DNA from: Minisyncoccia bacterium
GTDB lineage: Bacteria > Patescibacteriota > Minisyncoccia > UBA6257 > 2-01-FULL-56-20
Assembly: GCA_050015515.1 (NCBI GenBank)
Contig: JBEKBG010000007.1
Coordinates: forward strand, 1 to 41,805
Length of the DNA: 41,805 bases
Direction of reading: 5' to 3'
Shown here: positions 1-41,805 of the stretch, piece by piece
How positions within the stretch are numbered: the stretch's first letter is position 1
Layout of the letters: the number at the start of each line of letters is the position of its first letter
Notes under the pieces: model-generated
The model's database searches: none
Seen by the model: only the letters and a program-made list of their open reading frames with translations
What the model was told of the DNA's origin: nothing
Translations under genes and position numbers: made by a program

Positions 1-298
1 GCGGGGAGAATCCTGCGGCGATCTCAAGAATTTGGTTCGCCTTATTTTTCTCAAGAAGTCGGTTTGTCAGCTTGTATCGCGCCTCGAACATGGGCGTAAT
101 TTCCGGGAGCCGCAGACTCTCCAGGACAGCAAGCTCCTCAGCAGACCGCGTCTGTTGCACAATCTCTTGAAGTTCGTCAAAGATTTCCGTTGAATACGGG
201 ATGTCTGATAACGTCCTGCGGTACGCGACACCCCAGGCCGTTGGGCTTATCTTCTCATGTCCTCCCTTTTTTTTCGGCTTGCGTTCCAAAGAATCCAT
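1..298 (-). CDS. Class I SAM-dependent methyltransferase (leucine carboxyl methyltransferase-like), 5' part; runs off window edge
   Basis: Manual translation from ATG at 298: MDSLERKPKKKGGHEKISPTAWGVAYRRTLSDIPYS...FEARYKLTNRLLEKNKANQILEIAAGFSP, where ILEIAAGFSP is a SAM-binding motif I; TATAAT lies 9 nt upstream. Confidence 0.7.
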   Translation of the reverse strand, partial: MDSLERKPKKKGGHEKISPTAWGVAYRRTLSDIPYSTEIFDELQEIVQQTRSAEELAVLESLRLPEITPMFEARYKLTNRLLEKNKANQILEIAAGFSP

Positions 299-487
299 AG
301 CTTCATGATTATAACTGAGATTCATAAGCCGCGCATCTCCTGCGCCGCTAGCCTATCACGACGCCCACTGGAACAATAATGAGTTATTTTTCTTCAACAT
401 TTCTCGACCATTAAATCCGGTACCACAAATTTGCTGGCGTTTTCTCCGAAAAAGGTTCTGACGTCATTGACTAGCCCGCTCATAACA

Positions 488-775
488 TCAATCTGTTGAT
501 GTCGTCGATATTGTCGACGGCACGATGATCACCATGGTCTCGCCCGGTTTCTTGTAGTTGAACCGCGCGCGGAGTTCTTTCTCCAAATTTTCCGGGTTGG
601 AGAGATATTGCGTCTCTTCTTGCAGGCTCGTCTCCTGCGCCTGGGCCTTCGTGAGGTTCTGCTGCACGTCCGCCAGCTCGCTGCCAAGCGACCATTCTTG
701 CCGCACAAACGAGAACACCTGCACGCCGACGATAATGATGAACAAAGAGAGTATGATAATGGAGGCGATTTTCAT
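488..775 (-). CDS. Septum formation initiator (FtsB/DivIC family)
   Basis: N-terminal TM helix, coiled coil, then YLSNPENLEKELRARFNYKKPGE, matching the DivIC/FtsB C-terminal pattern. Confidence 0.75.
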   Translation of the reverse strand: MKIASIIILSLFIIIVGVQVFSFVRQEWSLGSELADVQQNLTKAQAQETSLQEETQYLSNPENLEKELRARFNYKKPGETMVIIVPSTISTTSTD

Positions 776-787
776 GGCTTTAGTGTA

Positions 788-2587
788 CTACTTTTTCAAG
801 ATCTCCCTAAAGACCTCCGGCGAGATATCCACGCGGGCGCCGGCCTGAAGGCGCTCCTTGCCTTTCTCCTGCTTCTTCCATAGCTTCATCTTGCGCGTGC
901 GATCGCCGCCGTTCTTGCCAAAGTTGCCGAGCTCTTTCTTCATCGCGCTGATCGTCTCGCGGGCGATGATGCGACCCTGTGACTTTGCCTGAAGCGCCTG
1001 GCTGAACTGTTCCTTCGGTAAAAGTTCCTTAAGCCGCTCCACCGTCTGGCGTCCCTCGCGCTCCAGATCTTTTTTCGGCACGATACGCGTGAGCGCGGGC
1101 ACGATCTCGTTCACCACCACGATCTCCAATTTCTCCACCTCCGACTCGCGCTCGCCCGCCAGCTCGTACGTAAACGACGCGTATCCCTGCGACACCGATT
1201 TCATCCGATCATCAAAGTCGCGGATCAGTTCACGGAGCGGCATGATCGCCGTGATCAAAAGGTTCTCACCGATGTTCTTTACCTCATTGATCTCCATATC
1301 GAACACCGTCTGCATGTTAAGCACGGCGCTCAGATATTGCTGGGGCGTGAGAATCTCCAAATTGACGAGTGGCTCCCACACTTTTTCCGGATGCTCAGGA
1401 AAATCCTGCGGCTGCTTGATCACAAAAATTTGGCCTTTGTCCTGCACGCGATACGCGATGGACGGGAAGCTGGTAAGGAATTGCAGATTATATTCCCGCT
1501 CAAGTCGGCTGGAGATGATCTCAAAGTGAAGCTGGCCGAGGAAACCAACTTTCAATCCGCGGCCGAGGGCCTCGTTTGAATCCGGTTCGAAGCTGAGCGC
1601 GGCATCATTCAAACGCAACTTCTCAAATCCGCGCTTGAGGTCGTCGAACTTGGTATCGCCGTCGGGATAGAACGAGATGAACACCACCGGCGCGGGCTCG
1701 CGGTAGCCGGGAAGCGCCAACTCACTTTTACGCTCAGCGCCGAGCATTGTCGAATCGCGGTTCGCCAAAATGGTGTCGCCGATATGAACGAGCTCCGGTT
1801 CTTTGAGGCCGGTCGCGATGTAGCCGATCTCGCCGGTTTTTAATTTGGCGGTCGCCTTCATCTCCGGTGAAAAATATCCGACCTCTTTGGCTTTAAAGCC
1901 GTCGGCGCTTGCCACGAGGTGCATATCTTCCGTGCCGAACTCGCCGCCGAACACGCGCACGTTTGCGATGATACCTTTGTGATCGTCGTACATCGAGTCG
2001 AAAATGAGCGCTTTGGAAATATTGTCTTTGGAGTTTTTCGGCGGCGGCACGAATTTTACGACCGCCTCGAGCAGTTCCTTCACGCCCGCGCCCGTCTTTG
2101 CCGAAACGCGAAACACATCATCCGGCGAGACACCGAGCAAATCCGCGGTCGCCTCCACCACTTTTTCGATATGCGGAAGCGCGAGATCGATCTTGTTCAC
2201 TGCCGGGATGATGCGCAGTCCCGCTTTCTGTGCGCCGCGCAAATTGGAAAGCGTCTGCGCCTGAATGCCCTTCGTGCCGTCCACGAGCAAAACGCCGCCC
2301 TCGACGGCGTTCAGTGCACGCGACACCTCATACGCAAAATCCGAGTGGCCCGGCGTGTCGATCAAGTTCATCACATACTTTTTGCCGTCGCTCGCGATGT
2401 ATTCCATGCGCACCGGCGCCATCTTGATCGTGATTCCCCGCTCGCGCTCGAGCGGCATCCGGTCCAAGTACTGCGCCTGCATCGAGCGCATCGGCACCGT
2501 GCCCGTCATCTCCAAAAGACGATCGGCAAGCGTGGATTTTCCACTATCAATATGGGCGATGATGACGAAATTGCGGATGTGTTCCAT
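788..2587 (-). CDS. lepA: Elongation factor 4 (LepA)
   Basis: IRNFVIIAHIDSGKSTLADR, ERERGITIK, DTPGH, NKID and C-terminal GGDRTRKMKL motifs; 599 aa. Confidence 0.97.
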   Translation of the reverse strand: MEHIRNFVIIAHIDSGKSTLADRLLEMTGTVPMRSMQAQYLDRMPLERERGITIKMAPVRMEYIASDGKKYVMNLIDTPGHSDFAYEVSRALNAVEGGVLLVDGTKGIQAQTLSNLRGAQKAGLRIIPAVNKIDLALPHIEKVVEATADLLGVSPDDVFRVSAKTGAGVKELLEAVVKFVPPPKNSKDNISKALIFDSMYDDHKGIIANVRVFGGEFGTEDMHLVASADGFKAKEVGYFSPEMKATAKLKTGEIGYIATGLKEPELVHIGDTILANRDSTMLGAERKSELALPGYREPAPVVFISFYPDGDTKFDDLKRGFEKLRLNDAALSFEPDSNEALGRGLKVGFLGQLHFEIISSRLEREYNLQFLTSFPSIAYRVQDKGQIFVIKQPQDFPEHPEKVWEPLVNLEILTPQQYLSAVLNMQTVFDMEINEVKNIGENLLITAIMPLRELIRDFDDRMKSVSQGYASFTYELAGERESEVEKLEIVVVNEIVPALTRIVPKKDLEREGRQTVERLKELLPKEQFSQALQAKSQGRIIARETISAMKKELGNFGKNGGDRTRKMKLWKKQEKGKERLQAGARVDISPEVFREILKK

Positions 2588-2632
2588 TGCCGCAAGTGTA
2601 CCAAAAAATGAGGCACTCTCACAAGGAAGGAG

Positions 2633-2875
2633 CTATGGCTTGACGATTTTCTCGAGCGCTAAAATACGCTTATTGTGATCCTTGAGCTCGATATTAATAT
2701 CGCCGATAGCGGACATGATCCGTGTTTCCATTCGAAACAGATCCTGCTTGGTTGCCATTTTTTCTTCCCATGCAGCAAATTTTCCGTCTATTGCATCAAA
2801 GCGTTTTTCGTTGGCGCGCGACTCTTTTTCTATCATCACTGCGAGGTCATCTATCGTGGTTGTTTTTTTATTCAT
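2633..2875 (-). CDS. Small coiled-coil hypothetical protein
   Basis: ORF from MNKKTTTIDDLAVMI with ATKQDL motif and heptad pattern. Confidence 0.65.
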   Translation of the reverse strand: MNKKTTTIDDLAVMIEKESRANEKRFDAIDGKFAAWEEKMATKQDLFRMETRIMSAIGDINIELKDHNKRILALEKIVKP

Positions 2876-2965
2876 ACACAAAAGCATACGCTTTTATATT
2901 GCCAAGTCAAAAGGTTTTTAATGATTTTTTAATCACTGAAGATTGACCATTTACTTTATGACGCC

Positions 2966-3535
2966 TTAGAAATCCAACAAAATTCTTATTTCTTTTTCCG
3001 CCGCAATAGGATCGCTGAATGCTTTAAAGTCATATTTTTTAGCTTCCTCCGCATAACGAGGTCGTTCCCAACCCCAAAAGGCCTCAGCTTCTTTTTTTAT
3101 CAATTCATCAGTGCGACCCCAGCGGGGCTCCTGTTTATTACGTTCCAAAATCGTATCAAATGATTCTCCAAGTACGACAATGCCTTGAAATTTTAAATCT
3201 CGCTTAGCCAAGTGCGGTAATATATTAACCCCCTCGAATATCGTGGGTTTTCCTAAACGCTGAATCTCTTCTATTTTTTTAAAAATTGCCGGCCATAGTG
3301 CTTCCGACTGGTTTTTTAAATCCTCCCATTCTTGATTAGGGGACGTCATCTGCCAATAATTTTCTTCATTTTTATTCCAAAAGAAATCTACCCATTTTTT
3401 TAATTCTGGATCACTCCGAAATTCATCTCGCCAATCATCAATTTTAACGAAGGAGATACCGAGAGATTCGGAAACCTTCTTTGCTAGATAACTCTTTCCT
3501 GCTGTAGGTATCCCTGTAATAAATACATATTTCAT
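2966..3535 (-). CDS. P-loop NTPase / small-molecule kinase (adenylate/gluconate kinase-like fold), AT-rich gene
   Basis: N-terminal Walker A ITGIPTAGKS, IFEG strand, lid-like ERNKQEPRW. Confidence 0.75.
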   Translation of the reverse strand: MKYVFITGIPTAGKSYLAKKVSESLGISFVKIDDWRDEFRSDPELKKWVDFFWNKNEENYWQMTSPNQEWEDLKNQSEALWPAIFKKIEEIQRLGKPTIFEGVNILPHLAKRDLKFQGIVVLGESFDTILERNKQEPRWGRTDELIKKEAEAFWGWERPRYAEEAKKYDFKAFSDPIAAEKEIRILLDF

Positions 3536-3591
3536 ATAAATAATTATAACTGATAATTTTATAAAGGCTGGATTTGAAAAAAACCTATCAC

Positions 3592-3743
3592 CTCTCGCGC
3601 CAGCATCGTATTCTGCGAGGGGCTCCGCAGGCGGTTCGGCATGGTCCGTTCGTTCTGACGAACGGCGAACCGCCGAGGACTGAGCGAGCCCATCGCTGGG
3701 TGGGCGAAGCGTACCCTCGCAGAATACGATGCTGGCGCGAGAG
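3592..3743. repeat. Fold-back element: perfect 30-bp inverted arms around a 92-nt branched core (GGGTAC family)
   Basis: 3592-3621 is the exact reverse complement of 3714-3743; interior has GCTC/GAGC, ccgttcgt/acgaacgg and gcccatc/ggtgggc stems. Confidence 0.9.
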
Positions 3744-3746
3744 CCT

Positions 3747-5804
3747 CTATATCTTCTGCAACGTCAGCGTGAACATCAGTCGCCCGGGCGTGCTGGTGGA
3801 ATTGTACGTAAAGCTCGCAAGACCGTTCTCGGCGAACGCATAGCCGAGCGGCGCATCCACTTCGATGTGATAATTCCCCGTCGCGCCGCTCGGGCGTTCG
3901 AAAATAAATTGATATTGCACACCGGCGGCGGGCAGCGCGAATAAGTTGCGCGAGTAATCGAACGAGAGCGTGGATGACTGGCCCGCATACGTTCGCGACC
4001 ACACGGCAAACACCTGCTTACCCGATTCCGTATGCGTCGTTACTTTTGGATAACTGAAATTTTGCTGCGTCGCTGAAGCGATGGCGAGCACGTTCGGGTC
4101 GGTGCTATAGCCGTCGCGCGCATAGTTGATCGGCGCAGGGACGCTCTTCGCGATTCCGCCACTCTGGTTCTGCAACGTGCTCCCGTTCGGCACAAAGATC
4201 TGCATATAATCCTGGTTGGTCGTTTGATACCACCAGTATGGACTTTGGTTGCCGTTATGCGTGCGCGTGATGGTGAGGTTTGTGGTCAGCGTGCCGTCGC
4301 TCCCGATCGCAGCGTCGTAGCTAATATCCTGCACCATATACAGCTCCGACTTATCGCTGTTGATATCCGCGTTCACGATCGCAAGATAATCACCGTTGAA
4401 GTTTTGCGGGAGCTGATAGACATCGCCCGTCGCGCCGTACGCGTTGGCGAACGTCTCAAACGCAGGGTTGGTCGCATAAAACATTAAATCTTTATTGGAA
4501 ATCCAGTTGAGTGCGAGCCCAAGTATCTGTTGTTTCTGCGCATCCGTGGAAGACGCAAGTTGTTGGATGATCGCGGGGTAGAGCTGCGACAACACCGCCT
4601 TCGGATACGTAGCATTGCCTCCACCGGACTTTGCCTGGCCTGCCTGCACGATCTTTTGGATCTGCGTCACGAGATTGTCGGAAGTGAATGTCGTTGATGC
4701 GACGTTAATCGGTCCCGTCACCGAGAGCAGATCGCTCATCACCTGCGGCGTCACCGCGACAACGCCATCGAATGTGGTGGATGGCGTGGCCGCTTCAAAC
4801 ATACTGATCGTCTCCGACGCGGACGTCGGGAAGTCAAAGAACCAGTTCGCATCAGCGGGGCGGAACGCGATCTCTTCCAACTGCAGCGGCACGGGCGGTT
4901 CGATCTTTTGTTTGAACGCCGTGTCCACATCCGCAACATCATGAAACGCGATGTTAGAGATCTTCCCGTTGTTGATAGAGACATCCGCATAGCTTCCCAA
5001 AAATCCCCCGCCCGGACGCATCTCCGACGGATTTTGGAAAAGCACAAGGAGGTGGTGTGTGGTTGACGCATCGGAGAGCCATGGCACAAACGCATCCAAA
5101 AAAGTTTCCGCGCCCTTTATCTGCGTGGTCAGTGCCAGATAGCTTTCCCCGCTGATCGGCGACGCGGTGCCCAATGACGATGCCGCGCCGGAGAGCGCGC
5201 CGCTGTCCGCGTCGATCGCGGTAAGCGTGTCGCGCACACTCGCAAGGTCTGCAGCGAGCGTGCTGCTCCCATTCCCGGAAACAAATCCGAACGCATCATT
5301 TTCAATGCTCGTTATATTGTTTGAAAGTGTTGTTAGTTGATTGGAGAGATCGGTGAATGACCGGATCGTGGCGCTGCTTCCCGCGAAAAAAGAGACAAGA
5401 GATCCCCAAGGCCCATCCGCCGCCGACGAGGCGTTCAATGATGAGAATTCTTGCGCGGCGGACTGTGGATTCAAGTTCTGCAGATCCTGCACACCCGCTT
5501 GCAACGTACCGATCCGTGATGAGATCGTCGCCGCAATCTCGCGCTTCACCAAATAATATGAAACCGCAAAGCCGCCAATAAAAAGCACGATCAGCCCGGC
5601 AGCGGCCCACTTGATGCCGCGCGGGAGCGGTTGCCGACGATCCTCGCCACGAAACCGCCAATAATTGCTGTTCGTCACCGGAATGTCGCGCAAGTGGTCG
5701 GTGTTTTCCTTCACCTCGCGCTGGGTGATCTTTACTAGCTCGTCCGCACGGATATCATCCGCCGCATGCTCCGACTGCAGTTTTTTCTCCTCGCGATCAG
5801 CCAT
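3747..5804 (-). CDS. DUF4012 domain-containing membrane-anchored protein
   Basis: Single N-terminal TM; LLVLFQNPSEMRPGGGFLGSY, DANWFFDFPTSA and DGVVAVTP motifs typical of DUF4012. Confidence 0.85.
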   Translation of the reverse strand: MADREEKKLQSEHAADDIRADELVKITQREVKENTDHLRDIPVTNSNYWRFRGEDRRQPLPRGIKWAAAGLIVLFIGGFAVSYYLVKREIAATISSRIGTLQAGVQDLQNLNPQSAAQEFSSLNASSAADGPWGSLVSFFAGSSATIRSFTDLSNQLTTLSNNITSIENDAFGFVSGNGSSTLAADLASVRDTLTAIDADSGALSGAASSLGTASPISGESYLALTTQIKGAETFLDAFVPWLSDASTTHHLLVLFQNPSEMRPGGGFLGSYADVSINNGKISNIAFHDVADVDTAFKQKIEPPVPLQLEEIAFRPADANWFFDFPTSASETISMFEAATPSTTFDGVVAVTPQVMSDLLSVTGPINVASTTFTSDNLVTQIQKIVQAGQAKSGGGNATYPKAVLSQLYPAIIQQLASSTDAQKQQILGLALNWISNKDLMFYATNPAFETFANAYGATGDVYQLPQNFNGDYLAIVNADINSDKSELYMVQDISYDAAIGSDGTLTTNLTITRTHNGNQSPYWWYQTTNQDYMQIFVPNGSTLQNQSGGIAKSVPAPINYARDGYSTDPNVLAIASATQQNFSYPKVTTHTESGKQVFAVWSRTYAGQSSTLSFDYSRNLFALPAAGVQYQFIFERPSGATGNYHIEVDAPLGYAFAENGLASFTYNSTSTPGRLMFTLTLQKI

Positions 5805-5846
5805 AGGGATATTTTAGCACGATATTTTTGTTATACTAAAAATACT

Positions 5847-7841
5847 ATGATAAAAAAACTCACTTCCTGGTTCACTGCTACCGCCCTCGTACTGATCTGC
5901 ATCACTTCATTCGGCCTGATGTTCTACGCGTCGCGCACTGATTCCGCGATCATGGACGAGCTCGCACACATCCCCGCCGGCTACGGTTACGTGAGCCAAC
6001 TCGATTACCGGTTGAACCCCGAGCATCCCCCGCTCGTGAAAGCGCTCGCGATGCTGCCGGTGCTGATATTCGTGCAGCCAACATTCCCCACAAACAACGC
6101 GGCGTGGACAACGGAAGTGAACGGGCAGTGGGATATGGGCACCGCGTTCCTCTATAATTCGGGCAACGACGCGAATGCGATCATCCAGGTGGGGCGCGTG
6201 ATGCCGATCCTGCTCACCATCCTCACCATCATTCTCGTCTACTTTCTCGCGCGGCGGTTTGTGGGAAAACTTTGGGCGCTTCTGCCGACATTCCTCTTTG
6301 CGCTCGACCCGACCGTGCTCGGGCACGGGCATTATGTGACGACCGACCTCGGCGCTGCGTTCGGCGTCATTCTCGCCATATTTTTCTTTTTGAGATATAT
6401 CAATGATCCGTCCACGAAAAATTTGTGGTACGCCGGGCTCGCGTTCGGCGTGGCGCAGGTCGCCAAATTCTCAACGCCCTTACTCGTCCCGCTCTTTATC
6501 TTTCTCTTTATCGTTTTATGGCTGCGCGACCTCATCGCGCAATGGAGCACGACCGATGCGTCACGCCGCGCAAAAACGTTTTTTGCAAAGCTGTGCCGCT
6601 CCGCGTGGAAGTGCGCGCTCATCTTTGTGATCGGCTACGCGTTCATCGTCTATCCGATCTATTTCTTATTCACCGCCGGCTATCCGGTCCAAAGGCAGGT
6701 TTCTGACACGACCGCGATCCTCACTTCGTTTGCTACTGGCCCCACACCAGCCGACCAACTATGCCACGGCATGCGATGCATCGCCGACGCGGATATCTGG
6801 ATGGCAGGACATCGCCTTACGCAACCGATCGCGGAGTACTCGCTCGGCATCCTAATGGTGTTGCAACGCGCGGACGGTGGCAACACGATCTACTTCCTCG
6901 GCCACGTAGCGCAAAGCGGCGGCTGGATCTACTTCCCCGCGCTCTTCCTTTTGAAAGAACCGATCCCGACGCTCATCATCGTCTTCCTCGCACTCGCGCT
7001 CGCCGCGTGGTGGACCATTAAAAAAACATTAAAACGCAGATCCACCGGCGGGTCGACGATTGGACGGCGGATACTCGATTACCTCACGCTCAATTTCGGC
7101 GAATTCTCGCTCGCGTCGTTCATCGTCCTCTATTGGGGGTACAGCATGCACAGTCCGTTGAACATCGGCATCCGGCATATCCTACCCACCCTCCCGCTCA
7201 TCTTCATCCTTGCCGCCGTCGTGTGGAAAAAATGGATCACAAAATTAAATTTCGGTGCGATGGCGTCCTCAAGCTCTTTCGCCGCGCTCGCACGATCATT
7301 CCTTTCTCCCGTCATCAAATATATTTTTCTCATCTTGCTCCTCGCATGGTTGCTTCTCGAGACATTCTTCGCCGCGCCGTACTTCCTCTCGTACTTCAAT
7401 GAGTTCGGCGGTGGCGTCCAGGGCGGCTATCACTTCGTGACCGATTCCAATTACGACTGGGGACAGGACTTACTCCGGCTGCAATCGTGGGTGAACGCCA
7501 ACCCGCAGGTGGATAAGATCGCAGTGGATTATTTCGGCGGCGGCGATCCGCACTATTATCTCGGCAATAAAGAAGTGAATTGGTCATCAGCGCAAGGCAA
7601 TCCCGCCGACCAGGGTATTCACTGGCTTGCCGTTTCCGTAAACACGCTCGAGCTCGCCACCCAGCCGCTCGCGCCCGGCCAGACGCGCAACGCGTCGGAC
7701 ACCTACTCGTGGCTCACCGCGCTGCGCGCTTCCAGTTCGGGCGCCGACGCGACCGGTACCTGGCTCGGCGGCGATATGGGCAACGTCCCCACCCCGGACG
7801 CGCGCGCAGGAACATCGATCTTCATCTATCATCTGCAATAA
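5847..7841 (+). CDS. GT-C fold membrane glycosyltransferase (PMT/ArnT, GT39/83-like)
   Basis: DE motif (IMDELAH), NPEHPPLVK, many TM segments, DSNYDWGQD; start re-called at ATG 5847 after TGnTATACT. Confidence 0.85.
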   Translation: MIKKLTSWFTATALVLICITSFGLMFYASRTDSAIMDELAHIPAGYGYVSQLDYRLNPEHPPLVKALAMLPVLIFVQPTFPTNNAAWTTEVNGQWDMGTAFLYNSGNDANAIIQVGRVMPILLTILTIILVYFLARRFVGKLWALLPTFLFALDPTVLGHGHYVTTDLGAAFGVILAIFFFLRYINDPSTKNLWYAGLAFGVAQVAKFSTPLLVPLFIFLFIVLWLRDLIAQWSTTDASRRAKTFFAKLCRSAWKCALIFVIGYAFIVYPIYFLFTAGYPVQRQVSDTTAILTSFATGPTPADQLCHGMRCIADADIWMAGHRLTQPIAEYSLGILMVLQRADGGNTIYFLGHVAQSGGWIYFPALFLLKEPIPTLIIVFLALALAAWWTIKKTLKRRSTGGSTIGRRILDYLTLNFGEFSLASFIVLYWGYSMHSPLNIGIRHILPTLPLIFILAAVVWKKWITKLNFGAMASSSSFAALARSFLSPVIKYIFLILLLAWLLLETFFAAPYFLSYFNEFGGGVQGGYHFVTDSNYDWGQDLLRLQSWVNANPQVDKIAVDYFGGGDPHYYLGNKEVNWSSAQGNPADQGIHWLAVSVNTLELATQPLAPGQTRNASDTYSWLTALRASSSGADATGTWLGGDMGNVPTPDARAGTSIFIYHLQ

Positions 7842-7856
7842 GTTCCCCTACGACAT

Positions 7857-7888
7857 AGGCGGCACCCTCACGTGTCGCCTTTCTTTTT
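7857..7888 (+). terminator. Intrinsic terminator of the glycosyltransferase gene
   Basis: aggcggcac-loop-gtgtcgcct followed by ttcttttt. Confidence 0.7.
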
Positions 7889-7901
7889 ATCTTTTATCAC
7901 G

Positions 7902-8026
7902 TAGCAAAAACACAAAGGGATATTATTTTGAGGGCTCTCGGAGACGACGAAGGTCGCCGAGAGGGAGCGGCCGCGCAGCAGCGCGGAACGCGTACCTCAA
8001 GATAATATCCCTTTGTGTTTTTGCTA
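7902..8026. repeat. Fold-back element: 32-bp inverted arms (1 mismatch) around a branched core (GGGTAC family)
   Basis: 7902-7933 vs 7995-8026; right arm includes the ftsQ stop codon; core gctc...gagc, ccgcgc/gcgcgg, GCGTA. Confidence 0.9.
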
Positions 8027-8869
8027 TTTATAGAACAATCGGTTCTCCGTCCGGCAATCAACGTACTGCAGTTTATCAAAATTAGATTGCAACATCAGCT
8101 TCTGGATGACCGGCAAATATTCGTCCGCCGGGAATTGCAGACTGAAGTAGATCGTCGGCCCGTTCGCCGTTTGCACATCCACTTCCTGGAGCGAGAGATC
8201 GTTCAGCTCAATGGCCTGCACGCTGAGGCCGCTCGCGTGCAAGACGTTCATGATGGAAATAAAATTCGGGAGGAACTCGTCCGACAGCACTTTTTGATTC
8301 AGCCCGCGCGGCGCTTGCGCACGATCATATACCGTGTAGACCAGATCGCCCTGCGTCTCCCCGGCCTTTTCAAAGATCGTGCCGGTGTTATCGAACCAGT
8401 AGCAGGGTGCGTTCGTATCCGTCGCAGTGGTCGAAGCCGCGCTTACACCCGGCGATGCGGAAAAACACCAGATGCCGAACGGTGAACGTTCGGTGACGGT
8501 GATAGTGATGGTATGCGAAAAAAAATCTTTGGAGATATTCGCGTTCGCGAGCTGCGGGATCATCTGAAGTTCGCCCTGCGGGATGCTCGCCGGCCACAGC
8601 AGCATATTATCGAACGTGAGTGCGGCGCGGAGAATGTCATGGCTGGGAAACGCGCTTGCCTCCGCGAGCGCGATCACATCCGTGTTTGAGATCGCACTAT
8701 TCCCCTGCACCACCACGTGGTCCACACGGAATACCGGCGAACGAAGCACTAGCCATTGCGCGGCAAAAAATATCCCGTAAAAAATTACCAACCCGAGCGC
8801 GGTTAAAAGATACGCGCGGCGGCGCTTGCGCTTTCTCTTATGGTCGGAAATATACGGCGCGATCTGCAT
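8024..8869 (-). CDS. ftsQ: Cell division protein FtsQ/DivIB
   Basis: Basic N-terminus, one TM, POTRA-like SPVFRVDHVVVQGN...ITITVTER, C-terminal YVDCRTENRLFYK. Confidence 0.8.
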   Translation of the reverse strand: MQIAPYISDHKRKRKRRRAYLLTALGLVIFYGIFFAAQWLVLRSPVFRVDHVVVQGNSAISNTDVIALAEASAFPSHDILRAALTFDNMLLWPASIPQGELQMIPQLANANISKDFFSHTITITVTERSPFGIWCFSASPGVSAASTTATDTNAPCYWFDNTGTIFEKAGETQGDLVYTVYDRAQAPRGLNQKVLSDEFLPNFISIMNVLHASGLSVQAIELNDLSLQEVDVQTANGPTIYFSLQFPADEYLPVIQKLMLQSNFDKLQYVDCRTENRLFYK

Positions 8870-8886
8870 GAATCAATGATACCACT

Positions 8887-8966
8887 CCGCGAAAAGGAAG
8901 GAGGATGCGCCTTCGCAGCATGGAAGATTAAATGCTGCGAAAGCGTATCCTCCTTCCTTTTCGCGG
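8887..8966. repeat. Long hairpin: 35-bp arms (2 mismatches), loop GGAAGATTAA
   Basis: 8887-8921 vs 8932-8966, just downstream of the serS stop. Confidence 0.9.
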
Positions 8967-8973
8967 CCGCATT

Positions 8974-10275
8974 CTATCCTATAACCTTTTTGCCTACGTA
9001 TTTTTGTAACACCTCCGGCACCATCACTTTTCCGTCCGCCGTTTGATAATTTTCAAGGATCGCGATGAACACGCGCGGACTCGGCAGCGCGGTGTTGTTC
9101 AACATGTACACATATTTCTTCTCGCCGGTCTTCGTGTCTACGTACTTCACGTTCAGGCGGCGCGACTGCCAGTCGAGGAAATTGCTCGCGGAGCCGGTCT
9201 CGGCCCAACGGTTCATACCCGGAAGCCACGCCTCGGTGTCATATTGCTTGTATTTGCCCGCGCCGAGATCGCCGGTGCAAATAAGCAGGCGCCGATAAGG
9301 CAAACCAAGCTCCTCGTGCATCTCGCCGGAGATCGCCACCATCTCGTCCTGAAGTTTATTTGCGGCCTCGATGTCCGCCTCCGCCAGCACCACCTGCTCC
9401 ACCTTCATGAACTCGTGCACGCGGTACATGCCCTTCACGTCTTTGCCGTAACTGCCGATCTCACTCCGATAGCATTGGCTGTAGCCCGCATTCTTTATCG
9501 GAAGCTGGTCCGCCTTCAAAACTTCATCCGAATAATATGCCAAGAGCGATGGCTCCGATGTTCCCACCAAAAACTTTTTCTCCACGCTTTTTTCGCCGCT
9601 TGCTTCCTTATCGCTCGTCGCGATCTCGTAGATTTCATCCACCTCCGGATCATAATCAGTCCCTTTGAAATATCCCGTACCGAACAACACAAATTCCTTA
9701 ACGAGCGTCGGCGGGATCATCGGCTTAAATCCCTTCTCCACCATCTTATTCACGGCATACATCATGATGCCCATCACGAGCTGCACGCCTTCGTTCTTTA
9801 AATAGTAACCGCGGAAGCCACCGATCTTTGTGCCTTTTTCAAAGTCGAGGATGTCGAGCGACGTACCGAGCGCCATATGATCCTTCGGCGTGAAGTCGAA
9901 TTTTTTCGGCTCCTTGTCCGACCCGCCGCCATGCGGGATCCAGCGGAACACTTCCTTGTTCTCACTTTCGTCCTTGCCTACCGGCACGTCCGGCGAAATA
10001 ATATTCGGCACACGCACCATCAGTTCACGAAATCGCTTCTCGAGCGGCTTCAATTTTTCTTCTTGCTCTTTGAATTGCTCTTTCAACTTGGCGCCCGCTT
10101 CGCGATCCTGCGTCTTTTTTTGCTCCGCGCGGAGGTTTTCCGACGTGGTCATCAACTCGCGCCGCTTCGCGTCCACATCCAAAAGCTCGTCAATGACCGC
10201 GGGGTCCAGGTTCTTTTTAACCGCCGCATCCTTTATGGCCGACGCATTCTCGCGGATGAACTTGATGTCGAGCAT
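8974..10275 (-). CDS. serS: Serine--tRNA ligase
   Basis: MLDIKFIREN start, N-terminal coiled arm, GTSE, YRSEIGSYG..GMYRVHEF.KVEQ, LNNTA..R class II motifs. Confidence 0.97.
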   Translation of the reverse strand: MLDIKFIRENASAIKDAAVKKNLDPAVIDELLDVDAKRRELMTTSENLRAEQKKTQDREAGAKLKEQFKEQEEKLKPLEKRFRELMVRVPNIISPDVPVGKDESENKEVFRWIPHGGGSDKEPKKFDFTPKDHMALGTSLDILDFEKGTKIGGFRGYYLKNEGVQLVMGIMMYAVNKMVEKGFKPMIPPTLVKEFVLFGTGYFKGTDYDPEVDEIYEIATSDKEASGEKSVEKKFLVGTSEPSLLAYYSDEVLKADQLPIKNAGYSQCYRSEIGSYGKDVKGMYRVHEFMKVEQVVLAEADIEAANKLQDEMVAISGEMHEELGLPYRRLLICTGDLGAGKYKQYDTEAWLPGMNRWAETGSASNFLDWQSRRLNVKYVDTKTGEKKYVYMLNNTALPSPRVFIAILENYQTADGKVMVPEVLQKYVGKKVIG

Positions 10276-10316
10276 ATGGCTATCATAGCGCAGGAGTTAG
10301 GATTTTTCCAACTATG

Positions 10317-10344
10317 AAAAAGGTCCGCTGTCGCCAGCGGACCC
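10317..10344 (-). terminator. Intrinsic terminator downstream of the GNAT gene
   Basis: On the minus strand ggtccgctg-loop-cagcggacc followed by a T run. Confidence 0.65.
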
Positions 10345-10358
10345 CTGAACCTGCGCGC

Positions 10359-10808
10359 TCATTGTCCTACCGGAAGCGACATGAGGTGATAATTTGAACC
10401 GAACACTTCCAAGGTTCTGAAGCCGAAGTAGTGGAGATAATAGTCAGGAAGGCTTTTCTTCGCGTCTGCGGTAAGAAGGATAAGATGGGCATTCTTCCTC
10501 CTGCCGATCTCTTTAATCAACCGCGCCACGAGTGCCTTGCCTATCCCTCTCCGTTGATGATGGGCAACAACGTTCACCCAAAAAATCTAGTAGATGTTGT
10601 AGTCCATCCACGACTGGATGTATCCGGCGAAGCCGATGATCTGGCCGCGCTCTTCCGCAACGAAATATACCGGCCGCGGGCCCCCACCCGTGGCGAACAT
10701 GTCCCCGATCTCTTTCCTCGCCGATAGTTCATATTTCCGTGAATAATTCTCTCCGACAATCGCGGCAGCCTTTCTCGCTTCACCTTTTCGTAATAGCCTG
10801 ATTCTCAT
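10359..10808 (-). pseudogene. GNAT family acetyltransferase interrupted by an in-frame TAG
   Basis: ORFs 10587..10808 and 10359..10577 are in the same frame: ...SWMDYNIY*IFWVNVVAHHQRRGIGKALV (acetyl-CoA motif A); GGAGG SD upstream. Confidence 0.8.
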
Positions 10809-11033
10809 GGCGTGCCTCCTAGGAAACTAGCTAGATTAAATCATAAATAGAGGAAGAAGTCGAGGGCGTCAAGTAGAGCGTGTTTGAATGGATTTGTACT
10901 GCCGATGTCGAATAAATGTTTTTGGAAAAAATAAACACTCTTGCGACCACAGGAATCCGGACAACGCATTGAATTCATCCTCTCACCGCATCCCCTTCAA
11001 AAATTCTGCTATTTGGCATAGAATGACTATATT

Positions 11034-12821
11034 ATGGCTCATAACGAATCGACCGGCGCTTCCGTGGAGCAGCTCGACCACATTCGCCACTCGCTGGCGC
11101 ACCTCCTTGCGGCGGCGGTGCTGAAAGAATTCCCCGACGCCAAGCTCGGCATCGGCCCGACGGTCGAAAACGGGTTCTACTACGACTTCCTACTCCCCCG
11201 TGCGATCGGGCCGGATGATTTGAAGACGCTTGAGAAGACGATGCGCGGCTTCGTCAATAAAAAACTGGCATTCACCGGACGCGAGGTCACGCCCGCGGAA
11301 GCGAAGAAACTTTTCGCCAAACAGCCTTTTAAGCTGGATTTAATAAAAGATTTTACGGGGGAGGGTGAGGTAGGCAAAGAGAAAGAGAAGTTGACCGTCT
11401 ACAAGACCGGCGATATCTTTATGGACCTTTGCCGCGGCGGCCACGTTGAAAACACCTCCGAAATCCCCGCTGACGGTTTCAAACTCGACAAGATCGCGGG
11501 CGCCTACTGGCGCGGCGACGAAAAAAACCAACAGCTCCAGCGCATCTACGGCCTGGCATTCGAAAGCAAGGAGAAATTAAAAGAGTATGAAACGATGATG
11601 GAAGAGGCGAAGAGACGGGATCACAAGATTCTCGGCCCGAAGCTGGATCTCTTTACCTTCTCCGACCTCGTTGGGCCGGGACTTCCCCTCTGGACACCGA
11701 AAGGAACGACGGTAAGAAATCTTCTTGATGATTTCGTGTGGGAGCTCCGCAAGAAGCGCGGCTATCTTCAGGTTGATATCCCCCACATCACAAAAAAGGA
11801 ACTTTATGAAAAAAGTGGGCACTGGGATAAGTTTAAAGATGAGCTTTTCAAAATCGAAACGCGTGAAGGGCATCTCTACGCGATGAAGCCGATGAACTGC
11901 CCGCACCACACGCAGATCTACGCGCGTAAGCAGTGGAGCTATCGCGAACTCCCCCAGCGATACGCGAACACCACCAAGGTGTACCGTGATGAACAATCGG
12001 GCGAGCTCGCCGGGCTTTCGCGCGTGCTCTCCATCACCCAGGATGATGCGCATGTGTTCTGCCGCACGTCACAAATAAAAGAGGAGATATTCAAGATCTG
12101 GGATATCGTCACCGAATTCTATGGGGTGTTTGGTTTTGAACTCTCCATCCGATTGTCGCTCCACGATCCTGAACATCCCGAAAAATATCTTGGCACGCCC
12201 GAGCTGTGGCGCAATGCAGAGGAACATCTCCGCCAACTCGTGGAAGAGCATGGCGCGAAGGCCGTCGAAGCGCCGGGAGAGGCGGCGCTCTATGGCCCGA
12301 AGATCGACTTCATGGGCAAAGACGCAATCGGCCGTTCGGTTCAGATCGCCACCATCCAGCTCGACATGAATCAGCCGGAACGGTTCGACCTTTTCTGTAT
12401 CAATGAGAACGGTGAGCGCGAACGTATTGTGATGATCCACGCAGCGATTATGGGATCAATCGAACGATTCCTCTCCGTCATCATCGAGCACTTCGCCGGC
12501 AAGTTCCCCGTCTGGCTCGCGCCGGTGCAGGCGACCATTCTCCCGGTCAGTGAAAAATTTGCAGATTACGGAAAGAAAACATACGACGCGCTCGTTACCG
12601 CGGACATCCGCGCGGAACTTTCCGAAGCCAACGAATCGCTCGGTAAACGCATCCGCGAGGCGGAAGTTATGAAAATCCCTTACGTGCTCGTCGTCGGCGA
12701 AAAAGAAGCTGGTGCGGGAACCGTGAACGTCCGCAGCCGGAATGGCGGCGAGGGCGAGGAAATGCCGCTTGAAAAATTCCTCGGAAAAATTTCCGAAGAC
12801 GTAAGCACTAAGCGGCTATAG
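11034..12821 (+). CDS. thrS: Threonine--tRNA ligase (lacks N-terminal TGS domain)
   Basis: RHSLAHLLA, DLCRGGH, RDHK, KPMNCPHH, HAAIMGSIERF motifs. Confidence 0.97.
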   Translation: MAHNESTGASVEQLDHIRHSLAHLLAAAVLKEFPDAKLGIGPTVENGFYYDFLLPRAIGPDDLKTLEKTMRGFVNKKLAFTGREVTPAEAKKLFAKQPFKLDLIKDFTGEGEVGKEKEKLTVYKTGDIFMDLCRGGHVENTSEIPADGFKLDKIAGAYWRGDEKNQQLQRIYGLAFESKEKLKEYETMMEEAKRRDHKILGPKLDLFTFSDLVGPGLPLWTPKGTTVRNLLDDFVWELRKKRGYLQVDIPHITKKELYEKSGHWDKFKDELFKIETREGHLYAMKPMNCPHHTQIYARKQWSYRELPQRYANTTKVYRDEQSGELAGLSRVLSITQDDAHVFCRTSQIKEEIFKIWDIVTEFYGVFGFELSIRLSLHDPEHPEKYLGTPELWRNAEEHLRQLVEEHGAKAVEAPGEAALYGPKIDFMGKDAIGRSVQIATIQLDMNQPERFDLFCINENGERERIVMIHAAIMGSIERFLSVIIEHFAGKFPVWLAPVQATILPVSEKFADYGKKTYDALVTADIRAELSEANESLGKRIREAEVMKIPYVLVVGEKEAGAGTVNVRSRNGGEGEEMPLEKFLGKISEDVSTKRL

Positions 12822-12859
12822 AAAAATGGCTCCAGAAACCATAAGATCTCTGAAGCCAT
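12822..12859 (-). terminator. Intrinsic terminator for the small minus-strand gene
   Basis: Minus strand: atggcttcagaga-loop-tttctggagccat then a T run (G-U pairs favour the minus strand). Confidence 0.6.
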
Positions 12860-12865
12860 GACCTC

Positions 12866-13069
12866 CTACGAAGCGGATGGTGTTTTCGCTTTCCGTGACG
12901 GTGAGGAAGAAAAAACGTACTCGAACCGCATCTGAACGACCTCTCTTCGCGCGGGAGGATGACTGAAAATGCGACGACGCACCATCCGCGCGAGCGCGAG
13001 AGCCGGCACAAAAATACAAGCGACTCCCAACACTATCAACGAGACTAAACTTAGACCTTCCCAATCCAT
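12866..13069 (-). CDS. Small single-pass membrane hypothetical protein (67 aa)
   Basis: GGAGGTGATC directly before the ATG, hydrophobic helix followed by a basic patch, terminator after the stop. Confidence 0.6.
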   Translation of the reverse strand: MDWEGLSLVSLIVLGVACIFVPALALARMVRRRIFSHPPARREVVQMRFEYVFSSSPSRKAKTPSAS

Positions 13070-13108
13070 GATCACCTCCCGGCGATCTTTCTGAAAACAT
13101 TATATAAT

Positions 13109-14023
13109 ATGGAAAAAAAAGGGTCAATCCCGCGCATCATCGCCGTCGTCGGCCCGACGGCCAGCGGAAAAACCGCGCTCGGGATCGCGCTCGCACGCGA
13201 ATTCGGCGGCGAGATCGTCTCCGCCGACTCCCGACAGATCTATCGCGGGATGGACATCGGCACCGCAAAGCCGACCGCAGCGGAGCGCCGCGCGATCCCC
13301 CATCATCTTATTGATATCAAAGATCCCGACGAGGACTACACCGTCGCGGACTACCAGCGCGATGCCATTGCCGCGATCAACAGCATCATCGCGCGGGGCA
13401 ACGTTCCCCTGCTCGTCGGCGGCACCGGGCTCTATGTGCGAGCGGTACTGGAGAATTTGGATATCCCGAAAACGGTTGCCAATCCGGAGCTGCGTGCGCA
13501 AATAGAAAAAGAGATCGCGGATGTCGGGCTGGAAGCCGTGTTCAAAAAATTAGTGGCTCTCGACCCGGAAGCTGCGTACGTGGTGGACCCGAAGAATCCC
13601 CGCCGCGTGGTGCGTGCGCTTGAGGTCGCGATCGCGACGGGTGTTCCGTTCACCGCGCAGCGTGCGAAGCATGCGCCGCTCTTTGATACGCTCGTGCTTG
13701 GGCTCAATCCTGCGCCGGAGATATTGCGCGAGCGCATCGACCGGCGCGTGGATGCGATGATGCGCGATGGACTCGTTCATGAAGTTTCAACGCTTATAAA
13801 AAAATACGGCCAAGCGCCGACCGCGTTCGACGCGATTGGCTATCGAGAAATTGTCGCTCACCTCGATGGCGCGCTATCGCTCGAGGACGCCACGACGGTG
13901 ATCAAAATGGACACATGGCACTACGCCAAGCGCCAGATGACGTGGTTCAAAAAGAGCAACAGAATCCACTGGATCGAAGGTATCAATGAATCGTTTCCTC
14001 TCGCACAAAATTTTTTACGCTAG
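13109..14023 (+). CDS. miaA: tRNA dimethylallyltransferase
   Basis: GPTASGKT, DSRQIYRGMDIGTAKP, VGGTGLY, AKRQMTWF. Confidence 0.97.
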   Translation: MEKKGSIPRIIAVVGPTASGKTALGIALAREFGGEIVSADSRQIYRGMDIGTAKPTAAERRAIPHHLIDIKDPDEDYTVADYQRDAIAAINSIIARGNVPLLVGGTGLYVRAVLENLDIPKTVANPELRAQIEKEIADVGLEAVFKKLVALDPEAAYVVDPKNPRRVVRALEVAIATGVPFTAQRAKHAPLFDTLVLGLNPAPEILRERIDRRVDAMMRDGLVHEVSTLIKKYGQAPTAFDAIGYREIVAHLDGALSLEDATTVIKMDTWHYAKRQMTWFKKSNRIHWIEGINESFPLAQNFLR

Positions 14024-15436
14024 ATTCTTCTCAAATATCTCCTTCAACATGTCCGGTCGCGCACGGCCTTTCAGCTTTGCCATCGCCTGACCGATCAAAA
14101 ACTGCAAGCTCGCCACTTTTCCTTTTTTATAATCCGCGACCGCAGCGTAATGCTCCGCGATGACCGCGAGCACGACCGCCTCCACTTCGTCGGTATTGGA
14201 GATGCCGATATTCTCACTCTGCATGATCTCCTTTGGATCGGCGCCCGTCTCAAACATCTTTGCAAGCATATCCTTCGCCTGACGGCTCGTGATCTTCTTC
14301 TGGTCGATAAGCACCGCAAGGCTTGCCAAATGATCAGGGCCAACTTTTAAATCTGCGAATGAAACGGCCGCCTGGTTCATCAATCCGCGCAGATCGCTCG
14401 ATAAATAGTTATAGACCGTGGTGATACTCCCGTCCGGGATCTCTTCGCGGAATTCGGACACCGCTTCTTCAAAATAATTCGCCGCAGCCAATTCCCCCGC
14501 GAGCGCATCGGCGGCTCGTTCATCCAAACCATATTCGTGCGCGAACCGCACGCGCTTTTGCGCGGGGAGTTCCGGAATGGAATCGCGTAACGCTTCAATA
14601 TCAAACACCGCCGTCTCGAACGGCGGAATGTCCGGCTCGGGGAAATAACGATAGTCCTGCGCCTCCTCCTTGGAACGCTGAGACACGCTCTTCTGTTTTG
14701 CATCATCCCAGCCGCGCGTCTCCTGGTGAACCGTCTCGCCTTTATCCAAAATTTCCGTCTGACGCTTGATCTCGTAATTGATCGCCTGAAACACCGAGTT
14801 GAACGAGTTCAGGTTCTTCACCTCCGCGCGCGTGCCGAGCATCGCCGGGTCCGACGAGATGGAAATATTCGCGTCGGCGCGCATCTGGCCACGCTCAAGA
14901 TCCGCGTCCGAAACGCCCAGGTAACGGAGTACCAACTGCAACTCTTTCATGAACGCCACCGCATCCTCGGCGCTGCGGATGTCCGGCTCGGTCACGAGCT
15001 CCATGAGCGGCACGCTGGCGCGATTGTAATCGACGAGCGTTCCGCCACCCGCATCGTCGTGCATCAGCTTGCCTGCATCTTCCTCCAAGTGAATGTGATT
15101 TATTTTTATGTCGCGCAACATTCCGCCGAGCACCAGCGGCTGGCCGGACTGAGAAATTTGATACGCCTTCGGAAGATCGGGATAAAAATAATTCTTGCGA
15201 TCGAAGCGCGAGCGCTCATTCGGCGTCCCGCCGGTCGCGAGGCCAACTTTCAAAACATATTCGATCGCCTGCTTATTCGGCACAGGTAACGTTCCCGGAT
15301 GGCCCATGCACACCGGACACACATTCACATTCGGATGCAACTCGCTCGGATCATTAAGAGAATCGCAGAACATTTTGGTACGCGTCGCGAGTTCCGCGTG
15401 CACCTCAAGGCCGATGGTTGGTTTATAGTCGCTCAT
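14015..15436 (-). CDS. gatB: Asp-tRNA(Asn)/Glu-tRNA(Gln) amidotransferase subunit B
   Basis: IGLEVH, RKNYFYPDLPK.YQISQ, HLEEDAGK, EVKNLNS, YRYFPEPD; start re-called at MSDYK. Confidence 0.97.
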   Translation of the reverse strand: MSDYKPTIGLEVHAELATRTKMFCDSLNDPSELHPNVNVCPVCMGHPGTLPVPNKQAIEYVLKVGLATGGTPNERSRFDRKNYFYPDLPKAYQISQSGQPLVLGGMLRDIKINHIHLEEDAGKLMHDDAGGGTLVDYNRASVPLMELVTEPDIRSAEDAVAFMKELQLVLRYLGVSDADLERGQMRADANISISSDPAMLGTRAEVKNLNSFNSVFQAINYEIKRQTEILDKGETVHQETRGWDDAKQKSVSQRSKEEAQDYRYFPEPDIPPFETAVFDIEALRDSIPELPAQKRVRFAHEYGLDERAADALAGELAAANYFEEAVSEFREEIPDGSITTVYNYLSSDLRGLMNQAAVSFADLKVGPDHLASLAVLIDQKKITSRQAKDMLAKMFETGADPKEIMQSENIGISNTDEVEAVVLAVIAEHYAAVADYKKGKVASLQFLIGQAMAKLKGRARPDMLKEIFEKNLA

Positions 15437-15509
15437 GGTATCGTGCGGTTGCTTTCCTATGATAGTAGCGGAAAATCCTGCATTCTTCAACTATGATATA
15501 CTACATAAA

Positions 15510-16052
15510 ATGATAATCACCATCGGAGGAAAGGTAGGCGCAGGAAAGTCCACGCTCGCAGCGATGCTATCGCATGAACTGAATTATGAACAGCTGTATG
15601 TGGGCGGCATTTTCCGCGAAATGGCTGCGGAGAAAAATCTCACCATCGAGCAGTTCTATACAGAGCTCAAAGACGATCCCGCAATCGAACAAACCGTGGA
15701 CCAGCGCCAGGCGACGCTCATGCGCGAGAAGGATAACCTTATCGTGAAGGGACGCATCGCGTGGTACTTCGCCAAAAGCAGCCCTTTTAAGATATTTAAC
15801 GTCTTTCTCGCTGTCGATCCCACAACGGGCGCGCGCCGTTCCGGCGAGCGAAAAGAGAACGCAGGACGATCGACCGATGAAATGATCATCGCTACCGCCG
15901 AGCGCGAAAAGATGGAGCACGAGCGATATTCCATGCTCTACGGAATCGAAAACCATCTCGACCCAGCCCACTACGATCTTGTCATTGATACGAGCATGCT
16001 CACTCCACAAGAAACATTCGACAAGGTGATGACGGCGGTGAAAGGACAATAA
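15510..16052 (+). CDS. cmk: Cytidylate kinase (short, archaeal-type family)
   Basis: IITIGGKVGAGKST, GGIFREMA, RY..LYGI, YDLVIDTS. Confidence 0.8.
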   Translation: MIITIGGKVGAGKSTLAAMLSHELNYEQLYVGGIFREMAAEKNLTIEQFYTELKDDPAIEQTVDQRQATLMREKDNLIVKGRIAWYFAKSSPFKIFNVFLAVDPTTGARRSGERKENAGRSTDEMIIATAEREKMEHERYSMLYGIENHLDPAHYDLVIDTSMLTPQETFDKVMTAVKGQ

Positions 16053-16146
16053 AAAAGACACACTGGGTTTCGCTCCGACGTAAGCGACCAACGGAAGTCC
16101 CGTGGAAAACGTCCACTCGCGAAACCCAGTGTGTCTTTTTTATTGT
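16046..16146. repeat. Fold-back element with perfect 28-bp arms between convergent cmk and rplK; may also act as a bidirectional terminator
   Basis: 16046-16073 is the reverse complement of 16119-16146; left arm contains the cmk stop codon; 45-nt interior has small stems. Confidence 0.85.
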
Positions 16147-16148
16147 TG

Positions 16149-16574
16149 CTAGCCCTCTATCGTGATTCCCATATTCTTCGCAGTCCCCGCAATGATCTTT
16201 TCCGCAGCTTCCAAGTTATCGGTGTTCAGGTCAGGGAGCTTACGCTCTGCAATTGCACGAACTTGTGCCTTCGTCACCTTGCCAACTTTGCCCGTAAGCG
16301 GGTTTGCGGCGCCCTTCTCGATGCCCGCGGCAGCCTTGAGCAATGCCGATGCCGGAGGGGTCTTCAAAACGAAGCTGAATGTGCGATCCTCGAAGATCGT
16401 GATCTCCGCCGGAACGACATCGCCCTTCATATCCTTCGTGGCCTCATTGAACTGCTTGCAGAACTCCTGGATGTTGATACCCTGCGGACCGAGCGCGGTA
16501 CCGACCGGAGGCGCAGGATTGGCCCCGCCGGCGGGAAGCTGAAGTTTTAGCACTGTTTTTACTTTCTTTGCCAT
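16149..16574 (-). CDS. rplK: 50S ribosomal protein L11
   Basis: [31 protein letters not shown]. Confidence 0.98.
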
Positions 16575-16629
16575 GAGTGAAATAGTACAGGATATTTTGA
16601 TTTAAATCAAGACATGACAGCCCTGCGGA

Positions 16630-17133
16630 CTAAAACGGAATATCCTCCGGCTTGATCTCGTCTTCTTCCAGATTGATTACCGGGATCTCATCCAACGACG
16701 GAACCGCATCCTTATCGCCGCCATCCTGCGCGGGTGATGAAACAGATGAGGCGCCAGAGCTCTTACTACCGCCCTGCCAGTTCCCGCCTCCCCCACCGGC
16801 GTTCGCCGCGCGAGGTCCAAGTTGCATGCGTTCGGCCATCACCTCCGTCGTCTTGCGCTGCTGGCCGTTCTTATCCGTCCAGCTACGCGTTTGCATCCGG
16901 CCCTCGATGAGCACCATCGCACCCTTTGTTAAGTATTGCCCGGCGATCTCCGCCGTCCTGCCCCAGAGCACCACGTTATGAAACTCCGTCTGCTCCTGCT
17001 TCTGCCCGGCCTTGTCCGTCCACACGCGATTGGTTGCCACGCCGATCGTCGTCACCGACTGCCCGCCCGGGGTTGACCGCACCTGCGGATCCGCCGTCAC
17101 CCGCCCCACCAAAATGACCTTATTTAAATCCAT
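16630..17133 (-). CDS. ssb: Single-stranded DNA-binding protein
   Basis: NKVILVGR, TEFHNVVLWG, Gly-rich linker, acidic DIPF tail. Confidence 0.98.
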   Translation of the reverse strand: MDLNKVILVGRVTADPQVRSTPGGQSVTTIGVATNRVWTDKAGQKQEQTEFHNVVLWGRTAEIAGQYLTKGAMVLIEGRMQTRSWTDKNGQQRKTTEVMAERMQLGPRAANAGGGGGNWQGGSKSSGASSVSSPAQDGGDKDAVPSLDEIPVINLEEDEIKPEDIPF

Positions 17134-17250
17134 GTTTTTATTATGGTGTTAGTTTATTTACCCCTATCTTAGCACATTATGCATTAAAACTATCTAAAAT
17201 AAAACCCTTACGTTATACCTTTGCTTAATAGGAATTTAATCGCCCATGTG

Positions 17251-18057
17251 CTACATTCCCCGTTTTATAATTAACGCTTCCATGTCGGGAGTCTCGGTGA
17301 ACTTCCCTGAAGGATGCGATTTGAGCAATGCCTTTCTAAAATCTTTATCAAATTTTGCAAGATTTTTGCCGAATAATCCGTTCGAGGCAAAAGACATTGA
17401 GTGATAGTATCCTAGCAAGCCATTCAGATCCCAAGTATTTTTTTGCTTTTGTCGATACACTTTAAATTTCTTAAAGGGCGACTCGCGAATGAAATCTTCA
17501 AAACGTTTCTCGGAAACTCTAAAATACCCTTTTCCTGCCCGGCGCTTTTCACCGAGGTATTTTACGATTATCTCCTTAGCGGTTTTCCGCCACTTATTCT
17601 GTGATGTCCAAGTGGTATCGCTCCGCAGATCTGAGGCTATAACAATGCCTCCGCCCGGCTCGATCATTTTATAAAGCGTCGCAAGCGTCTTCTTCTGATC
17701 CATCCAATGAAATGAGTGGCCCATAACGACCAAATGGAATTTTCCCATTTTCGCGTTTAGATTTTGCGAACTACCCTTCTTCCATATTACATTTTTCACC
17801 TTTGCCTTTCGTGCCGCCTTCTTTCCCTCATCAAGCATTTCCTGTTCAGGATCTACGGCAATAATTTCTTGAAAATACTTAGAGAGCGGAATGGCAAGTT
17901 GGCCGGTACCACAACCAAGATCAAGTAGCCGTCCGTTGCCGTCGAGGTTAAATTCTTTAGCGATATAATGAAAAAAAATTTTTGGATATCCCGGACGATA
18001 GCGGGCATAATACCACGCCGTACCCTTAAAAAGATCTTTCGATATATTTTTTGACAT
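17251..18057 (-). CDS. Class I SAM-dependent methyltransferase (AT-rich)
   Basis: YARYRPGYP, LLDLGCGTG, VDP...ML, SFHWMD, PGG. Confidence 0.9.
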   Translation of the reverse strand: MSKNISKDLFKGTAWYYARYRPGYPKIFFHYIAKEFNLDGNGRLLDLGCGTGQLAIPLSKYFQEIIAVDPEQEMLDEGKKAARKAKVKNVIWKKGSSQNLNAKMGKFHLVVMGHSFHWMDQKKTLATLYKMIEPGGGIVIASDLRSDTTWTSQNKWRKTAKEIIVKYLGEKRRAGKGYFRVSEKRFEDFIRESPFKKFKVYRQKQKNTWDLNGLLGYYHSMSFASNGLFGKNLAKFDKDFRKALLKSHPSGKFTETPDMEALIIKRGM

Positions 18058-18157
18058 TTATACGATGATTGTACCATTGATTCCGAATTGACATCCATAG
18101 AGACGCGCGTATTATGGATAATACCTGGCAAGGGGGCAACGATGCCTTTCACCGTGT

Positions 18158-18197
18158 AGTAAATAAAAAGACCCGATAGTGGGTCTTTTTATTTACT
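18158..18197 (-). terminator. Terminator hairpin after rpsF
   Basis: agtaaataaaaagaccc-gatagt-gggtctttttatttact, overlapping the rpsF stop. Confidence 0.75.
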
Positions 18198-18648
18198 GGA
18201 GGATCTCTTCTATTTTTTTCTCCAAAGCTTCGTTGCTTAAGGGCTTGGACGGCGCCAGACGCGGCGCTTCTGACGGTGCCGCAGGAGCGGTGTATGGAGT
18301 CGAGTTACGCGTGCGGCGCTCTTCGCGTGGCGGCATAGCGGACATTGCGGTGCGCTCGGCCGGAGCGGGCGATGCGATCACCATAAAGCGGAGTACGTCT
18401 GCGTGGGTATTCAGCTCGTGCTCGAGCGCTTTCATGTCATCACCGAACATCTTGAAGGTAAAGTACACAAATACCGCCTCGGTATGCTTCTTGATCTCGT
18501 ACGCCAGCTGAAGACGCTTTGCGCGCGGCTCGGAAAGGCCTTCGGCGCTATGCGTCCCGACCAGCTTGATCACGCCTGCCAGATCATCCTCGCTATTTAA
18601 AAGAAGCGCGAGCTCGTATTCTTTTTTGTCCTTTTCTTCGTTGGTCAT
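18193..18648 (-). CDS. rpsF: 30S ribosomal protein S6
   Basis: YEL.LLL, RLQLAYEIKK, VLRFMVI; upstream of ssb. Confidence 0.9.
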   Translation of the reverse strand: MTNEEKDKKEYELALLLNSEDDLAGVIKLVGTHSAEGLSEPRAKRLQLAYEIKKHTEAVFVYFTFKMFGDDMKALEHELNTHADVLRFMVIASPAPAERTAMSAMPPREERRTRNSTPYTAPAAPSEAPRLAPSKPLSNEALEKKIEEILQ

Positions 18649-18687
18649 TGGGTTGTATTGTAGCCGAGCCGGCCGGAAAAGTCCAGT

Positions 18688-25422
<6,735 letters not shown>

Positions 25423-25614
25423 AGTGTTTTAAAAAGTTTTACTGCGAAGCATTACCTTCGCGGCGGATCTTTGTATACGTCGATGAAATAAAATGTGGTC
25501 ATCATTTTTGGTTTCGGCCTTTATAGAATCGCACACACCAATCCCTACCCTCCCGTTCAGTCCCAACACGCAAAAAACGGCTCCGCCCTTCCTTGTTTCG
25601 AGGGATACCGTTTC

Positions 25615-26628
25615 TTAATTGCTTTCTAAGTATTTAACTCTATTTTGGTTCTGTTCGTCAAGGGTCTTGGCGAATATTGTTTTTCCCGTCGCGGGATCGC
25701 TCAAATAGTAAAAGTAGGGGGAGTTTTGGGGATGGAGCGCAGCGGTAATGGCGGAAGTGCCTGGGTTGCCGATGGGATCTGGTGGCAAACCCTTATACAG
25801 GTAGGTATTGTAGGGCGAATCAATCTTGAAGTCAAGCGCCGAGAGAGAGCAGACCTGGGCAGTTGAGGTGGACGCCGCCAATAGCTTGGCGTAACAGACC
25901 GTCGCGTCGATGTCCAGAGGCATCCCGTCGGCCAGGCGCTTAAGGATGATTCCAGCGACGACCTCCTGATCCTGTTGGTCCGGCACCTCTTTTTCTACGA
26001 TCGAGGCAATGATAAGGGTGCTCGTCTCGTCCGTAAAGGTTGACGTGTTCCCCGCCGGGGCGGCGACAAAGAGCGGACCGGCCTTTGCATTAAAATCACT
26101 CGTCATTTCCTGGATCACGTCTTCCACGCTGTCGTTCGTATAAAACTGATAGGTGTCGGGAAATAGATGCCCTTCCAAATTTTGCGTCCTTGCGGCGGCG
26201 ATGAGCGCGCCGGGGCGAATCACGAGCGCGTTGCTCAGCATTCGATCGATGTTGAAAATGTTCGACCCCTCCGGGATAGTGACCGTCGCCTTCCCTGCTC
26301 TGCTGCCGGAAAGCATCGCCACGATCTGCGCCACATCCATCGACGGGCTTAACCGGTACAATCCCGGCTTGAGCGTAAACGCGCGACCATCCACCAGGGA
26401 AAAAATATCGAACGCGAACGGGCTACGAATAAGATGTGCGGCACGCAAATTCTGTGCGACCTCGCGAAAGCCATCGCCGGGGTTAACCTGGAATACGATC
26501 GGCGGTGTGGCGGCACTCCCCGCTGCGACATCCACCGGATCAAGACTGAAGAAAAACCACCCCGCCACGATAATGACGAGCGCAATAACTATTCCTACGA
26601 TAATATTTTTTTTCGTTAATATCCTCAC
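25615..26628 (-). CDS. mltG: Endolytic transglycosylase MltG
   Basis: N-terminal TM, TIPEG, LEGHLFPDTY, ASIVEKE, SPYNTY..GLPP.PI.NPG. Confidence 0.93.
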   Translation of the reverse strand: MRILTKKNIIVGIVIALVIIVAGWFFFSLDPVDVAAGSAATPPIVFQVNPGDGFREVAQNLRAAHLIRSPFAFDIFSLVDGRAFTLKPGLYRLSPSMDVAQIVAMLSGSRAGKATVTIPEGSNIFNIDRMLSNALVIRPGALIAAARTQNLEGHLFPDTYQFYTNDSVEDVIQEMTSDFNAKAGPLFVAAPAGNTSTFTDETSTLIIASIVEKEVPDQQDQEVVAGIILKRLADGMPLDIDATVCYAKLLAASTSTAQVCSLSALDFKIDSPYNTYLYKGLPPDPIGNPGTSAITAALHPQNSPYFYYLSDPATGKTIFAKTLDEQNQNRVKYLESN

Positions 26629-26685
26629 TTCTTTTTTCTACTCTTTTCTTTTTCCTCTTTTCTTTTAATCTCTCCATTATTGATG

Positions 26686-26769
26686 TCCGCAAGCGCTCAT
26701 AGCCGCATACTTTTTGGAGCAATTAATCTTCCTTGCTCCAAAAAGTATGCGGCTATGAGCGCTTGCGGA
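26686..26769. repeat. Long hairpin: perfect 37-bp arms, loop GGAAGATTAA (minus strand)
   Basis: 26686-26722 is the reverse complement of 26733-26769; right arm covers the last codons and stop of rodA. Confidence 0.92.
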
Positions 26770-27799
26770 TGGAATTAACAAGGGAGAGCGTAAAGAAATT
26801 TGCGAGCATACTCGATCCGCCGTAGCTAAAGAATGGGAACGTAACCCCAATGACCGGCATAAGGCCGGTAGTGGAGCCGGTGTTCAAGAGAAATTGCACG
26901 CCGAGCATGATCGCCGCGCCGAGACAGATGAACTTCTCAAAATTTTCATCGGCCAACAGCCCGATTCGCAAAATCTGGAAAATAAGGAACAAGAACGCCG
27001 CCACGATCACGATACCTCCAACAACGCCCCATTCCTCGATGAACGCGGCGAAGATAAAATCTTCCGACGGTTCGGAGAGGAACCCGAGCTGAGCCTGCGT
27101 CCCCTGACCATATCCCTGCCCCCAAAATCCCGCGGAGCCGATGGCGATCTTTGATTGTATCGCACTGTAATTGATGCCGAGCGCGTTCTGATCGGGATAT
27201 AAAAACCCGACGATGCGGGCGCGATGATACGGCTTCAGCACATATGTCCAGATCAGTCCGCCGGCGAGCAGAATAACGGCGATCGCAACGACGACGCGGC
27301 GCCACGGCAACCCAAGTAACAATAAAAATCCGAACCAGATGCCGAAGAAGATCACCGCGGAGCCGAGATCCGGAAGCTTTACCGAGATCGCCGCAGGGAG
27401 AACAAAGAATATAAAAGAGGTAAAAATGTTCTTCCAGCGCGCGATCGCCATATGCCGCCGGCTGAAATAGTTGGCGTAAAGCAAAATGAGCGCGACCTTC
27501 ATAAGCTCCACCGGCTGGAGGCTGAACGGTCCGAGCACCAGCCAACTGTGCGTGTTGCGCACGAGCGGCGACGCAAGCAGCGCAAGCACCATGAGCGCGA
27601 GCGCAAGCCCGTATAATCCCCAGATCACCCACTGCGAATTGAATATCGTGCGAACATCCACAAAGAACGAACCGACCACGAGCGCGATGCCAAGAACGAT
27701 CCATATTATTTGGAAGACAAAAAAATGAAACGAGATCGCCGAGAGAATGACCAAGCTCGCAGCGAGTAAAATTCCGACCGGGATGAATAATGCCAACAT
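26753..27799 (-). CDS. rodA: SEDS family peptidoglycan polymerase (RodA/FtsW)
   Basis: LQPVELMK, PDLGSA, QSKIAIGSAG..GQG, DFIFA..EEWG, G.TFPFFSYGGSS. Confidence 0.88.
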   Translation of the reverse strand: MLALFIPVGILLAASLVILSAISFHFFVFQIIWIVLGIALVVGSFFVDVRTIFNSQWVIWGLYGLALALMVLALLASPLVRNTHSWLVLGPFSLQPVELMKVALILLYANYFSRRHMAIARWKNIFTSFIFFVLPAAISVKLPDLGSAVIFFGIWFGFLLLLGLPWRRVVVAIAVILLAGGLIWTYVLKPYHRARIVGFLYPDQNALGINYSAIQSKIAIGSAGFWGQGYGQGTQAQLGFLSEPSEDFIFAAFIEEWGVVGGIVIVAAFLFLIFQILRIGLLADENFEKFICLGAAIMLGVQFLLNTGSTTGLMPVIGVTFPFFSYGGSSMLANFFTLSLVNSIRKRS

Positions 27800-27801
27800 A
27801 G

Positions 27802-28542
27802 CTAGCGAAGCGCGTACACCAATATTTGATTCACCGCCGGATTGATATTCGGCTCCGCGGGATAGAGCACGGAAAAATTATTGGTGGCGCCCGCGATAAC
27901 GTTATCCAATTCTGTCTGCGAAGCGCCAATGATATTTCCGCCGGCATCTTTAAAGAGCGCCATCACAATGACCCGCGCGTACGAAGCGACGCCCGTGTTC
28001 ACGAGCTGGCCGCCGACGGAAACGGTCGTGGAAGCAACGCTCGTCTGAACATTTTGCAGCGCGAACCCGCCCGGCGCGATCCCGGGATCGGTGCCGATCG
28101 TTCCGCTCGCAAGCCATTCCACGCCAGTGACCACAAGCGCCATGTGATCATACGCCCCCGGGATGGTCTCGTTGGGGAGAAAAATATATTTATTCTGACT
28201 CGGATAGATGAACGTCTGCCCGGGAATCGATTGGAGAACGGTGCCCGACGCATCATCAAAATCCAACTCATAATTGACGAGCGGCGCGCCATAATCGGCA
28301 TCGGCGTTTTGCAACTGTGCCAAAAAAGTATTGTGCCCCGGACTCGTGACGAACGTCGAGACGATGGACGCTGCAATCGGCGCGGTACTCGTGGGCGCGC
28401 ACATGCCCGGTGCACATGGCACCGGCGTGGAAGCGATGATGGACGGCAGCACGAACACAAAATAGATGCCAGCACAAACGACCAGCACGATCAAAAGATA
28501 AAACGTGCCATAGATGAGCTGCTTCGCGCGCCGGGTGGACAT
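27802..28542 (-). CDS. Membrane-anchored hypothetical protein with Ig-like (FxLYD-like) domains
   Basis: N-terminal TM; G.LVNTG...ALFKDAGGNIIGAS pattern; TATAAT 6 nt before the ATG. Confidence 0.7.
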   Translation of the reverse strand: MSTRRAKQLIYGTFYLLIVLVVCAGIYFVFVLPSIIASTPVPCAPGMCAPTSTAPIAASIVSTFVTSPGHNTFLAQLQNADADYGAPLVNYELDFDDASGTVLQSIPGQTFIYPSQNKYIFLPNETIPGAYDHMALVVTGVEWLASGTIGTDPGIAPGGFALQNVQTSVASTTVSVGGQLVNTGVASYARVIVMALFKDAGGNIIGASQTELDNVIAGATNNFSVLYPAEPNINPAVNQILVYALR

Positions 28543-28579
28543 GGATTCATTATAGATGATGTGGCGGACGTTGTCAGGA

Positions 28580-28608
28580 TTGACGCCAACACCAATGGGC
28601 TATATATT
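28580..28608 (+). promoter_or_regulatory. Sigma70-type promoter
   Basis: TTGACG-17nt-TATATT upstream of the GAGAGGT SD of the 28626 ORF. Confidence 0.6.
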
Positions 28609-28625
28609 CTTCGGAGAGGTGCCCC

Positions 28626-29021
28626 ATGTTGAAATTAGAGAATTTTTTAGCCCCTTCCAATGTCATTGGCCAAGGGTGCGACGTCCCGAGACTGACCGAA
28701 CTCCTTACTTTTGCTATCGGAAATAAGCCCGGATTACATTTCAATTACATGAGGCCGTTCCCGGAGACGGATCGCTCGGTCCGCGTGCTGGGGAAAAAGC
28801 CATTCGAAGGAGGCGTTTCCTTTCCTCGGCCAATGAGCCCGGAAGAAATGGCTCTCAGCCTCATGAAATATTCCGACTCGCGTCAGCCAGTAGACCAGGC
28901 AAGATATTCTACCCAGCCAAGCTCTTCCGCCATAAAGGGATGGATGATCAGCAGATCGGCCGATGACCTCGATGAGCAAGGAGACCCTCTCGTCGCCGCC
29001 TATGCCACATGGATCGATTGA
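28626..29021 (+). CDS. Hypothetical protein (131 aa)
   Basis: Has its own promoter, SD and downstream terminator; no recognisable motif. Confidence 0.65.
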   Translation: MLKLENFLAPSNVIGQGCDVPRLTELLTFAIGNKPGLHFNYMRPFPETDRSVRVLGKKPFEGGVSFPRPMSPEEMALSLMKYSDSRQPVDQARYSTQPSSSAIKGWMISRSADDLDEQGDPLVAAYATWID

Positions 29022-29027
29022 CGAACA

Positions 29028-29064
29028 AGGGGCGAAACGCATATGCGTTTCGCCCCTCTTTTTT
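29028..29064 (+). terminator. Palindromic terminator between the 28626 ORF and the 5S rRNA
   Basis: aggggcgaaacgcatatgcgtttcgcccct followed by ctttttt. Confidence 0.7.
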
Positions 29065-29076
29065 GAACGGCACTTT

Positions 29077-29193
29077 GATGTCGGCACATCCTACTTTCCC
29101 CGCCCGAGGGCAAGTATCATGGGATAGGGACGCTTTCACTTCTCTGTTCGGAATGGGAAGAGGTGGGACACGCCCGAATGAAGCACCGACATC
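29077..29193 (-). rRNA. rrf: 5S ribosomal RNA
   Basis: Minus strand ccacctcttcccattccgaacagagaagtgaa...gggaaagtagg, terminal helix gatgtcgg/ccgacatc; downstream of the 23S. Confidence 0.93.
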
Positions 29194-29205
29194 AAAAAGC
29201 CGTTC

Positions 29206-29270
29206 GCATGTGGGTGAGTGTTCTAAAAAACTAGAAGATTAATAGTTTTTTAGAACACTCACCCACATGC
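29206..29270. repeat. Long hairpin: perfect 28-bp arms, loop GAAGATTAA
   Basis: 29206-29233 vs 29243-29270 in the 23S-5S spacer. Confidence 0.92.
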
Positions 29271-29316
29271 TCACCGCCTAGTGATTAATTGATTCTTTAT
29301 TGTAGATAAAGAATGA

Positions 29317-29383
29317 GATAGTGCGCTGCATGCTTTTGAAAACTATTAATCTGCTAGTTTTCAAAAGCATGCAGCGCACTATC
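29317..29383. repeat. Long hairpin: perfect 29-bp arms, loop GCAGATTAA (minus strand)
   Basis: 29317-29345 vs 29355-29383 in the 23S-5S spacer. Confidence 0.92.
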
Positions 29384-29515
29384 GAATGCAAGTCAGCATT
29401 GGGATGGTTGGCGGGATTATTAGTACGTCTTGGCTAAAAACATTGCTGTCCTTACACCGAACGCCTATCAACGTCATAGTCTATGACGAAATCACGCATA
29501 CCTAATCTTGGGGTG

Positions 29516-29548
<33 letters not shown>

Positions 29549-29690
29549 CTTCCATACATAGCTACCCGGCAATTCACTTGGTAGCAAAGCCGGTAGACCA
29601 GAGGTATGTTCAACCCAGTCCTCTCGTACTAAGGTCAACTCCCCTCAAGTATTAAACGCCTGCAGCAGATAGAGACCGACCTGTCTCACG

Positions 29691-30045
29691 CAACTTCTTT
29701 TTCATCGCCATTACTGGCGGGTTGGACTATACCACCATCTCAATTGAGATGATCGACGTGTTAGCCCGGCATGATTGCCGGACTCCAGTTCTTTCGAACC
29801 AAGTCTCTAAGGGGTCAATGCACAAAAATAAATTTTGCGCACGACTTCCCTCGGTATTATCCTCACGGTCCAGGTCTAGACCACATAAGGACTTCACCGA
29901 TATGAGTCGATTTTCACGCTTTACGATTCGTCGGACGAATGACGAACTTTAATGCAAAGCTTCACTCCTTGGTATCGCTACCAAGGGCCGCCGTTTCTTC
30001 TTTTAACAGTTTCTTTCGTTACCTTCGATTGGGTTATCTACGTTG
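29691..30045 (-). ncRNA. Group I intron at 23S position 2593 (E. coli numbering), no ORF, 355 nt
   Basis: Interrupts GACCGU|CGUGAGA; exon ends in U, intron ends in G; core-like cttagagact and gtatagtcc. Confidence 0.9.
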
Positions 30046-30716
30046 ACGGTCTGAACCCAGCTCACGTGCCACTTTAATTGGCGAACAGCCAAACGCTTGG
30101 GAGCTTCTACACCCCCGCGCTGTGGCGAGCCGACATCGAGGTGCCGAGCATTGTCGTCGCTAGGGACGCTCGGACAATACTAGCCTGTTATCCCCGGAGT
30201 AGCTTTTATCCGGTGTCTCCGGCCTTTCTATGAAGGGCCGTCGGGTCACTAACTTCTGCTTTCGCACCTGCTCGTCTTGTAGGACTCGCAGTCAAGCCAG
30301 CTTTTGCGTTTGCACGTCCTGCCCGATTTCCATCCGGGCTAAGCTGACCTTAATAAACTCCTCCGTTACTCTTTTGGAGGAAAACGCCCCATTTAAACTG
30401 CCTACCAAGCACTGTCTTCGCATGGCTTCCCCGAAGGGTTCCATACGAGTTAGACGTTAAAGTTTTAAAAATGGCTGTTTCATTGTCGGATCCACGTCAC
30501 CCGAAAGCGACGCTTCAAATCCTCACCACTACGCTACGTAGTAAAACTCTAAAATCAATACCAAGCTGCAGTAAAGCTTCCGGGGTCTTTTCGTCCCGCT
30601 GCAGGTATCCCGCGTCTTCACGGGAATCGCATTTTCACCGAGCTCATCGTTGAGACAGTTCTCCGGTCGTTACACCTTTCGTGCGCTTCGGAACTTACCC
30701 GAAAAGGAATTGCGCT

Positions 30717-31166
30717 CAAACATGTTACAACACTTTTTGTTGGCCAAAACATTTCTGCTTGGCTCTCTATGTCGCCATAGAGTTCGGACTATATCTTATC
30801 GCCTTGCGACGATCCTAACGTGTAGTCTCTGAGGATCCTTCGCGCATCGAGTAATGGGTGGGAATGGGATCCGAAGATCCCATTCCCATGGGAGATAACA
30901 CAACTTTGCTGTGTCAATACATTCCGGATGAGCCGAAGCTCAAAATATCCTCTTGCGGGATACCGAATGGCGTTGAACCAAAAGATTCGCGGCGTCACGG
31001 TCCCGCATCGGGAAATGTCGGACTTTGACCTTATGTTTTCGCCCATTATTCGATGCACCAAGTTTCCTGCTGATTGTCCGCATCGATCAAAGATTGTTAC
31101 CTTGCGGTACTTTGATATGCGCGGGTATTCCAGCATATAGTTAGGTTTTACTAAGGCAATGCAATC
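30717..31166 (-). ncRNA. Group I intron at 23S position 1931, 450 nt
   Basis: Interrupts CUAAGGU|AGCG; 5' gccttag guide pairs with the exon; aatcagcagg, ctcagagactac, aagatatagtcc; terminal G. Confidence 0.92.
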
Positions 31167-31180
31167 ACCTTAGAACGATT

Positions 31181-31922
31181 CTTTCACGTTATCACCCGCT
31201 CGTTTTTTAATTTAAGCGGGATCCTCATGGTCGCCCATGAGATCGGACTATATCATCTCTAAAATGTTTTAGAGTCTGGCGTATAGTCTCTGAGGATTCC
31301 TTGATAGTCTATTTCACGTCGTTCCAGTTATATTTACGCCTTCTTCCCCTGCCCTCATTTAAATTTTCTCTGATAGCGACAATTTCTTGAAGTCCTTTTG
31401 GATCAAGATGCTTCCCTTGCTCCATTAAAAATGCAATTTGTCTAAACAGAGAAAAGTTTTTCTGTTTTGATAAGGAAAAGAAAGAAAACTTTTCAAAAAA
31501 CGGTATGACGCGATCAATGATCGAACGATAATCGCCAACAACGAAGTAATGCACTCCGTCCTTTCGATATTGCAATCGTCCGCAACCTAAATGACTTTTT
31601 AATAATTCCAAATTGGCGATGTCGCGCTGGGCCACGTTGAAGGTCATTTGCACCTGCCATCCGAGGCGGTGCCCATTCCCTTTTCGAAGAGAGACGTTAA
31701 AACTTCCCTCTCCATCTGTGAAACCAGAAAGATACCAGCCAACGTTGTCTGGAATTTTCTCAAGCCATTCACGGTTATACCAAGGCCTTTCCTGCTGATT
31801 GTCTGCACCGATCATATTGTCACTATACTCAATCAAGATTAAATCTTTATTAAATATAGTAATGTCGGATACCCAGAGTTTCCAGCATTTGGCCAGATTT
31901 TATAACTACAATCGTTATGTTT
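31181..31922 (-). mobile_element. Group I intron at 23S position 1917 carrying a homing endonuclease, 742 nt
   Basis: Interrupts AACUAU|AAUCG; core aatcagcagg, ctcagagactata, gatatagtcc; terminal G. Confidence 0.92.
31309..31836 (-). CDS. Single-motif LAGLIDADG homing endonuclease
   Basis: WYLSGFTDGEGSF, F.VAQ, LGCG, IPFFEK..K..NF..F motifs; lies inside the L1917 intron. Confidence 0.95.
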   Translation of the reverse strand: MIEYSDNMIGADNQQERPWYNREWLEKIPDNVGWYLSGFTDGEGSFNVSLRKGNGHRLGWQVQMTFNVAQRDIANLELLKSHLGCGRLQYRKDGVHYFVVGDYRSIIDRVIPFFEKFSFFSLSKQKNFSLFRQIAFLMEQGKHLDPKGLQEIVAIRENLNEGRGRRRKYNWNDVK

Positions 31923-33341
31923 ATAGTTATCGCTGACATTGACGAGGGCTTGACTCAGTGAGCAGTACAGATTGCTCCATACCACCCCCAAGCTTGACCT
32001 TCTCGCATCGGTCAGGTGTCACCCCCTATACATCCTGTTGCCAGTTAGCAGGGAGCTGTGTTTTTGGTAAACAGTCGCCAGAGATTCTTTAGCTGCGGCC
32101 CTACTTGCCCCGGCTTACGCCGGACTTCATAGGGCAGGCCTTATTGCTAACTTACGGCCGCTATTTTGCCTAGTTCCTTAACGATGAATCACTCGTTCCC
32201 CTTGGGCTACTCGCCCTATCCACCAGTGTCGGTTTACGGTACGGAGACCCTCGAAAGGCACTTCACAGATGTCGGCCAAGTAAATTCTTAACCTTCTCTC
32301 GGTACACGCTTGCGCTCAGTACAAAGAATGCCAAACCAATAAGGCACATCTGCTTATCTCCTTTGTCCTCTGGTTATGATCGTACGGTCGGGCTGGAATA
32401 TTAACCAGCTTCCCATCGACTGCCCCTTTCGGGATCGCCTTAGGACCGCCTCACCCGTGGTTGATTGCCAGTGCCACGGAAACCTTGGATTTTCGGGGTT
32501 CCAATTTCTCATTGGGATTGTGGTTACTCATTCCAACATTTTCTCTTCCGGCCGCTCCAGTCGCCCTCGCGGGTCGACCTTCTCTGCAGGCCGAAATGCT
32601 CTCCTACCACTTACACCTCCCGAAGGAAGTATAAATTCGTATCTTCGGTACCATGCTTAGCCCCGGTACATTTTCGGCGCCGCGACCCGTCGAATAGTGA
32701 GTTGTTACACACTCTTTAAAGGATGGCTACCTCTAAGCCAACCTCCTATCTGTCTATGGGTTACGACTACCTTTCACACTTAGCATGGATTTAGGGACCT
32801 TAGATGACGATCTGGGCTCTTCCCCTCGCGACCACGGAGCTTAGCCCCCGCAGTCTAACTAGCAAGATCTTGACTCTCGGTATTCGGAGTTTGATTGATC
32901 GTTCGGTCTTTCGACCTGTAACGATCATCCAGTGCTCTACCCCCAAGAGGAACTCTTGCCGCCAGTCCTAAAACTGTTTCGGAGAGAACCAGCTATTACG
33001 TTATTCGATTAGCTTTTCACTCCTTACCTCAGCTCATCCGAAGATTTTGAACAATCAACCGGTTCGGGCCTCCCTCCCGATTTCTCGGGAGTTCACCCTG
33101 GCCAAGGCAAGCTCATAACGCTTCGGGTCTATCTTCTGCTGCATATATGTCGCCCTATTCAGACTCGCTTTCGCTATGCCTACACGCTATGCGCGCTTAG
33201 ACTGCAACAAAAAATAAGTCGTTGGATCATTCTTCAATAGGCACACTGTTACACTCGAACTCCCTTGCGGGAGATCGTTCGTGCTTCAGTTCCTTGTAGG
33301 CAAACGGTTTCAGGTTCTATTTCAACGGCCTCACCGGCCTG

Positions 33342-33378
<37 letters not shown>

Positions 33379-33951
33379 ATCTAGAAAAGTATTTAGCCTT
33401 ACCTGATAGTACAGGTATATTCCTCCGGAACTGTTTTACTCCGAAGTACTCGAGTTAAAAAACTAAGGAGACCAATTGTTTTCGTCTAGGGGGCTATCAC
33501 CCGCTCTGGCGCCGCTTTCCAGACGGCTTTGACTAACAAAAGATTTTTTTACTCCTCCACCTCTTAATGAGTAACGAAACACACACTTGCGTATGTGCTA
33601 CGTTACTTATTAAAAGAGCGTCTTTAGACTATACCCTAAGGTCGCAATATAAATCACAACCTTAGTTTGGGCTGTTCCCTGTTCTCTCGCCGATACTAGG
33701 GGAATAACTGATTTGTTCTTTTTTCCTCCGCTTACTGGAATGTTTTACTTCAGCGGGTACGCGAATCGACTTGCGTCGAAACAATTGAGGTTTACTCAAC
33801 TAGGTTTCCCCATTCGGAAATCCCCGGATCATAGATTGCTACGCATCTCCCCGAGGCATATCGTTGCTACGCCACGTCCTTCATCGCCTTTTCTAGTCTA
33901 GGCATCCACCGTTCGCCCTTATTTGCCAACCATCCCAATGCTGACTTGCTC

Positions 33952-34032
33952 GTGATGTGCACGAATTAGTTTTTTTGACGGAAATGCCAGGTAGGAACCT
34001 GACCGTCAAAAAAATTAATTCGCGCACATCAC
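33952..34032. repeat. Fold-back element: 25-bp arms around the conserved 31-nt core
   Basis: Arms 33952-33976/34008-34032 (2 mismatches); core gacggaaatgccaggtaggaacctgaccgtc. Confidence 0.9.
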
Positions 34033-34382
34033 TTGCCATCAGTAAGAAAAAATTCTCACTGATGATTTGACTCTGACTTGCCACGAGAAATTGAGTACAT
34101 ATGCGTATGCACCGATCCGGCCCGCCCGCAATGCGGACGTTAGCGACCAGACCTAATAGTGACACAGAGTCTCCATATTATGTCCTCCGACTCTACAATT
34201 CGGAGTTCCGCCAAAACGGCAGATGATTTTAAATAACGCTACCAATGCCGCGAGGCACTGAGGATACAAGGGCCAAGAAAAAAAATCAGCCGCTCAGCGG
34301 CCGTTCCCTCACGTGAAATACGCGCGGTCAGCCGTCTTGCTGTGAAAGATTAGTGTTCTTTACCATTCGTATCTTAGGGATA

Positions 34383-34410
34383 AGTATACTCGGCCGGAAA
34401 AGGATGTCAA
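34383..34410 (-). promoter_or_regulatory. Sigma70 promoter, probably for the 23S-5S unit
   Basis: TTGACA-16nt-TATACT on the minus strand about 450 nt upstream of the 23S. Confidence 0.75.
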
Positions 34411-34483
34411 TAGGGTGTGCCGGAAGGTACATTAGAGAATTCCATGAGGATGCTTTTACTGCCTATTTATATCGTGATATCCT

Positions 34484-34972
34484 ATGCTTATGACGGAATC
34501 TTCTGAATATTATAAGAGCCTTCCCAAGAAAAGAATGGGGGCGGGGGCGTTGTTTTTTAATAAAAGAAAAGAACTCTTGATTGTAAGACCTACTTATAAA
34601 AATCACTGGTCAATCCCTGGGGGCGTAGTTGACGCAAATGAATCTCCACGGGAAGCATGCGTTCGCGAGATAAAAGAGGAGATGGGATTGACCATCTCCG
34701 AACCGCGATTCTTGTGCGTGGCCTATTATAAAAATCCCGGCGTCGAAAAAGGTGAGGGTCTCCAGTTCATGTTCTATGGAGGAATCATGGATGACGCTAC
34801 GGCGACGCATATTGTTTTACAAAAAGAAGAGTTGTCCGAATATAAATTCGTCCCGATCAATGAAGCGATCCAACTTCTTGGAAAGGGATTAGCGGTAAGA
34901 TTGCCATTCTGCATGGAAGCGATTGCCAGCGAAAAAGCGGTGTATCTCGAAAGAGAAAGCTCCGATTCATAG
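34484..34972 (+). CDS. NUDIX hydrolase
   Basis: Nudix box PGGVVDANESPREACVREIKEEMGL. Confidence 0.92.
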   Translation: MLMTESSEYYKSLPKKRMGAGALFFNKRKELLIVRPTYKNHWSIPGGVVDANESPREACVREIKEEMGLTISEPRFLCVAYYKNPGVEKGEGLQFMFYGGIMDDATATHIVLQKEELSEYKFVPINEAIQLLGKGLAVRLPFCMEAIASEKAVYLERESSDS

Positions 34973-34989
34973 ATATAATTTTAACCAGA

Positions 34990-35070
34990 GAAACAAAACC
35001 ATCCTCTCGTTTTTGACGGTCACGTTCCTACGTGGCATTTCCGTCAAAAACGAGAGGATGGTTTTGTTTC
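34990..35070. repeat. Fold-back element: perfect 25-bp arms around the same 31-nt core in the opposite orientation
   Basis: Arms 34990-35014/35046-35070; core reverse complement gacggaaatgccacgtaggaacgtgaccgtc. Confidence 0.92.
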
Positions 35071-35076
35071 GAGTTG

Positions 35077-35147
35077 TCGGGCCGCCGGGAATCGAACCCG
35101 GTCTTTACGAACCCGAATCGCACGTACTACCGGTATACTACGGCCCG
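35077..35147 (-). tRNA. tRNA-Pro(CGG), CCA not encoded
   Basis: Cloverleaf cgggccg...cggcccg-a, anticodon loop TT-CGG-GT, T loop TTCGATT. Confidence 0.93.
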
Positions 35148-35256
35148 TAGAATACCAAGGTATTTAACCGCGTTTGGGAAAATAATTCAACTAGGACGCC
35201 AGCCTTAGCTGCTCAGATTATTTTAGATATATTTAATGCAAGATTTTTTATAATGC

Positions 35257-35320
35257 TTGACAGGCTATGGTATGGGTTTATAGTTATTACCAAGTAATAC
35301 TAAGTAATAACCATAAACCC
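35257..35320 (+). promoter_or_regulatory. Toxin-antitoxin promoter with overlapping inverted-repeat operator
   Basis: TTGACA-16nt-TATAGT; 17-bp inverted repeat 35274-35290/35304-35320 with repeated GTAATA. Confidence 0.75.
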
Positions 35321-35635
35321 ATGAGAACCACACAAACAATGACGGTCTCCATTCCCCCGGCGCTTATCCGCCAGTTCGAAGAAGTGCGGAAAAAGGAATC
35401 ACGCACGCGGTCCGAGCTTGTTCGTGAGGCTCTGCGTGCATATTTCGAAAGCCGCTATCCCGAGGTAACGCCAACGAAAGAAGAACTTGCGGCACTGCGA
35501 CGCGGACGAGCTGCCTTCCAGCGCGGCGACGTTATGCCGTTAAAAAAATTCCTCCATGACATGGAATCTGCTGATCACCACGCCAGCGCGAAAAGAACTC
35601 AAAAAAATTCCGCAAAAAGATCGGGGGCGCATTAA
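35321..35635 (+). CDS. Ribbon-helix-helix (CopG family) antitoxin
   Basis: TMTVSIP...RTRSELVREALRAY RHH pattern; upstream of and overlapping the RelE-like gene. Confidence 0.85.
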   Translation: MRTTQTMTVSIPPALIRQFEEVRKKESRTRSELVREALRAYFESRYPEVTPTKEELAALRRGRAAFQRGDVMPLKKFLHDMESADHHASAKRTQKNSAKRSGAH

Positions 35636-35816
35636 CGCTGCGCTCATCACCATACAAAACAACCCTTTTCGTGGGGACCTGAAACGCCTCAAAGGAACAA
35701 CGACTGCCTGGCGTTGCAGAGTGGGCAATTATCGAATCATTTATGATCTTTATTTCAACAACCGCATGATCGTTGTTGGGTCAATCCTCCGGCGAACCTC
35801 AACGACCTACGAATAG
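35556..35816 (+). CDS. RelE/ParE family toxin
   Basis: A.KELKKIP, NPF..DLKRLKG, WRCRVGNYRIIY. Confidence 0.9.
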   Translation: MTWNLLITTPARKELKKIPQKDRGRINAALITIQNNPFRGDLKRLKGTTTAWRCRVGNYRIIYDLYFNNRMIVVGSILRRTSTTYE

Positions 35817-35838
35817 CCCTGAGCGGAAACGGCGGCGT

Positions 35839-36270
35839 CTACTTATTCCCCGTCGTGCCGAATCCCCCGCGATCTTTATTTTTTAATTCTTCCATTTCCT
35901 CCCACTCGAATGAAAGCACAGGAAGAAAAATCGCTTGGGCTATCCGCTCGCCCTTTTCGACAAGAACATCGTGATCGGTAAAATTGTAATATGATCCGCG
36001 TATCTCATCGGCGTTCCCGGAATAATCAGAGTCGACGATTCCAACTCCGTTTGCCTTTATTAATCCCTTTTTCTGAGTAGAACTTCGTGCGGCGAGCAAC
36101 ATAAAATAACCCGGCGGAGTTTCCACGGCAATGTTCAATGGAACATAACCAACCGCGCCGGGCGCGATCGTCACCGCCTCGCGCGCAATCAAGTCGAACG
36201 CCGCTGCGCCTTCGGTCTGGCGCTTGGGCAATGGGAGGTCTTTATCGAATCTTTTTATTTTGATGTTCAT
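35839..36270 (-). CDS. dut: dUTP diphosphatase (trimeric)
   Basis: AAAFDL, RSS, GIVDSDYSG, GERIAQ, RGGFGTTG. Confidence 0.95.
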   Translation of the reverse strand: MNIKIKRFDKDLPLPKRQTEGAAAFDLIAREAVTIAPGAVGYVPLNIAVETPPGYFMLLAARSSTQKKGLIKANGVGIVDSDYSGNADEIRGSYYNFTDHDVLVEKGERIAQAIFLPVLSFEWEEMEELKNKDRGGFGTTGNK

Positions 36271-36286
36271 GATTTTTGTGCGTCAG

Positions 36287-37744
36287 TTATTTTACGTGGT
36301 GCTTCTTCTTTATATCCTCGTCCATCTCCCCTTCCGCTTCGCGCTTCTTCTGCTGCGCGCTTGCGAACAATCCTTGCAGCTCCGCATCGCTCAGCTTGTT
36401 CAATGCCTTCGCGCGCTTCTCCAGATATTTTTTCTCGTTCTTTTCTGGATCGTCGATCACTTCTTCCATGAGCGCATTCAGGATCCACCCCACGCGGCGC
36501 GATTGCGGCAGATCAAGCAGCGGCATGAGGTCATCGCCGCGGAGCGCAAGCATCTTTGGCGAAAGCGGATCGCGCTTGACCTTCTCTATCATAAAGAGCA
36601 AATGGCGCAGGCGGTACGGTACCGCTTTCGCGACGCCGGAGCCGATGCGATCGGCTTCGCGCACTTTGAGCAAGTCGTCGATATTCTCCGGCCCGACACG
36701 CACCACGAGGCGCCGCACGCCCGCAGGCGAAATCACACCGGTTTCATAGTTGAACATATGCATGCGCACAAGGTGCGCCACCTGCTCCGTAAACTCGCGC
36801 GAGAACCGCAAGCGGTCGAGCATCTTCACCGCCATCCGCGCGCCCACATATTCGTGCTGATAAAACGTCGCGTCCGCACCGTCGCCGCCCTTCACCTTCG
36901 GCTTGCCGACGTCGTGAAGTAGCGCCGCCATACGCACCACGAGCGAATAATTTTCGCGCGCGGCGTAATCGAGCGCGCGAACGTTGTGTTCAAAGACGGT
37001 GTACACATGATGCTTGTTTTGTGCAACGCCAATTCCCTCGCGCAGCTCCGGCAAAACATAGCGAAGCAGATCGAGCTCTTCCAATAAGATGATCCCCTTT
37101 GCCGCGTTCGGCGTCATCAAAATTTTCACGAGCTCGTCGCGTACGCGCTCTTTGGCGATCGCCTCCAGGCCACCCGCCAGTTTGACGATCGCGCGGCGCG
37201 TATTCATCTCTATCTCAAAATCCAACTCCACGGAAAAACGCACTGCACGCATCAGACGAAGCGCATCTTCCGAAAACCGCTCTTCCGGCGCGCCGACGGT
37301 GCGCAGCATGCGATCTTTAATATCGCGCGAGCCACCGAACGGGTCGATCACATCGCCCTTCATATCCATCGCAAGCGCGTTCACCGTAAAGTCACGGCGC
37401 GCAAGATCGTCCTCTACATGAGAGGCAAACTTGATCTCGTCCGGATGCCGCTGGTCGGTATACTTGCCCTCGATGCGATACGTAGTGATCTCTATTATTT
37501 TCAAACGCGGATCTTCCGATTCGGTTTTGATCCCCACAGTACCAAAGTTATTTTCATAGACGCTCTCCGGAAAAAGCTTTTGTACCTCCGCCGGCTTCGC
37601 GTCCGTGGCAACGTCCCAATCCTTCGGCTCGCGCGCGAGCAGCATATCCCGCACACAGCCGCCCACGAGGTACGCCTCAAACCCCGCTTCGGCAAGCGTT
37701 CTGGATACCAATACCACCTCTTCGGGGACCCCAGTCTTCTTCAT
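36287..37744 (-). CDS. cca: CCA tRNA nucleotidyltransferase / poly(A) polymerase family with HD domain
   Basis: VGGCVRD, DWDVAT, RRDFTVNA, EDALRLMRAVRF, LLHDVGKP; start set at the second Met, 7 nt after TACAAT. Confidence 0.9.
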   Translation of the reverse strand: MKKTGVPEEVVLVSRTLAEAGFEAYLVGGCVRDMLLAREPKDWDVATDAKPAEVQKLFPESVYENNFGTVGIKTESEDPRLKIIEITTYRIEGKYTDQRHPDEIKFASHVEDDLARRDFTVNALAMDMKGDVIDPFGGSRDIKDRMLRTVGAPEERFSEDALRLMRAVRFSVELDFEIEMNTRRAIVKLAGGLEAIAKERVRDELVKILMTPNAAKGIILLEELDLLRYVLPELREGIGVAQNKHHVYTVFEHNVRALDYAARENYSLVVRMAALLHDVGKPKVKGGDGADATFYQHEYVGARMAVKMLDRLRFSREFTEQVAHLVRMHMFNYETGVISPAGVRRLVVRVGPENIDDLLKVREADRIGSGVAKAVPYRLRHLLFMIEKVKRDPLSPKMLALRGDDLMPLLDLPQSRRVGWILNALMEEVIDDPEKNEKKYLEKRAKALNKLSDAELQGLFASAQQKKREAEGEMDEDIKKKHHVK

Positions 37745-37759
37745 TACCTTCATTGTACC

Positions 37760-38890
37760 TTACCGCACCACCGCGCCGAACTCCTTCGCCGTCTCCTCCT
37801 CTATTTTCTTGTGCAACACATCCACTTCCTCGTTCGTGAGCGTGCGGTCGCTTGAACGGTACGTGATCCGGTATGCATAGCTCTTTTTGTCCGCGCCGAA
37901 CTTTTCGGCATTCTCATACTCGTCGATAAGCTCCACCTGCTCCACGACCTCGCCCGCGATGTCGCGCACGAGGTCAAAATAATTGTTCGGCGCGAACGTC
38001 TTCGGAACAATGAACGAGATGTCGCGCAACACCGGCGGATACTTGCTGACTTCCACAAACTTGGTTCCCATGTGTAACTGCTTCTTTACACGCTCGTCGT
38101 TGGACCACAGCAGACGGATGTCCGGCAACTCCATGCTGATGATGGCAAGCCGCTCCAGGCCGAAGCCGAACGCCCATGCGTTGTATCCCATGACGCCGAA
38201 TTTTTTAAACACGCTTTGCTTCGTCATACCACCGCCCATGATCTCGATCCACTTGCCATTCAACTCCACCTCTATCTGCAACGACGGATCGGTGTACGGG
38301 AACGTGTCATCCAAAAAGCGGAATTTCACATCCGCGCCGAAGAGCGCACGCACGATTTCGGCGAGCGCGTTGCGCAGATCGTCGATCGTGAGCGGATCCG
38401 TGTCCGCAGGCGTCATATACCACCCGCCGAACTGGTGGAAAGTGTTCATGTGATTCCGGTCTATCTCATCCTTGCGATACACCTTGCCGTAGCAAACGAC
38501 GCCTAGCTTCTCGTGGCGCGCGATGCGCTCCTTTACCTCCGGCAGTTGCGTGTAGTAATACCACATCACCGTGTCGTGCGTGCGCAAAATATTCTTGTCG
38601 TCAGCATAATATGTGTCGGATTTGCTCCGCGCCGGATGATCCGCGGCAAAATCGAAGAGGTCAAAGTTGATAGAGGCGGGCACGATTTCCGGGATGATGA
38701 TGTTGTCGAAGCCTTTCAAAACCGGCGTATTGCATGCGCTTTGCACGATCTCATAGAGCGGACTGCCCGGCGTGCGGGAAAGGTCCGGCATGGCGAGATA
38801 GCGCTTGATGCGCGCCGCCTCCGCATCCGTGCGCGCGTCGACCGTCGTCAAAATCTTTTTCTGCTCATCGAGGGAGATCTGGTATTCCAT
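37760..38890 (-). CDS. pheS: Monomeric (mitochondrial-type) phenylalanine--tRNA ligase: alpha catalytic domain plus FDX anticodon-binding domain
   Basis: HPARSKSDTYY, LRTH, GKVYRKDEID..H...FHQ, FPYTDPS, AFGFGLERL, then SKYPPVLRDISF...YRITYRSSDRTLTNEEV. Confidence 0.9.
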   Translation of the reverse strand: MEYQISLDEQKKILTTVDARTDAEAARIKRYLAMPDLSRTPGSPLYEIVQSACNTPVLKGFDNIIIPEIVPASINFDLFDFAADHPARSKSDTYYADDKNILRTHDTVMWYYYTQLPEVKERIARHEKLGVVCYGKVYRKDEIDRNHMNTFHQFGGWYMTPADTDPLTIDDLRNALAEIVRALFGADVKFRFLDDTFPYTDPSLQIEVELNGKWIEIMGGGMTKQSVFKKFGVMGYNAWAFGFGLERLAIISMELPDIRLLWSNDERVKKQLHMGTKFVEVSKYPPVLRDISFIVPKTFAPNNYFDLVRDIAGEVVEQVELIDEYENAEKFGADKKSYAYRITYRSSDRTLTNEEVDVLHKKIEEETAKEFGAVVR

Positions 38891-38917
38891 AGTACGATTG
38901 ATATTATAGTGGGGTTA

Positions 38918-39289
38918 TCAAGAAGGAGTAAACCCTCTCCGTCCAAGACCGTTCCGGTCGAGGAGGGCGCGCGGCACTTTCTGTGCCGCCAACTTGGTGA
39001 ATATCACCCGCGTTTCCGTTACCGCATCGCCTTCGGGAAGGGCAAGCACCGCATCGCGATATGCCTCGAACTCTCCCATCTCTATCGTTCCGTCTTTTAT
39101 TTTTTTCCAGATATCCCAGTCCTCCTCCGTCAGATGCGATGCATCAAATTGGGAGTTCCGCTCATTCGTCCCCGGAACGAAAAAATTGGCGTTGACCGGC
39201 TCCCGGTTCGCAAAATCCGCCATCTCCGTGCGGAACTGGTCTATCGAATATCCACCTTCGACCCCCTTTTTTTCCAACCCTGTTTCCAT
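38918..39289 (-). CDS. Hypothetical protein (123 aa)
   Basis: ORF from METGLEKK with TATGAT 6 nt upstream; protein-like composition. Confidence 0.6.
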   Translation of the reverse strand: METGLEKKGVEGGYSIDQFRTEMADFANREPVNANFFVPGTNERNSQFDASHLTEEDWDIWKKIKDGTIEMGEFEAYRDAVLALPEGDAVTETRVIFTKLAAQKVPRALLDRNGLGRRGFTPS

Positions 39290-39311
39290 GGTCATATCAT
39301 ACCTTATTCTT

Positions 39312-39427
39312 TGTGCCGACGGCAGGGATCGCCCGCGAGTCTCGCGCTCGCCGTCGCTCGCACGAGCTCTGGGCACCGCCTCAGCGATTTTCTCTGGTGA
39401 GAAAATCGCTTCCGGCGTTCGATCCCT
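39312..39427 (-). repeat. Duplicated tRNA 3' end (20 bp) joined to a structured insert
   Basis: tgtgccgacggcagggatcg at 39312-39331 is identical to 39552-39571; agggatcg pairs with cgatccct at 39420-39427; internal 12-bp hairpin 39383-39410. Confidence 0.85.
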
Positions 39428-39439
39428 TCTACAAACAAA

Positions 39440-39552
39440 AGCTTATCCAACATGCCCCGAAAGGGTACTTCGGAGCCGCGCAGGCGGCGAGAACTAAGGC
39501 GCGCGTTCAGTAGAACGCGACGCCGTCCCTTTCGGGGCATGTTGGATAAGCT
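39440..39552. repeat. Fold-back element: perfect 26-bp arms around a branched core (GGGTAC family)
   Basis: 39440-39465 vs 39527-39552, abutting the tRNA 3' end; core starts GGG|TAC then the gccgc/gcggc hairpin. Confidence 0.88.
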
Positions 39553-39553
39553 G

Positions 39554-39625
39554 TGCCGACGGCAGGGATCGAACCTGCGACCTTGGCCTTATGAAAGCCC
39601 TGCTCTACCACTGAGCTACGTCGGC
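39554..39625 (-). tRNA. tRNA with CAT anticodon (elongator Met or Ile2), CCA not encoded
   Basis: gccgacg acceptor with G1-C72, D arm gctc/gagc, loop TT-CAT-AA, T loop TTCGATC. Confidence 0.92.
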
Positions 39626-39638
39626 GCCGACACAAGAA

Positions 39639-39667
39639 ACTATAAGCGAAACGCCGGGGATTTTCAA
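39639..39667 (-). promoter_or_regulatory. Promoter of the tRNA-CAT gene
   Basis: TTGAAA-17nt-TATAGT on the minus strand. Confidence 0.6.
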
Positions 39668-39717
39668 TGGACACTACCTCTCGTCCGTGCTATAAAAGGA
39701 ATAGTTAAGGAGGATAC

Positions 39718-40101
39718 ATGCTTACTCCATGCAACGAAGGCGAACGGCTCGCCGTAGGTCCTTTCGATATGCTTTGCATCATCCAAGAAAGATCCGATTC
39801 GTTTTGCGCGGCGATTCTCGAAGCACGAGATATCCCCGGCTTTCCGCATCCCGACCAACTGCCGACCATCGAACTCGAAATCGGCATGATGTCGACCCCG
39901 AATAGTCTTGCGCATGCACGAGCGTGCGCCGAAGCGTTCGCCGAACGTTACGGATTCGAGGATCGGAGCATCGTCACCGACCGGGCCATTTTGTCAGTTG
40001 ATCGATCCACGCCGATCATCATCAAAAACTGGAATTGTGAAAACAAATCCACCACCGCCCGTTCAGCATTATTCTCGGCCGTGGATTCCATCACTGTATA
40101 G
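39718..40101 (+). CDS. Hypothetical protein (127 aa)
   Basis: AAGGAGG SD 4 nt before the ATG; terminator downstream. Confidence 0.6.
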   Translation: MLTPCNEGERLAVGPFDMLCIIQERSDSFCAAILEARDIPGFPHPDQLPTIELEIGMMSTPNSLAHARACAEAFAERYGFEDRSIVTDRAILSVDRSTPIIIKNWNCENKSTTARSALFSAVDSITV

Positions 40102-40111
40102 AAAAACTCCT

Positions 40112-40146
40112 CATGGGCCTCGCGCAAACGCGATGCCCATTTTTTA
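40112..40146 (+). terminator. Intrinsic terminator
   Basis: atgggcctcgcg-caaa-cgcgatgcccat followed by a T run. Confidence 0.7.
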
Positions 40147-40235
40147 TTGTTGCCGTACTCGGTCTGGGACTTTATAGCGGACAAAAGGAGGCGATAGAAA
40201 GCGACTATTTTAAAAACGCTTTTTTTAATGGTTCA

Positions 40236-40667
40236 TCAGGCCGCACCGCCACCAAGGCTCGCCAAAAATTCATCGGTGCTCGCATAACGATTTTCGCAGA
40301 TATTATATAGGACGATCGAAGGATGTGCGACACGGCCGACGACCACGATCTTCTTGCCCATACCGTATGCGATGCCCGCCTCCGCCAAGGAGGAACGTCC
40401 CGATGGTTCGAGGAGTATGACTACATCGCTCTCCTTCAACGCCTTCATGTCGGACTCAAAAATCTCTTTGGTCGCCGGATTATTTTCCCAGTTCGATATG
40501 GAGTTGGGGAAACTTTCCTCGGACTCCTCAATAGAAGGCCCACCGCCAACGACATTGGCGCCGTTATCGAGAAACGAATATATTGTGTGGCCACGGGTAG
40601 CCAGAGCAACCGACAAGTTTTTCACAATATCAGCGTTTTGCCATGGCGAAGCAATGAAAAATTTCAT
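40236..40667 (-). CDS. Nucleoside 2-deoxyribosyltransferase-like protein
   Basis: KFFIASPW, FESDMKALKESDVVILL, SSLAEAGIAYGMGKKIVVV pattern. Confidence 0.75.
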   Translation of the reverse strand: MKFFIASPWQNADIVKNLSVALATRGHTIYSFLDNGANVVGGGPSIEESEESFPNSISNWENNPATKEIFESDMKALKESDVVILLEPSGRSSLAEAGIAYGMGKKIVVVGRVAHPSIVLYNICENRYASTDEFLASLGGGAA

Positions 40668-40755
40668 GAGATTCTGATATCTATAGTATACCACATACCC
40701 CTCGCCACCGTTCAAAACCGAGGCCTCTCGGTCTTAAAAGATTGCGCCTTGCGTG

Positions 40756-40829
40756 TTGCGGGGGCAAGACTCGGACTTGCTTCGGAAGCTTATGGGGCTT
40801 CCCGGAAAACCTTTCCCAACCCTCCCGCG
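40756..40829 (-). tRNA. Degenerate or atypical initiator-tRNA-like element (CAT anticodon)
   Basis: cgcggg...ccccgca-a acceptor with C1:A72, ggaagc/gcttcc stem around CC-CAT-AA, gcaag/cttgc T stem; invariant positions altered. Confidence 0.6.
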
Positions 40830-40943
40830 CGATGAAATCGCGCCGCGACACGCGCAGCGCAACCAGCCCTTGCATTATATGAATTTTCGGACACGATTGT
40901 CAAAGAAGTTGTCAAAAAAATGGATTAGTGAGATTATCAAAAG

Positions 40944-41385
40944 ATGACGTCCGTACCGGCACCGATCGCACAAAACTTCAAAGGGAAAAAGATCACACTG
41001 ATGGGACTCGGCCTCCTCGGTCGCGGCGTGGGCGATGCGGAATTTTTGGCGGCATACGGCGCGGAGCTTATCGTAACCGATCTCAAAACAGCGCAAGAGC
41101 TTGCACCGTCGATTGAACGACTGAAAAATTTCAACAATATTACCTATCATCTTGGCGGCCACCGGCTTGAAGATTTTGAGGATCGCGATATGGTGATCCG
41201 CGCGCCGAACGCGCCGCTCGACTCGCCGTTCATCGCGCACGCACGGGAGCACGGCATTCCGGTGGAGATGGATGCATCGCTTTTCGCCAAGCTCTCCCCC
41301 GCCACGATCGTGGGCATCACGGGCACGCGTGGGAAATCCACAGTCACCCACCTTATATATGAGATGGGGCGTGCGGCAGGAAAAA
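40944..41385 (+). CDS. murD: UDP-N-acetylmuramoyl-L-alanine--D-glutamate ligase, N-terminal part only
   Basis: KKITLMGLGLLGRG, VTDLK, IVGITGTRGKSTVTHLI; similarity ends abruptly after the P-loop. Confidence 0.85.
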
Positions 41386-41500
41386 ATCCGAGCGTGAAGA
41401 TTACGCGTGTGGGTGCGCGGCCTGATCCATCCAAGGTGCGCGAGTTTGCCGATGATGTGCGCGATGGCAAGTTCATTTTGCCGATTGGCCGGCGAATGCC
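41386..41500 (+). other. Foreign fragment resembling the C-terminus of an NADP-dependent (MDR family) oxidoreductase
   Basis: NPSVKITRVGARPDPSKVREFADDVRDGKFILPIGRRMP is not MurD-like; family assignment is from recall only. Confidence 0.4.
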
Positions 41501-41805
41501 GTCGCTCTGATCGGGCCTGAAGGGTCCGGCAAGACGCATCTGGCGATGATTTGGGCGGCGGCGGCGGGTGCGCGCGTCGTTGCCGCGCGATCGCTCGGCG
41601 AAGCGGAGCTTCCAGCTGCGCTCGTGACCGGAGCGCTGGTCGTCGAGGACGCCGCGGCGGCAGACAACCGCGTGCTGTTCCATCTCATCAATCTCGCTCG
41701 CGAGGAAGAGGCCGCGCTGCTGCTCACCGCGACGACGGCGCCGGTAACCTAGCCGGCCGCCATCCCCGACCTCGCCTCGCGGCTGCGCGCCTTGCCGGTG
41801 GCGAC
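41501..41805 (+). other. Fragment of an alphaproteobacterial-like HdaA/DnaA-family ATPase gene with an in-frame TAG
   Basis: VALIGPEGSGKTHLAMIW...LVVED...LFHLINLARE...T*PAAIPDLASRLRALP; visibly higher GC than the rest of the window. Confidence 0.75.

What the first reader, a model, noticed from the sequence alone, without database searches (positions are those of the whole stretch)
298..39301. Core genes appear leaderless: a -10 hexamer sits 6-10 nt before the start codon, with no SD
Seen: lepA TGgTACACT-7-ATG, ftsB-like TACACT-6, DUF4012 TGcTAAAAT-6, ftsQ TGgTATCAT-6, serS TATGAT-6, rplK TACTAT-7, cmk TGaTATACT-7, rpsF TACAAT-8, the 27802 gene TATAAT-6, the 2966 gene TATAAT-7, cca TACAAT-7 and the 38918 gene TATGAT-6. 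Established: transcription starts about 6-8 nt after the -10 box. Inference: these mRNAs begin at or very near the AUG and most genes have their own promoter, which would explain the broken-up operons.
Basis: partly seen in the sequence, partly recalled or inferred. Interest (0 to 1): 0.7.

Follow-up and report, generated by a model that had tools for sequence, protein, structure and literature searches.

The report
Leaderless gene starts in a Parcubacterium
In this ultra-small uncultured bacterium about a third of the genes have a promoter placed so that the mRNA should begin at the start codon, and its ribosomal RNA lacks the usual mRNA-docking sequence; the mechanism is known from other bacteria.

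Summary
All 12 cited -10 hexamers lie 6-8 nt before an ATG. Genome-wide (774 kb, own crude gene call), TANNNT lies 5-9 nt before an ATG in 296 of 709 genes, against 96-165 at control spacings. A weight matrix gives 232 of 708 against 40-78. The aligned boxes carry a TRTGn extension and a -35 TTG at 17 bp, so they are sigma-70 promoters.

Core genes have no Shine-Dalgarno (SD) sites. The 16S tail reads GGAUCAAUUAAACU instead of the anti-SD (aSD), and this tail is conserved in relatives.

The organism is a Parcubacteria/Paceibacteria genome assembled from a metagenome. Loss of the aSD in this lineage is published (PMC9297842). I found no paper describing the leaderless layout there.

'Most genes have their own promoter' is overstated. 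About a third of genes do, roughly 40-50% of likely operon-first genes. The 25-gene ribosomal-protein operon is intact, without internal promoters. A minority of orphan ORFs carry strong SD sites.

No RNA data exist, so transcription starts are inferred. This scan already found the same layout in other Parcubacteria genomes. Verdict: new member of a known kind.

The parts
782..787 (-). -10 hexamer TACACT, 6 nt before the ATG (775) of the DivIC/FtsB-like gene 488-775
2595..2600 (-). -10 hexamer TACACT with TGg extension, 7 nt before the ATG (2587) of lepA 788-2587
   Evidence: The box keeps its position in 17 of 18 orthologue loci of >=80% identity.
3543..3548 (-). -10 hexamer TATAAT, 7 nt before the ATG (3535) of the P-loop kinase-like gene 2966-3535
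5811..5816 (-). -10 hexamer TAAAAT with TGc extension, 6 nt before the ATG (5804) of the DUF4012 gene 3747-5804
   Evidence: matrix 8.6 bits
5832..5837 (+). -10 hexamer TATACT with TGt extension, 9 nt before ATG 5847 of the PMT-family glycosyltransferase gene (to 7841). It is divergent from the DUF4012 promoter.
   Evidence: 8.9 bits
8876..8881 (-). -10 hexamer TATCAT with TGg extension, 6 nt before the ATG (8869) of the FtsQ-like gene 8024-8869
   Evidence: 8.9 bits
10282..10287 (-). -10 hexamer TATGAT, 6 nt before the ATG (10275) of serS 8974-10275; -35 TTGGAA at 18 bp
11019..11024 (+). -10 hexamer TAGAAT, 9 nt before the ATG (11034) of thrS 11034-12821; -35 TTCAAA at 17 bp
15497..15502 (+). 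-10 hexamer TATACT with TGa extension, 7 nt before ATG 15510 of cmk (to 16052)
   Evidence: 10.1 bits
16582..16587 (-). -10 hexamer TACTAT, 7 nt before the ATG (16574) of rplK 16149-16574
18657..18662 (-). -10 hexamer TACAAT, 8 nt before the ATG (18648) of rpsF 18193-18648; -35 TGGACT at 17 bp
28549..28554 (-). -10 hexamer TATAAT, 6 nt before the ATG (28542) of the unnamed gene 27802-28542
37752..37757 (-). -10 hexamer TACAAT, 7 nt before ATG 37744 of cca (36287-37744)
39296..39301 (-). -10 hexamer TATGAT, 6 nt before ATG 39289 of the unnamed gene 38918-39289

Best explanation
This is a Parcubacteria/Paceibacteria (CPR) genome in which translation does not use Shine-Dalgarno pairing. The 16S rRNA ends in GGAUCAAUUAAACU instead of GGAUCACCUCCUUA, and core genes have no SD.

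About a third of all genes, roughly 40-50% of likely operon-first genes, have a sigma-70-type promoter (TTG.. -35, 17 bp, TRTGn-TAtaaT) whose -10 hexamer ends 6-9 nt, most often 6 nt, before an ATG. RNA polymerase should therefore start on the A of the ATG or 1-3 nt before it. That gives leaderless mRNAs, which ribosomes bind through the 5'-terminal AUG and initiator tRNA.

The other genes are of two sorts. Some lie in tight operons, with gaps of 1-16 nt or overlaps, behind A-rich, G-poor spacers. These are presumably translated by re-initiation, or by entry at unstructured RNA helped by protein bS1. The rest have ordinary longer leaders without SD.

Shown: motif, spacing, promoter features, absence of SD and of the anti-SD, conservation in relatives. 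Inferred: the transcription start sites and the way ribosomes are recruited.
For: (1) Position. TANNNT peaks at -12 before first starts: 16% against 2-3% elsewhere, and 0-1% before 3296 internal ATGs. Of 545 first ATGs, 20% have spacer 6, 6% spacer 7 and 7% spacer 8.

(2) Counts against controls. 296 of 709 genes against 96-165 at control spacings; the strict TATAAT-like motif gives 202 against 36-58. The matrix at >=6 bits gives 232 of 708 against 40-78.

(3) Promoter identity. In the 296 aligned boxes the commonest hexamer is TATAAT (68). TG lies 1 nt upstream in 96 of 296, with T at -5 and R at -4. T is enriched at -23/-22, which is a -35 TTG at 17 bp. A match of >=4 of 6 to TTGACA is seen in 75 of 296, against 23-39 at shifted positions. 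A generic promoter scan of window 1-20000 finds 22 sites against 14.1 +/- 3.1 in shuffles, and recovers the serS, thrS and rpsF boxes.

(4) Start codon. The enrichment is at ATG, not clearly at GTG (n=69) or TTG (n=95). That fits the AUG dependence of leaderless initiation.

(5) The starts are right. Pfam profiles begin at residues 1-3 of LepA, SerS and SSB.

(6) Conservation with turnover. 40 of 75 lepA orthologue loci, and 17 of 18 with >=80% identity, have a box 5-9 nt before the ATG. The hexamer varies (TACACT, TAAAAT, TAGAAT, TATGAT, TATACT, TATGCT) while the spacing stays at 7-8. ORFs around lepA in relatives show the same peak at spacers 6-8 in four of five identity bins.

(7) No SD system. 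SD words reach at most 3% at any position. Duplex energy with the organism's own tail or with the canonical tail is flat across starts. The 16S tail lacks CCUCC. The same tail is seen in 12 of 12 16S genes of the genus, in the sister genus and in one other family; none of the 21 16S ends read in the order has CCTCC.

(8) Context. A box (matrix >=6 bits) is found in 41% of divergently placed genes and in 30-39% of same-strand genes with a gap of 0 nt or more, but in only 6% (background level) of genes that overlap the previous gene.
Against: There is no transcript evidence. No RNA run holding this DNA is listed, so start sites are inferred from promoter geometry only.

My gene calls and starts are home-made: ORFs of >=80 aa, a codon log-odds score, and the start chosen among ATGs in the first 40 codons. 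Control spacings correct for this choice, but absolute fractions are rough, from 26-37% up to an EM upper estimate of 58%.

With spacers of 7-9 nt (53% of the boxes) the mRNA may carry a 1-3 nt leader.

Genes may also be read from upstream promoters as internal cistrons.

A minority of mostly orphan ORFs have strong, well-placed SD sites: 85 against 40-41 in controls. In one case the SD is kept in a 54%-identical homologue. An SD-blind ribosome does not explain this.

The link between loss of the anti-SD and the promoter-at-start word is weak across the class. The median ratio is 2.05 against 1.63; at family level p=0.16 for the ratio and 0.02 for the excess per Mb.
Confidence: 0.85

Rival explanations
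1. The TAnnnT element is not a promoter. It is an A/U-rich, non-SD ribosome-binding or enhancer element within a longer leader, of the GeneMarkS-2 'group B' type seen in Bacteroidota, read for example by ribosomal protein bS1.
For: The region upstream of genes without a box is A-rich and G-poor. A bS1 homologue of about 370 aa is present in 36 of 40 relatives. The 16S has no anti-SD, so some other recognition is needed.
Against: The element has the TRTGn extension and a -35 TTG at the canonical 17 bp, and specific T1, A2 and T6 positions. It is at background level (6%) before genes that overlap the previous gene, where a ribosome-binding site would be needed most. A group B motif occurs before internal genes too (PMC6028130, passages read).
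Confidence: 0.07
2. The boxes are ordinary promoters, but the true start codons lie further downstream, so the mRNAs have normal leaders. This would be an artefact of start calling.
For: My starts are chosen partly by the box itself.
Against: The peak is already there for the unselected first ATG of each ORF. Pfam profiles start at residues 1-3 of LepA, SerS and SSB. The ATG and the N-terminal codons are conserved in lepA orthologues. No SD or other signal marks an alternative downstream start.
Confidence: 0.05
3. It is chance or composition: A+T-rich intergenic DNA gives TAnnnT often enough.
For: Control spacings give 96-165 hits in 709 genes, so the loose motif is common.
Against: There is a sharp single-position peak, a 3- to 6-fold excess over control spacings with the strict motif or the matrix, and the word TANAATN{6,8}ATG occurs 198 times against 37 for its reverse.
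Confidence: 0.01

Closest known systems
Bacterial genomes rich in leaderless genes (GeneMarkS-2 'group C': Actinobacteria such as Mycobacterium tuberculosis, and Deinococcus-Thermus; PMC6028130, passages read)
   Same: A Pribnow box 6-8 nt before the start of operon-first genes. A comparable share of operons: 25-50% there, about 40-50% of likely operon-first genes here.
   Different: Those genomes keep the anti-SD, and their leadered and internal genes use SD sites. Here the 16S has no anti-SD and core genes have no SD at all. The lineage is CPR/Parcubacteria, for which I found no such description.
The Parcubacteria subgroup without a 16S anti-SD that also lacks uL1 (Tsurumaki et al. 2022, PMC9297842, passages read); 'SD-scarce organisms lacking CCUCC', including Campbellbacteria and Wolfebacteria (PMC10783764, passages read)
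   Same: Same lineage and same traits: no CCUCC tail and no uL1 found.
   Different: The word 'leaderless' does not occur in PMC9297842. PMC10783764 mentions leaderless mRNA only in general terms. Neither, in the passages I read, reports promoters placed at the start codons.
SD-independent initiation in Bacteroidota (GeneMarkS-2 'group B', PMC6028130)
   Same: Genes without SD, and A-rich upstream regions.
   Different: There the motif precedes internal genes too and is not a promoter. Here the positioned element has promoter anatomy and is missing before overlapping internal genes.
Leaderless mRNAs of many archaea (group D), and of mammalian mitochondria, whose small rRNA has no anti-SD (the mitochondrial point is recalled, not from a call)
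   Same: Initiation on a 5'-terminal AUG without SD pairing.
   Different: Those use a different transcription machinery, with an archaeal TATA box at about -26. Here it is a bacterial sigma-70 promoter.

Membership tests
Leaderless-rich bacterial genome (GeneMarkS-2 group C) | A -10 (Pribnow) motif localised about 6-8 nt before start codons | tested here: met
   Peak at spacer 6. The EM spacer distribution is 6: 43%, 7: 26%, 8: 17%, 9: 10%, 5: 4%.
Leaderless-rich bacterial genome (GeneMarkS-2 group C) | A sizeable share of operon-first genes is affected (25-50% in group C) | tested here: met
   Matrix >=6 bits: 69 of 170 divergently placed genes and 66 of 178 genes with a gap over 100 nt, against about 6.5% at control spacings.
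Leaderless-rich bacterial genome (GeneMarkS-2 group C) | The remaining genes use an SD-type ribosome-binding site | tested here: not met
   SD words reach at most 3% at any position; duplex energy is flat; no anti-SD. Only a small class of mostly orphan ORFs has SD sites.
Leaderless mRNA (definition) | The primary 5' end lies at or within a few nt of the start codon | not testable with these tools
   No RNA run holding this DNA is listed.
Leaderless mRNA (definition) | Preference for AUG as start codon | tested here: met
   Spacer-6 box before 20% of 545 first ATGs, against 4% of 69 GTG and 1% of 95 TTG.
Sigma-70 extended -10 promoter | A TGn (TRTGn) extension upstream of the hexamer, and a -35 TTGACA-like element at 16-18 bp | tested here: met
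   TG in 96 of 296; a -35 match of >=4 of 6 in 75 of 296, against 23-39 at shifted positions.
Anti-SD-less, uL1-less Parcubacteria subgroup (PMC9297842) | The 16S 3' tail lacks CCUCC | tested here: met
   The tail is GGATCAATTAAACT. It is the same in 12 of 12 16S genes of the genus. None of the 21 16S ends read in the order has CCTCC.
Anti-SD-less, uL1-less Parcubacteria subgroup (PMC9297842) | No ribosomal protein uL1 | tested here: met
   PF00687 was not found in the 98%-complete genome, while it rings in all 14 control genomes. rplK stands without rplA.
Anti-SD-less, uL1-less Parcubacteria subgroup (PMC9297842) | Placement in Parcubacteria | tested here: met
   The closest LepA loci come from records titled Parcubacteria, Paceibacterota, Paceibacteria, Minisyncoccia or Liptonbacteria. 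No tree was built.

The most novel reading that the evidence does not exclude
This lineage may run a fully SD-independent translation system. Leaderless initiation would be the main entry route for independently transcribed core genes. The replacement 16S tail (AAUUAAACU, conserved across several families while the DNA just after it diverges) would have a function of its own. A separate set of accessory orphan genes keeps strong, conserved SD sites although no anti-SD exists to read them. That would imply an unknown second reader of GGAGG, or expression somewhere other than on the cell's own ribosomes.
Probability: 0.15. Interest if true: 0.75.

Novelty: new member of a known kind. Interest (0 to 1): 0.45.

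Why it matters
Gene finders that expect an SD site will misplace starts in these genomes. Three of the 12 cited genes start at an internal ATG of the longest ORF.

The lineage combines a ribosome without an anti-SD with a share of leaderless genes as high as in Deinococcus or mycobacteria. That makes it a natural test case for how bacteria initiate translation with no SD pairing at all, and for whether loss of the anti-SD and a leaderless layout evolve together. In my sample of the class the link is only weak.

It also gives simple, testable promoter predictions for an uncultured group in which no promoters have been mapped.

Tried and rejected
1. RNA evidence. The look-up of sequencing runs listed 24 DNA holders (peat, permafrost and soil metagenomes) and no RNA holder. 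Read laying was therefore not used, because contigs of DNA runs cannot show a 5' end.

2. An alternative SD complementary to the new 16S tail. Mean duplex energy of the tail with 10-mers from -35 to +15 shows no dip before starts. It lies within the range of 5 shuffled tails, and the canonical tail gives only about 0.4 kcal/mol at -15.

3. A second upstream motif in genes without a box. The enriched words (TAATCA, TTAATC, TAATTA; AACTAA, ACTAAT, AAACTA) turned out, by eye in the 80 listed contexts, to be mostly degenerate -10 boxes (nATAAT, TTTAAT) at the right spacing, or the TAA stop of the previous gene. I checked the stop codon for rplB only. They show no positional peak of their own. I rejected their resemblance to the 16S tail in the same sense as coincidence of A/T-rich words.

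4. 'bS1 is missing', which would have fitted leaderless translation. G000 holds only single S1 domains, one in a 723-aa frame and one in a 417-aa frame. But 36 of 40 relatives have a bS1-like gene of about 370 aa and 130-188 bits, which in several of them lies about 17 kb from a homologue of the 723-aa single-S1-domain frame. In G000 that frame sits at the end of contig C17. An assembly gap is the likely reason, so I make no claim of loss.

5. Listing all 16S tails of the class with a 9-nt anchor. The anchor was too unspecific and the list was cut. I replaced it with a more specific pattern.

6. The Nanosynbacter TSS paper (PMID 35975994) is not held, so I could not see whether it reports leaderless transcripts in a Saccharibacterium.

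7. Literature. No paper linking 'leaderless' to Parcubacteria (0 hits), Patescibacteria (2 hits), candidate phyla radiation (5 hits), or Paceibacteria, Minisyncoccia, Nanosynbacter or TM7x makes this claim. I checked the relevant passages of four of them; the rest I judged from the search listings. Supplementary tables of GeneMarkS-2 (group assignments of about 5000 genomes) were not opened and may list CPR genomes.

Full report
WHAT THE WINDOW IS

The window is a whole 41.8-kb contig (C7) of a 774-kb, 23-contig genome of 52-53% G+C, rated 98% complete. The closest LepA-encoding loci in public genomes come from records titled Parcubacteria, Paceibacterota, Paceibacteria, Minisyncoccia or Liptonbacteria. 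So this is a CPR/Patescibacteria genome of the Parcubacteria group, assembled from a metagenome. I built no tree. The labels 'uncultured Candidatus Saccharibacteria' on some of those records look generic.

It adds thrS, miaA, gatB, ssb, yceG, ftsW, dut and a pheS of the single-chain type.

THE OBSERVATION

For cmk, cca and the 38918 gene, the ATG next to the box is an internal ATG of the longest ORF (codons 26, 4 and 30). For cmk this agrees with where the Pfam match begins. Further cases in the window are PMT (TGtTATACT-9-ATG 5847) and thrS (TAGAAT-9).

Window genes with no TANNNT 4-12 nt before a candidate start are miaA, rpoBC, yceG, ftsW, dut, the deoxyribosyltransferase-like gene and the MurD-N-like gene. 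miaA nevertheless scores 6.1 bits on the weight matrix at spacer 8.

IS IT MORE THAN CHANCE?

I called genes crudely: ORFs of >=80 aa, a codon log-odds score trained on 276 long ORFs, and greedy removal of overlaps. This gave 723 genes covering 83% of the genome.

- Before the first start codon of 709 genes, TANNNT begins at -12 in 16%, at -13 and -14 in 6% each, and at 2-3% elsewhere. Before 3296 internal in-frame ATGs it is 0-1% everywhere.
- By start codon: 20% of 545 first ATGs have the box at spacer 6, against 4% of 69 GTG and 1% of 95 TTG.
- Allowing any ATG in the first 40 codons, 296 of 709 genes have TANNNT at spacers 5-9. The same procedure at other spacer windows gives 132 (0-4), 165 (10-14), 113, 111, 96 and 107. 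With a motif within one mismatch of TATAAT the counts are 202 against 58, 36 and 39.
- A weight matrix learned by EM gives 232 of 708 at >=6 bits, against 78 (spacers 10-14) and 40-49 further out.

So 26-37% of genes carry a positioned box above background. The EM mixture estimate of 58% is an upper bound, because regions next to starts are A/T-rich anyway.

ARE THE BOXES PROMOTERS?

Aligned on the hexamer, the 296 sites show the following:
- TATAAT is the commonest hexamer (68).
- T is at 47% at -5, G at 38% at -4, T at 45% at -3 and G at 50% at -2. This is the TRTGn extended -10. TG is present in 96 of 296.
- T rises to 41-43% at -23/-22, which is a -35 TTG at a 17-bp spacing.
- A match of >=4 of 6 to TTGACA at 16-18 bp is seen in 75 of 296, against 23-39 at five shifted positions.

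The generic promoter scan of window 1-20000 finds 22 two-hexamer sites against 14.1 +/- 3.1 in shuffles, among them the serS, thrS and rpsF boxes.

The spacer distribution (6 nt 43%, 7 nt 26%, 8 nt 17%, 9 nt 10%, 5 nt 4%) puts the usual start point, the 7th base after the hexamer, on the A of the ATG in the largest class. That this is the usual start point is established knowledge of sigma-70 promoters, not a result of a call.

CONSERVATION

In 75 public loci with a full-length lepA orthologue, 40 have TANNNT 5-9 nt before the ATG. Among the 18 loci with >=80% identity, 17 do. The hexamer differs between clades (TACACT, TAAAAT, TAGAAT, TATGAT, TATACT, TATGCT) while the spacing stays at 7-8 nt and the extension TG is often kept.

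ORFs in these loci, pooled by LepA identity, show the peak at spacers 6-8 in four of five bins. The exception is the bin at 66-69% identity (8 loci), which shows SD words instead.

NO SD SYSTEM

GGAG, GAGG and AGGA never exceed 3% at any upstream position.

The single 16S gene (contig C2, unlinked to the 23S-5S in the window) ends ...GUGCGUGGAUCAAUUAAACU where E. coli has GGAUCACCUCCUUA. The E. coli tail is recalled. The same tail is found in all 12 16S genes recovered from the genus, in the sister genus and in one other family. Six further families of the order have variants (GGAACAAUUAAACU, GGAUUAAUUACAUU and others). None of the 21 16S ends that could be read has CCTCC; 3 of 24 loci had no anchor.

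Neither the organism's own tail nor the canonical tail shows a dip in pairing energy before starts.

uL1 was not found. This fits the published overlap between the anti-SD-less and the uL1-less Parcubacteria (PMC9297842, passages read). bS21 is present.

bS1 is not in this assembly, but 36 of 40 relatives have a bS1-like gene of about 370 aa. An assembly gap is the likely cause, so I claim no loss.

HOW FAR DOES 'EVERY GENE ITS OWN PROMOTER' GO?

The share of genes with a box, by context:

| Context | n | Matrix >=6 bits |
|---|---|---|
| Divergently placed | 170 | 41% |
| Same strand, gap >100 nt | 178 | 37% |
| Same strand, gap 41-100 nt | 72 | 39% |
| Same strand, gap 16-40 nt | 101 | 32% |
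| Same strand, gap 0-15 nt | 104 | 30% |
| Overlapping the previous gene | 70 | 6% (background) |

With TANNNT the figures are 54, 47, 49, 42, 32 and 10%.

But the S10-spc ribosomal-protein cluster on C2 (rplW to secY, about 25 genes, gaps mostly 1-16 nt) is intact. Its internal genes score only 0-5.6 bits and sit behind A-rich spacers.

Upstream regions of genes without a box are A-rich (36-45% A) and G-poor, with no positioned motif. My reading is that these genes are translated by re-initiation after the previous stop, or by entry at unstructured A-rich RNA. This is an inference.

ACROSS THE CLASS

In 300 sampled genomes of the class, 71 show the canonical helix-45-CACCTCC pattern. Another 68, plus G000, show an A/T after helix 45 instead. 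One genome has both and was left out. The rest gave neither, often for want of an assembled 16S. None of the 12 same-order genomes in this sample has the canonical pattern.

The word TANAATN{6,8}ATG occurs 198 times in G000, against 37 for its reverse. That ratio of 5.35 is the second highest among the 138 genomes with a 16S pattern that I compared, after a genome with very small counts.

The median ratio is 2.05 in the 68 non-canonical genomes and 1.63 in the 70 canonical ones. Taking family medians (35 against 23 families), p=0.16 for the ratio and p=0.02 for the excess per Mb. The layout is therefore widespread in the class and only loosely tied to loss of the anti-SD. The reversed word is an imperfect control, and no SD-using reference genome could be run for calibration.

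AGAINST 'NO SD'

A minority of ORFs have strong, well-placed SD sites. GGAGG or AGGAG ends 4-10 nt before the first ATG of 85 ORFs of >=40 aa, against 40 and 41 at two control distances.

The called genes among them have low codon scores, mostly 0.06-0.19 per codon against a genome median of 0.23. Of 22 that I picked for having the clearest SD, only one has a Pfam match above its cut-off, a PALP domain.

The window's example is ORF 39718-40101, with AAGGAGGatacATG. It has a homologue in only 1 of 40 relatives, at 54% identity, and that copy also has TAGGAGG 7 nt before its ATG. I cannot explain what reads these sites. Earlier reports of this scan describe the same class in other Parcubacteria.

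WHAT IS KNOWN

Leaderless-rich bacteria with a Pribnow box 6-8 nt before the start are well described: GeneMarkS-2 group C, with 25-50% of operons (PMC6028130, passages read).

Loss of the anti-SD in a Parcubacteria subgroup is published (PMC9297842). PMC10783764 lists Campbellbacteria and Wolfebacteria among organisms without CCUCC. PMC6107228 notes in general that organisms without an anti-SD lack SD sites, and names leaderless translation as one possible alternative.

My full-text searches found no paper that describes promoters at start codons in Parcubacteria or CPR. I checked passages. I did not open the GeneMarkS-2 supplementary tables.

This scan has already reported the same layout in several other Parcubacteria genomes. 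Those are unchecked notes, and my conclusions rest on my own calls.

VERDICT

It is a new member of a known kind. Its distinguishing feature is a leaderless layout combined with complete absence of the anti-SD. The unexplained residue is the set of SD-led orphan ORFs.

Noticed in passing
window 39718-40101 (+); also 10587-10808 (-); elsewhere in the genome, e.g. C1:8911-9291, C4:50252-50986, C19:7310-9798: Mostly orphan ORFs with strong, well-spaced SD sites (AAGGAGG, TAGGAGG) in a genome whose 16S has no anti-SD. The count is 85 first-ATG ORFs against 40-41 at control distances. Only 1 of 22 picked ORFs has a Pfam match above its cut-off. The window's ORF has one homologue among 40 relatives, at 54% identity, which also keeps the SD.
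   Followed up: partly
window 18688-25422 (-): rpoB and rpoC are fused into a single 2244-aa ORF. Pfam domains of beta are followed by those of beta' in one frame. The ORF has no positioned -10 box and follows a 192-nt upstream gap.
   Followed up: no
window 29403-33932 (-): The 23S rRNA gene spans 4530 nt against a 2925-position model, so it carries about 1.6 kb of insertions. One holds a LAGLIDADG endonuclease ORF (31309-31836). A second ORF (30789-31136) has no family. 5S follows at 29079-29190. The 16S is on another contig, unlinked.
   Followed up: partly
window 37760-38890 (-): PheRS appears as a single 376-aa chain (class II core plus the FDX-ACB anticodon-binding domain), an architecture I recall from the mitochondrial enzyme. 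Its -10 box (TATAAT) is 12 nt before the ATG, so it has a short leader. I did not search for a pheT.
   Followed up: no
G000 contig C2:76869-76917 and loci L002-L022: The replacement 16S tail CAAUUAAACU is invariant across the genus, the sister genus and one other family, while the DNA right after it diverges into different hairpins. This suggests the new tail is itself under selection. No complementary motif was found before genes.
   Followed up: partly
G000 contig C17 end (15778-16014) against relatives, e.g. G007:C1:604301-621973: A bS1-like gene of about 370 aa, present in 36 of 40 relatives, is absent from this assembly. In several relatives it lies about 17 kb from a homologue of the 723-aa single-S1-domain frame that here sits at a contig end. 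An assembly gap is the likely cause. In many relatives the match is crossed by one in-frame TAA; I did not look into this.
   Followed up: partly
window 5804-5847: The DUF4012 gene (-) and the PMT gene (+) start 42 nt apart. Their two extended -10 boxes lie face to face within that gap, at 5811-5816 and 5832-5837: a very compact divergent promoter pair.
   Followed up: no

Follow-up and report, generated by a model that had tools for sequence, protein, structure and literature searches.

Palindromic hairpins at gene ends in the window

The window, by which we mean the whole stretch of 41,805 nucleotides analyzed here, is part of the genome of a member of the Patescibacteria/Paceibacterota from peat (774 kb, 98%-complete; G000 in the comparisons below). 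Many of its gene ends are occupied by long palindromes. An earlier note on this DNA had listed ten of them, and all ten were found, with arms of 26-37 nt. They are given here together with two rRNA genes and one plain terminator; matched arm positions are in brackets, and F1, F2, F5 and L denote families of centres.

3592-3743: hairpin with a long variant of the L centre; arms 3592-3621 and 3714-3743 (30/30), 92-nt centre; 3 nt from the stop of a DUF4012 gene (3747-5804, minus strand)
7902-8026: hairpin with L centre; arms 7902-7933 and 7995-8026 (31/32), 61-nt centre; right arm finishes on the stop codon of an ftsQ-like gene (8024-8869, minus strand), overlap 3 nt
8887-8966: hairpin with F1 centre; arms (33/35), 10-nt loop GGAAGATTAA; between the ftsQ-like gene and serS
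16046-16146: hairpin with F5-related centre; arms (28/28), 45-nt centre; fills the whole stop-to-stop gap of the convergent genes cmk and rplK and extends 7 nt into the cmk stop
18158-18197: plain two-way terminator (A-run, GACCC stem, 6-nt loop, T-run), no family centre
26686-26769: hairpin with F1 centre; arms (37/37), 10-nt centre; overlaps rodA by 17 nt
29079-29190, minus strand: 5S rRNA, flanked by a processing stem of its own (29065-29084 / 29186-29205)
29191-29285: hairpin of the 23S-5S spacer; core arms 29206-29270 (28/28), 9-nt loop GAAGATTAA; directly 5' of the 5S rRNA
29317-29383: hairpin; arms (29/29), 9-nt loop TTAATCTGC (F1, reversed in orientation); adjoins the 23S rRNA on its 3' side
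29403-33932, minus strand: 23S rRNA, with family hairpins on both sides
33952-34032: hairpin with F2 centre; arms (28/30), 21-nt centre; directly 5' of the 23S rRNA
34990-35070: hairpin with F2 centre; arms (30/30), 21-nt centre; between the stop of a NUDIX gene and the 3' end of tRNA-Pro
39440-39552: hairpin with L centre; arms (26/26), 61-nt centre; abuts the 3' end of tRNA-Met (39553-39625, minus strand)

The 23S rRNA measures 4.5 kb because of intron-like inserts. As the note had said, arms reach into neighboring genes (rodA, cmk and the ftsQ-like gene) and elements sit at tRNA 3' ends, namely at those of tRNA-Pro and tRNA-Met.

Hairpins are abundant in the genome

A scan of the whole genome for palindromes, as the note had proposed, revealed a phenomenon far larger than it had described. 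With arms of at least 18 nt and loops of up to 120 nt, 108 hairpins were detected in G000 versus 1 in a block-shuffled copy. The median arm length was 30.5 nt (maximum 43), arms were perfect in 73 of the 108 hairpins, and mismatches affected 59 of 3218 arm positions. The closed chromosomes of two relatives, G014 and G018, carried 55 and 54 hairpins of the same kind.

The description of the arms as essentially unrelated between loci held for their outer parts and failed for their inner ones. The outer arms are single-copy: 79 of the 89 arms of at least 24 nt had no second match in the genome (at least 15 nt at 85% identity or more, the 10 nt nearest the loop being removed). The inner 10-25 nt of each arm, in contrast, are family-specific and terminator-like (TTTTTGACGG and TTTTGAGGCAT are examples), and conservation declines from the centre outward.

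Palindromes might be produced by fold-back during assembly or amplification, and the contigs of one run do break off halfway through the 37-bp palindrome at 26686. However, the hairpins at 8887 and 16046 are crossed, with 0 differences, by contigs from two other runs (X2 and X3 in the case of 8887), the hairpins of G014 and G018 lie on closed chromosomes, and orthologous hairpins show compensated substitutions between species (see below). The hairpins are not artefacts of a single assembly, and fold-back as their origin is hardly credible; we regard it as close to refuted already.

Centres fall into families, one of which is a conserved three-way junction

The note's observation that centres are shared between loci was borne out. 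The window contains four centres of the GGAAGATTAA type (F1), two of the 21-nt AAATGCCACGTAGGAACGTGA type (F2) and two of the approximately 61-nt, two-hairpin L type in addition to its long variant; the remaining centre is related to a 32-nt family. Genome-wide, the centres sort into about 8 families with lengths of 9-105 nt. Long centres like that at 3592 also occur at position 55960 of contig C1 of G000 and at position 595636 of G018. Family abundance differs by species, and the F2 centre, searched with up to 2 mismatches, was absent from 300 other genomes sampled across the class.

All 22 genomes of the genus had the L centre (16 copies in G018), as did 8 of 14 further genera of the family. 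The L centre of the 7902 hairpin (7934-7994) folds into two small hairpins with conserved junctions. The motif forms a compact three-way junction in which the unpaired and junction letters are invariant and 13 of 17 pairs show compensatory changes. In the alignment of 17 pairs by 26 sequences, only 7 cells were G-U and 4 were A-C. The near absence of G-U pairs means that both strands pair equally, which is unusual for a constraint acting on RNA only.

As the note had supposed, the cores lack a described counterpart in Rfam. A search of the whole window against Rfam 15 at the gathering threshold matched only rRNA, tRNA and 5S models. At relaxed thresholds (E ≤ 1 for the window, E ≤ 10 for three short stretches), only generic long-hairpin models appeared (miRNA precursors, VA RNA, plastid 3'-UTR), all below threshold, and the L centre at 7934-7994 had no match whatever at E ≤ 10.

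Centres occur in both orientations relative to the upstream gene, with sense to antisense ratios of about 8:4 for F1, 9:2 for F2 and 6:11 for L, according to a hand count that is approximate because it relies on crude ORF calls. Inversion of a loop in place was seen neither in 5 orthologous pairs of the same family nor in the G000/G003 pair 5' of the 23S rRNA, so that the mixed orientations more likely date from insertion.

These properties bear on two readings. The centres may, in line with the alternative that the note had offered, be host-selected RNA caps that bind a host protein or nuclease and define or protect RNA 3' ends and the processing sites of rRNA and tRNA, the long stems being selected as double-stranded RNA and the elements spreading by ordinary recombination. 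The covariation and invariant unpaired letters of L and its presence throughout the genus fit such a role, whereas the mixed loop orientation, the scarcity of G-U pairs and the widely varying copy numbers of families between species do not. Alternatively, the centres, and L in particular, may be a new self-cleaving ribozyme or a retroelement RNA whose copies reach the tips of hairpins by way of an RNA intermediate. The strongly covarying junction, the multicopy and lineage-restricted occurrence of L and the lack of any Rfam match are what one would expect of such an RNA, while Watson-Crick pairing on both strands, the presence of centres in both orientations and the absence of poly-A or any other mark of reverse transcription speak against it.

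Hairpins are associated with gene ends and with terminator-like arms

According to the same crude ORF calls, and therefore approximately, the hairpins start within about -12 to +20 nt of a stop codon, and 35 of the 108 lie between convergent genes and 12 between divergent genes, versus a background of 138 of 771 gene pairs in each case. Many arms consist of an A-run, a G+C box and a T-run situated at the stop codon, and in relatives plain terminators of this A-run/stem/T-run form are common and occupy corresponding places. Loops of at most 8 nt were counted at 39 gene ends in G000, 73 in G014 and 50 in G018; arms of at least 25 nt with a big loop were counted at 53, 8 and 6, respectively. A simple terminator scan of positions 1-20000, blind to loops longer than 8 nt, returned 30 sites versus 25.4 expected.

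Rho had no match in the 98%-complete genome, an RNase III gene is present, and in every species examined some hairpin flanks the rRNAs. All three observations favor a function of the centres as RNA caps selected by the host, and the first two also speak for the layered origin proposed below.

The far arm is an inverted copy of the gene end

Thirty-three hairpins overlap a gene end by at least 6 nt (range 6-21 nt). Among the 32 with an ortholog in a relative, the terminal residues under the arm were identical in 20, and 246 of 327 nucleotides under the arm were identical to the gene end of the relative. As hairpin-less relatives encode the same terminal residues in these 20 cases, the far arm is an inverted copy of the flanking DNA. 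The clearest case is rodA, whose final 17 nt (26753-26769, encoding IRKRS and the stop) reappear in inverted orientation at 26686-26702: the C-terminus SIRKRS is identical in G014 and G003, both of which lack a hairpin at this site.

The note had proposed that adjacent DNA is copied in inverted orientation, at a length of about 30 nt. Inverted copying is supported by these data; a fixed length is not, since the copy varies between 6 and 21 nt, which fits template switching during replication better than a dedicated enzyme. That one arm always represents the ancestral flank did not hold at 8887, where neither arm resembles the 5-nt spacer of empty sites. The copy of coding DNA in the far arm lies past the T-run and is needless for termination, which counts against the RNA caps described above.

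Centres change at orthologous sites and enter existing hairpins

The hairpin directly 5' of the 23S rRNA could be matched in 17 genomes of the genus. It is plain in G021, G011, G010, G004 and G008. The same outer stem (GTGATGTGCAC/GTGCACATCAC at 33952) carries F2 in G000 and G003, L in G014, G006 and G018, and an F9-like loop in G005; G013, G016 and G019 have other loops. Likewise, the G014 counterpart of position 35196 of contig C2 of G000 is a plain terminator whose outer arm, AAAACAAAA(A)GCCCC, is the same. These comparisons show centres placed at the tip of hairpins whose counterparts in relatives are plain, in agreement with the note's proposal that a small core arrives at a site.

Other sites show similar turnover. 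The cmk/rplK gap of G014 has a plain terminator (A7-CCGGC-TTTC-GCCGG-T7). The 23S-5S spacer bears L or F2 centres in relatives, and the site 3' of the 23S rRNA bears L centres in G003, G014, G018 and G007, with outer arms conserved in part. The terminator at 18158-18197, which is conserved in G014 and G003, shows the uncolonised state. At the 7902 junction, 5 of 9 readable loci of relatives were empty; an X2 contig links 7843 to 8023 with 3 letters in between, the hairpin being missing. Relatives have hairpin-free spacers of 15-68 nt at the 8887 locus, except for one with an F8-type hairpin and different arms. The hairpin between rodA and yceG was absent in all four relatives examined.

A two-sided synteny test lost most sites because one neighboring gene often had no ortholog, and it was replaced by a one-sided test of orthologous gene ends. 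Among 98 informative comparisons, the relative had no hairpin in 59, a plain terminator in 9, another family or hairpin in 25 and the same family in 5.

Where hairpins are orthologous, arms show compensated evolution. Between G000 and G003, 5 compensated double changes were seen in a 30-bp arm, and a loop was identical at 21 of 21 positions as against 23 of 30 for the arm. Where a last codon differs synonymously (GTT/GTC), each species repeats its own version in the far arm. At position 30313 of contig C3, a single covarying stem is all that separates the L centre from its ortholog in G014, and the arms are matched at 33 of 37 positions, with ancestral letters retained in the far arm.

The conservation of centres in place, while arms drift, again suits RNA caps selected by the host. 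However, the same site bears unrelated centres, or none, in different species, so that no particular centre is needed. On balance we consider selection of this kind unlikely as the main explanation, with a probability that is far from negligible.

No recognisable enzyme accounts for the elements

The note had suggested HUH/TnpA-like nicking or template switching by a reverse transcriptase, and neither suggestion found support. Y1_Tnp (PF01797), the TnpB zinc ribbon (PF07282), rve (PF00665), DDE_Tnp_1 (PF01609) and IS110 (PF01548) had no match in G000. A single Xer-like tyrosine recombinase gene (315 aa) is present. The single reverse transcriptase gene lies between two ORFs with similar, variable-type C-termini, a layout like that of a diversity-generating retroelement (DGR); G014 also has such a gene, and tblastn (E ≤ 1e-3) found no match in G018. 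We rejected this reverse transcriptase as the driver, and with it an origin of the elements as products of a retron, DGR or group II retroelement, as it belongs to a DGR-like cassette and is unmatched in the hairpin-rich G018. That G000 and G014 encode one at all would suit spread through an RNA intermediate; its layout, together with its lack of a match in a genome with 16 L copies, argues the opposite, and a ribozyme or retroelement origin of the centres seems very improbable to us.

Classical non-autonomous transposons of the MITE or REP kind, moved in trans by a transposase that is novel, lost from the genome or borne by a phage or host, would account for species-specific family expansion, for presence/absence differences at orthologous sites and for the inverted repeats in each unit, and some insertion sequences, such as ISPpu9 (PMC12288879), are known to go for the loops of palindromes. 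Against this, none of the transposase profiles was matched and there is only the one tyrosine recombinase, conservation is at the centre where one would look for it at the ends, and the flank duplications are inverted and variable, whereas the duplications left by a transposase are as a rule direct and constant in length. We consider this origin quite unlikely. No transposase is recognisable in the genome, as far as profile matches can tell, and novel enzymes are possible.

Two further candidates were rejected. DNA-uptake sequences do not fit because there are too many families with few copies each, located in loops and not in stems. Integron attC sites, which are imperfect palindromes that have extrahelical bases and conserved R/L core sites and that close mobile cassettes at their 3' end beside an integron integrase, do not fit because the flanking genes are housekeeping genes (rodA, serS, cmk, rplK, rRNA, tRNA), the arms are perfect and the lone tyrosine recombinase has 315 aa.

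A proposed layered origin of the palindromes

The genome comparisons demonstrate that centres were inserted at hairpin tips, that flanks were duplicated in inverted orientation, that arms evolved by compensated changes and that families expanded in individual species. The explanation that we favor, with slightly better than even confidence, is that these are nested palindromes: terminator or RNA-processing hairpins colonised by small structured modules and then enlarged by template switching during replication. They would be built in layers at the ends of genes, tRNAs and rRNAs. The first layer would be an ordinary symmetric intrinsic terminator or RNA-processing hairpin (A-run, G+C box, T-run), on which the genus would depend because it has no Rho. 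The second would be a small structured insertion module that has an inverted repeat of its own (10-25 nt, in most cases beginning TTTTGA...TCAAAA) and would land at the tip of a hairpin already there or immediately past a stop codon. The third would be outward growth, in which the new strand folds back on the hairpin during replication and copies its own flank, so that the neighboring gene's last codons would turn up in inverted form in the opposite arm. Arms would stay Watson-Crick perfect through the same switching. We infer template switching as the copying mechanism; the modules would spread without a dedicated transposase, and the hairpins would end transcripts and supply double-stranded RNase III substrates around rRNA and tRNA.

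Several observations count against this layered origin. The genome comparisons caught no event of centre movement, the relatives at rodA/yceG and most of those at ftsQ/serS had no hairpin to land in, and arms are not always re-homogenised, as seen at position 30313 of contig C3. In addition, at a given site the centres have changed far less than the arms, which points to selection on the centre beyond what layering provides. A more far-reaching version, which we advance only tentatively and would sooner doubt than accept, makes the centres a previously undescribed class of mobile nucleic-acid modules, independent of proteins, that home to hairpin tips and gene ends via the replication fork, each seeding a palindrome that grows by backward copying of its flank. 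A reduced, Rho-less genome would in this way both gain and renew its terminators and its rRNA and tRNA processing stems, and the L unit might also be a new catalytic or protein-binding RNA.

Relation to known elements

REP/BIME elements are short intergenic palindromes that occur in about 100 copies at gene 3' ends and can terminate transcription or stabilise RNA; they are recognized by a conserved imperfect palindrome of about 35 nt and a RAYT gene (Y1). The elements described here resemble them in size, copy number and location. However, the REP stem is conserved, whereas here the stems are single-copy, the centre is conserved and Y1_Tnp is unmatched. MITEs (Correia/NEMIS, ERIC, RUP) are small non-autonomous repeats that fold into hairpins beside genes and vary in copy number between species, features shared by our elements. 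Unlike MITEs, which have conserved terminal inverted repeats of their own and direct duplications of fixed length, the present elements have conserved centres, unique outer arms and inverted 6-21-nt flank copies; the genome yielded no conserved terminal repeats, no fixed direct target duplication and no cognate transposase. IS200/IS605-derived elements carry subterminal hairpins recognised by a Y1 TnpA, often with TnpB, and neither Y1_Tnp nor the TnpB zinc ribbon was matched here.

Bidirectional intrinsic terminators and the inverted repeats of plastid 3'-UTRs have the same A-run, stem and T-run symmetry after stops and between convergent genes, and the plastid psbA 3'-UTR hairpin model gave weak matches, below threshold, to stretches of the window. 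Terminators usually have stems of 5-14 bp and loops of 3-8 nt, whereas here a stem can be as long as 43 bp and the loop is a structured, conserved module.

The insertion sequence IS1397 reportedly targets palindrome loops. ISPpu9, of kilobase size and transposase-encoding, inserts in REP sequences (PMC12288879). Such elements enter the hairpin tip as the present ones do at the 23S-proximal hairpin and at position 35196 of contig C2; the units here, however, measure 30-130 nt and no transposase was matched. When template switching occurs at inverted repeats, it makes the two arms alike, can flip the spacer between them and lengthens the stretch over which they match (PMC8604942, PMC7202029, PMC3820800). 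Such quasipalindrome mutation, with perfect arms, flank extension and no dedicated enzyme, matches the perfect arms and inverted gene-end copies found here, but those abstracts describe it for point and multi-nucleotide mutations and not for some 100 palindromes of 25-43 bp, and it leaves the shared centres unexplained. In sponge and fungal mitochondria, several families of hairpin and double-hairpin repeats have likewise invaded the spacers and rRNA flanks of a compact genome (PMC2800124); these are organellar, and the abstract describes neither inverted copying of gene ends nor an architecture with conserved centres. Literature searches at the level of abstracts gave no account of such elements in Patescibacteria or elsewhere, nor of either step seen here, the landing of small structured units in hairpin tips and the growth of palindromes by inverted copying of last codons.

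Implications

In most dispersed repeats of bacteria, the ends are conserved and the middle varies. The elements described here reverse this pattern, as the middle is kept and the outer arms are unique, and the L centre among them is a new multicopy structured motif. In practical terms, short-read contigs break inside such palindromes. If template switching alone drives the process, long perfect palindromes and new terminators would arise fast and without a transposase, which would bear on how streamlined, Rho-less genomes punctuate transcription.

Hairpin census and genomic position

All ten fold-back elements of the earlier note (3592, 7902, 8887, 16046, 26686, 29206, 29317, 33952, 34990 and 39440, named by their start in the window) were found at these coordinates, with arms of 26-37 nt and 93-100% complementarity. 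The window is contig 7 of the genome, which comprises 774 kb in 23 contigs and is 98% complete; the sequencing runs containing it are peat and permafrost metagenomes. A gapless scan of the whole genome (arms of at least 18 nt, loops of at most 120 nt) identified 108 hairpins, versus 1 in a block-shuffled genome. Arms are perfect in 73 of them, with 59 mismatches in 3218 positions overall, and have a median length of 30.5 nt (maximum 43). The hairpins are not artefacts of a single assembly, as 8887 and 16046 are spanned by contigs of two other runs with 0 differences. In one run, contigs end midway through the 37-bp palindrome 26686, and a contig of another run skips 7902, joining 7843 to 8023. 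The closed chromosomes of two genomes of the same genus contain 55 and 54 hairpins of like kind.

The reported preference for gene 3' ends extends to the whole genome. According to crude ORF calls, hairpins begin no more than a few nucleotides from a stop codon. They lie between convergent genes in 35/108 cases (background 138/771 gene pairs) and between divergent genes in 12/108 (background likewise 138/771). In convergent gaps, the hairpin often occupies the entire stop-to-stop space. In the window, hairpins also adjoin tRNA-Pro and tRNA-Met at their 3' ends, stand on either side of the 23S rRNA, and precede the 5S rRNA. Rho was not found in the 98%-complete genome and RNase III is present; the hairpins probably terminate transcripts and serve as RNase III cleavage sites. 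Further features of the window are:

7857-7880 (+): plain terminator-like hairpin with T-run, right after the PMT-like gene and just upstream of 7902, hence a convergent pair with one plain and one colonised hairpin
18688-25422 (-): single 2244-aa ORF with all RpoB domains, then all RpoC domains, a fusion of rpoB and rpoC
29403-33932 (-): 23S rRNA spanning 4.5 kb, with three below-threshold group I intron matches (29704-29961, 30765-31176, 31224-31399) and ORFs at 30789-31136 and 31309-31836; no 16S rRNA adjoins it
35272-35322: imperfect 51-nt palindrome over the start of ORF 35267-35635, with no family centre; it may be an operator site
37760-38890 (-): 376-aa protein with a PheRS catalytic core (tRNA-synt_2d) and FDX-ACB anticodon-binding fold, resembling the monomeric mitochondrial-type architecture, unlike the bacterial alpha/beta enzyme

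Centres and arms

The hairpin centres do group into shared families, as claimed, although genome-wide there are more than the three originally recognized.

Centre families in the genome
F1: G(G)AAGATTAA, 26 copies
F2: AAATGCCACGTAGGAACGTGA, 18 copies
F3: GGGCTCACCCTTCGGGAT, 10 copies
F4, F5, F8 and F9: 4-6 copies each
L: 56-75 nt, plus longer variants of ~100 nt; 27 copies with a covariance model built here

Two small hairpins on one junction make up the fold of the L centre, with compensatory changes in 13 of 17 pairs and invariant unpaired letters. G-U pairs are nearly absent (7 G-U versus 4 A-C cells), and pairing is therefore equally good on both strands. When the centres were searched against Rfam, as had been proposed, none matched a family; only generic long-hairpin models appeared, below threshold. 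The two F1 hairpins lying side by side in the 23S-5S spacer are complementary to each other in loop and inner stem (29227-29249 and 29339-29361, 22/23 positions) and could form an alternative pairing or kissing complex in pre-rRNA.

Arms had been described as essentially unrelated between loci. This is true for their outer, loop-distal parts, which had no other match in the genome in 79 of 89 tested cases, but the 10-25 nt beside the loop are family-specific and mostly start TTTTGA...TCAAAA. Beyond this inner arm follow a C/T-rich box and an A-run, together making up a symmetric terminator's stem and A/T runs.

Outer arms at many gene ends are, to judge from orthologs, flanking DNA copied in inverted orientation. 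In 26686 the gene-side arm is made of the final 17 nt of rodA, in line with the reported overlap. The C-terminus SIRKRS* is identical in two relatives, G014 and G003, which have no hairpin at this site; the far arm is therefore the copy. Overlaps of 6-21 nt with a gene end occur in 33 hairpins of the genome, 32 of which have an ortholog for comparison; for 20 of these, a relative has identical residues under the arm. Of the nucleotides under the arm, 246/327 are identical. Inverted copying does not account for every site, however: at 8887, among others, neither arm derives from the flank.

Turnover among relatives

We compared 22 other species genomes of the genus (~70-88% nucleotide identity in genes); because these are distant, changes were polarised by parsimony. 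Hairpin turnover is evidently high. Comparing 60 hairpins with two whole relatives gave 98 informative gene-end comparisons: no hairpin in 59, a plain terminator in 9, another family or hairpin in 25, and the same family in 5. Family abundance also varies between species (F8 and F4 are abundant in G018, F5 in G014). Gene ends with arms of at least 25 nt and a big loop number 53 here versus 8 and 6 in G014 and G018, and plain terminators 39 versus 73 and 50, this genome being the extreme of the three.

Most relatives have no hairpin in the two spacers flanking the ftsQ-like gene, where stops abut or the spacer is short, and one has an F8 hairpin with arms differing from the window's. Where the window has 7902, between the PMT-like gene and the ftsQ-like gene (site of window 7842-8023), four relatives' loci (L003, L005, L006, L008) instead have a 26-aa hydrophobic ORF with a TTGACA/TATAAT-like promoter of its own. 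The cmk-rplK gap (window 16046-16146) holds a hairpin in the window, a plain terminator in G014, and an ~11.3-kb insertion in G018 (contig C1).

Centre units occupy the apex of older hairpins, and the proposed insertion of a small core stands in this form. Directly 5' of the 23S rRNA, a plain hairpin of ~11-13 bp is present in G021, G011, G010, G004 and G008. In this genome and in G003 the same outer stem encloses an F2 unit; in G014, G006 and G018 it encloses an L unit, and in G005 it has an F9-like loop. The hairpin has other loops in G013, G016 and G019. At C2:35196 (contig 2), the outer arm enclosing an F2 unit is the outer arm of a plain terminator in G014. In the rRNA spacer hairpins, likewise, outer arms are partly kept and centres differ among species.

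Within a site, arms drift with compensation and centres stay put. Between this genome and G003, the hairpins 5' of the 23S rRNA show 7 differences over 30 arm positions, with compensation at 5, and share identical 21-nt loops. A synonymous last-codon difference is mirrored in the far arm of each species. At C3:30313 (contig 3), the far arm retains ancestral letters after a gene-end change, so arm correction is imperfect.

Strong conservation of centres in place would also suit a host function, with the centre as an RNA cap to which a protein or nuclease binds. We regard this as rather unlikely, given the mixed orientation relative to transcription, the Watson-Crick pairing on both strands, and the swapping of unrelated centres at one site.

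Possible origin

Neither enzyme type previously suggested was borne out. For HUH/TnpA-like nicking, no Y1 transposase was detectable in the genome, nor were TnpB, rve, DDE_Tnp_1 or IS110; the one recombinase is Xer-like. For template switching by a reverse transcriptase, the sole such enzyme is part of a DGR-like cassette, and tblastn (E<=1e-3) gave no match to it in G018. This locus (contig 1, 89132-92372, outside the window) looks like a DGR cassette: its 339-aa reverse transcriptase, which shares 65% identity with a G014 sequence, is flanked by two ORFs whose C-terminal tails (...DGRIAVGK) are near-identical.

Inverted flank copies of variable length speak against a transposase and favour fold-back synthesis at the replication fork as their source. 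According to published abstracts, template switching at inverted repeats homogenises arms and extends arm identity (PMC8604942, PMC7202029, PMC3820800). We lean slightly towards a layered model in which small structured units would colonise the tips of plain terminators or processing stems, or else gene ends just past the stop; template switching would then enlarge the stems and keep the arms perfect. The shared TTTTGA/TCAAAA motif could provide microhomology for copying in.

The L centre was found in 22/22 genomes of the genus, at 1-35 copies each. Elsewhere in the family, 8 of 14 genera have it too, and outside the family 1 of the order's 24 other families; the F2 loop had no match in 300 other genomes drawn from across the class. 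Searches of literature abstracts and listings turned up no account of elements of this kind. The hairpins would act like palindromic repeat elements and terminators; the tests that define MITEs, REPs, attC sites, IS200/IS605 derivatives and every Rfam family came out negative. Quite tentatively, the centres might represent a new sort of mobile module that is independent of protein.

Follow-up and report, generated by a model that had tools for sequence, protein, structure and literature searches.

The three palindromic elements at positions 3592-3743, 7902-8026 and 39440-39552 of the window (the whole stretch of 41,805 nucleotides that was analysed) are members of one family, H, in which a GC-rich, Y-shaped core with a three-way junction sits atop a locus-specific inverted repeat. 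We lean towards the reading that H palindromes, in this genus of uncultured Patescibacteria of the Paceibacteria/Parcubacteria type, are made by template switching without a transposase and serve as terminators or RNase III sites.

Three elements of the window share a three-way-junction core

All three copies lie downstream of a gene or tRNA on the minus strand. The gene upstream of copy 1 is a minus-strand DUF4012 gene, and the FtsQ-type POTRA protein encoded next to copy 2 is a weak match (21 bits against a 23-bit cut-off). The features are as follows.

3592-3621, no strand: copy 1 left arm, 30 nt, perfect inverted repeat, locus-specific
3622-3713, plus strand: copy 1 core, a long H three-way-junction variant whose P2 tip carries an additional hairpin of 35 nt
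3714-3743, no strand: copy 1 right arm, its outer end 3 nt short of the DUF4012 stop codon (3747-3749)
7902-7933, no strand: copy 2 left arm, 32 nt, with a single T.G mismatch
7934-7994, plus strand: copy 2 core, consisting of P2, P3 and the junction GTA
within 7934-7994, plus strand: P2 of the copy 2 core, a conserved internal loop CGGAG/CGAG and a hairpin with a GAAG loop
within 7934-7994, plus strand: P3 of the copy 2 core, GCG, a bulge and a 6-bp hairpin with an AGCA loop
7995-8026, no strand: copy 2 right arm, with the FtsQ-like stop codon as its final 3 nt and a T-tract in its outer part
8024-8869, minus strand: FtsQ-like gene, stop codon at 8024-8026 within the copy 2 right arm
39440-39465, no strand: copy 3 left arm, 26 nt, perfect
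39466-39526, plus strand: copy 3 core, oriented as copies 1 and 2
39527-39552, no strand: copy 3 right arm, directly adjoining the 3' end of tRNA-Met
39553-39625, minus strand: tRNA-Met (CAT), followed directly on its sense strand by copy 3 and then by a U-rich tract

The inverted repeat of copy 1 (3592-3621/3714-3743, 30 nt) encloses a spacer of 92 nt, and those of copy 2 (7902-7933/7995-8026; 32 nt, 97% identity) and copy 3 (39440-39465/39527-39552; 26 nt, 100%) each enclose 61 nt. On the plus strand, a covariance model scored copy 2 at 81.3 bits, copy 3 at 80.6 bits and copy 1 at 14.0 bits (E 0.094); on the minus strand, copy 3 gave only 13.1 bits. Copy 1, which folds at -107.1 kcal/mol (z -14.5), is resembled by three other long copies elsewhere in the genome.

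The original prediction had described copies 1 and 2, read on the minus strand, as an arm, GAGG(G)TACGC, a GC hairpin, GCTC, a variable stem-loop, GAGC, CCCTC and an arm. This layout is present, and so is the proximity to stop codons that it had pointed out, as the DUF4012 stop lies 3 nt from copy 1 and the FtsQ-like stop is inside the copy 2 arm. The third copy it had placed at 39440 is indeed a family member, but its plus strand does not correspond to the minus strand of copies 1 and 2, since all three match on the plus strand. The 5' GGGTAC of copy 3 is a coincidence that arises where the end of P1 is joined to the start of P2.

Structure and conservation of the H core

The genome of 774 kb holds 27 short and 4 long H copies, and a covariance-model search for further copies returned 28 matches. 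Structural alignment of the copies yielded a consistent three-way-junction consensus. In the alignment from this genome, 97.6% of cells were paired, compared with 75.2% in shuffles, and 18 of the 24 pairs had changes on both sides. The congeners gave a similar picture: among 77 copies in 71 fetched loci from 15 congeners, 98.7% of cells were paired, and 22 of 24 pairs showed changes on both sides. The loop and junction nucleotides (GGAG, CGAG, the GAAG loop, the AGCA loop and AAC) were 90-100% conserved. These unpaired tip nucleotides are almost invariant between genera, and H is recognisable in other genera where every stem differs. Fold z-scores of H elements ranged from -12 to -15.6.

GTAC occupies the homologous junction in 12 of 27 H copies, the rest having GTCC, GACC or GTGCC. 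The arms are perfect inverted repeats of 20-44 nt, unique to each locus. The earlier suggestion that architecture is conserved while sequence is not thus applies to the arms and fails for the cores, whose identity reaches 100% within the genome and 98% between species.

Rfam 15 searched over the window gave only rRNA and tRNA at the gathering score, and when 12 H loci and 39250-39700 were scanned by E-value, nothing but noise from plant miRNA hairpins appeared, far under gathering scores. P3 was considered as a domain V of a group II intron and dropped, as it has neither a GNRA loop nor an Rfam match.

About eight tip families, H among them, are carried by hairpins throughout the genome

An inverted-repeat scan of the whole genome found 112 hairpins, compared with 0, 1, 4, 0 and 2 in five dinucleotide shuffles. 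These palindromes are 60-170 nt long and bear conserved apical modules of 10-90 nt. With about 110 hairpins per genome, the tip families number about eight including H; they are unrelated to one another and have a common architecture.

Among the genomes searched, H was matched in 22 of 22 of the genus and in 32 of 36 of the family. Outside the family, matches were found in 3 of 24 further families in the order and in 5 of 150 additional genomes drawn from across the phylum, so that H is rare in the phylum beyond its own genus and family. In the literature searched, which excluded subscription journals, we found no published account of such elements in Patescibacteria/CPR.

Cores are decoupled from arms, and elements come and go at orthologous sites

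In 38 pairs of H copies whose cores are at least 85% identical (100% in one pair), outer-arm identity was 0.28, against 0.26 for random sequence. Searched against the rest of the genome, the arms were unique: there were only 18 weak partial matches of at most 21 nt, and the idea that arms are copies of other genomic DNA was rejected on these matches. K-mer enrichment revealed no shared motif in the arms other than A/T tracts. No common flanking motif was seen at the hairpin loci, where the flanks differ at every locus.

The orthologous sites show gain and loss. Copy 1 is missing in all four congeners examined, and copy 3 with its neighbours in three of three. Five congeners have an empty copy 2 site (1-13 nt) and five have a small ORF there; in G008 the site is occupied by a different H copy with other arms and another core subtype. 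Near copy 2, a family-A hairpin at 8887-8966 is precisely missing in three congeners and is replaced by a hairpin of another family in G003. Comparison of orthologous hairpins with G001, where the flanks are about 95% identical, showed changes on both sides at two arm positions and in two pairs of P3.

Different tip families thus occupy the same orthologous site, and we claim this much only. Swapping of tips within a standing hairpin was considered for family B in G000 against H in G003, and for family B in G000 against G005 at tRNA-Pro, and was rejected because arm similarity was at background level. In general, arm homology at sites with different tips did not exceed background: scores as high were reached by 7 to 29 of the 102-103 unrelated arms.

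Terminator-like features and tests of strand

In 44 of 90 hairpins the outer 3' arm contains at least six T in eight nucleotides, compared with 6.4% of random 22-mers; in half of the hairpins a T-tract is unclear. A U-tract follows the stem directly in copies 2 and 3, and in copy 1 a U-run begins only 9 nt beyond the stem. Hairpins abut 11 of the 46 tRNAs. An RNase III gene is present in the genome, and the perfect duplexes exceed 20 bp, as would be needed for RNase III processing hairpins.

Relative to the upstream gene, as placed by crude ORF calls, the tips are antisense in 13 cases and sense in 5 in this genome, and antisense in 18 and sense in 5 in the congeners, where some of the loci are orthologous. 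A purely mutational origin would predict neither this bias nor the near-invariance of the unpaired tip nucleotides, and both point to a strand-specific function or reader. Such signals would suit a core that is a functional structured RNA module of 3' UTRs or tRNA trailers, either a protein-binding tag or a small Y-shaped RNA freed when the encoded RNase III cleaves the stem. Junction and loops would then be maintained by selection at the RNA level, with the arms as no more than a delivery or processing stem. The strong fold z-scores, the two-sided changes in 22 of 24 congener pairs, the conserved loops and junctions and the recognition of H across genera are likewise in its favour.

Wobble pairs, by contrast, do not bear out an RNA strand. 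Counted on the plus strand, the arms contain 28 A.C and 26 G.T, and relative to the transcript the counts are 18 against 22, with no excess of G.U over A.C in that sense; the arms carry no RNA strand signal by these counts. In the orientation of the model there is an excess (30 G.T against 5 A.C), but 23 of these 30 lie in the ambiguously aligned inner P1, and this excess runs opposite to most transcripts. The wobble test is weak, with conflicting results. An RNA module is also hard to reconcile with the equal folding of both strands, with eight unrelated tip families of the same architecture, with copies gained and lost at the same site between congeners and with the missing Rfam match. We regard it as rather unlikely.

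Arms contain gene and tRNA ends

By the same crude ORF calls, an arm contains an ORF stop codon in 35 of 92 hairpins, and 9 others have one within 3 nt. In G008, the arm includes the conserved final codons of the FtsQ-like gene. As the arms contain gene and tRNA ends, we give low weight to the idea that they are spacer-like matches to phage DNA.

The composite at tRNA-Met includes three features beyond copy 3.

39312-39331, no strand: direct copy of the tRNA-Met 3' end, 20 nt, identical to 39552-39571, on the ancestral flank
39324-39427, minus strand: Y module, another H-like three-way junction, divergent and closed by a stem of tRNA-Met T-arm sequence; 13.4 bits on the minus strand, z -6.5
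39417-39427, no strand: inverted copy of the tRNA-Met T-arm, 11 nt, pairing with 39564-39574

Here an insertion of 240 nt is missing from three congeners. A perfect direct repeat of 20 nt, taken from the tRNA-Met 3' end and beginning in the T-loop, forms its boundaries. The composite also occurs next to tRNA-Glu in G005 and next to another tRNA in G004, and each of the four Y modules in the genome precedes a copy of the 3' end of its local tRNA.

Such an arrangement would be expected of a mobile element that is non-autonomous and depends on some unrecognised integrase-, nuclease- or casposase-like enzyme directed at the 3' ends of genes and tRNAs, with direct repeats of 16-20 nt as target-site duplications or att sites. 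A core that is 98% identical in a species whose coding DNA is about 75-81% identical is also compatible with an enzyme. The repeats, however, match each local tRNA, which an element carrying an attP could not do for four different tRNAs, and copies 1 and 2 showed no direct repeats on their flanks. Moreover, the arms do not travel with the core, and searches for a Y1 transposase and a reverse transcriptase identified no candidate enzyme; the genome has a single RVT_1 gene. An enzyme-driven origin is improbable in our judgement. Classical MITE features are mixed: the outer repeats are not conserved and direct repeats were not seen at copies 1 and 2, whereas the 20-nt repeat of the tRNA end bounds the copy 3 composite.

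For the template-switch reading, the relevant marks are arms that are inverted copies of local sequence and arm changes that are concerted. Both were found overall, except in the inner arms at the two empty sites of the window. No relative examined carries either arm as an ancestral flank at these sites, and inverted flank copying therefore leaves their inner arm sequence unexplained.

Gene content and the Y1 transposase

The original prediction had likened the elements to REP and IS200/605 ends, with GTAC as a guide tetranucleotide and a RAYT/TnpA(REP) homologue to be sought. A structured, repeated, non-autonomous family stands, and the specific analogy is not supported. A REP/REPIN- or IS200/605-type element with a GTAC guide and a RAYT/TnpA Y1 transposase would fit extragenic palindromes beside gene 3' ends and the GTAC of copies 1 and 2, but it is highly improbable, as PF01797 (Y1/RAYT) had no match in this 98%-complete genome while the same search was positive in 6 of 14 control genomes, GTAC is an internal rather than a terminal junction that most copies lack, and the arms, conserved in REP, REPIN and IS200/605 ends, are here unique to every locus, the pattern of conservation being the reverse of that in REP. 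A REP/REPIN identity was rejected on the same grounds, with outer arms at random identity even where cores are identical; a PATE derived from IS200/IS605 was rejected because TnpA is absent, the flanks differ at each locus and a common flanking motif was not seen. Searches of the genome with SbcD, MutS_V and Rho_RNA_bind likewise gave no match.

Discussion

The explanation that we favour by template switching would work as follows. Switching of the template during replication would make, perfect and lengthen palindromes at the DNA level, through quasipalindrome correction and inverted copying of flanks, and a dedicated transposase would not be needed for their formation. Tip modules may spread between hairpins as templated insertions. 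In a genome without the SbcCD hairpin nuclease and MutS, the resulting palindromes may be tolerated. Judging from their sequence, the long stems with A/T tracts would act as intrinsic terminators, often bidirectional, in a cell without Rho, and the perfect duplexes of more than 20 bp are predicted to be RNase III processing sites or hairpins that stabilise 3' ends. The invariant unpaired tip nucleotides suggest a putative reader. A bolder version, in which small Y-shaped modules spread through these ultra-small, repair-poor genomes by ectopic template switching, palindromes lengthen by reverse-copying gene and tRNA ends and build terminators and RNase III sites, and cleavage frees the tips as a class of small RNAs with a reader of its own, is speculative, and we hold it only tentatively.

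Several known systems resemble H in part. Bidirectional intrinsic terminators and RNase III hairpins of the phage T7 type are the textbook classes for comparison. Like them, the hairpins lie directly after stop codons and tRNAs, show an A-tract/stem/T-tract symmetry and have duplexes of RNase III length; unlike ordinary terminators, H-type stems are 3-5 times longer, perfect and topped by conserved apical modules of 10-90 nt. Rickettsia palindromic elements, Correia/NEMIS and ERIC are small, dispersed, hairpin-forming repeats without a transposase, some of which are terminators or RNase III substrates. They are conserved over their whole length and have terminal inverted repeats, and the Rickettsia elements typically insert in-frame into genes. 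In H, by contrast, the arms vary and the apex is conserved, and in-frame insertion into genes was seen neither in 14 loci of five other genera nor in this genome. Three open frames inspected at these 14 loci place the element upstream of the real start, and the two ORFs that cross H copies in this genome look spurious.

REP, BIME and REPIN sequences are, as described in PMC3733652, likewise short, multicopy extragenic palindromes near gene 3' ends with a proposed role in termination and mRNA stabilisation, and the families described there include GTAG- and CGTC-tagged ones. REP conserve the palindrome and a terminal tetranucleotide and encode RAYT, whereas H conserves only the apex and has unique arms. 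Template switching has been described as a source of perfect hairpins, of homogenised arms and of spacer inversion (PMC8794818, PMC8604942). The perfect arms, concerted double changes and inverted copies of adjacent conserved sequence seen here are akin to the cases in PMC8794818, PMC8604942 and PMC5941160; those described in these sources are single events in rRNA, yeast genes and short proteobacterial repeats, whereas here there are about 110 palindromes with conserved tip families. Hairpin and palindromic repeats of organelles, as presented in PMC2800124 and PMC2670323, are also modules of GC-rich hairpins; they have invaded intergenic DNA in small genomes poor in repair, with no mobilising enzyme encoded. 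They differ in host and sequence, and the abstracts of these two papers do not describe long, locus-specific, perfect arms with a conserved apex.

The combination of a fixed apex with free arms is the reverse of the conservation pattern known from described bacterial repeat families. If the template-switch reading is true, the punctuation of the genome (transcript ends and the trailers of tRNA and rRNA) in a large group of uncultured bacteria would be built by a mutational process and not by the enzyme of a mobile element. It would also explain how transcripts end in streamlined CPR genomes without Rho, offer a natural system for the study of template-switch mutagenesis and point to putative factors that recognise the roughly eight tip modules. 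On a practical level, assemblies of CPR metagenome bins probably tend to break at such hairpins, and gene callers are likely to be misled by them.

The flagged elements are part of a genome-wide set of hairpins

The original prediction of three structured elements in the window is borne out, with inverted repeats found at all three positions. Its statement that two of them start at or within 3 nt of a stop codon holds for copies 1 and 2; copy 3 adjoins the 3' end of a tRNA-Met gene.

Flagged elements and the genes beside them
3592-3621/3714-3743: copy 1, perfect 30-nt arms, 92 nt between them
3747-5804, minus: DUF4012 gene, stop codon 3 nt from the end of copy 1
7902-7933/7995-8026: copy 2, 32-nt arms with one mismatch, 61 nt between them
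8024-8869, minus: FtsQ-type POTRA gene (weak match, 21 bits against a 23-bit cut-off), stop codon included in the right arm of copy 2
39440-39465/39527-39552: copy 3, perfect 26-nt arms, 61 nt between them
39553-39625, minus: tRNA-Met, 3' end adjoining copy 3

As single strands, the copies fold into a long stem with a three-way junction on top, whichever strand is taken (z-scores -12 to -15.6). The genome carrying the window (G000; 774 kb in 23 contigs, 98% complete, the window being its contig C7) has as its nearest public relatives by LepA uncultured MAGs labelled Candidatus Paceibacterota, Parcubacteria or Minisyncoccia. A whole-genome inverted-repeat scan (seed 10, arms of 20 nt or more, spacer up to 260 nt) returned 112 hairpins, compared with 0, 1, 4, 0 and 2 in five dinucleotide-preserving shuffles. 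These hairpins sort into about eight families of one architecture, in which near-perfect arms of 20-44 nt, different at every locus, carry a conserved apex. The flagged copies belong to family H, which has the largest tip among them. The outer 3' arm was T-rich in 44 of 90 hairpins, against 6.4% of random 22-mers. Seven hairpins of the window fall outside family H.

Other hairpins of the window
8887-8966: family A (10-nt loop)
16046-16146: E variant
26686-26769: family A
29206-29270: A-like
29317-29383: A-like
33952-34032: family B (21-nt tip)
34990-35070: family B

Of these seven, two are located between the 5S and 23S rRNA genes, another is 20 nt upstream of the 5' end of the 23S gene, and a fourth adjoins tRNA-Pro. 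The 23S rRNA match (29403-33932, minus) spans 4530 nt for a 2925-position model, the excess of about 1.6 kb being inserted sequence, either introns or expansion segments; such insertions are common in CPR. The interval from lepA to the DUF4012 gene (2630-3747) is a variable hot spot, where each of five congeners has different small genes or none and G000 has an AAA_18/AAA_33-like gene of 189 aa together with copy 1.

Family H tips share one covarying structure

Twenty-one short copies were aligned, leaving out four long variants then known; six further short copies were found later. The RNAalifold consensus is a three-way junction closed by 2-3 nt (GTA, GT or GA), with the arms as P1. In P2, a stretch of 3-6 bp leads through a conserved internal loop (5' CGGAG, 3' CGAG) to a hairpin whose loop is GAAG or GCAG; P3 has GCG followed by a bulge and a 6-bp hairpin whose loop reads AGCA. 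Paired cells made up 97.6% of the alignment, compared with 75.2% in shuffles and 39-47% with partners slid by 1-3 columns, and 18 of the 24 pairs showed changes on both sides. The elements matched no Rfam family.

The covariance model built from this alignment gave 28 matches in G000 at E <=0.01, comprising 27 short copies and one long copy. With filters off, copies 2 and 3 scored 81.3 and 80.6 bits, and copy 1, which has a 35-nt insertion in the P2 tip, scored 14.0 bits (E 0.094), all on the plus strand; the minus strand of copy 3 reached only 13.1 bits. Because the model matches each on the plus strand, all three copies have one orientation, and the pairing of the copy 3 plus strand with the minus strand of copies 1 and 2 was mistaken. 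The proposed GTAC junction did not hold for the family: GTAC occupies the homologous junction in only 12 of 27 copies, and the other side of the junction in copy 3 only. A weak match at 41701-41774 (minus; 16.7 bits, E 0.015), GC-rich, near the contig end and devoid of the P3 stem, is probably due to chance or a decayed copy.

Within the genus, every one of the 22 genomes gave matches to the model (1-35 per genome), and within the family 32 of 36 did. Beyond it, matches came from 3 of the order's 24 other families and from 5 of 150 further genomes sampled evenly across the phylum (E <=1e-5, 1-4 matches each). Seventy-one loci from 15 congeners, taken as the best-scoring matches of the genus, family and order search and hence biased towards well-kept copies, hold 77 H copies; pairing there extends to 98.7% of cells, and both partners have changed in 22 of 24 pairs. 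Outside the stems, loop and junction nucleotides such as GGAG, CGAG, GAAG and A-G-C-A are 90-100% conserved in the congener copies and recognisable in other genera despite every stem differing. In-frame copies within genes were seen neither in G000 nor among 14 loci of 5 other genera. A literature search, in which most subscription journals were not covered, gave no account of such elements in Patescibacteria.

Cores and arms have separate histories

Cores were at least 85% identical in 38 of 351 H copy pairs of G000, one pair being 100% identical, while the 25-nt outer arms of these 38 pairs were no more alike than chance (0.28 identity; random 25-mers give 0.26). Searched across G000, the H arms had no other copy, only 18 weak matches of at most 21 nt. 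Over 65 nt, the copy 2 core shares 98% identity with a copy from the congener G015; G015 and G000 have about 75-81% identity in coding DNA.

Orthologous sites were compared among congeners. The copy 2 site stands empty, with a spacer of 1-13 nt, in G009, G005, G003, G006 and G016, carries an 825-nt insert in G018, and in G008 holds another H copy, different in both arms and core subtype. At the same site (window 7842-8023), G001, G015, G014, G013 and G011 carry a short conserved ORF, which has a promoter of its own (loci L035, L037, L041, L042 and L040, respectively); by eye it has about 25-35 codons and begins MDFF, MNFF or MNIL, and the promoter reads TTGACA with an extended -10-like element. 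The family-A hairpin at 8887-8966 is precisely missing in G009, G005 and G015 and replaced by a hairpin of another family in G003. Copy 1, in its variable region, was absent from all four congeners examined. For two empty sites of the window, the inner arm sequence was carried by no relative examined.

At shared H loci, arm homology was clear for G001 and G018, borderline for G015 and absent for G006 and G014, both of which carry other core subtypes too. Tip orientation was the same in 5/5 shared loci, as read from flank matches rather than scored directly. Relative to G001, two arm positions and two P3 pairs were altered on both sides, with flanks about 95% identical. Tip replacement within a conserved hairpin was looked for too, but the arm similarity at candidate sites did not exceed background. 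Conserved tips spread separately from the arms; the manner of this spread we infer.

Arms incorporate gene and tRNA ends

Among 92 hairpins (arms shorter than 22 nt and hairpins inside a long ORF dropped; ORF calls crude), 35 include in an arm the stop codon of an ORF (100 aa or longer), and in a further 9 such a codon falls within -2 to +3 nt. At the copy 2 site of G008, the conserved last codons of the FtsQ-like gene, stop included, form the outer 9 nt of one arm, and the opposite arm carries an inverted copy of them. Hairpins also adjoin 11 of 46 tRNA genes, at -4 to +5 nt.

Direct evidence that arms derive from local sequence comes from the surroundings of copy 3. The tRNA-Met lies on the ancestral flank in G001, G003 and G015. 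In G000, a 240-nt insertion sits between perfect 20-nt direct repeats of the tRNA 3' end (39312-39331 and 39552-39571). Within the insertion are copy 3, 11 nt of the T-arm copied in inverted orientation (39417-39427) and a Y module, which is another three-way junction, H-like but divergent. The composite recurs in G005, next to a tRNA-Glu, and in G004, next to a different tRNA, and in both cases the copied sequence is that of the local tRNA. G000 has four Y modules, each beside a tRNA (one a truncated remnant) and a hairpin of some family. Each lies beyond the tRNA-adjacent hairpin, whose family differs every time, and is followed by a direct, partly decayed copy (9-21 nt) of its own tRNA 3' end, from the T-loop on.

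Y modules of G000
39324-39427, minus: Y module of the window (site 39312-39571), closing stem of tRNA T-arm sequence
C1:16282-16600: Y module site
C3:18500-18819: Y module site
C2:10100-10420: Y module site

Such an arrangement recalls att sites of the T-loop class, or else nested palindromisation. On contig C2 (~10330-10420, minus), a tRNA-Glu-like remnant has the 5' acceptor strand and D-arm fused to the 3' acceptor strand, without anticodon and T arms, and adjoins a family-D hairpin and the Y module. ARAGORN found only tRNA-Glu(CUC) in the G000 assembly, and no tRNA-Glu(UUC).

A DNA-level account and its rivals

A DNA-level account of the hairpins is best supported. Template switching during replication, documented for single hairpins and short repeats (PMC8794818, PMC8604942, PMC5941160), would create, perfect and extend the palindromes. 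A genome without hairpin nuclease and without mismatch repair would tolerate them, and a Rho-less cell could employ them as putative terminators. In the 98%-complete assembly, we found no SbcD (TIGR00619), no MutS domain V (MutS_V, PF00488) and no Rho RNA-binding domain (Rho_RNA_bind, PF07497). RNase III is present (C3:74378-74773), and the hairpins may also be sites for it.

Arm mismatches of all families gave no strand signal: 2840 pairs held 82 mismatches, with A.C 28 and G.T 26, and wobbles relative to the upstream gene were 18 in transcript sense and 22 in antisense. The wobble evidence from congener H copies, read in model orientation, is mixed, with G.T against A.C at 23 to 14 in outer arms (1241 pairs), 7 to 3 in P2 and P3, and 23 to 2 in inner P1, where bulges make the alignment ambiguous.

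Tips are biased in orientation relative to the gene 3' end facing them. Among 31 G000 copies, 13 were antisense, 5 sense and 2 convergent (11 no call); among 75 congener copies, 18 were antisense, 5 sense and 6 had genes on both sides (46 no call), the two counts not being independent as some loci are orthologous. Copies 1, 2 and 3 are all antisense to the upstream gene or tRNA, so an upstream transcript would meet GGTAC first in copies 1 and 2, the direction in which they had originally been read; copy 3 has GGGAC at the equivalent junction. This bias, together with the invariant unpaired tip nucleotides, argues for a strand-specific reader of the tips, and two rivals to the DNA-level account are therefore retained on both grounds. 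That the tips are functional RNA is a minority reading, at perhaps one chance in four, and an enzyme yet to be recognised behind the elements is a good deal less probable. The analogy to REP elements and RAYT is very improbable; no Y1 transposase (Y1_Tnp, PF01797) was found in the 98%-complete G000 assembly, which has one reverse transcriptase.

Follow-up and report, generated by a model that had tools for sequence, protein, structure and literature searches.

Near-perfect intergenic palindromes with conserved loops form a genus-specific superfamily of putative terminators in a Paceibacterota-type soil bacterium

The four long hairpins with AGATTAA loops found in the window, that is, the whole stretch of 41,805 nucleotides that was analysed, belong to a superfamily of at least 110 near-perfect intergenic palindromes that is specific to the genus. 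With moderate confidence, we interpret these palindromes as intrinsic-terminator hairpins that carry replaceable palindromic tip modules and are shaped by the dynamics of palindromes at the DNA level. The genome in question (774,379 nt, 98% complete) belongs to a soil bacterium of Paceibacterota type, and crude ORF calls were used for its genes. In bacteria of the candidate phyla radiation (CPR), genomes are minimal, and both the ending of transcription and the way these genomes change are poorly known. Here, about one seventh of the intergenic regions contain a near-perfect palindrome of 60-180 nt. A full-text search of the literature, confined to main texts, gave no account of hairpins of this kind in Patescibacteria, CPR or Parcubacteria.

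All four AGATTAA hairpins are present at the coordinates given in the original prediction, and minus-strand genes lie upstream of each, namely serS, ftsW/rodA and, for two of them, the 23S rRNA gene. The first (8887-8921/8932-8966, family A) shows the loop GGAAGATTAA on the plus strand, on a 35-bp stem with 2 mismatches (94% complementary), and is located 8 nt past the serS stop and 18 nt ahead of the start of a ftsQ-like gene. The site is empty in the relatives G009, G014 and G005, and is occupied by a family F hairpin in G003. The second (26686-26722/26733-26769, family A) shows GGAAGATTAA on the minus strand, on a 37-bp stem that is 100% complementary. Its right arm overlaps the final 16 nt of ftsW/rodA, and its distal left arm is the same gene end copied in inverted orientation. 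This hairpin is missing in G003, G006, G005, G001 and G014, while G013 has the same loop at this site with its own version of the gene end mirrored. The other two hairpins are located in the 23S-5S spacer and are assigned to family A'. One of them (29206..29270) has the loop GAAGATTAA on the plus strand and a perfect 28-bp stem, which can be extended to 29191-29285 at 86%; the 5' end of 5S is 16 nt away, and a hairpin with an H-type module is found at this position in G014. The other (29317-29345/29355-29383) has the loop GCAGATTAA on the minus strand and a 29-bp stem (100% complementary), and lies 20 nt after the 3' end of 23S; a 20-nt proximal segment of its stem is identical to that of the copy C9:17452. 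The two spacer copies have AAAACTAG(A/C)AGATTAATAGTTTT in common, as had been claimed.

Then, are such hairpins frequent in the rest of the genome? A tolerant hairpin scan yielded 84 hairpins genome-wide, compared with 0 in a first-order Markov shuffle, and 112 compared with 0 in the shuffled genome once loops of up to 110 nt were allowed. The motif AGATTAA itself is not in overall excess, with 88 occurrences on both strands against 85.8 expected (Markov, sd 11.1); 26 of the 88 nevertheless fall within the loops of hairpins, which together make up 1399 nt of the genome. The predicted enrichment of this loop among long hairpins holds elsewhere in the genome as well, and it extends to at least five other species of the genus. 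About eight loop families could be distinguished, among them family A, the AGATTAA loop (26 copies), H (23), B (17) and C (10). Information content is about 2 bits per position in the loop, 1-2 bits in the proximal ~10 bp and ~0-1 in the remaining stem, and the stems (20-45 bp) are unrelated in sequence among copies. Among the 13 copies with a ten-nt loop, 99.2% of the 364 pair cells are standard, only one being G-U, and 25 of the 28 stem pairs show changes on both sides, a number matched by 0 of 500 shuffles. Across 2049 stem positions there are 22 mismatches, 12 of them G:T and 7 A:C, which is no clear preference for G:T. In addition, the inner mini-stem of family B exhibits compensatory changes, from CACGT/ACGTG to CAGGT/ACCTG, CACAT/ATGTG or CACCT/AGGTG, and the inner mini-stems of family H covary too.

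Among the 23 genomes of the genus, the B loop occurs in 9, the H core in 14 and matches to the A model in 12. The A model gave no match in 150 other genomes of the order, under stricter filters, and the B loop none in 18 genomes outside the genus, so that, by the A-model and B-loop searches, the superfamily appears to be restricted to the genus. In viral contigs, the B loop and the H core had no match, and the A core had a single one, within an imperfect hairpin. In the window, Rfam gave nothing at the gathering score besides rRNA and tRNA, and at permissive E-values the A, B and H hairpins only gave sub-threshold look-alikes of microRNA precursors.

The positions of the hairpins are those of intrinsic terminators, directly downstream of genes. 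A gene end is faced by 97 of the 112, and 73 of these 97 are located within -45 to +30 nt of the stop codon; measured from that codon, the hairpin starts at a median of -2 nt. The gene context is convergent for 33 hairpins and divergent for 12. Ten hairpins begin less than 30 nt past a tRNA or 23S (9 of the 46 tRNAs), and the tRNA-linked ones start 0-8 nt past the tRNA 3' ends. A T-run at the distal 3' arm or flank, often inside the extended stem, is present in 59 hairpins, compared with 12% of random windows. Rho_RNA_bind, a single Pfam domain, had no match in this 98%-complete draft, and a terminator function is what we infer for this apparently Rho-less genome. The hairpins would then act as Rho-independent, largely bidirectional terminators and as 3'-end hairpins of mRNAs, tRNAs and the rRNA operon. 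Against this reading, the T-run is at the required place in only 59 of 112 hairpins, and a terminator role leaves the near-invariant loops of 10-61 nt on drifting stems unexplained.

The loops could instead be functional RNA motifs, such as protein- or RNase-binding sites or processing signals, on 3'-UTR, tRNA-trailer and rRNA-spacer hairpins. Selection on the transcript would then conserve the loops, while the stems would need only to pair. Consistent with this, the hairpins are located right behind stop codons and the 3' ends of tRNAs, and they flank the 23S processing stem; the compensatory changes in the B and H inner mini-stems and the presence of RNase III in the genome also fit. In family B, sense copies also outnumber antisense ones, by 9 to 1 in the genome (p=0.02) and by 34 to 11 at metagenome loci (p=0.0008, for loci that are not independent). 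This preference, together with the covarying mini-stems, hints that the loops are read as RNA or by a protein. However, families A (9 sense, 5 antisense) and H (7 and 6) are about equally oriented, so half of the transcripts would bear the complement of the motif. Moreover, unrelated families substitute for one another at a given site, where many relatives lack a hairpin altogether, the stems avoid G-U, one arm may be coding sequence, and no Rfam match lies above threshold. Consequently, we regard RNA motifs as a possible, though rather unlikely, explanation of the loops.

Comparison with relatives argues for terminators with replaceable tips. Orthologous sites may be empty, or may hold a plain terminator, a shared basal stem with a different loop family, or the loop in inverted orientation. 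Between this genome and G014, colinear anchors exist at 54 of the 84 sites, and at 12 of 17 aligned sites the anchors are no more than 54 nt apart in G014 versus 87-152 nt here. At 15 family-type sites with a hairpin in both genomes, where the families were read by eye, 4 have the same family, 8 have different ones and 3 have a plain terminator in G014. For example, at C9:17452 the basal stem is common to both genomes and the tip is different, and at C10:14092 this genome has a B tip, G014 an A-like and G009 an E-like one, and G003 none. At C2:35196 and C10:8330, the outer stem of the hairpin is a plain terminator stem. The idea that every hairpin arose by insertion of a module into a terminator already present was rejected as a general explanation, since several sites are wholly empty in relatives.

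The arms themselves behave as DNA palindromes. In 24 orthologous pairs of stems, 91 differences are mirrored on both arms versus 17 on one arm, and the closest pair has one-arm changes only. At site #29, the loop is inverted on the same stem between this genome and G014, and a tetraloop reads TTCG or CGAA on one stem. Flips also occur at 3 of the 14 multi-locus sites represented among 77 metagenome copies of B, one of them with flanks 93-100% identical. Inverted copies of gene ends are present at ftsW, at sites #37 and #34, at C10:14092 and at C10:16736, and in the alignments of filled with empty sites the flank has been copied inverted, not direct, in 5 cases, the remaining junctions being too diverged to read.

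Could the variable middle stems be guide- or spacer-like copies captured from elsewhere, with the loop and proximal stem as a constant handle? Three stems do match 19-21 nt within genes elsewhere in the genome (19/19 to yceG, at 25710-25728 of the window, 20/21 and 19/20), and 10 matches of at least 30 bits were obtained, compared with 0-2 in reversed or shuffled controls. Such matches are nevertheless confined to 3 of the 84 stems here and to 0 of 26 in G014; orthologous stems drift through mirrored point changes, the adjacent gene end accounts for many distal stems, and no associated effector gene was seen. We therefore consider captured copies very improbable.

The original prediction took recognition to be at the DNA level, in the manner of the loops nicked by HUH endonucleases. 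HUH nick sites, that is, the nonanucleotide loop of rolling-circle origins and the subterminal hairpins of IS200/IS605 elements, have a conserved loop on a variable stem and are recognised as DNA. The present loops resemble them in being conserved on stems of unrelated sequence, with A and H oriented independently of transcription, and could be recognition or nicking sites of a Y1, Y2 or Rep enzyme on ssDNA hairpins or cruciforms. However, neither Y1_Tnp (PF01797) nor Rep_trans had a match in the 98%-complete genome. Y2_Tnp, the third HUH profile searched, also had none, but with 0 matches in 14 control genomes as well this search is uninformative. TnpB, IS110 and DDE_Tnp_1, the other transposase profiles searched, are not found either. 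The sole RVT_1 match is the reverse transcriptase of a diversity-generating retroelement (DGR), and one tyrosine and two large serine recombinases have no visible tie to the hairpins.

A Y1 transposase does exist in the genus, but only in G009, one of the 23 genomes, far fewer than contain the B, H or A loops. It belongs to an ordinary IS200-like element (~610 nt, 9 copies) that inserts right behind the T-run of terminator hairpins. As a source of the modules, this element was rejected, for its sequence similarity to them does not exceed chance (19 9-mers in common, ~28 expected). It had also been suggested that loop orientation be compared with the replichores, which were inferred here through synteny with G014 and the GC skew of G014; no significant bias was found, with 10 leading and 6 lagging copies for A, and 10 and 4 for B. 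In addition, there are ~26 to 110 chromosomal copies, unlike the single origin or two IS ends of HUH systems, and at least eight unrelated loop families would demand several specificities. An HUH enzyme acting on the loops is therefore quite unlikely. The DNA-level reading survives in part, in that the hairpins behave like palindromes of DNA rather than RNA motifs tied to one strand: it agrees with the A and H orientations being independent of the transcribed strand, with the flips, with the single G-U in 364 cells and with the arms that are often copied from coding sequence, and it loses the HUH analogy.

Several other known systems share single features with the hairpins. REPs have a conserved stem sequence with a 5' tetranucleotide and are accompanied by a Y1 RAYT gene; the REP/BIME and RAYT systems compared were those of Enterobacteria, Pseudomonas and Stenotrophomonas. 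Here, in contrast, only the loop and ~10 bp of stem are conserved, with ~0-1 bit per position beyond ~11 bp, and the genome has no Y1 gene. In PMC3184786 and PMC1525189, REP/BIME units are described as many short, hairpin-forming extragenic palindromes at gene 3' ends, which influence termination and the stability of mRNA and are targets for insertion; numerous palindromes at gene 3' ends are found here too. MITEs are conserved over their full length, with terminal inverted repeats matching an IS and direct target duplications, whereas the present hairpins have site-specific distal arms, a flank that is duplicated inverted in the five cases that could be read, and tips exchanged on a persisting base. 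Neither terminal inverted repeats common to the copies nor an autonomous IS (DDE_Tnp_1, IS110, TnpB or Y1) was found. Filled and empty sites between relatives occur in both cases, and PMC3184786 portrays small non-coding repeats of the MITE type as resembling terminators or acting as such.

Integron attC sites have basal boxes that are conserved around a variable centre, with IntI encoded nearby. Here, conservation is at the tip instead of the base, and the hairpins are scattered rather than grouped in cassette arrays; a single tyrosine recombinase is present in the genome. Parvovirus termini with flip and flop hairpins, as well as the inversion of spacers between inverted repeats, present the unpaired tip of a palindrome in two orientations. 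Such termini are replication ends of linear genomes, while the flips described here concern internal chromosomal hairpins compared between strains. Finally, quasipalindrome-associated and short-range template switching are known from single loci as sources of mutation, and are not known to have shaped a genome-wide terminator family with conserved tips. According to PMC7202029 and bioRxiv 10.1101/2021.11.26.470150, such switching perfects imperfect inverted repeats and makes short inverted copies of sequence nearby, in agreement with the mirrored arm changes and inverted gene-end copies seen here.

In the model of terminators with replaceable tips, a hairpin would consist of up to three layers: a conserved apical module made of the loop and ~10 bp per side (families A to H and more); a terminator-like stem with an A-run, a GC-rich core and a T-run; and often a distal extension, which pairs the native 3' end of the neighbouring gene with an inverted copy of it. 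A new mutation would arise on one arm and then be copied across to the other, and the palindrome would grow outward by copying its flank, probably through intrastrand (fold-back) template switching, a mechanism seen only through its expected products in the sequences. Loops would invert, and apical modules would be gained, lost and replaced at the hairpin tips, with no dedicated HUH enzyme required. SbcD_C and SbcC_Walker_B, searched as single Pfam domains, had no match in the 98%-complete draft, and this apparent absence of SbcCD would allow such palindromes to persist. The model does not account for the near-invariance of the loops.

The apical modules might even be a new kind of mobile DNA confined to hairpin tips and spreading between terminator hairpins, although we think this unlikely. 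Such spread could proceed by enzyme-free template switching between hairpins with similar T-run/A-run proximal stems, where the loops would act as nucleation sites for folding back, or by an undiscovered nuclease or recombinase specific to hairpin tips. After the arrival of the module, the host palindrome would grow by copying the neighbouring gene end. If the tips are self-spreading or the loops are recognised by a protein, a class of mobile element targeting hairpin apexes would be added to those known; if not, the hairpins are still well-defined natural long terminators with interchangeable caps. Either way, the comparison of species shows with unusual clarity how palindromes behave in nature, covering the correction of arms, outward growth into coding ends, the inversion of tips and their exchange on a lasting base. 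For annotation, note that in these genomes the hairpins remodel the 3' ends of genes and the C-termini of their products.

Since fold-back chimeras in amplified DNA can yield long perfect palindromes, the hairpins might in principle be artefacts of amplification or assembly. However, 23 independent genomes, some of them single-contig chromosomes, have the same loop families at conserved positions between genes, and the flanks of the hairpins are colinear with relatives. Moreover, loop families were found at 75 metagenome loci, with 72 distinct 5' arms among the 77 B copies, and contigs of other samples bridge hairpins. An artefact is thus practically negligible as an explanation. The sequencing runs examined were represented by Logan contigs of peat and permafrost metagenomes, and one RNA run had a small word share.

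Other members of the superfamily are also present in the window. One family B hairpin (33952..34032, plus strand; 28 bp) has a 21-nt loop, AAATGCCAGGTAGGAACCTGA, whose inner mini-stem is a compensatory variant, and lies 20 nt ahead of the 5' end of 23S. Its variant loop also occurs in G003 and G013, G014 has an H module there, and one contig of the sequencing run X3 bridges the hairpin unchanged. The other B hairpin (34990..35070), with a perfect 30-bp stem and the loop AAATGCCACGTAGGAACGTGA on the minus strand, is located 6 nt past the 3' end of tRNA-Pro and 18 nt past the stop of a convergent NUDIX gene. Two family H hairpins on the minus strand both carry apical modules of 61 nt. The first (7902..8026), with a 31-bp stem and a Y-shaped module, lies between convergent PMT-like and ftsQ-like genes, and the second (39440..39552), with a perfect 26-bp stem, directly adjoins the 3' end of tRNA-Met (39553). 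Two more hairpins have no assigned strand. A hairpin of a further family (3592..3743) has a perfect 30-bp stem and a 92-nt apical insert resembling those at C6:16066 and C8:29402, and ends 3 nt from the stop of a DUF4012 gene; a G-like hairpin (16046..16146), with a perfect 28-bp stem and a 45-nt G-like loop, overlaps the stop of the cytidylate-kinase gene. The form without an apical module is represented by a plain bidirectional terminator at 18158..18197 (no strand assigned), composed of an A-run, GACCC, a 6-nt loop, GGGTC and a T-run, which is kept in G014 (site #50).

The four hairpins with the AGATTAA loop (between 8887 and 29383 in the window) were recovered exactly as described, with loops at 8922-8931 (+), 26723-26732 (-), 29234-29242 (+) and 29346-29354 (-) on stems of 35, 37, 28 and 29 bp, respectively. 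All four lie downstream of minus-strand genes, namely serS, ftsW/rodA and the 23S rRNA gene (two of four), and the loop is on the plus strand in two and on the minus strand in the other two. The observation extends far beyond these copies. An inverted-repeat scan with loops of 3-32 nt identified 84 hairpins in the whole genome, compared with 0 in a first-order Markov shuffle, and 112 once loops up to 110 nt were allowed, again with 0 in the shuffled control; eleven such hairpins are in the window alone. The draft genome comprises 774,379 bp in 23 contigs (GC content about 0.53, 98% complete), among which the window is one full contig of 41.8 kb (C7). The AGATTAA motif is not over-represented overall, with 88 occurrences on both strands of the whole genome against an expectation of 85.8 (sd 11.1), but it is concentrated in hairpin loops, which hold 26 of the 88 occurrences in a total of 1399 of 774,379 nt.

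Nearly all the long hairpins are accounted for by families classified by apical loop. Family A (26 copies) carries the loop G(G)AAGATTAA or GCAGATTAA, and also occurs in a 17-19-nt form, where a 3-bp inner stem closes this core; family H (23 copies) has a Y-shaped tip of 61-73 nt with two inner mini-hairpins; and family B (17 copies) has the loop AAATGCCACGTAGGAACGTGA with an inner 5-bp mini-stem. Families C, D, G, F and E comprise 10, 7, 6, 4 and 3 copies, respectively, besides 11 other hairpins and 5 plain short-loop terminators. The anatomy is layered: the information is about 2 bits per position in the loops and 1-2 bits in the first 10-11 bp or so of the stem, where TTTTGAGGCAT precedes and ATGCCTCAAAA follows the loop in family A, and TTTTTGACGG and CCGTCAAAAA do so in family B, and it drops to about 0-1 bit farther down. 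The family stems have a median length of 31 bp (range 19-43 bp), and pairing is perfect in 51 of the 66 family hairpins; the 22 mismatches among 2049 stem positions (G:T 12, A:C 7, G:A 3) show no clear preference for wobble-compatible ones. For the 13 copies with a 10-nt loop, standard pairs make up 99.2% of 364 pair cells, both-sided changes occur in 25 of 28 pairs and G-U is present in only one cell; this pairing was matched by none of 500 shuffles, and no slid register came close. The inner mini-stems of H also covary among relatives, from CCGGCC/GGCCGG to CCAGCC/GGCTGG or CCGGTC/GACCGG.

The hairpins are located at gene 3' ends. At least one gene 3' end is faced by 97 of the 112, with a median of -2 nt from stop codon to hairpin start (-45 to +30 nt in 73 of the 97). 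By crude ORF calls, the gene context is tandem for 64 hairpins, convergent for 33, divergent for 12 and a contig edge for 3. In addition, ten hairpins begin fewer than 30 nt, and mostly 0-8 nt, past the 3' end of a tRNA or the 23S rRNA; such a hairpin follows 9 of the 46 tRNAs. The 23S gene is flanked by an inverted repeat, which has hairpins beside it at either end of the gene. The position is that of intrinsic terminators, whereas a T-run at the distal 3' arm or flank is found in only about half (59 of 112, compared with 12% of random windows). The hairpins would be the intrinsic, largely bidirectional terminators and 3'-end hairpins of this organism, which would need them because no Rho_RNA_bind match was found in its genome.

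In tandem contexts, the sense and antisense copies number 9 and 5 for A, 7 and 6 for H, 1 and 4 for C, and 1 and 3 for D, so loop orientation is, as claimed, generally independent of the transcribed strand. The exception is B, the only orientation-biased family (9 sense versus 1 antisense, p=0.02); among 77 further B copies in metagenome contigs, 34 are sense-only and 11 antisense-only (p=0.0008, with non-independent loci). This sense bias, together with the covarying inner mini-stems of B and H, argues for selection on RNA, for B and perhaps for H, as a candidate cause of loop constancy.

To compare orthologous sites, we used the whole chromosome of G014, another genome of the same genus, whose genes are about 75-86% identical and in which 54 of the 84 hairpin sites could be anchored. 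The hairpins turn over: at 12 of 17 aligned sites the gap between anchors is at most 54 nt in G014 versus 87-152 nt in the present genome, which indicates that many sites are empty. In G009, G014 and G005, for example, nothing occupies the 8887 site, which elsewhere holds a family F hairpin (G003), a short GC-rich sequence (five species) or a 347-nt insert (G001). The 26686 site is empty in five of six aligned relatives, and that of the double hairpin C10:16644/16736 (contig and position in the present genome) in all seven.

Tips are also replaced. A plain terminator in a relative has a stem equal to the outer stem of the present hairpin, whose apex holds the conserved module, at C2:35196 (204493 in G014) and at C10:8330 (G013, G005 and G014). 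With families assigned by eye, the 15 family-type sites hairpinned in both genomes carry the same family in 4 cases, different families in 8 and a plain terminator in G014 in 3. A shared basal stem with differing tips is clear at two sites, C9:17452 (A', the A variant seen also in the 23S-5S spacer, here and E/D-like in G014) and C10:14092 (B here; G014 has an A-like and G009 an E-like tip, and G003 lacks the hairpin). In the rRNA operon, B, A' and A' occupy three positions that in G014 hold H, H and another, third type, and H-type tips of about 60-75 nt are present in relatives where the present genome has B or A, rRNA spacer included (G003:C7; G014:C1:245498-245654; G014:C1:704600-705050).

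In the distal stem, one arm is often the adjacent gene's native 3' end and the other its inverted copy. For example, the ftsW end (26753-26769) is unchanged in hairpin-less relatives, and the mirror copy in the ftsW-end hairpin of G013 carries G013's own variant; four further inverted gene-end copies were found, at sites #37 and #34 of the G014 alignment, C10:14092 and C10:16736. Loops invert as well. At aligned site #29, the two genomes share the stem and a G-family loop, which in one is the reverse complement of that in the other, and the tetraloop on one stem is TTCG in G013 and CGAA in G005. Among 52 metagenome B sites, 14 have at least two loci, and in 3 of these the loop occurs both ways round between conserved flanks, which are 93-100% identical in one of the three. 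The two arms evolve together: stem differences in 24 orthologous B pairs comprise 91 mirrored on both arms and 17 on one arm. The closest pair has one-arm changes only, as expected of fresh mutations awaiting correction, and one decayed, imperfect copy is present in G009.

Stem perfection and growth probably result from intrastrand (fold-back) template switching, in which the nascent strand, having copied the palindrome, would fold back and be extended on itself, so that the far side would gain a reverse-complement copy of the flank. According to two studies, template switching converts quasipalindromes into perfect palindromes and produces short inverted copies of nearby sequence (PMC7202029; bioRxiv 10.1101/2021.11.26.470150). 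The near-invariant loops and the arrival of modules at new tips fall outside this explanation; besides selection on RNA, the candidates for both include either ectopic template switching or gene conversion among hairpins with common T-run/A-run proximal stems, and a hairpin-specific protein, so far unrecognised. SbcCD cuts hairpins, and the genome has no SbcD_C or SbcC_Walker_B match; a lack of SbcCD would let long palindromes persist.

The original prediction placed recognition at the DNA level, by analogy with loops nicked by HUH endonucleases. Events at the DNA level are supported, but the HUH analogy is not. The genome (98% complete) has no Y1_Tnp, TnpB, IS110, DDE_Tnp_1 or Rep_trans match, and Y2_Tnp gave none in a search that was silent in the control too. 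Nor is there a significant bias between replichores, which were inferred from the GC skew of the single-contig G014 and synteny with it: family A has 10 leading and 6 lagging copies, and family B 10 and 4. Within the genus, Y1_Tnp is found only in G009, with 9 copies; the element there is IS200-like, about 610 nt long, with a 177-aa Y1 transposase (loci L295-L300). It lies directly 3' of a plain-terminator T-run at four of five left junctions read, the fifth having no evident hairpin, and it shares 9-mers with the hairpin modules no more than by chance.

The present genome contains one tyrosine recombinase, two large serine recombinases and RNase III, whose domain (C3:74378-74773) is within a 340-aa open frame; RNase III of model bacteria has roughly 226 aa. 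The sole RVT_1 match is the reverse transcriptase (L100:12553-13566) of a diversity-generating retroelement (C1:88000-93000; locus L100:11031-14275), with a template repeat of about 145 nt (L100:12028-12172) and two variable repeats (L100:11583-11727 and 14131-14275; 83-86% identity), which lie 3'-terminally in two paralogous target genes.

The closest known kinds, reviewed in PMC3184786, are REP/BIME elements, terminator-like repeats such as SPRITE, and MITEs. Unlike REP/RAYT systems, the hairpins have no conserved stem and the genome has no RAYT gene; unlike MITEs, they have no conserved termini or matching IS, and the flank copy is inverted, not direct. We file them with small extragenic palindromic repeats and terminators, and their architecture is unusual in combining an exchangeable, conserved tip with a stem that is site-specific, corrects itself and grows. 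Full-text literature searches yielded no description of such hairpins in this bacterial group. With a low but appreciable probability, the tips represent a novel kind of mobile element residing at hairpin apexes.

With at most two mismatches allowed, 8 of the 22 other genus species have the B loop, and none of 18 genomes from outside the genus does. The family A covariance model matches in 11 of 22 other genus genomes, with scores of at least 62 bits in G013, G009, G006, G014 and G005, and has no match under stricter filters in 150 other genomes of the order; the present genome has by far the most matches in the genus. The H core is present in 14 of 23 genus genomes. Copy numbers vary strongly by species, and G014, for example, has many G and few A and B. 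The sole family A core match in viral contigs (L301:233-275, IMGVR_UViG_3300013233_000439) lies in an imperfect hairpin in AT-rich sequence; it could derive from a CPR phage or a misfiled CPR contig, or be coincidental.

Coding segments of 19-21 nt at 25710-25728 of the window (in yceG), C9:18603-18623 and C1:26423-26442 match the middle stems of hairpins elsewhere in the genome (C1:51117, C2:17866 and C6:8620). Such matches exceed reversed or shuffled controls and none was seen in G014; the segments may represent captured filler DNA or targets, or the matches may be coincidental.

The window carries the housekeeping genes lepA, serS, thrS, miaA, gatB, cmk, ssb, yceG, ftsW/rodA, pheS and that for the CCA-adding enzyme, a fused rpoB-rpoC as a single 2244-aa ORF (18688-25422, -), and the genes for 23S and 5S rRNA, tRNA-Pro and tRNA-Met; no 16S rRNA is in the window or adjoins the 23S-5S pair. 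The 23S rRNA gene (29403-33932, -) has 4530 nt, with insertions relative to the 2925-position model, one of which contains a LAGLIDADG ORF (31309-31836). In RNA-run contigs 30716 is joined to 31921, with 1204 nt skipped and 12 other letters between (depth about 1116). The same joint is present at low depth in DNA contigs from three runs, so that the insert is either spliced out or missing in related rRNAs. In addition, a near-palindrome at 35272-35322 (25-nt arms, 88% complementary, 1 nt between them) overlaps the start of a ribbon-helix-helix (CopG-family) ORF (35267-35635), and may be an operator.

Follow-up and report, generated by a model that had tools for sequence, protein, structure and literature searches.

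The last codons of rodA form part of one arm of a perfect 37-bp hairpin in an uncultured Minisyncoccia bacterium, and comparison with relatives indicates that this coding tail is ancestral and that the distal arm was copied from it. The window analysed is a stretch of 41,805 nucleotides (GenBank assembly GCA_050015515.1, contig JBEKBG010000007.1, positions 1 to 41,805 of the forward strand). Similar hairpins are common in the genome of this tiny bacterium. At rodA one arm contains the closing codons of the gene and the opposite arm their reverse copy, and copying of neighbouring DNA can thus be recognised as one way in which such hairpins grow. Our preferred reading, to which a probability of about 70% is assigned, is that a small conserved palindromic core has had its stem extended, and subsequently kept perfect, by templating at the DNA level. 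The rodA locus is a natural before-and-after case: empty site, native coding tail and filled site are all available, and the direction of copying can be read directly.

The arms of the rodA hairpin are 100% complementary and enclose a loop of 10 nt (Table 1). The stop codon of the gene is at 26753-26755 (CTA, corresponding to TAG on the minus strand), residues S, R, K and R are encoded by 26756-26767, and 26768-26769 are two nucleotides of an Ile codon. The presence of this 17-nt stretch, coding end plus stop, in a perfect 37-bp stem had been noticed in a preliminary description of the window, and agrees with the coordinates of both the arms and the ORF. The loop recurs in other hairpins of the same genome, and window positions 26712-26743 are 97% identical over 32 nt to a sequence in contig 33 of a related genome (G013:C33), where they reside at a different locus. 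Between the tail copy and the conserved core, the distal arm features the 8 nt CCGCATAC (26703-26710), which the templating model leaves unaccounted for and which count against it. As judged by sequence comparison, local derivation of the rodA arm is demonstrable for the outer 17 nt only.

Table 1. Features of the rodA hairpin, its neighbours and other hairpin loci in the window.
Feature	Position	Strand	Remarks
rodA (FtsW/RodA/SpoVE family), CDS including stop	26753..27799	-	348-aa ORF, ends ...VNSIRKRS*; PF01098, E 5.6e-77
Proximal (gene-side) hairpin arm	26733..26769	.	outer 17 nt (26753-26769), native rodA tail and stop
Loop, family-1	26723..26732	-	TTAATCTTCC on the plus strand, GGAAGATTAA in rodA sense
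Distal hairpin arm	26686..26722	.	26686-26702, inverted copy of rodA tail; 26711-26722, conserved inner stem
Conserved family-1 core	26711..26744	.	12-bp inner stem TTTTTGGAGCAA plus 10-nt loop
57-nt spacer, hairpin to mltG start	26629..26685	-	purine-rich in gene sense; GAGG just before GTG
mltG/YceG-like gene, downstream of hairpin	25615..26628	-	ORF; PF02618, E 2.9e-72
Family-1 hairpin	8887..8966	.	35-bp stem, 2 mismatches; site empty in G005 and G014
Hairpin with 61-nt GC-rich core	7902..8026	.	just before old stop of gene 8024..8869; non-local arms
Two family-1-like hairpins (29206-29270 and 29317-29383)	29206..29383	.	between 5S and 23S rRNA genes
Family-2 hairpin, 21-nt loop	34990..35070	.	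directly 3' of tRNA-Pro
Second family-2-like hairpin	33952-34032		abutting 5' side of 23S rRNA

The purine-rich spacer separating the hairpin from mltG is missing from the empty sites of relatives, finds a similar, 35-nt counterpart in G013, and probably restores a ribosome-binding site for mltG. The flanks were inspected, and neither a direct repeat nor a target duplication was seen around the hairpin. Presence in the spacer of a longer, decayed inverted copy of rodA was considered and discarded: 20 of 26 positions align nearly in register, but 143 of 2000 shuffled spacers score equally, and G013 shows nothing. Within the window, the rodA arm matches only itself and its partner, and two matches were not reached in any of 100 shuffles; the repeat is not a product of chance. 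The predicted RNA fold of the hairpin measures -86.6 kcal/mol (z = -15.5).

RodA sequences were searched in 40 relatives. Matches were obtained in 41 of 41 genomes, counting the genome of the window (G000), and the 30 best loci were read for the C-terminus and the downstream DNA. The end IRKRS* (the asterisk denotes the stop) is found at 13 of the 30 orthologous rodA loci, 11 of which are hairpin-less and have the mltG start approximately 0-45 nt from the rodA stop. Elsewhere in the genus, RodA C-termini read IRKQS, IRKKS, IRKRLA or the like. In hairpin-less G003, the last 21 nt of rodA are identical to those of the window. Since the tail is found in 11 hairpin-less orthologues, and G003 is identical over 21 nt, the rodA tail predates the hairpin, and 26686-26702 is its inverted copy. 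The RodA protein is unchanged by the hairpin, and the copy falls outside of the gene. Local templating of the distal arm was the inference of the preliminary description, which proposed alignment of RodA C-termini and downstream DNA from relatives as a check; in this comparison the tail is conserved where the hairpin is absent, and the inference is supported. A pattern in which orthologues end earlier, and RKRS accompanies the element only, was not seen among the 30 loci, none of which features the core with an unextended stem.

One other genome of the 30, G013, has a hairpin behind rodA. Loop and orientation are the same (GGAAGATTAA in gene sense), and no inversion of the loop distinguishes the two genomes at this site; the stem, perfect, measures 33 bp. 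The arm carries G013's own variant of the rodA tail, which differs from that of the window at three synonymous sites (in the codons of K, R and S). In the alignment of the two hairpins, 10 of the 33 pairs have changed at both positions, the three synonymous sites and one transversion among them; one-sided differences are absent, and every pair is intact. The boundary of the stem inside rodA is the same within 1 nt, the inner parts differ by 3 nt in length, and the core variant GCAA..TTGC is common to both. From the shared boundary, the purine-rich spacers and the core variant, a single origin is favoured. In the tree of the locus, G000 branches with G006, G014 and G003, and G013 with G001 and G005 (support 96-100%); all five others are empty at the site. 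As G000 and G013 are not sisters, a single origin needs either a transfer or repeated, exact loss, and an independent origin in each needs a match of the boundary within 1 nt; this pattern weighs against the templating model. In every scenario (one gain plus losses, transfer, two gains) the distal arm is templated from the local tail. Recombination between G000 and G013, or hitch-hiking around the hairpin, was also considered and rejected: no local affinity is visible in sliding-window identity plots.

Hairpins mark the whole genome of the bacterium (774 kb in 23 contigs, 98% complete). Perfect hairpins with stems of at least 18 bp are 83. Those with stems of at least 20 bp are 97, 67 of them perfect, and most reside at gene 3' ends. 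When the threshold is set to perfect stems of at least 14 bp, 113 are observed in G000 and none in three block-shuffled genomes. The arms are locus-specific, as 70 of the 97, including that of rodA, find no other match in the genome (blastn-short). A source of the arms elsewhere in the genome was sought and set aside, the remaining matches being mostly 14-16 nt long, near the E-value cut-off, and taken as chance; the main exception is the pair of hairpins C7:29317 and C9:17452, which have 20 nt in common. Loops, in turn, group into few conserved families: TTAATCTTCC, 21-nt loops, 18-19-nt loops, 30-32-nt loops, and GC-rich loops of 56-73 nt. The family-1 core GCATTTAATCTTCCATGC (18 nt, up to 2 mismatches) is found 13 times in G000, three times in G009, twice in G013, and never in the 20 remaining genomes of the genus. 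The 21-nt loop is present in G014, which belongs to the same genus, and in none of 400 other genomes sampled across the phylum. About 100 hairpins with conserved loops are located at gene ends in G000, and likewise in G014, the genome of which is complete.

Short-read assemblers and MDA can make inverted chimeras, and the de Bruijn unitigs break inside this repeat. The notion that the palindrome is an artefact of assembly or amplification, in the form of a chimeric fold-back, is nevertheless scarcely credible. Unitigs of three runs (X1, X2, X3) tile both arms and the loop with no differences, one piece of 70 nt bridging the loop. X1 is possibly the source run; X2 and X3 come from other samples and provide independent support. 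A homologous hairpin is found in the assembly of a separate species (G013), and conserved loops are shared by the approximately 100 hairpins at gene ends in G000 and in the complete genome G014. The assembled contigs of 4 runs, which drop rare variants and in which an inverted-loop form might fall under the likeness cut-off, gave no sign of joints, indels or variant letters at the rodA hairpin.

Overlaps of gene ends with hairpin arms are 53, in 51 hairpins, on the basis of our own, crude gene calls. Arms overlapping the gene end by at least 8 nt are 24, and 23 of these genes have a homologue in G014. In 14 of the 23 the two genes end at the same position (in 11 of these 14 the residues encoded by the arm are also identical), and in 9 the ends differ. 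The arm at C5:32887 is identical, over its outer 11 nt, to the gene tail found at the empty site of G014. Capture of gene tails by hairpin arms appears to be general in this genome.

Insertion at rodA of a ready-made 84-nt palindrome (MITE, REP or RPE-like), an arm of which replaced the end of the gene and gave RodA a new C-terminus, is very improbable. It is at odds with the IRKRS* tail of the 11 hairpin-less orthologues and the 21 nt identical in G003, with the lack of further copies of the rodA arm in window and genome, and with the synonymous tail variants proper of G013 that the G013 arm bears. Events of this kind do take place at other sites. The hairpin at 7902-8026 supplies a new stop (TAG) to the neighbouring gene; at C10:1206-1270 the ORF runs 36 nt into the hairpin and acquires a new tail of 14 residues, not found in G014, where the orthologue ends in GGA*; and the 9 gene ends that differ from G014 point the same way. 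The idea, put forward in the preliminary description as an alternative, that the element supplies a new C-terminus is consequently dismissed for rodA and retained for loci such as 7902-8026 and C10:1206. For the hairpins at 7902-8026 and 8887-8966, arm sequence occurs neither at the empty sites of relatives nor anywhere else in the genome. Copying of the neighbouring flank is therefore insufficient to account for every arm, which counts against the templating model. Both routes, local templating and imported arm, occur in this genome, and rodA is a clear case of local templating.

The region corresponding to 7841-8024, where the 7902-8026 hairpin is located, is found in three states: empty in G005, G003 and G006, occupied by the hairpin in G000, and by an insert of 95-177 nt in G013, G001 and G014. 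The insert hosts a small ORF of approximately 26 codons beginning with MDFF. Hairpins reside also next to genes for stable RNAs. In addition to those listed in Table 1, a conserved-loop hairpin (39440-39552) is located 3' of tRNA-Met. The hairpin sites flanking rRNA genes hold other cores in G014. The match to 23S rRNA (29403-33932, minus strand) spans 4530 nt for a 2925-nt model, and thus hosts insertions for approximately 1.6 kb. The segment 18688-25422 (minus strand) is a single ORF of 2244 aa, apparently an RpoB-RpoC fusion, given motifs that we take to belong to both proteins. At C12:3524-3604 two convergent genes share one palindrome; according to our own gene calls, AGTAG forms the last 5 nt of both ORFs, one at each end of the stem, and the stop region of one gene mirrors that of the other. 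The G006 stretches C3:1770-2400 and C1:482150-482790 have the same hairpin and, where compared, the same 60-nt flanks on each side, which suggests a region either duplicated or assembled twice.

Several loci could be compared among species. An older family-1 hairpin, located behind a gene ending in ...VAVKF*, is common to G000, G013, G005, G006 and G014. Fifteen of its 32 pairs show changes at both sides, transversions included, and 2 show changes at one side. At other sites, as C9:17452, C7:33952 and C7:29317, the outer arm is orthologous and the core belongs to a different family. The hairpins at C2:77754 and G014:2683 differ in the orientation of the loop, 27 of 30 nt being identical after reverse complementing; a RecA-type inversion would give the same product.

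The composition of mismatches bears on the level at which stems are kept perfect. The set of 97 hairpins (stems of at least 20 bp) comprises 2965 pairs, 52 of which are mismatched (G.T 23, A.C 21, A.G 5, G.G 2, C.T 1). Selection for RNA pairing should tolerate G.U and remove A.C pairs, and the similar number of G.T and A.C mismatches therefore suggests recent, unfiltered transitions. Wobble pairs are not favoured in the stems.

We consider it unlikely that ordinary compensatory point mutations, under selection on RNA structure (terminator, RNase III site, or mRNA stabiliser), maintain the stem, and that its overlap with the rodA tail reflects selection for a longer helix. The location of hairpins at gene 3' ends fits this explanation, as do the many other hairpins whose outer stems, made by an A-tract, a GC-rich segment and a T-tract, resemble bidirectional terminators; perfect stems of 37-43 bp are, however, far beyond the needs of a terminator, and no T-run follows the rodA hairpin. 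The ordinary bidirectional terminator at 18158-18197 (17-bp stem, A-tract paired to T-tract) is instructive in this respect. It is conserved in 4 of 5 relatives, in contrast to the long conserved-loop hairpins has stems of 15-19 bp, and does show mismatches (0-1) in relatives. Compensatory evolution is also hard to reconcile with the G000-G013 comparison, in which two-sided changes, one transversion included, are 10 and one-sided changes 0 out of 33 pairs, and with the finding that G.T mismatches are no commoner than A.C. A hint at the RNA level comes from loops, the orientation of which tracks the upstream gene in about 22 of 25 family-1 and family-2 cases (our own count). In G014 the three cases in which gene and replication directions are discordant follow the gene, a weak indication, the cases being three only. 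As it is tied to the upstream gene, loop orientation points to some constraint linked to transcription or acting on the RNA, and would not be expected from DNA templating alone. Any role of the rodA hairpin as RNA is conjectural; at most, it is likely to be a structured segment of the mRNA that separates rodA from mltG.

According to the templating model, the family-1 core, made by the 12-bp inner stem and the loop GGAAGATTAA, would come to lie immediately after the rodA stop. In the course of replication or repair, newly made DNA would fold back at the core, and the folded strand would copy the sequence 5' of the core (rodA stop and last 14 coding nt) as reverse complement onto the far side, generating the distal arm. 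Like events would later keep the arms identical, as a change in one arm may be either erased or copied to the other. Selection on the RodA tail at the protein level would let survive only outward copying of the tail, or synonymous changes. The core would thus come first, and the extension later. To judge from the products, template switching at replication is the most likely copying route, and the copying enzyme would be a replicative or repair polymerase engaged in an intrastrand template switch.

Genes relevant to these processes were searched in G000 by profiles (Y1_Tnp, TnpB, RVT_1 and Exonuc_VII_L for enzymes, MutS_V, DNA_mis_repair and SbcD_C for repair). Matches to MutS_V (PF00488), to the MutL family DNA_mis_repair (PF01119) and to SbcD_C (PF12320) were not found in G000, in favour of the templating model. 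ExoVII restrains template-switch-type events in E. coli. The large subunit of this enzyme (PF02601) is encoded in G000, which counts against the templating model.

A dedicated enzyme, either an unknown transposase, recombinase or nuclease, or a snap-back reverse transcriptase, could insert the core along with an inverted duplication of the target flank. Such an activity is rather unlikely. It would account for the amplification of the family-1 core (13 copies in G000, none in 20 of the genus's 22 other genomes), for lineage-specific insertions and for oriented loops; a single insertion leaves unexplained how arms remain perfect as orthologues drift apart, and the rodA hairpin is not flanked by a direct target duplication. 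Neither Y1 transposases (PF01797) nor TnpB domains (PF07282) gave matches in G000, 98% complete. One reverse transcriptase gene (RVT_1, PF00078) is present in the genome, inside a DGR featuring one template repeat and two variable repeats. It was evaluated as a hairpin maker and rejected, as the only RVT_1 gene belongs to this standard DGR. The DGR is located at G000:C1:87000-97000 (locus L106), outside of the window, with the reverse transcriptase ORF at 3655..4671 and the template repeat at 3130-3274 of L106; the variable repeats, with 83-86% identity to the template, occupy 2685-2829 and 5233-5377, at the 3' ends of two ORFs.

Template switching may also be at work between loci. It is conceivable, as a speculative extension of the templating model, that loop modules are protein-independent selfish DNA, that is, palindrome tips that spread by ectopic template switching via shared inner stems, both among existing hairpins and to new sites behind stops, and that would then nucleate self-extending perfect palindromes that swallow gene ends. 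Three observations hint at this. Different cores are found at the same site, next to the same outer arm, in G000 and G014. The five-species hairpin has the G000-typical core GCAT/ATGC in G000, and keeps GCAA/TTGC in the four relatives. The family-1 core, as noted, has 13 copies in G000, and 20 of the 22 other members of the genus lack it. If this were true, in a lineage devoid of mismatch repair or SbcD the process would make, renew and exchange most terminators of the genome.

The rodA locus shows that a perfect 37-bp hairpin can arise from a gene's own end and leave the protein unchanged, and that such stems remain perfect while they diverge between species. Templating as the origin of RNA-type structures has been argued from rRNA histories (PMC8794818), and the rodA locus supports the DNA-level process as a source of such structures. 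The data suggest a possible way for ultra-small genomes that lack mismatch repair to produce terminator-like hairpins and to replace them with new ones. They also call for caution on two points. Covariation in such stems is no evidence of RNA function. In these genomes, moreover, palindromes can rewrite gene 3' ends, as new C-termini arise at loci other than rodA.

Known families of repeats resemble the rodA hairpin in part. REPs conserve the whole palindrome, arms included. Like REP/BIME/REPIN elements, mobilised by RAYT transposases (PMC3733652), the hairpins described here are many short extragenic palindromes, placed downstream of genes, which may influence termination or mRNA stability. 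They differ from REPs in that conservation concerns the tip, each locus having arms of its own, no Y1/RAYT gene (PF01797) is found, and the arms show neither a GTAG nor a CGTC head. Rickettsia palindromic elements, and hairpin repeats of sponge mitochondria (PMC2800124), are similarly palindromic repeats which overlap or enter coding sequence, and in Nematomorpha mitochondria both arms of perfect inverted repeats are reported within genes (PMC6649704). Unlike these, the rodA arm holds only the last 14 coding nt and the stop, and no RPE-like in-frame insertion is observed. Likeness to MITEs is contradicted by conservation of the centre rather than of the termini, and by the absence of direct repeats flanking the rodA hairpin.

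Integron attC sites have conserved boxes at the base of an imperfect stem, and extrahelical bases. The rodA stem is perfect and its conservation is at the tip, and assignment to attC is likewise not supported. Bidirectional intrinsic terminators share with the rodA hairpin the position after a stop, and with many sister hairpins the A-tract/GC-rich/T-tract organisation of the outer stems. The rodA hairpin itself does not conform to an intrinsic (Rho-independent) terminator: in gene sense the stem is followed by CATCAATAATGG, with no U-tract, and a terminator scan yielded no site at the hairpin, which sits between genes that abut or overlap in relatives. In searches of the whole window against Rfam, only rRNA and tRNA matches were obtained at gathering thresholds, and only generic, sub-threshold microRNA-hairpin matches in E-value mode. 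A full-text literature search retrieved no description, in the text portions available, of conserved-loop perfect palindromes in Patescibacteria or Parcubacteria.

Template-switch mutations are the known system closest to the one described here. Template switching at inverted repeats yields arm homogenisation, arm expansion and spacer inversion (PMC8604942, PMC13100816, PMC5941160, PMC8794818). The behaviour of the hairpins agrees with such mutations. The arm at rodA is the reverse complement of pre-existing adjacent sequence, and coding sequence served as template for a new arm. Compensated multi-base differences, which include transversions and show no wobble bias, are found in the G000-G013 comparison, at the five-species locus and genome-wide. 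Loop inversion between species, compatible also with a RecA-type event, is observed at another locus (C2:77754) and not at rodA. The cited works deal with scattered short inverted repeats or rRNA stems, not with a family of core-nucleated palindromes. What is unusual in the present case is scale and organisation: a genome of 0.77 Mb hosts approximately 100 sites, nearly all of them at gene 3' ends, with stems that reach 37-43 perfect bp and are built around few conserved, oriented, multi-copy loop modules that are confined to the genus in the genomes searched.

Follow-up and report, generated by a model that had tools for sequence, protein, structure and literature searches.

Conserved tip modules on long hairpins at gene ends and rRNA flanks of a Minisyncoccia genome

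The stretch of DNA analyzed (the window; 41,805 nt, contig JBEKBG010000007.1 of assembly GCA_050015515.1, from a Minisyncoccia bacterium) carries a 4.5-kb 23S rRNA gene with insertions on its minus strand (29403–33932). The processing stem of this gene is formed by 33925–33949 (5′ strand) and 29388–29412 (3′ strand), both on the minus strand, which are perfectly complementary over 25 nt. Two long hairpins lie upstream of it on either side of a NUDIX hydrolase ORF (34484–34972, plus strand). Copy 1 (33952–34032, plus strand) ends 2 nt from the 5′ strand of the processing stem, and copy 2 (34990–35070, minus strand) starts 5 nt after tRNA-Pro(CGG) (35076–35147, minus strand), which agrees with the neighbors named in an earlier note made from the sequence alone. 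As reported there, the two cores (33977–34007, plus strand; 35015–35045, minus strand) match at 29 of 31 positions; no other match to the core was present in the window, where none was expected (100 shuffles). Both differences belong to one swapped pair (G33990/C33999 in copy 1, C/G in copy 2), the third of an inner helix, CA(G/C)GT-AGGA-AC(C/G)TG, predicted by ViennaRNA and RNAalifold; the change is, thus, compensatory. In copy 1, this helix comprises 33988–33992 and 33997–34001 and closes the AGGA loop at 33993–33996. Also as described, a T-run borders the core in both copies (T7 5′ and A7 3′ in one, T5 and A5 in the other), and the arms outside the 31-nt core measure 25 bp in each; they pair perfectly in copy 2, and with one G-T pair and one mismatch in copy 1. 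The minimum free energy of the window hairpins is −50 to −58 kcal/mol (z −10 to −12.5) on either strand.

The core of copy 1 is antisense to the 23S gene, its arms are not terminator-like, and the hairpin is followed by the processing stem instead of an outer T-tract, so that the layout of an intrinsic terminator (a GC stem-loop, then a T-tract, 3′ of a gene) is absent. Copy 2, the core of which is sense on the minus strand and points in the direction of tRNA-Pro, consists of an A-tract, GC stem, T-run, core, A-run, GC stem, and T-tract, and is located, like a bidirectional terminator, between the convergent NUDIX and tRNA-Pro genes. In four peat metatranscriptomes (assembled contigs, which are blind to transcript ends and strand), depth was between 0 and 62 in the bin that holds hairpin 1 (33883–34103), and among the pieces listed, the longest break off at 33921 and resume at 34079; these contigs show neither transcription nor processing of hairpin 1. 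A composite element, that is, two inverted copies around the NUDIX gene, was rejected because genome G003 has the 23S-leader copy but neither the NUDIX gene nor the second copy; the ORF is missing at this spacer in G018 and G011 as well. Derivation of the core from rRNA was likewise rejected, as local alignment to the window's own 23S and 5S scored no better than chance. The TTGACG at the junction of T-run and GACGG was rejected as a promoter by inspection because no −10-like hexamer is suitably spaced on either strand.

That the core is repeated twice holds inside the window, but overall it belongs to a dispersed family (family A) with 16 cores in the 774-kb genome analyzed (G000; 98% complete), in which three variant cores beyond these 16 are found on similar hairpins. 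From this genome and its relatives, 100 distinct copies were collected, a count that includes one chance match (L091). The recurring unit of ∼45 nt comprises a T-run, usually GA, an asymmetric 27-nt core, TC, and an A-run; the core itself consists of CGG, an AAATGC bulge, a 5-bp helix with AGGA loop, A, and CCG. Each core tops a near-perfect palindrome with arms of 25–36 bp and a total length of 85–95 nt. The arms had been considered otherwise unrelated, which is correct for the two window copies but not for the family, most arms of which follow a common template (A4CA4, a C/T-rich GC stem, and a T-run; consensus AAAAnAAAAAnnCCCTCTC-T6-GA-core-TC-A6-GAGAGGGnn-TTTTTnTTTT). Most copies resemble bidirectional intrinsic terminators starting from a stop codon or tRNA end, and the terminator layout is present in the family consensus as it is in copy 2.

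Scanning 185,579 species genomes for the exact core yielded 14 loci, of which 13 were from the same genus. The 14th, L091, was dismissed as a chance match (∼0.3 were expected in that collection by our own estimate) since it has no arms and falls within a 264-aa ORF, in an unrelated MAG. The same scan of metagenome contigs gave 75 loci, that of viral contigs none. An order-level search with the family-A model retrieved only G000 and two genomes whose matches score alike on both strands and, therefore, represent generic long hairpins. Many matches of the model within the genus are also generic long hairpins. Family A is genus-restricted; family F, another recurrent tip, is order-wide. At least 12 families within the order retain both the sequence and the structure of its 61-nt core, which has a Y-shaped fold and internal helices that covary between families of the order; its distribution is patchy (found in 24 of 150 genomes examined elsewhere in the order). 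Rfam release 15, searched in gathering and E-value modes with the region and the whole window, had no match for the hairpins; the best scores came from generic miRNA-precursor and hairpin models (42 bits vs. a gathering score of 90). The known Rfam or REP family that the earlier note had envisaged as a possible identity of the core did not materialize, given the lack of an Rfam match and the failure of the features that define REPs (see below). A full-text search of the literature (PMC open-access, bioRxiv) returned no description of such elements.

Across G000, ∼100 long hairpins carry at least seven recurrent tip families, and the stems of families other than A span 18–43 bp. Four hairpins in the window belong to family D: at 29317–29383 (29-bp stem, loop TTAATCTGC, 4 nt from the 3′ strand of the processing stem), at 29206–29270 (28-bp stem, loop GAAGATTAA, between 23S and 5S), at 8887–8966 (35-bp stem), and at 26686–26769 (37-bp stem). 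Family F is found on the minus strand at 39440–39552 (26-bp stem, 61-nt two-hairpin core, immediately adjacent to the tRNA-Met 3′ end) and 7902–8026 (32-bp stem, 61-nt core). A family-G-like hairpin with extra inner-loop bases is located at 16046–16146 (28-bp stem, 45-nt core), and the long hairpin at 3592–3743 (30-bp stem, 92-nt core) represents a further recurrent type. Most of the ∼100 hairpins start between −14 and +30 nt relative to a stop codon; the next tandem gene follows some of them after only 13–60 nt, and some lie inside units expected to be cotranscribed, namely, between 23S and 5S, flanking the 23S processing stem, and after rpsJ, where the next ORF is 111 nt away. Core direction follows the upstream gene: in G000, inspection of the flanking ORFs showed this in 9 of 9 codirectional contexts, and an automated rule assigned eight as same and two as opposite. 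Among 88 well-formed A copies, many of which are orthologues, 36 were same, 9 opposite, 23 convergent, and 20 unassignable, which corresponds to a sense bias, where orientation is defined, of 36:9 for A, next to 9:1 for F and 10:3 for D. All seven 23S-leader orthologues are oriented antisense to the rRNA. Per 100 kb, G000 has 13 long hairpins, compared with 1.2 for the first 400 kb of a congener and 1.5–2.5 for two other genera, a lineage-specific burst. Besides G000, genomes G013, G009, and G006 are rich in modules, and the congeners G007, G012, and G022 are poor in them. Rho was not found in G000; thus, hairpin terminators should carry all termination. RNase III is encoded (C3:74378–74773; Ribonucleas_3_3, 135 bits), and with predicted continuous stems of 30–33 bp the hairpins would be long enough to serve as its substrates (at least ∼20 bp).

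Pairing of the arms has been preserved: among 34 copies, 98.5% of the cells were paired, compared with 72% in shuffles and 43–56% with slid partners, and changes on both sides were observed at 28 of 30 arm pairs and two of five inner-helix pairs, so that the covariation on which the earlier note had staked its reading is indeed present. The 27-nt apex is nearly invariant while the arms vary at those 28 pairs. For the inner helix, the 100 copies comprised 84 with CACGT/ACGTG, seven with CAGGT/ACCTG, two with CACAT/ATGTG, and one with CACCT/AGGTG; the other six variants were one-sided or non-pairing, one of them being a G-U pair and one the chance match L091. In the 23S-leader orthologues of seven organisms, the arms differ and are all still complementary, with compensated changes relative to copy 1 in G003 and five metagenome contigs. 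The note's further claim, that a single-stranded structure is under selection, is supported as far as pairing is concerned, but the constraint does not look purely like one on a sense RNA. G-U pairs occupied only 51 of 2,736 arm cells (<2% of the paired cells), and A-C mismatches (32) were nearly as common as G-T (44), which makes the constraint look strand-symmetric or DNA-level. Near-absence of G-U is generally unusual in RNA helices. The p-distance between orthologous copies was 0.03 for the core and 0.23–0.28 for the arms, a comparison biased by the fact that copies were found by their core. Core variants specific to one locus are retained from species to species (CAGGT at the 23S leader, CGC/GCG at a site on C4), which favors purifying selection acting on every single copy and fits a host function, too.

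At orthologous hairpins, the modules turn over between species. After rpsJ, most of 23 genomes of the genus have a plain GC stem with a tetraloop; the A module is present in G000 only, other modules in G021 and G008, and G014 carries TAAAACAAAAAGCCCCGCG-AAA-... on basal arms resembling those of G000. After tRNA-Pro, six module types reside on similar basal arms in at least nine species, and at least six species have plain hairpins. At the 23S leader, the basal arms (GTGNTGTRCAC) are common to the species and the apices differ, being A in G000 and G003, F in G006, G014, and G018, E-like in G005, of an AGGAA type in G016, and only a short loop in G021 and G011. The hairpin in the 23S–5S spacer of G003 has the A core instead of D. 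Other species yielded 20 A copies: 12 correspond to seven sites that also have A in G000, six to five sites that have F, D, or C there, and two could not be resolved; none of the 20 maps to the remaining nine A sites of G000. Such presence/absence polymorphism between relatives is of the kind known for MITEs. At some of the swapped sites the entire hairpin differs and not the tip alone. The comparison of filled with plain sites revealed no recognizable target-site duplication (TSD) or sharp insertion boundary, and near-identical metagenome contigs differed from G000 by two indels of at least 15 nt, neither at a hairpin. Terminal parts common to the copies are confined to T-run plus GA and TC plus A-run, and no two copies in G000 have arms in common; hence, no copy-and-paste event was caught directly.

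Since orthologous hairpins can acquire a module, lose it, or exchange it for another, the modules behave as small non-autonomous elements, either mobile or spread by gene conversion. Taken together, family A is probably, although by no means certainly, a dispersed, REP/MITE-like palindromic tip module that is cotranscribed with the genes in whose terminator loops it resides. The module would occupy the loop of a hairpin that was there before it, in most cases a bidirectional intrinsic terminator and in one case the conserved 23S-leader hairpin, presumably having originated there by insertion into the loop. The perfect arms may be kept by selection for the hairpin, by intra-strand templated correction, or both; the core may be conserved because a mobilizing or binding protein reads its sequence; and the modules would enter transcripts as the apex of 3′-end hairpins. 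More tentatively, the tip families together may be an undescribed, order-level class of modules that colonize the apices of terminators and of rRNA and tRNA flanks, replace one another, and spread without a recognizable transposase, be it as a new kind of loop-targeting mobile DNA or as 3′-end RNA tags. In the former case, terminators could serve as safe harbors for elements acting through single-stranded DNA hairpins, a route that the near-absence of G-T pairs would fit; in the latter, the tags might be read by unknown factors in these Rho-less organisms. Several observations weigh against the modules being mobile inserts: no transposase of a hairpin-acting type was found among those searched, neither a TSD nor a sharp insertion boundary could be defined, copies in G000 have no arms in common, entire hairpins differ at some swapped sites, the two indels lie elsewhere, the core is conserved in orthologues with divergent arms, and core orientation follows the upstream gene. 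Transposases were searched for as Y1/RAYT, IS110, and TnpB: PF01797 (Y1/RAYT) had no match in G000, which is 98% complete, while control matches were obtained in 6 of 14 genomes, and neither IS110 nor TnpB was found in G000. Its one reverse transcriptase was rejected as a candidate, as it sits in a locus resembling a diversity-generating retroelement and the A copy near it follows a separate, cold-shock-like ORF of 65 aa. CsrA binding, which the AGGA loop fits, was rejected because PF02599 had no match in G000.

A host RNA signal, rather unlikely in our estimate, would account for part of these observations: the long hairpin as a transcribed terminator, intercistronic processing site, and 3′-end stabilizer, with the asymmetric apex read by an RNA-binding or RNA-cutting protein and the families as alternative tags. 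A candidate reader would be RNase III, the gene for which is present, acting on the 30-bp stem as at the intercistronic hairpins of phage T7. The location at the ends of genes, tRNAs, and rRNAs, sometimes inside units expected to be cotranscribed and 13–60 nt ahead of a tandem gene, the sense bias of families A, F, and D, the core kept in old orthologues with its locus-specific variants, and the retention of family F across at least 12 families all suit such a signal. It is at odds with sister species having another family or no module at the same site, with a 10-fold difference in hairpin density within one genus, with the patchy distribution of family F (24 of 150), with the scarcity of G-U pairs, and with the 23S-leader copy being antisense to the rRNA in 7 of 7 orthologues. 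A functionless core and length, that is, ordinary terminators with loops homogenized by ectopic gene conversion and arms perfected by quasipalindrome correction, is improbable. Conversion could be supported by the common arm template, the stems are near-perfect with G-T about as frequent as A-C, no mobilizing enzyme was found among those searched, and in places the entire hairpin is replaced; however, the asymmetric cores have not been symmetrized and are nearly invariant, locus-specific core variants across species oppose strong homogenization, and neither the orientation bias nor the covarying internal helices of family F across the order are expected from such a process.

The fixed arm length had hinted, in the earlier note, at a structure-specific machine measuring 25 bp from the core. 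Both window copies have arms of this length and the AGGA inner loop fits AGNN, the loop recognized by yeast Rnt1p, which acts as a ruler. Measured from CGG, however, the arms of the 100 copies are mostly 23–36 bp (mode 30), the length seen in the window occurs in only 12 of them, and the stems of the other families measure 18–43 bp. As arm length varies, a 25-bp ruler does not apply, and such a machine is highly unlikely. Least probable of all are REP/REPIN elements mobilized by a RAYT (Y1) transposase. Several families of extragenic palindromes 3′ of ORFs in one genome would be expected of REPs as PMC3733652 describes them, and the core contains the tetranucleotide GTAG, but Y1_Tnp was not found in the genome, a variable stem with a conserved apex is the reverse of a REP, and the GTAG resides in the apical helix and loop instead of being an unpaired tag at the end of the stem.

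About 100 hairpins of 60–170 nt amount to ∼1% of a streamlined 774-kb genome, a large investment under genome reduction. Because equivalent hairpins of sister species carry different modules, the tips act as if they were small inserts that can be exchanged or can move; elements that remodel loops could alter operon read-through, maturation of rRNA and tRNA, and mRNA stability. That the apex is conserved and the stem variable, and that one module takes the place of another while the site stays the same, suggests a mechanism directed at hairpin loops or at the centers of palindromes. Families A and F are two strongly covarying motifs new to Rfam, which can be modeled and searched for across CPR genomes. 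Such palindromes break assemblies and risk being miscalled as miRNA-like or CRISPR-like features.

Of the known systems, the REP/BIME/REPIN elements of Proteobacteria share the extragenic position, mostly 3′ of ORFs. According to the accounts in PMC3733652 and PMC2965389, REPs are short palindromes with several families per genome, some without a known transposase; repeats of this type are located between tandem or convergent genes and thought to be transcribed, with roles as terminators, attenuators, or mRNA stabilizers. REPs conserve an imperfect palindromic stem of 20–40 bp, whereas here stems vary and the apex is conserved; the ends are A- and T-tracts without an unpaired GTAG/CGTC tag (where the closing stem reads CCGTC, other copies have CCGTT, CCGCC, or GCGTG); and the hairpins, with stems of about 25–43 bp, are far longer and have no RAYT that was found. 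Bidirectional Rho-independent terminators have the same succession of A-tract, GC stem, and T-tract at stop codons and tRNA ends, and sister species have the plain version at equivalent sites. Unlike plain terminators, with their loops of 3–8 nt, the hairpins have a structured module of 20–70 nt with inner T-run and A-run flanks, and some copies lie inside rRNA operons or, like copy 1, lack an outer T-tract. MITEs and the Correia and ERIC elements are comparable in being non-autonomous, in copy-number bursts among close relatives, in insertion polymorphism, and in the long hairpins formed in transcripts; Correia-element hairpins are substrates of RNase III. In the present modules, by contrast, neither conserved long terminal inverted repeats nor a TSD were seen, no cognate transposase was found among Y1, IS110, and TnpB, the conserved part is central, and a hairpin loop seems to be what they target. 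Mobile hairpins of organelles, such as the GC clusters of yeast mitochondria, double-hairpin elements, and the repetitive hairpin-forming elements of sponges, are also small non-coding repeats that invade intergenic regions; unlike these, the modules described here reside on a bacterial chromosome, are associated with terminator hairpins, and have strongly conserved asymmetric cores. Processing hairpins of the phage T7 type lie between cistrons and consist of a long stem with an asymmetric internal loop, an architecture that the present hairpins, in a genome encoding RNase III, resemble in structure only.

The core GACGGAAATGCCA[G/C]GTAGGAAC[C/G]TGACCGTC matched the window only at 33977-34007 (+) and 35015-35045 (−), and 100 dinucleotide-preserving shuffles of the window sequence yielded no match. 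Both differences between the copies lie on opposite sides of pair 3 of a 5-bp inner helix, where one copy has CAGGT-AGGA-ACCTG and the second CACGT-AGGA-ACGTG. A T-run and an A-run border each core, followed by 25 more complementary bases; the arms are perfect in copy 2 (hairpin 34990-35070, −) and contain one G-T and one mismatch in copy 1 (33952-34032, +). Irrespective of which strand was folded as RNA, each copy formed one long hairpin (MFE −50 to −58 kcal/mol; z-scores −10 to −12.5 against shuffles). Rfam and ARAGORN annotation placed the 23S rRNA (29403-33932), the 5S rRNA (29079-29190) and tRNA-Pro(CGG) (35076-35147) on the − strand, the latter ending 5 nt upstream of copy 2. A search with the 23S leader revealed perfect reverse complementarity between 33925-33949 and 29388-29412; this pairing is the 23S processing stem, which puts copy 1 2 nt upstream of it, in the pre-rRNA sense. 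Copy 1 is atypical: the terminator template is missing from its arms, and in all 7 orthologous copies the core runs antisense to the 23S gene. Direct reading and annotation of the sequence thus confirmed the coordinates, the G/C swap in the inner helix, the flanking runs, the 25-bp arms and the neighbours described in an earlier note on this DNA.

The 23S gene is 4.5 kb long, with three sub-threshold group I intron matches (30765-31176, 29704-29961 and 31224-31399). The RNA evidence consists of assembled metatranscriptome contigs, blind to ends and strand; such contigs connect 30716 with 31921 with 12 other letters between, and may therefore derive from relatives lacking the insertion. Between 23S and 5S (29206-29383), the loops of two hairpins of another tip module family (D), GAAGATTAA and TTAATCTGC, are almost complementary, and 29227-29249 and 29339-29361 form an inverted repeat of 23 bp; the two hairpins could pair with each other in the pre-rRNA. 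The non-coding stretch between copy 1 and a NUDIX gene (34079-34375) shows conservation within the genus (391 nt at 85% identity to G003), is covered by RNA contigs from four peat metatranscriptomes, and had no Rfam match; a terminator-like GCCGCTGAGCGGC followed by T8 lies on the − strand near 34280-34305. Adjoining tRNA-Pro, overlapping RHH (CopG-type) and ParE-toxin ORFs (35267-35816) form a type II toxin-antitoxin pair.

When the core was searched beyond the window, as the earlier note had proposed, a dispersed family (family A) emerged instead of a pair. The source genome (G000; 774 kb, 23 contigs, 98% complete) contains 16 cores at up to 5 mismatches, and a variant, GCGCAAATGCC..GAGGACGGTGAGCGC, on 3 further hairpins. 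At up to 3 mismatches, the core occurred in 7 of 22 other species of the genus (G001-G022), whereas all 18 genomes from other genera lacked it. When 150 other genomes across the order were searched with a covariance model derived from 34 copies, there was no true match; the two that did match were generic hairpins scoring equally on both strands. An exact scan across 185,579 species, each represented by a single genome, returned 14 loci, 13 of them in MAGs of the same genus and the last, inside a 264-aa ORF of an unrelated MAG and without arms, probably a chance match. Viral contigs held no core locus, metagenome contigs held 75, and the total set comprised 100 distinct copies with 50-nt flanks. 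At C6:12856-12987 (contig C6 of the source genome), a degenerate core, its left arm lost, directly adjoins a complete hairpin of the B/E family, the outer arm of which begins at the former A-arm start; the orthologous site in G009, G001 and G013 holds an intact A hairpin, and possibly one hairpin has overwritten another here.

Anchored on the core, 34 copies aligned without gaps to the consensus AAAAnAAAAAnnCCCTCTC-TTTTTT-GA-[CGG AAATGC CACGT AGGA ACGTG A CCG]-TC-AAAAAA-GAGAGGGnn-TTTTTnTTTT. The covariation that the earlier note had anticipated was present: standard pairs occupied 98.5% of 1190 cells (72% after column shuffling, 43-56% with slid partners), and two-sided changes were seen in 28 of the 30 pairs in the arms and in 2 of the 5 in the inner helix. 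RNAalifold independently predicted the same structure. Among the 100 copies, the inner helix was CACGT/ACGTG in 84, CAGGT/ACCTG in 7, CACAT/ATGTG in 2, CACCT/AGGTG in 1, and one-sided or non-pairing in 6, and CGC/GCG replaced the closing CGG/CCG in 2; the swap within the window is thus one of several independent compensated changes. The suggestion of a fixed, ruler-like arm length had to be abandoned: counted from CGG, the arms mostly span 23-36 bp (mode 30), and the length seen in the window (27, equal to 25 by the earlier count) occurred in only 12 of 100 copies. G-U pairs were rare (51 of 2736 arm cells), and G-T (44) was only slightly more common than A-C (32) within the arms, so that the pairing constraint is nearly strand-symmetric.

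Family A is not the only module of its kind. A whole-genome scan for long inverted repeats detected 101 hairpins of 18 or more paired bases (stems 18-43 bp) in the source genome, and nearly all their loops, sorted by eye, belong to a few recurrent types: A (AAATGCCACGTAGGAACGTGA; 18 hairpins, 3 variants included), C (GGGCTCACCCTTCGGGAT; ∼10), D (TTAATCTTCC / GGAAGATTAA and longer forms; ∼30), B/E (..TAAGAA..; ∼9), F (56-73 nt with two inner hairpins; ∼21 by eye, 27 by model), G (CTCGCTCCAACGTAAGAACGTCCACTCGCT; ∼6) and a 92-99 nt type (3). Long hairpins amount to 13 per 100 kb, compared with 1.2 in the first 400 kb of G007, a congener without family A, and 1.5 and 2.5 in two other genera (200 kb each). 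By crude ORF calls, most start −14 to +30 nt from a stop codon. The genes just upstream of A copies are ordinary housekeeping genes, encoding S10, L31, an RF-1/RF-2-type release factor, HisRS, a protease, a membrane-fusion protein, two NUDIX proteins and a cold-shock-like ORF. In the source genome, core orientation equalled that of the upstream gene in 9 of 9 co-directional contexts when flanking ORFs were read manually; an automated rule gave 8 same versus 2 opposite, one of the latter being copy 2, whose core is in the sense direction of the tRNA. The 88 well-formed copies, which include many orthologues, divided into 36 same, 9 opposite, 23 convergent and 20 unassignable; the same:opposite ratio was 9:1 for family F and 10:3 for family D with the sense set as GGAAGATTAA.

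The key result is the turnover of the apex at orthologous hairpins, observed when three conserved anchors were used to retrieve the corresponding site in each of the 23 genus genomes. In the 23S leader, module-carrying species have the basal arms GTGNTGTRCAC / GTGYACANCAC in common, and the apex varies: family A (G000, G003), family F (G006, G014, G018), an E-like module (G005), an AGGAA-loop module (G016), other inserts (G013, G019) or a short loop only (G021, G011). Downstream of tRNA-Pro, similar A-tract/CCCC arms carry A (G000), D-type (G005, G013), F (G014, G007), B/E (G006, G018), G (G011) or another type (G021), a plain 4-8 nt loop (G002, G008, G010, G012, G016, G020), or are half-deleted (G003). 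Downstream of rpsJ, most genomes have a plain terminator, AAAAATCCCCGCG-loop-CGCGGGGATTTTT; G014 reads TAAAACAAAAAGCCCCGCG-AAA-GCGGGGCTTTTTGTTTTA, the source genome has the basal arms of G014 with an A unit at the loop position, G021 has another module, and G008 has an F hairpin before the retained plain terminator. Reverse mapping of 20 A copies from other species gave the same picture: 12 fell on 7 source-genome sites also holding A, 6 on 5 sites with F, D or C, and 2 were unresolved; none mapped to the other 9 A sites.

In orthologous groups defined by flank similarity, the 5′ arms differed by a p-distance of 0.23-0.28 at 75-97% flank identity and the cores by ∼0.03, a comparison biased by the copies having been found through the core. 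This bias leaves unaffected the flank-anchored 23S-leader pair of G000 and G003, with identical cores and strongly diverged, compensated arms, and the locus-specific core variants common to orthologues (CAGGT/ACCTG at the 23S leader, CGC/GCG at the C4 site), both of which argue that each copy is under constraint rather than being homogenised wholesale.

Family F (window 7902-8026 and 39440-39552; genome-wide in the source genome; loci L314-L324) is a module of 61-73 nt at hairpin tips, shaped like a Y: its two inner hairpins covary, and its ACGCGT, CTCTCG and CCGAGAG strands are conserved. It is absent from Rfam and is itself a candidate for a new structured motif. A model derived from 20 source-genome copies matched 24 of 150 other genomes of the order, in at least 12 families and including 6 of 7 genera of the same family, with 1-10 copies per matching genome versus 27 in the source genome. 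In other genera it likewise caps hairpins of 15-30 bp, in one case adjoining a 23S processing-stem strand. In 43 distinct sequences, 97.8% of cells were paired, 18 of 20 pairs had changed on both sides, and G-U occupied 6 of 849 cells, in an alignment that, being fitted to the model, leans towards structure. As F is spread order-wide whereas A is restricted to the genus, family A is a young member of an older class.

What is well supported is a dispersed palindromic repeat with covarying pairs and a conserved apex, which occupies hairpins of the terminator type and those flanking rRNA and tRNA, and which species have gained, lost and replaced. Spread by mobility or conversion ranks first among its explanations and is, in our judgement, somewhat probable, because modules turn over at their sites, plain alleles look ancestral, one sub-lineage shows a burst, family F is patchily distributed and the pairing has a DNA-like symmetry. 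Transposase searches covering Y1/RAYT, IS110 and TnpB found none in the source genome. Its one reverse transcriptase (PF00078, 90 bits; C1:89373-92400, locus L294) is accompanied by an Avd-like four-helix ORF, located upstream on the other strand, and by two ORFs whose C-terminal parts are nearly identical; judging from the translations, the locus reads like a diversity-generating retroelement with two targets.

A function as host RNA is a serious rival, if a rather doubtful one; it draws on the conserved cores of old copies, on the bias in orientation, and on sites inside units expected to be co-transcribed. RNase III is present in the source genome. Rho was not found there (RNA-binding domain sought, at 98% completeness), and termination would consequently rest on hairpin terminators alone. 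Nor was CsrA found in this genome, which rejects a CsrA site, and a known Rfam family was rejected on test. Spread by mobility or conversion and a host function are compatible, and a domesticated element would fit both.

Full-text searches of open-access PMC and bioRxiv found no account of such elements from Patescibacteria. Among known kinds, REP/BIME/REPIN comes closest (REP described in PMC3733652, REPIN defined in PMC3337134); section 14 of PMC2965389 describes BIMEs as bidirectional terminators and attenuators. A REP/RAYT system was rejected, as three defining REP features failed, among them a Y1/RAYT gene, which was not found in the source genome. Compared with REP, the architecture of these elements is inverted, with a variable stem and a conserved, asymmetric apex.
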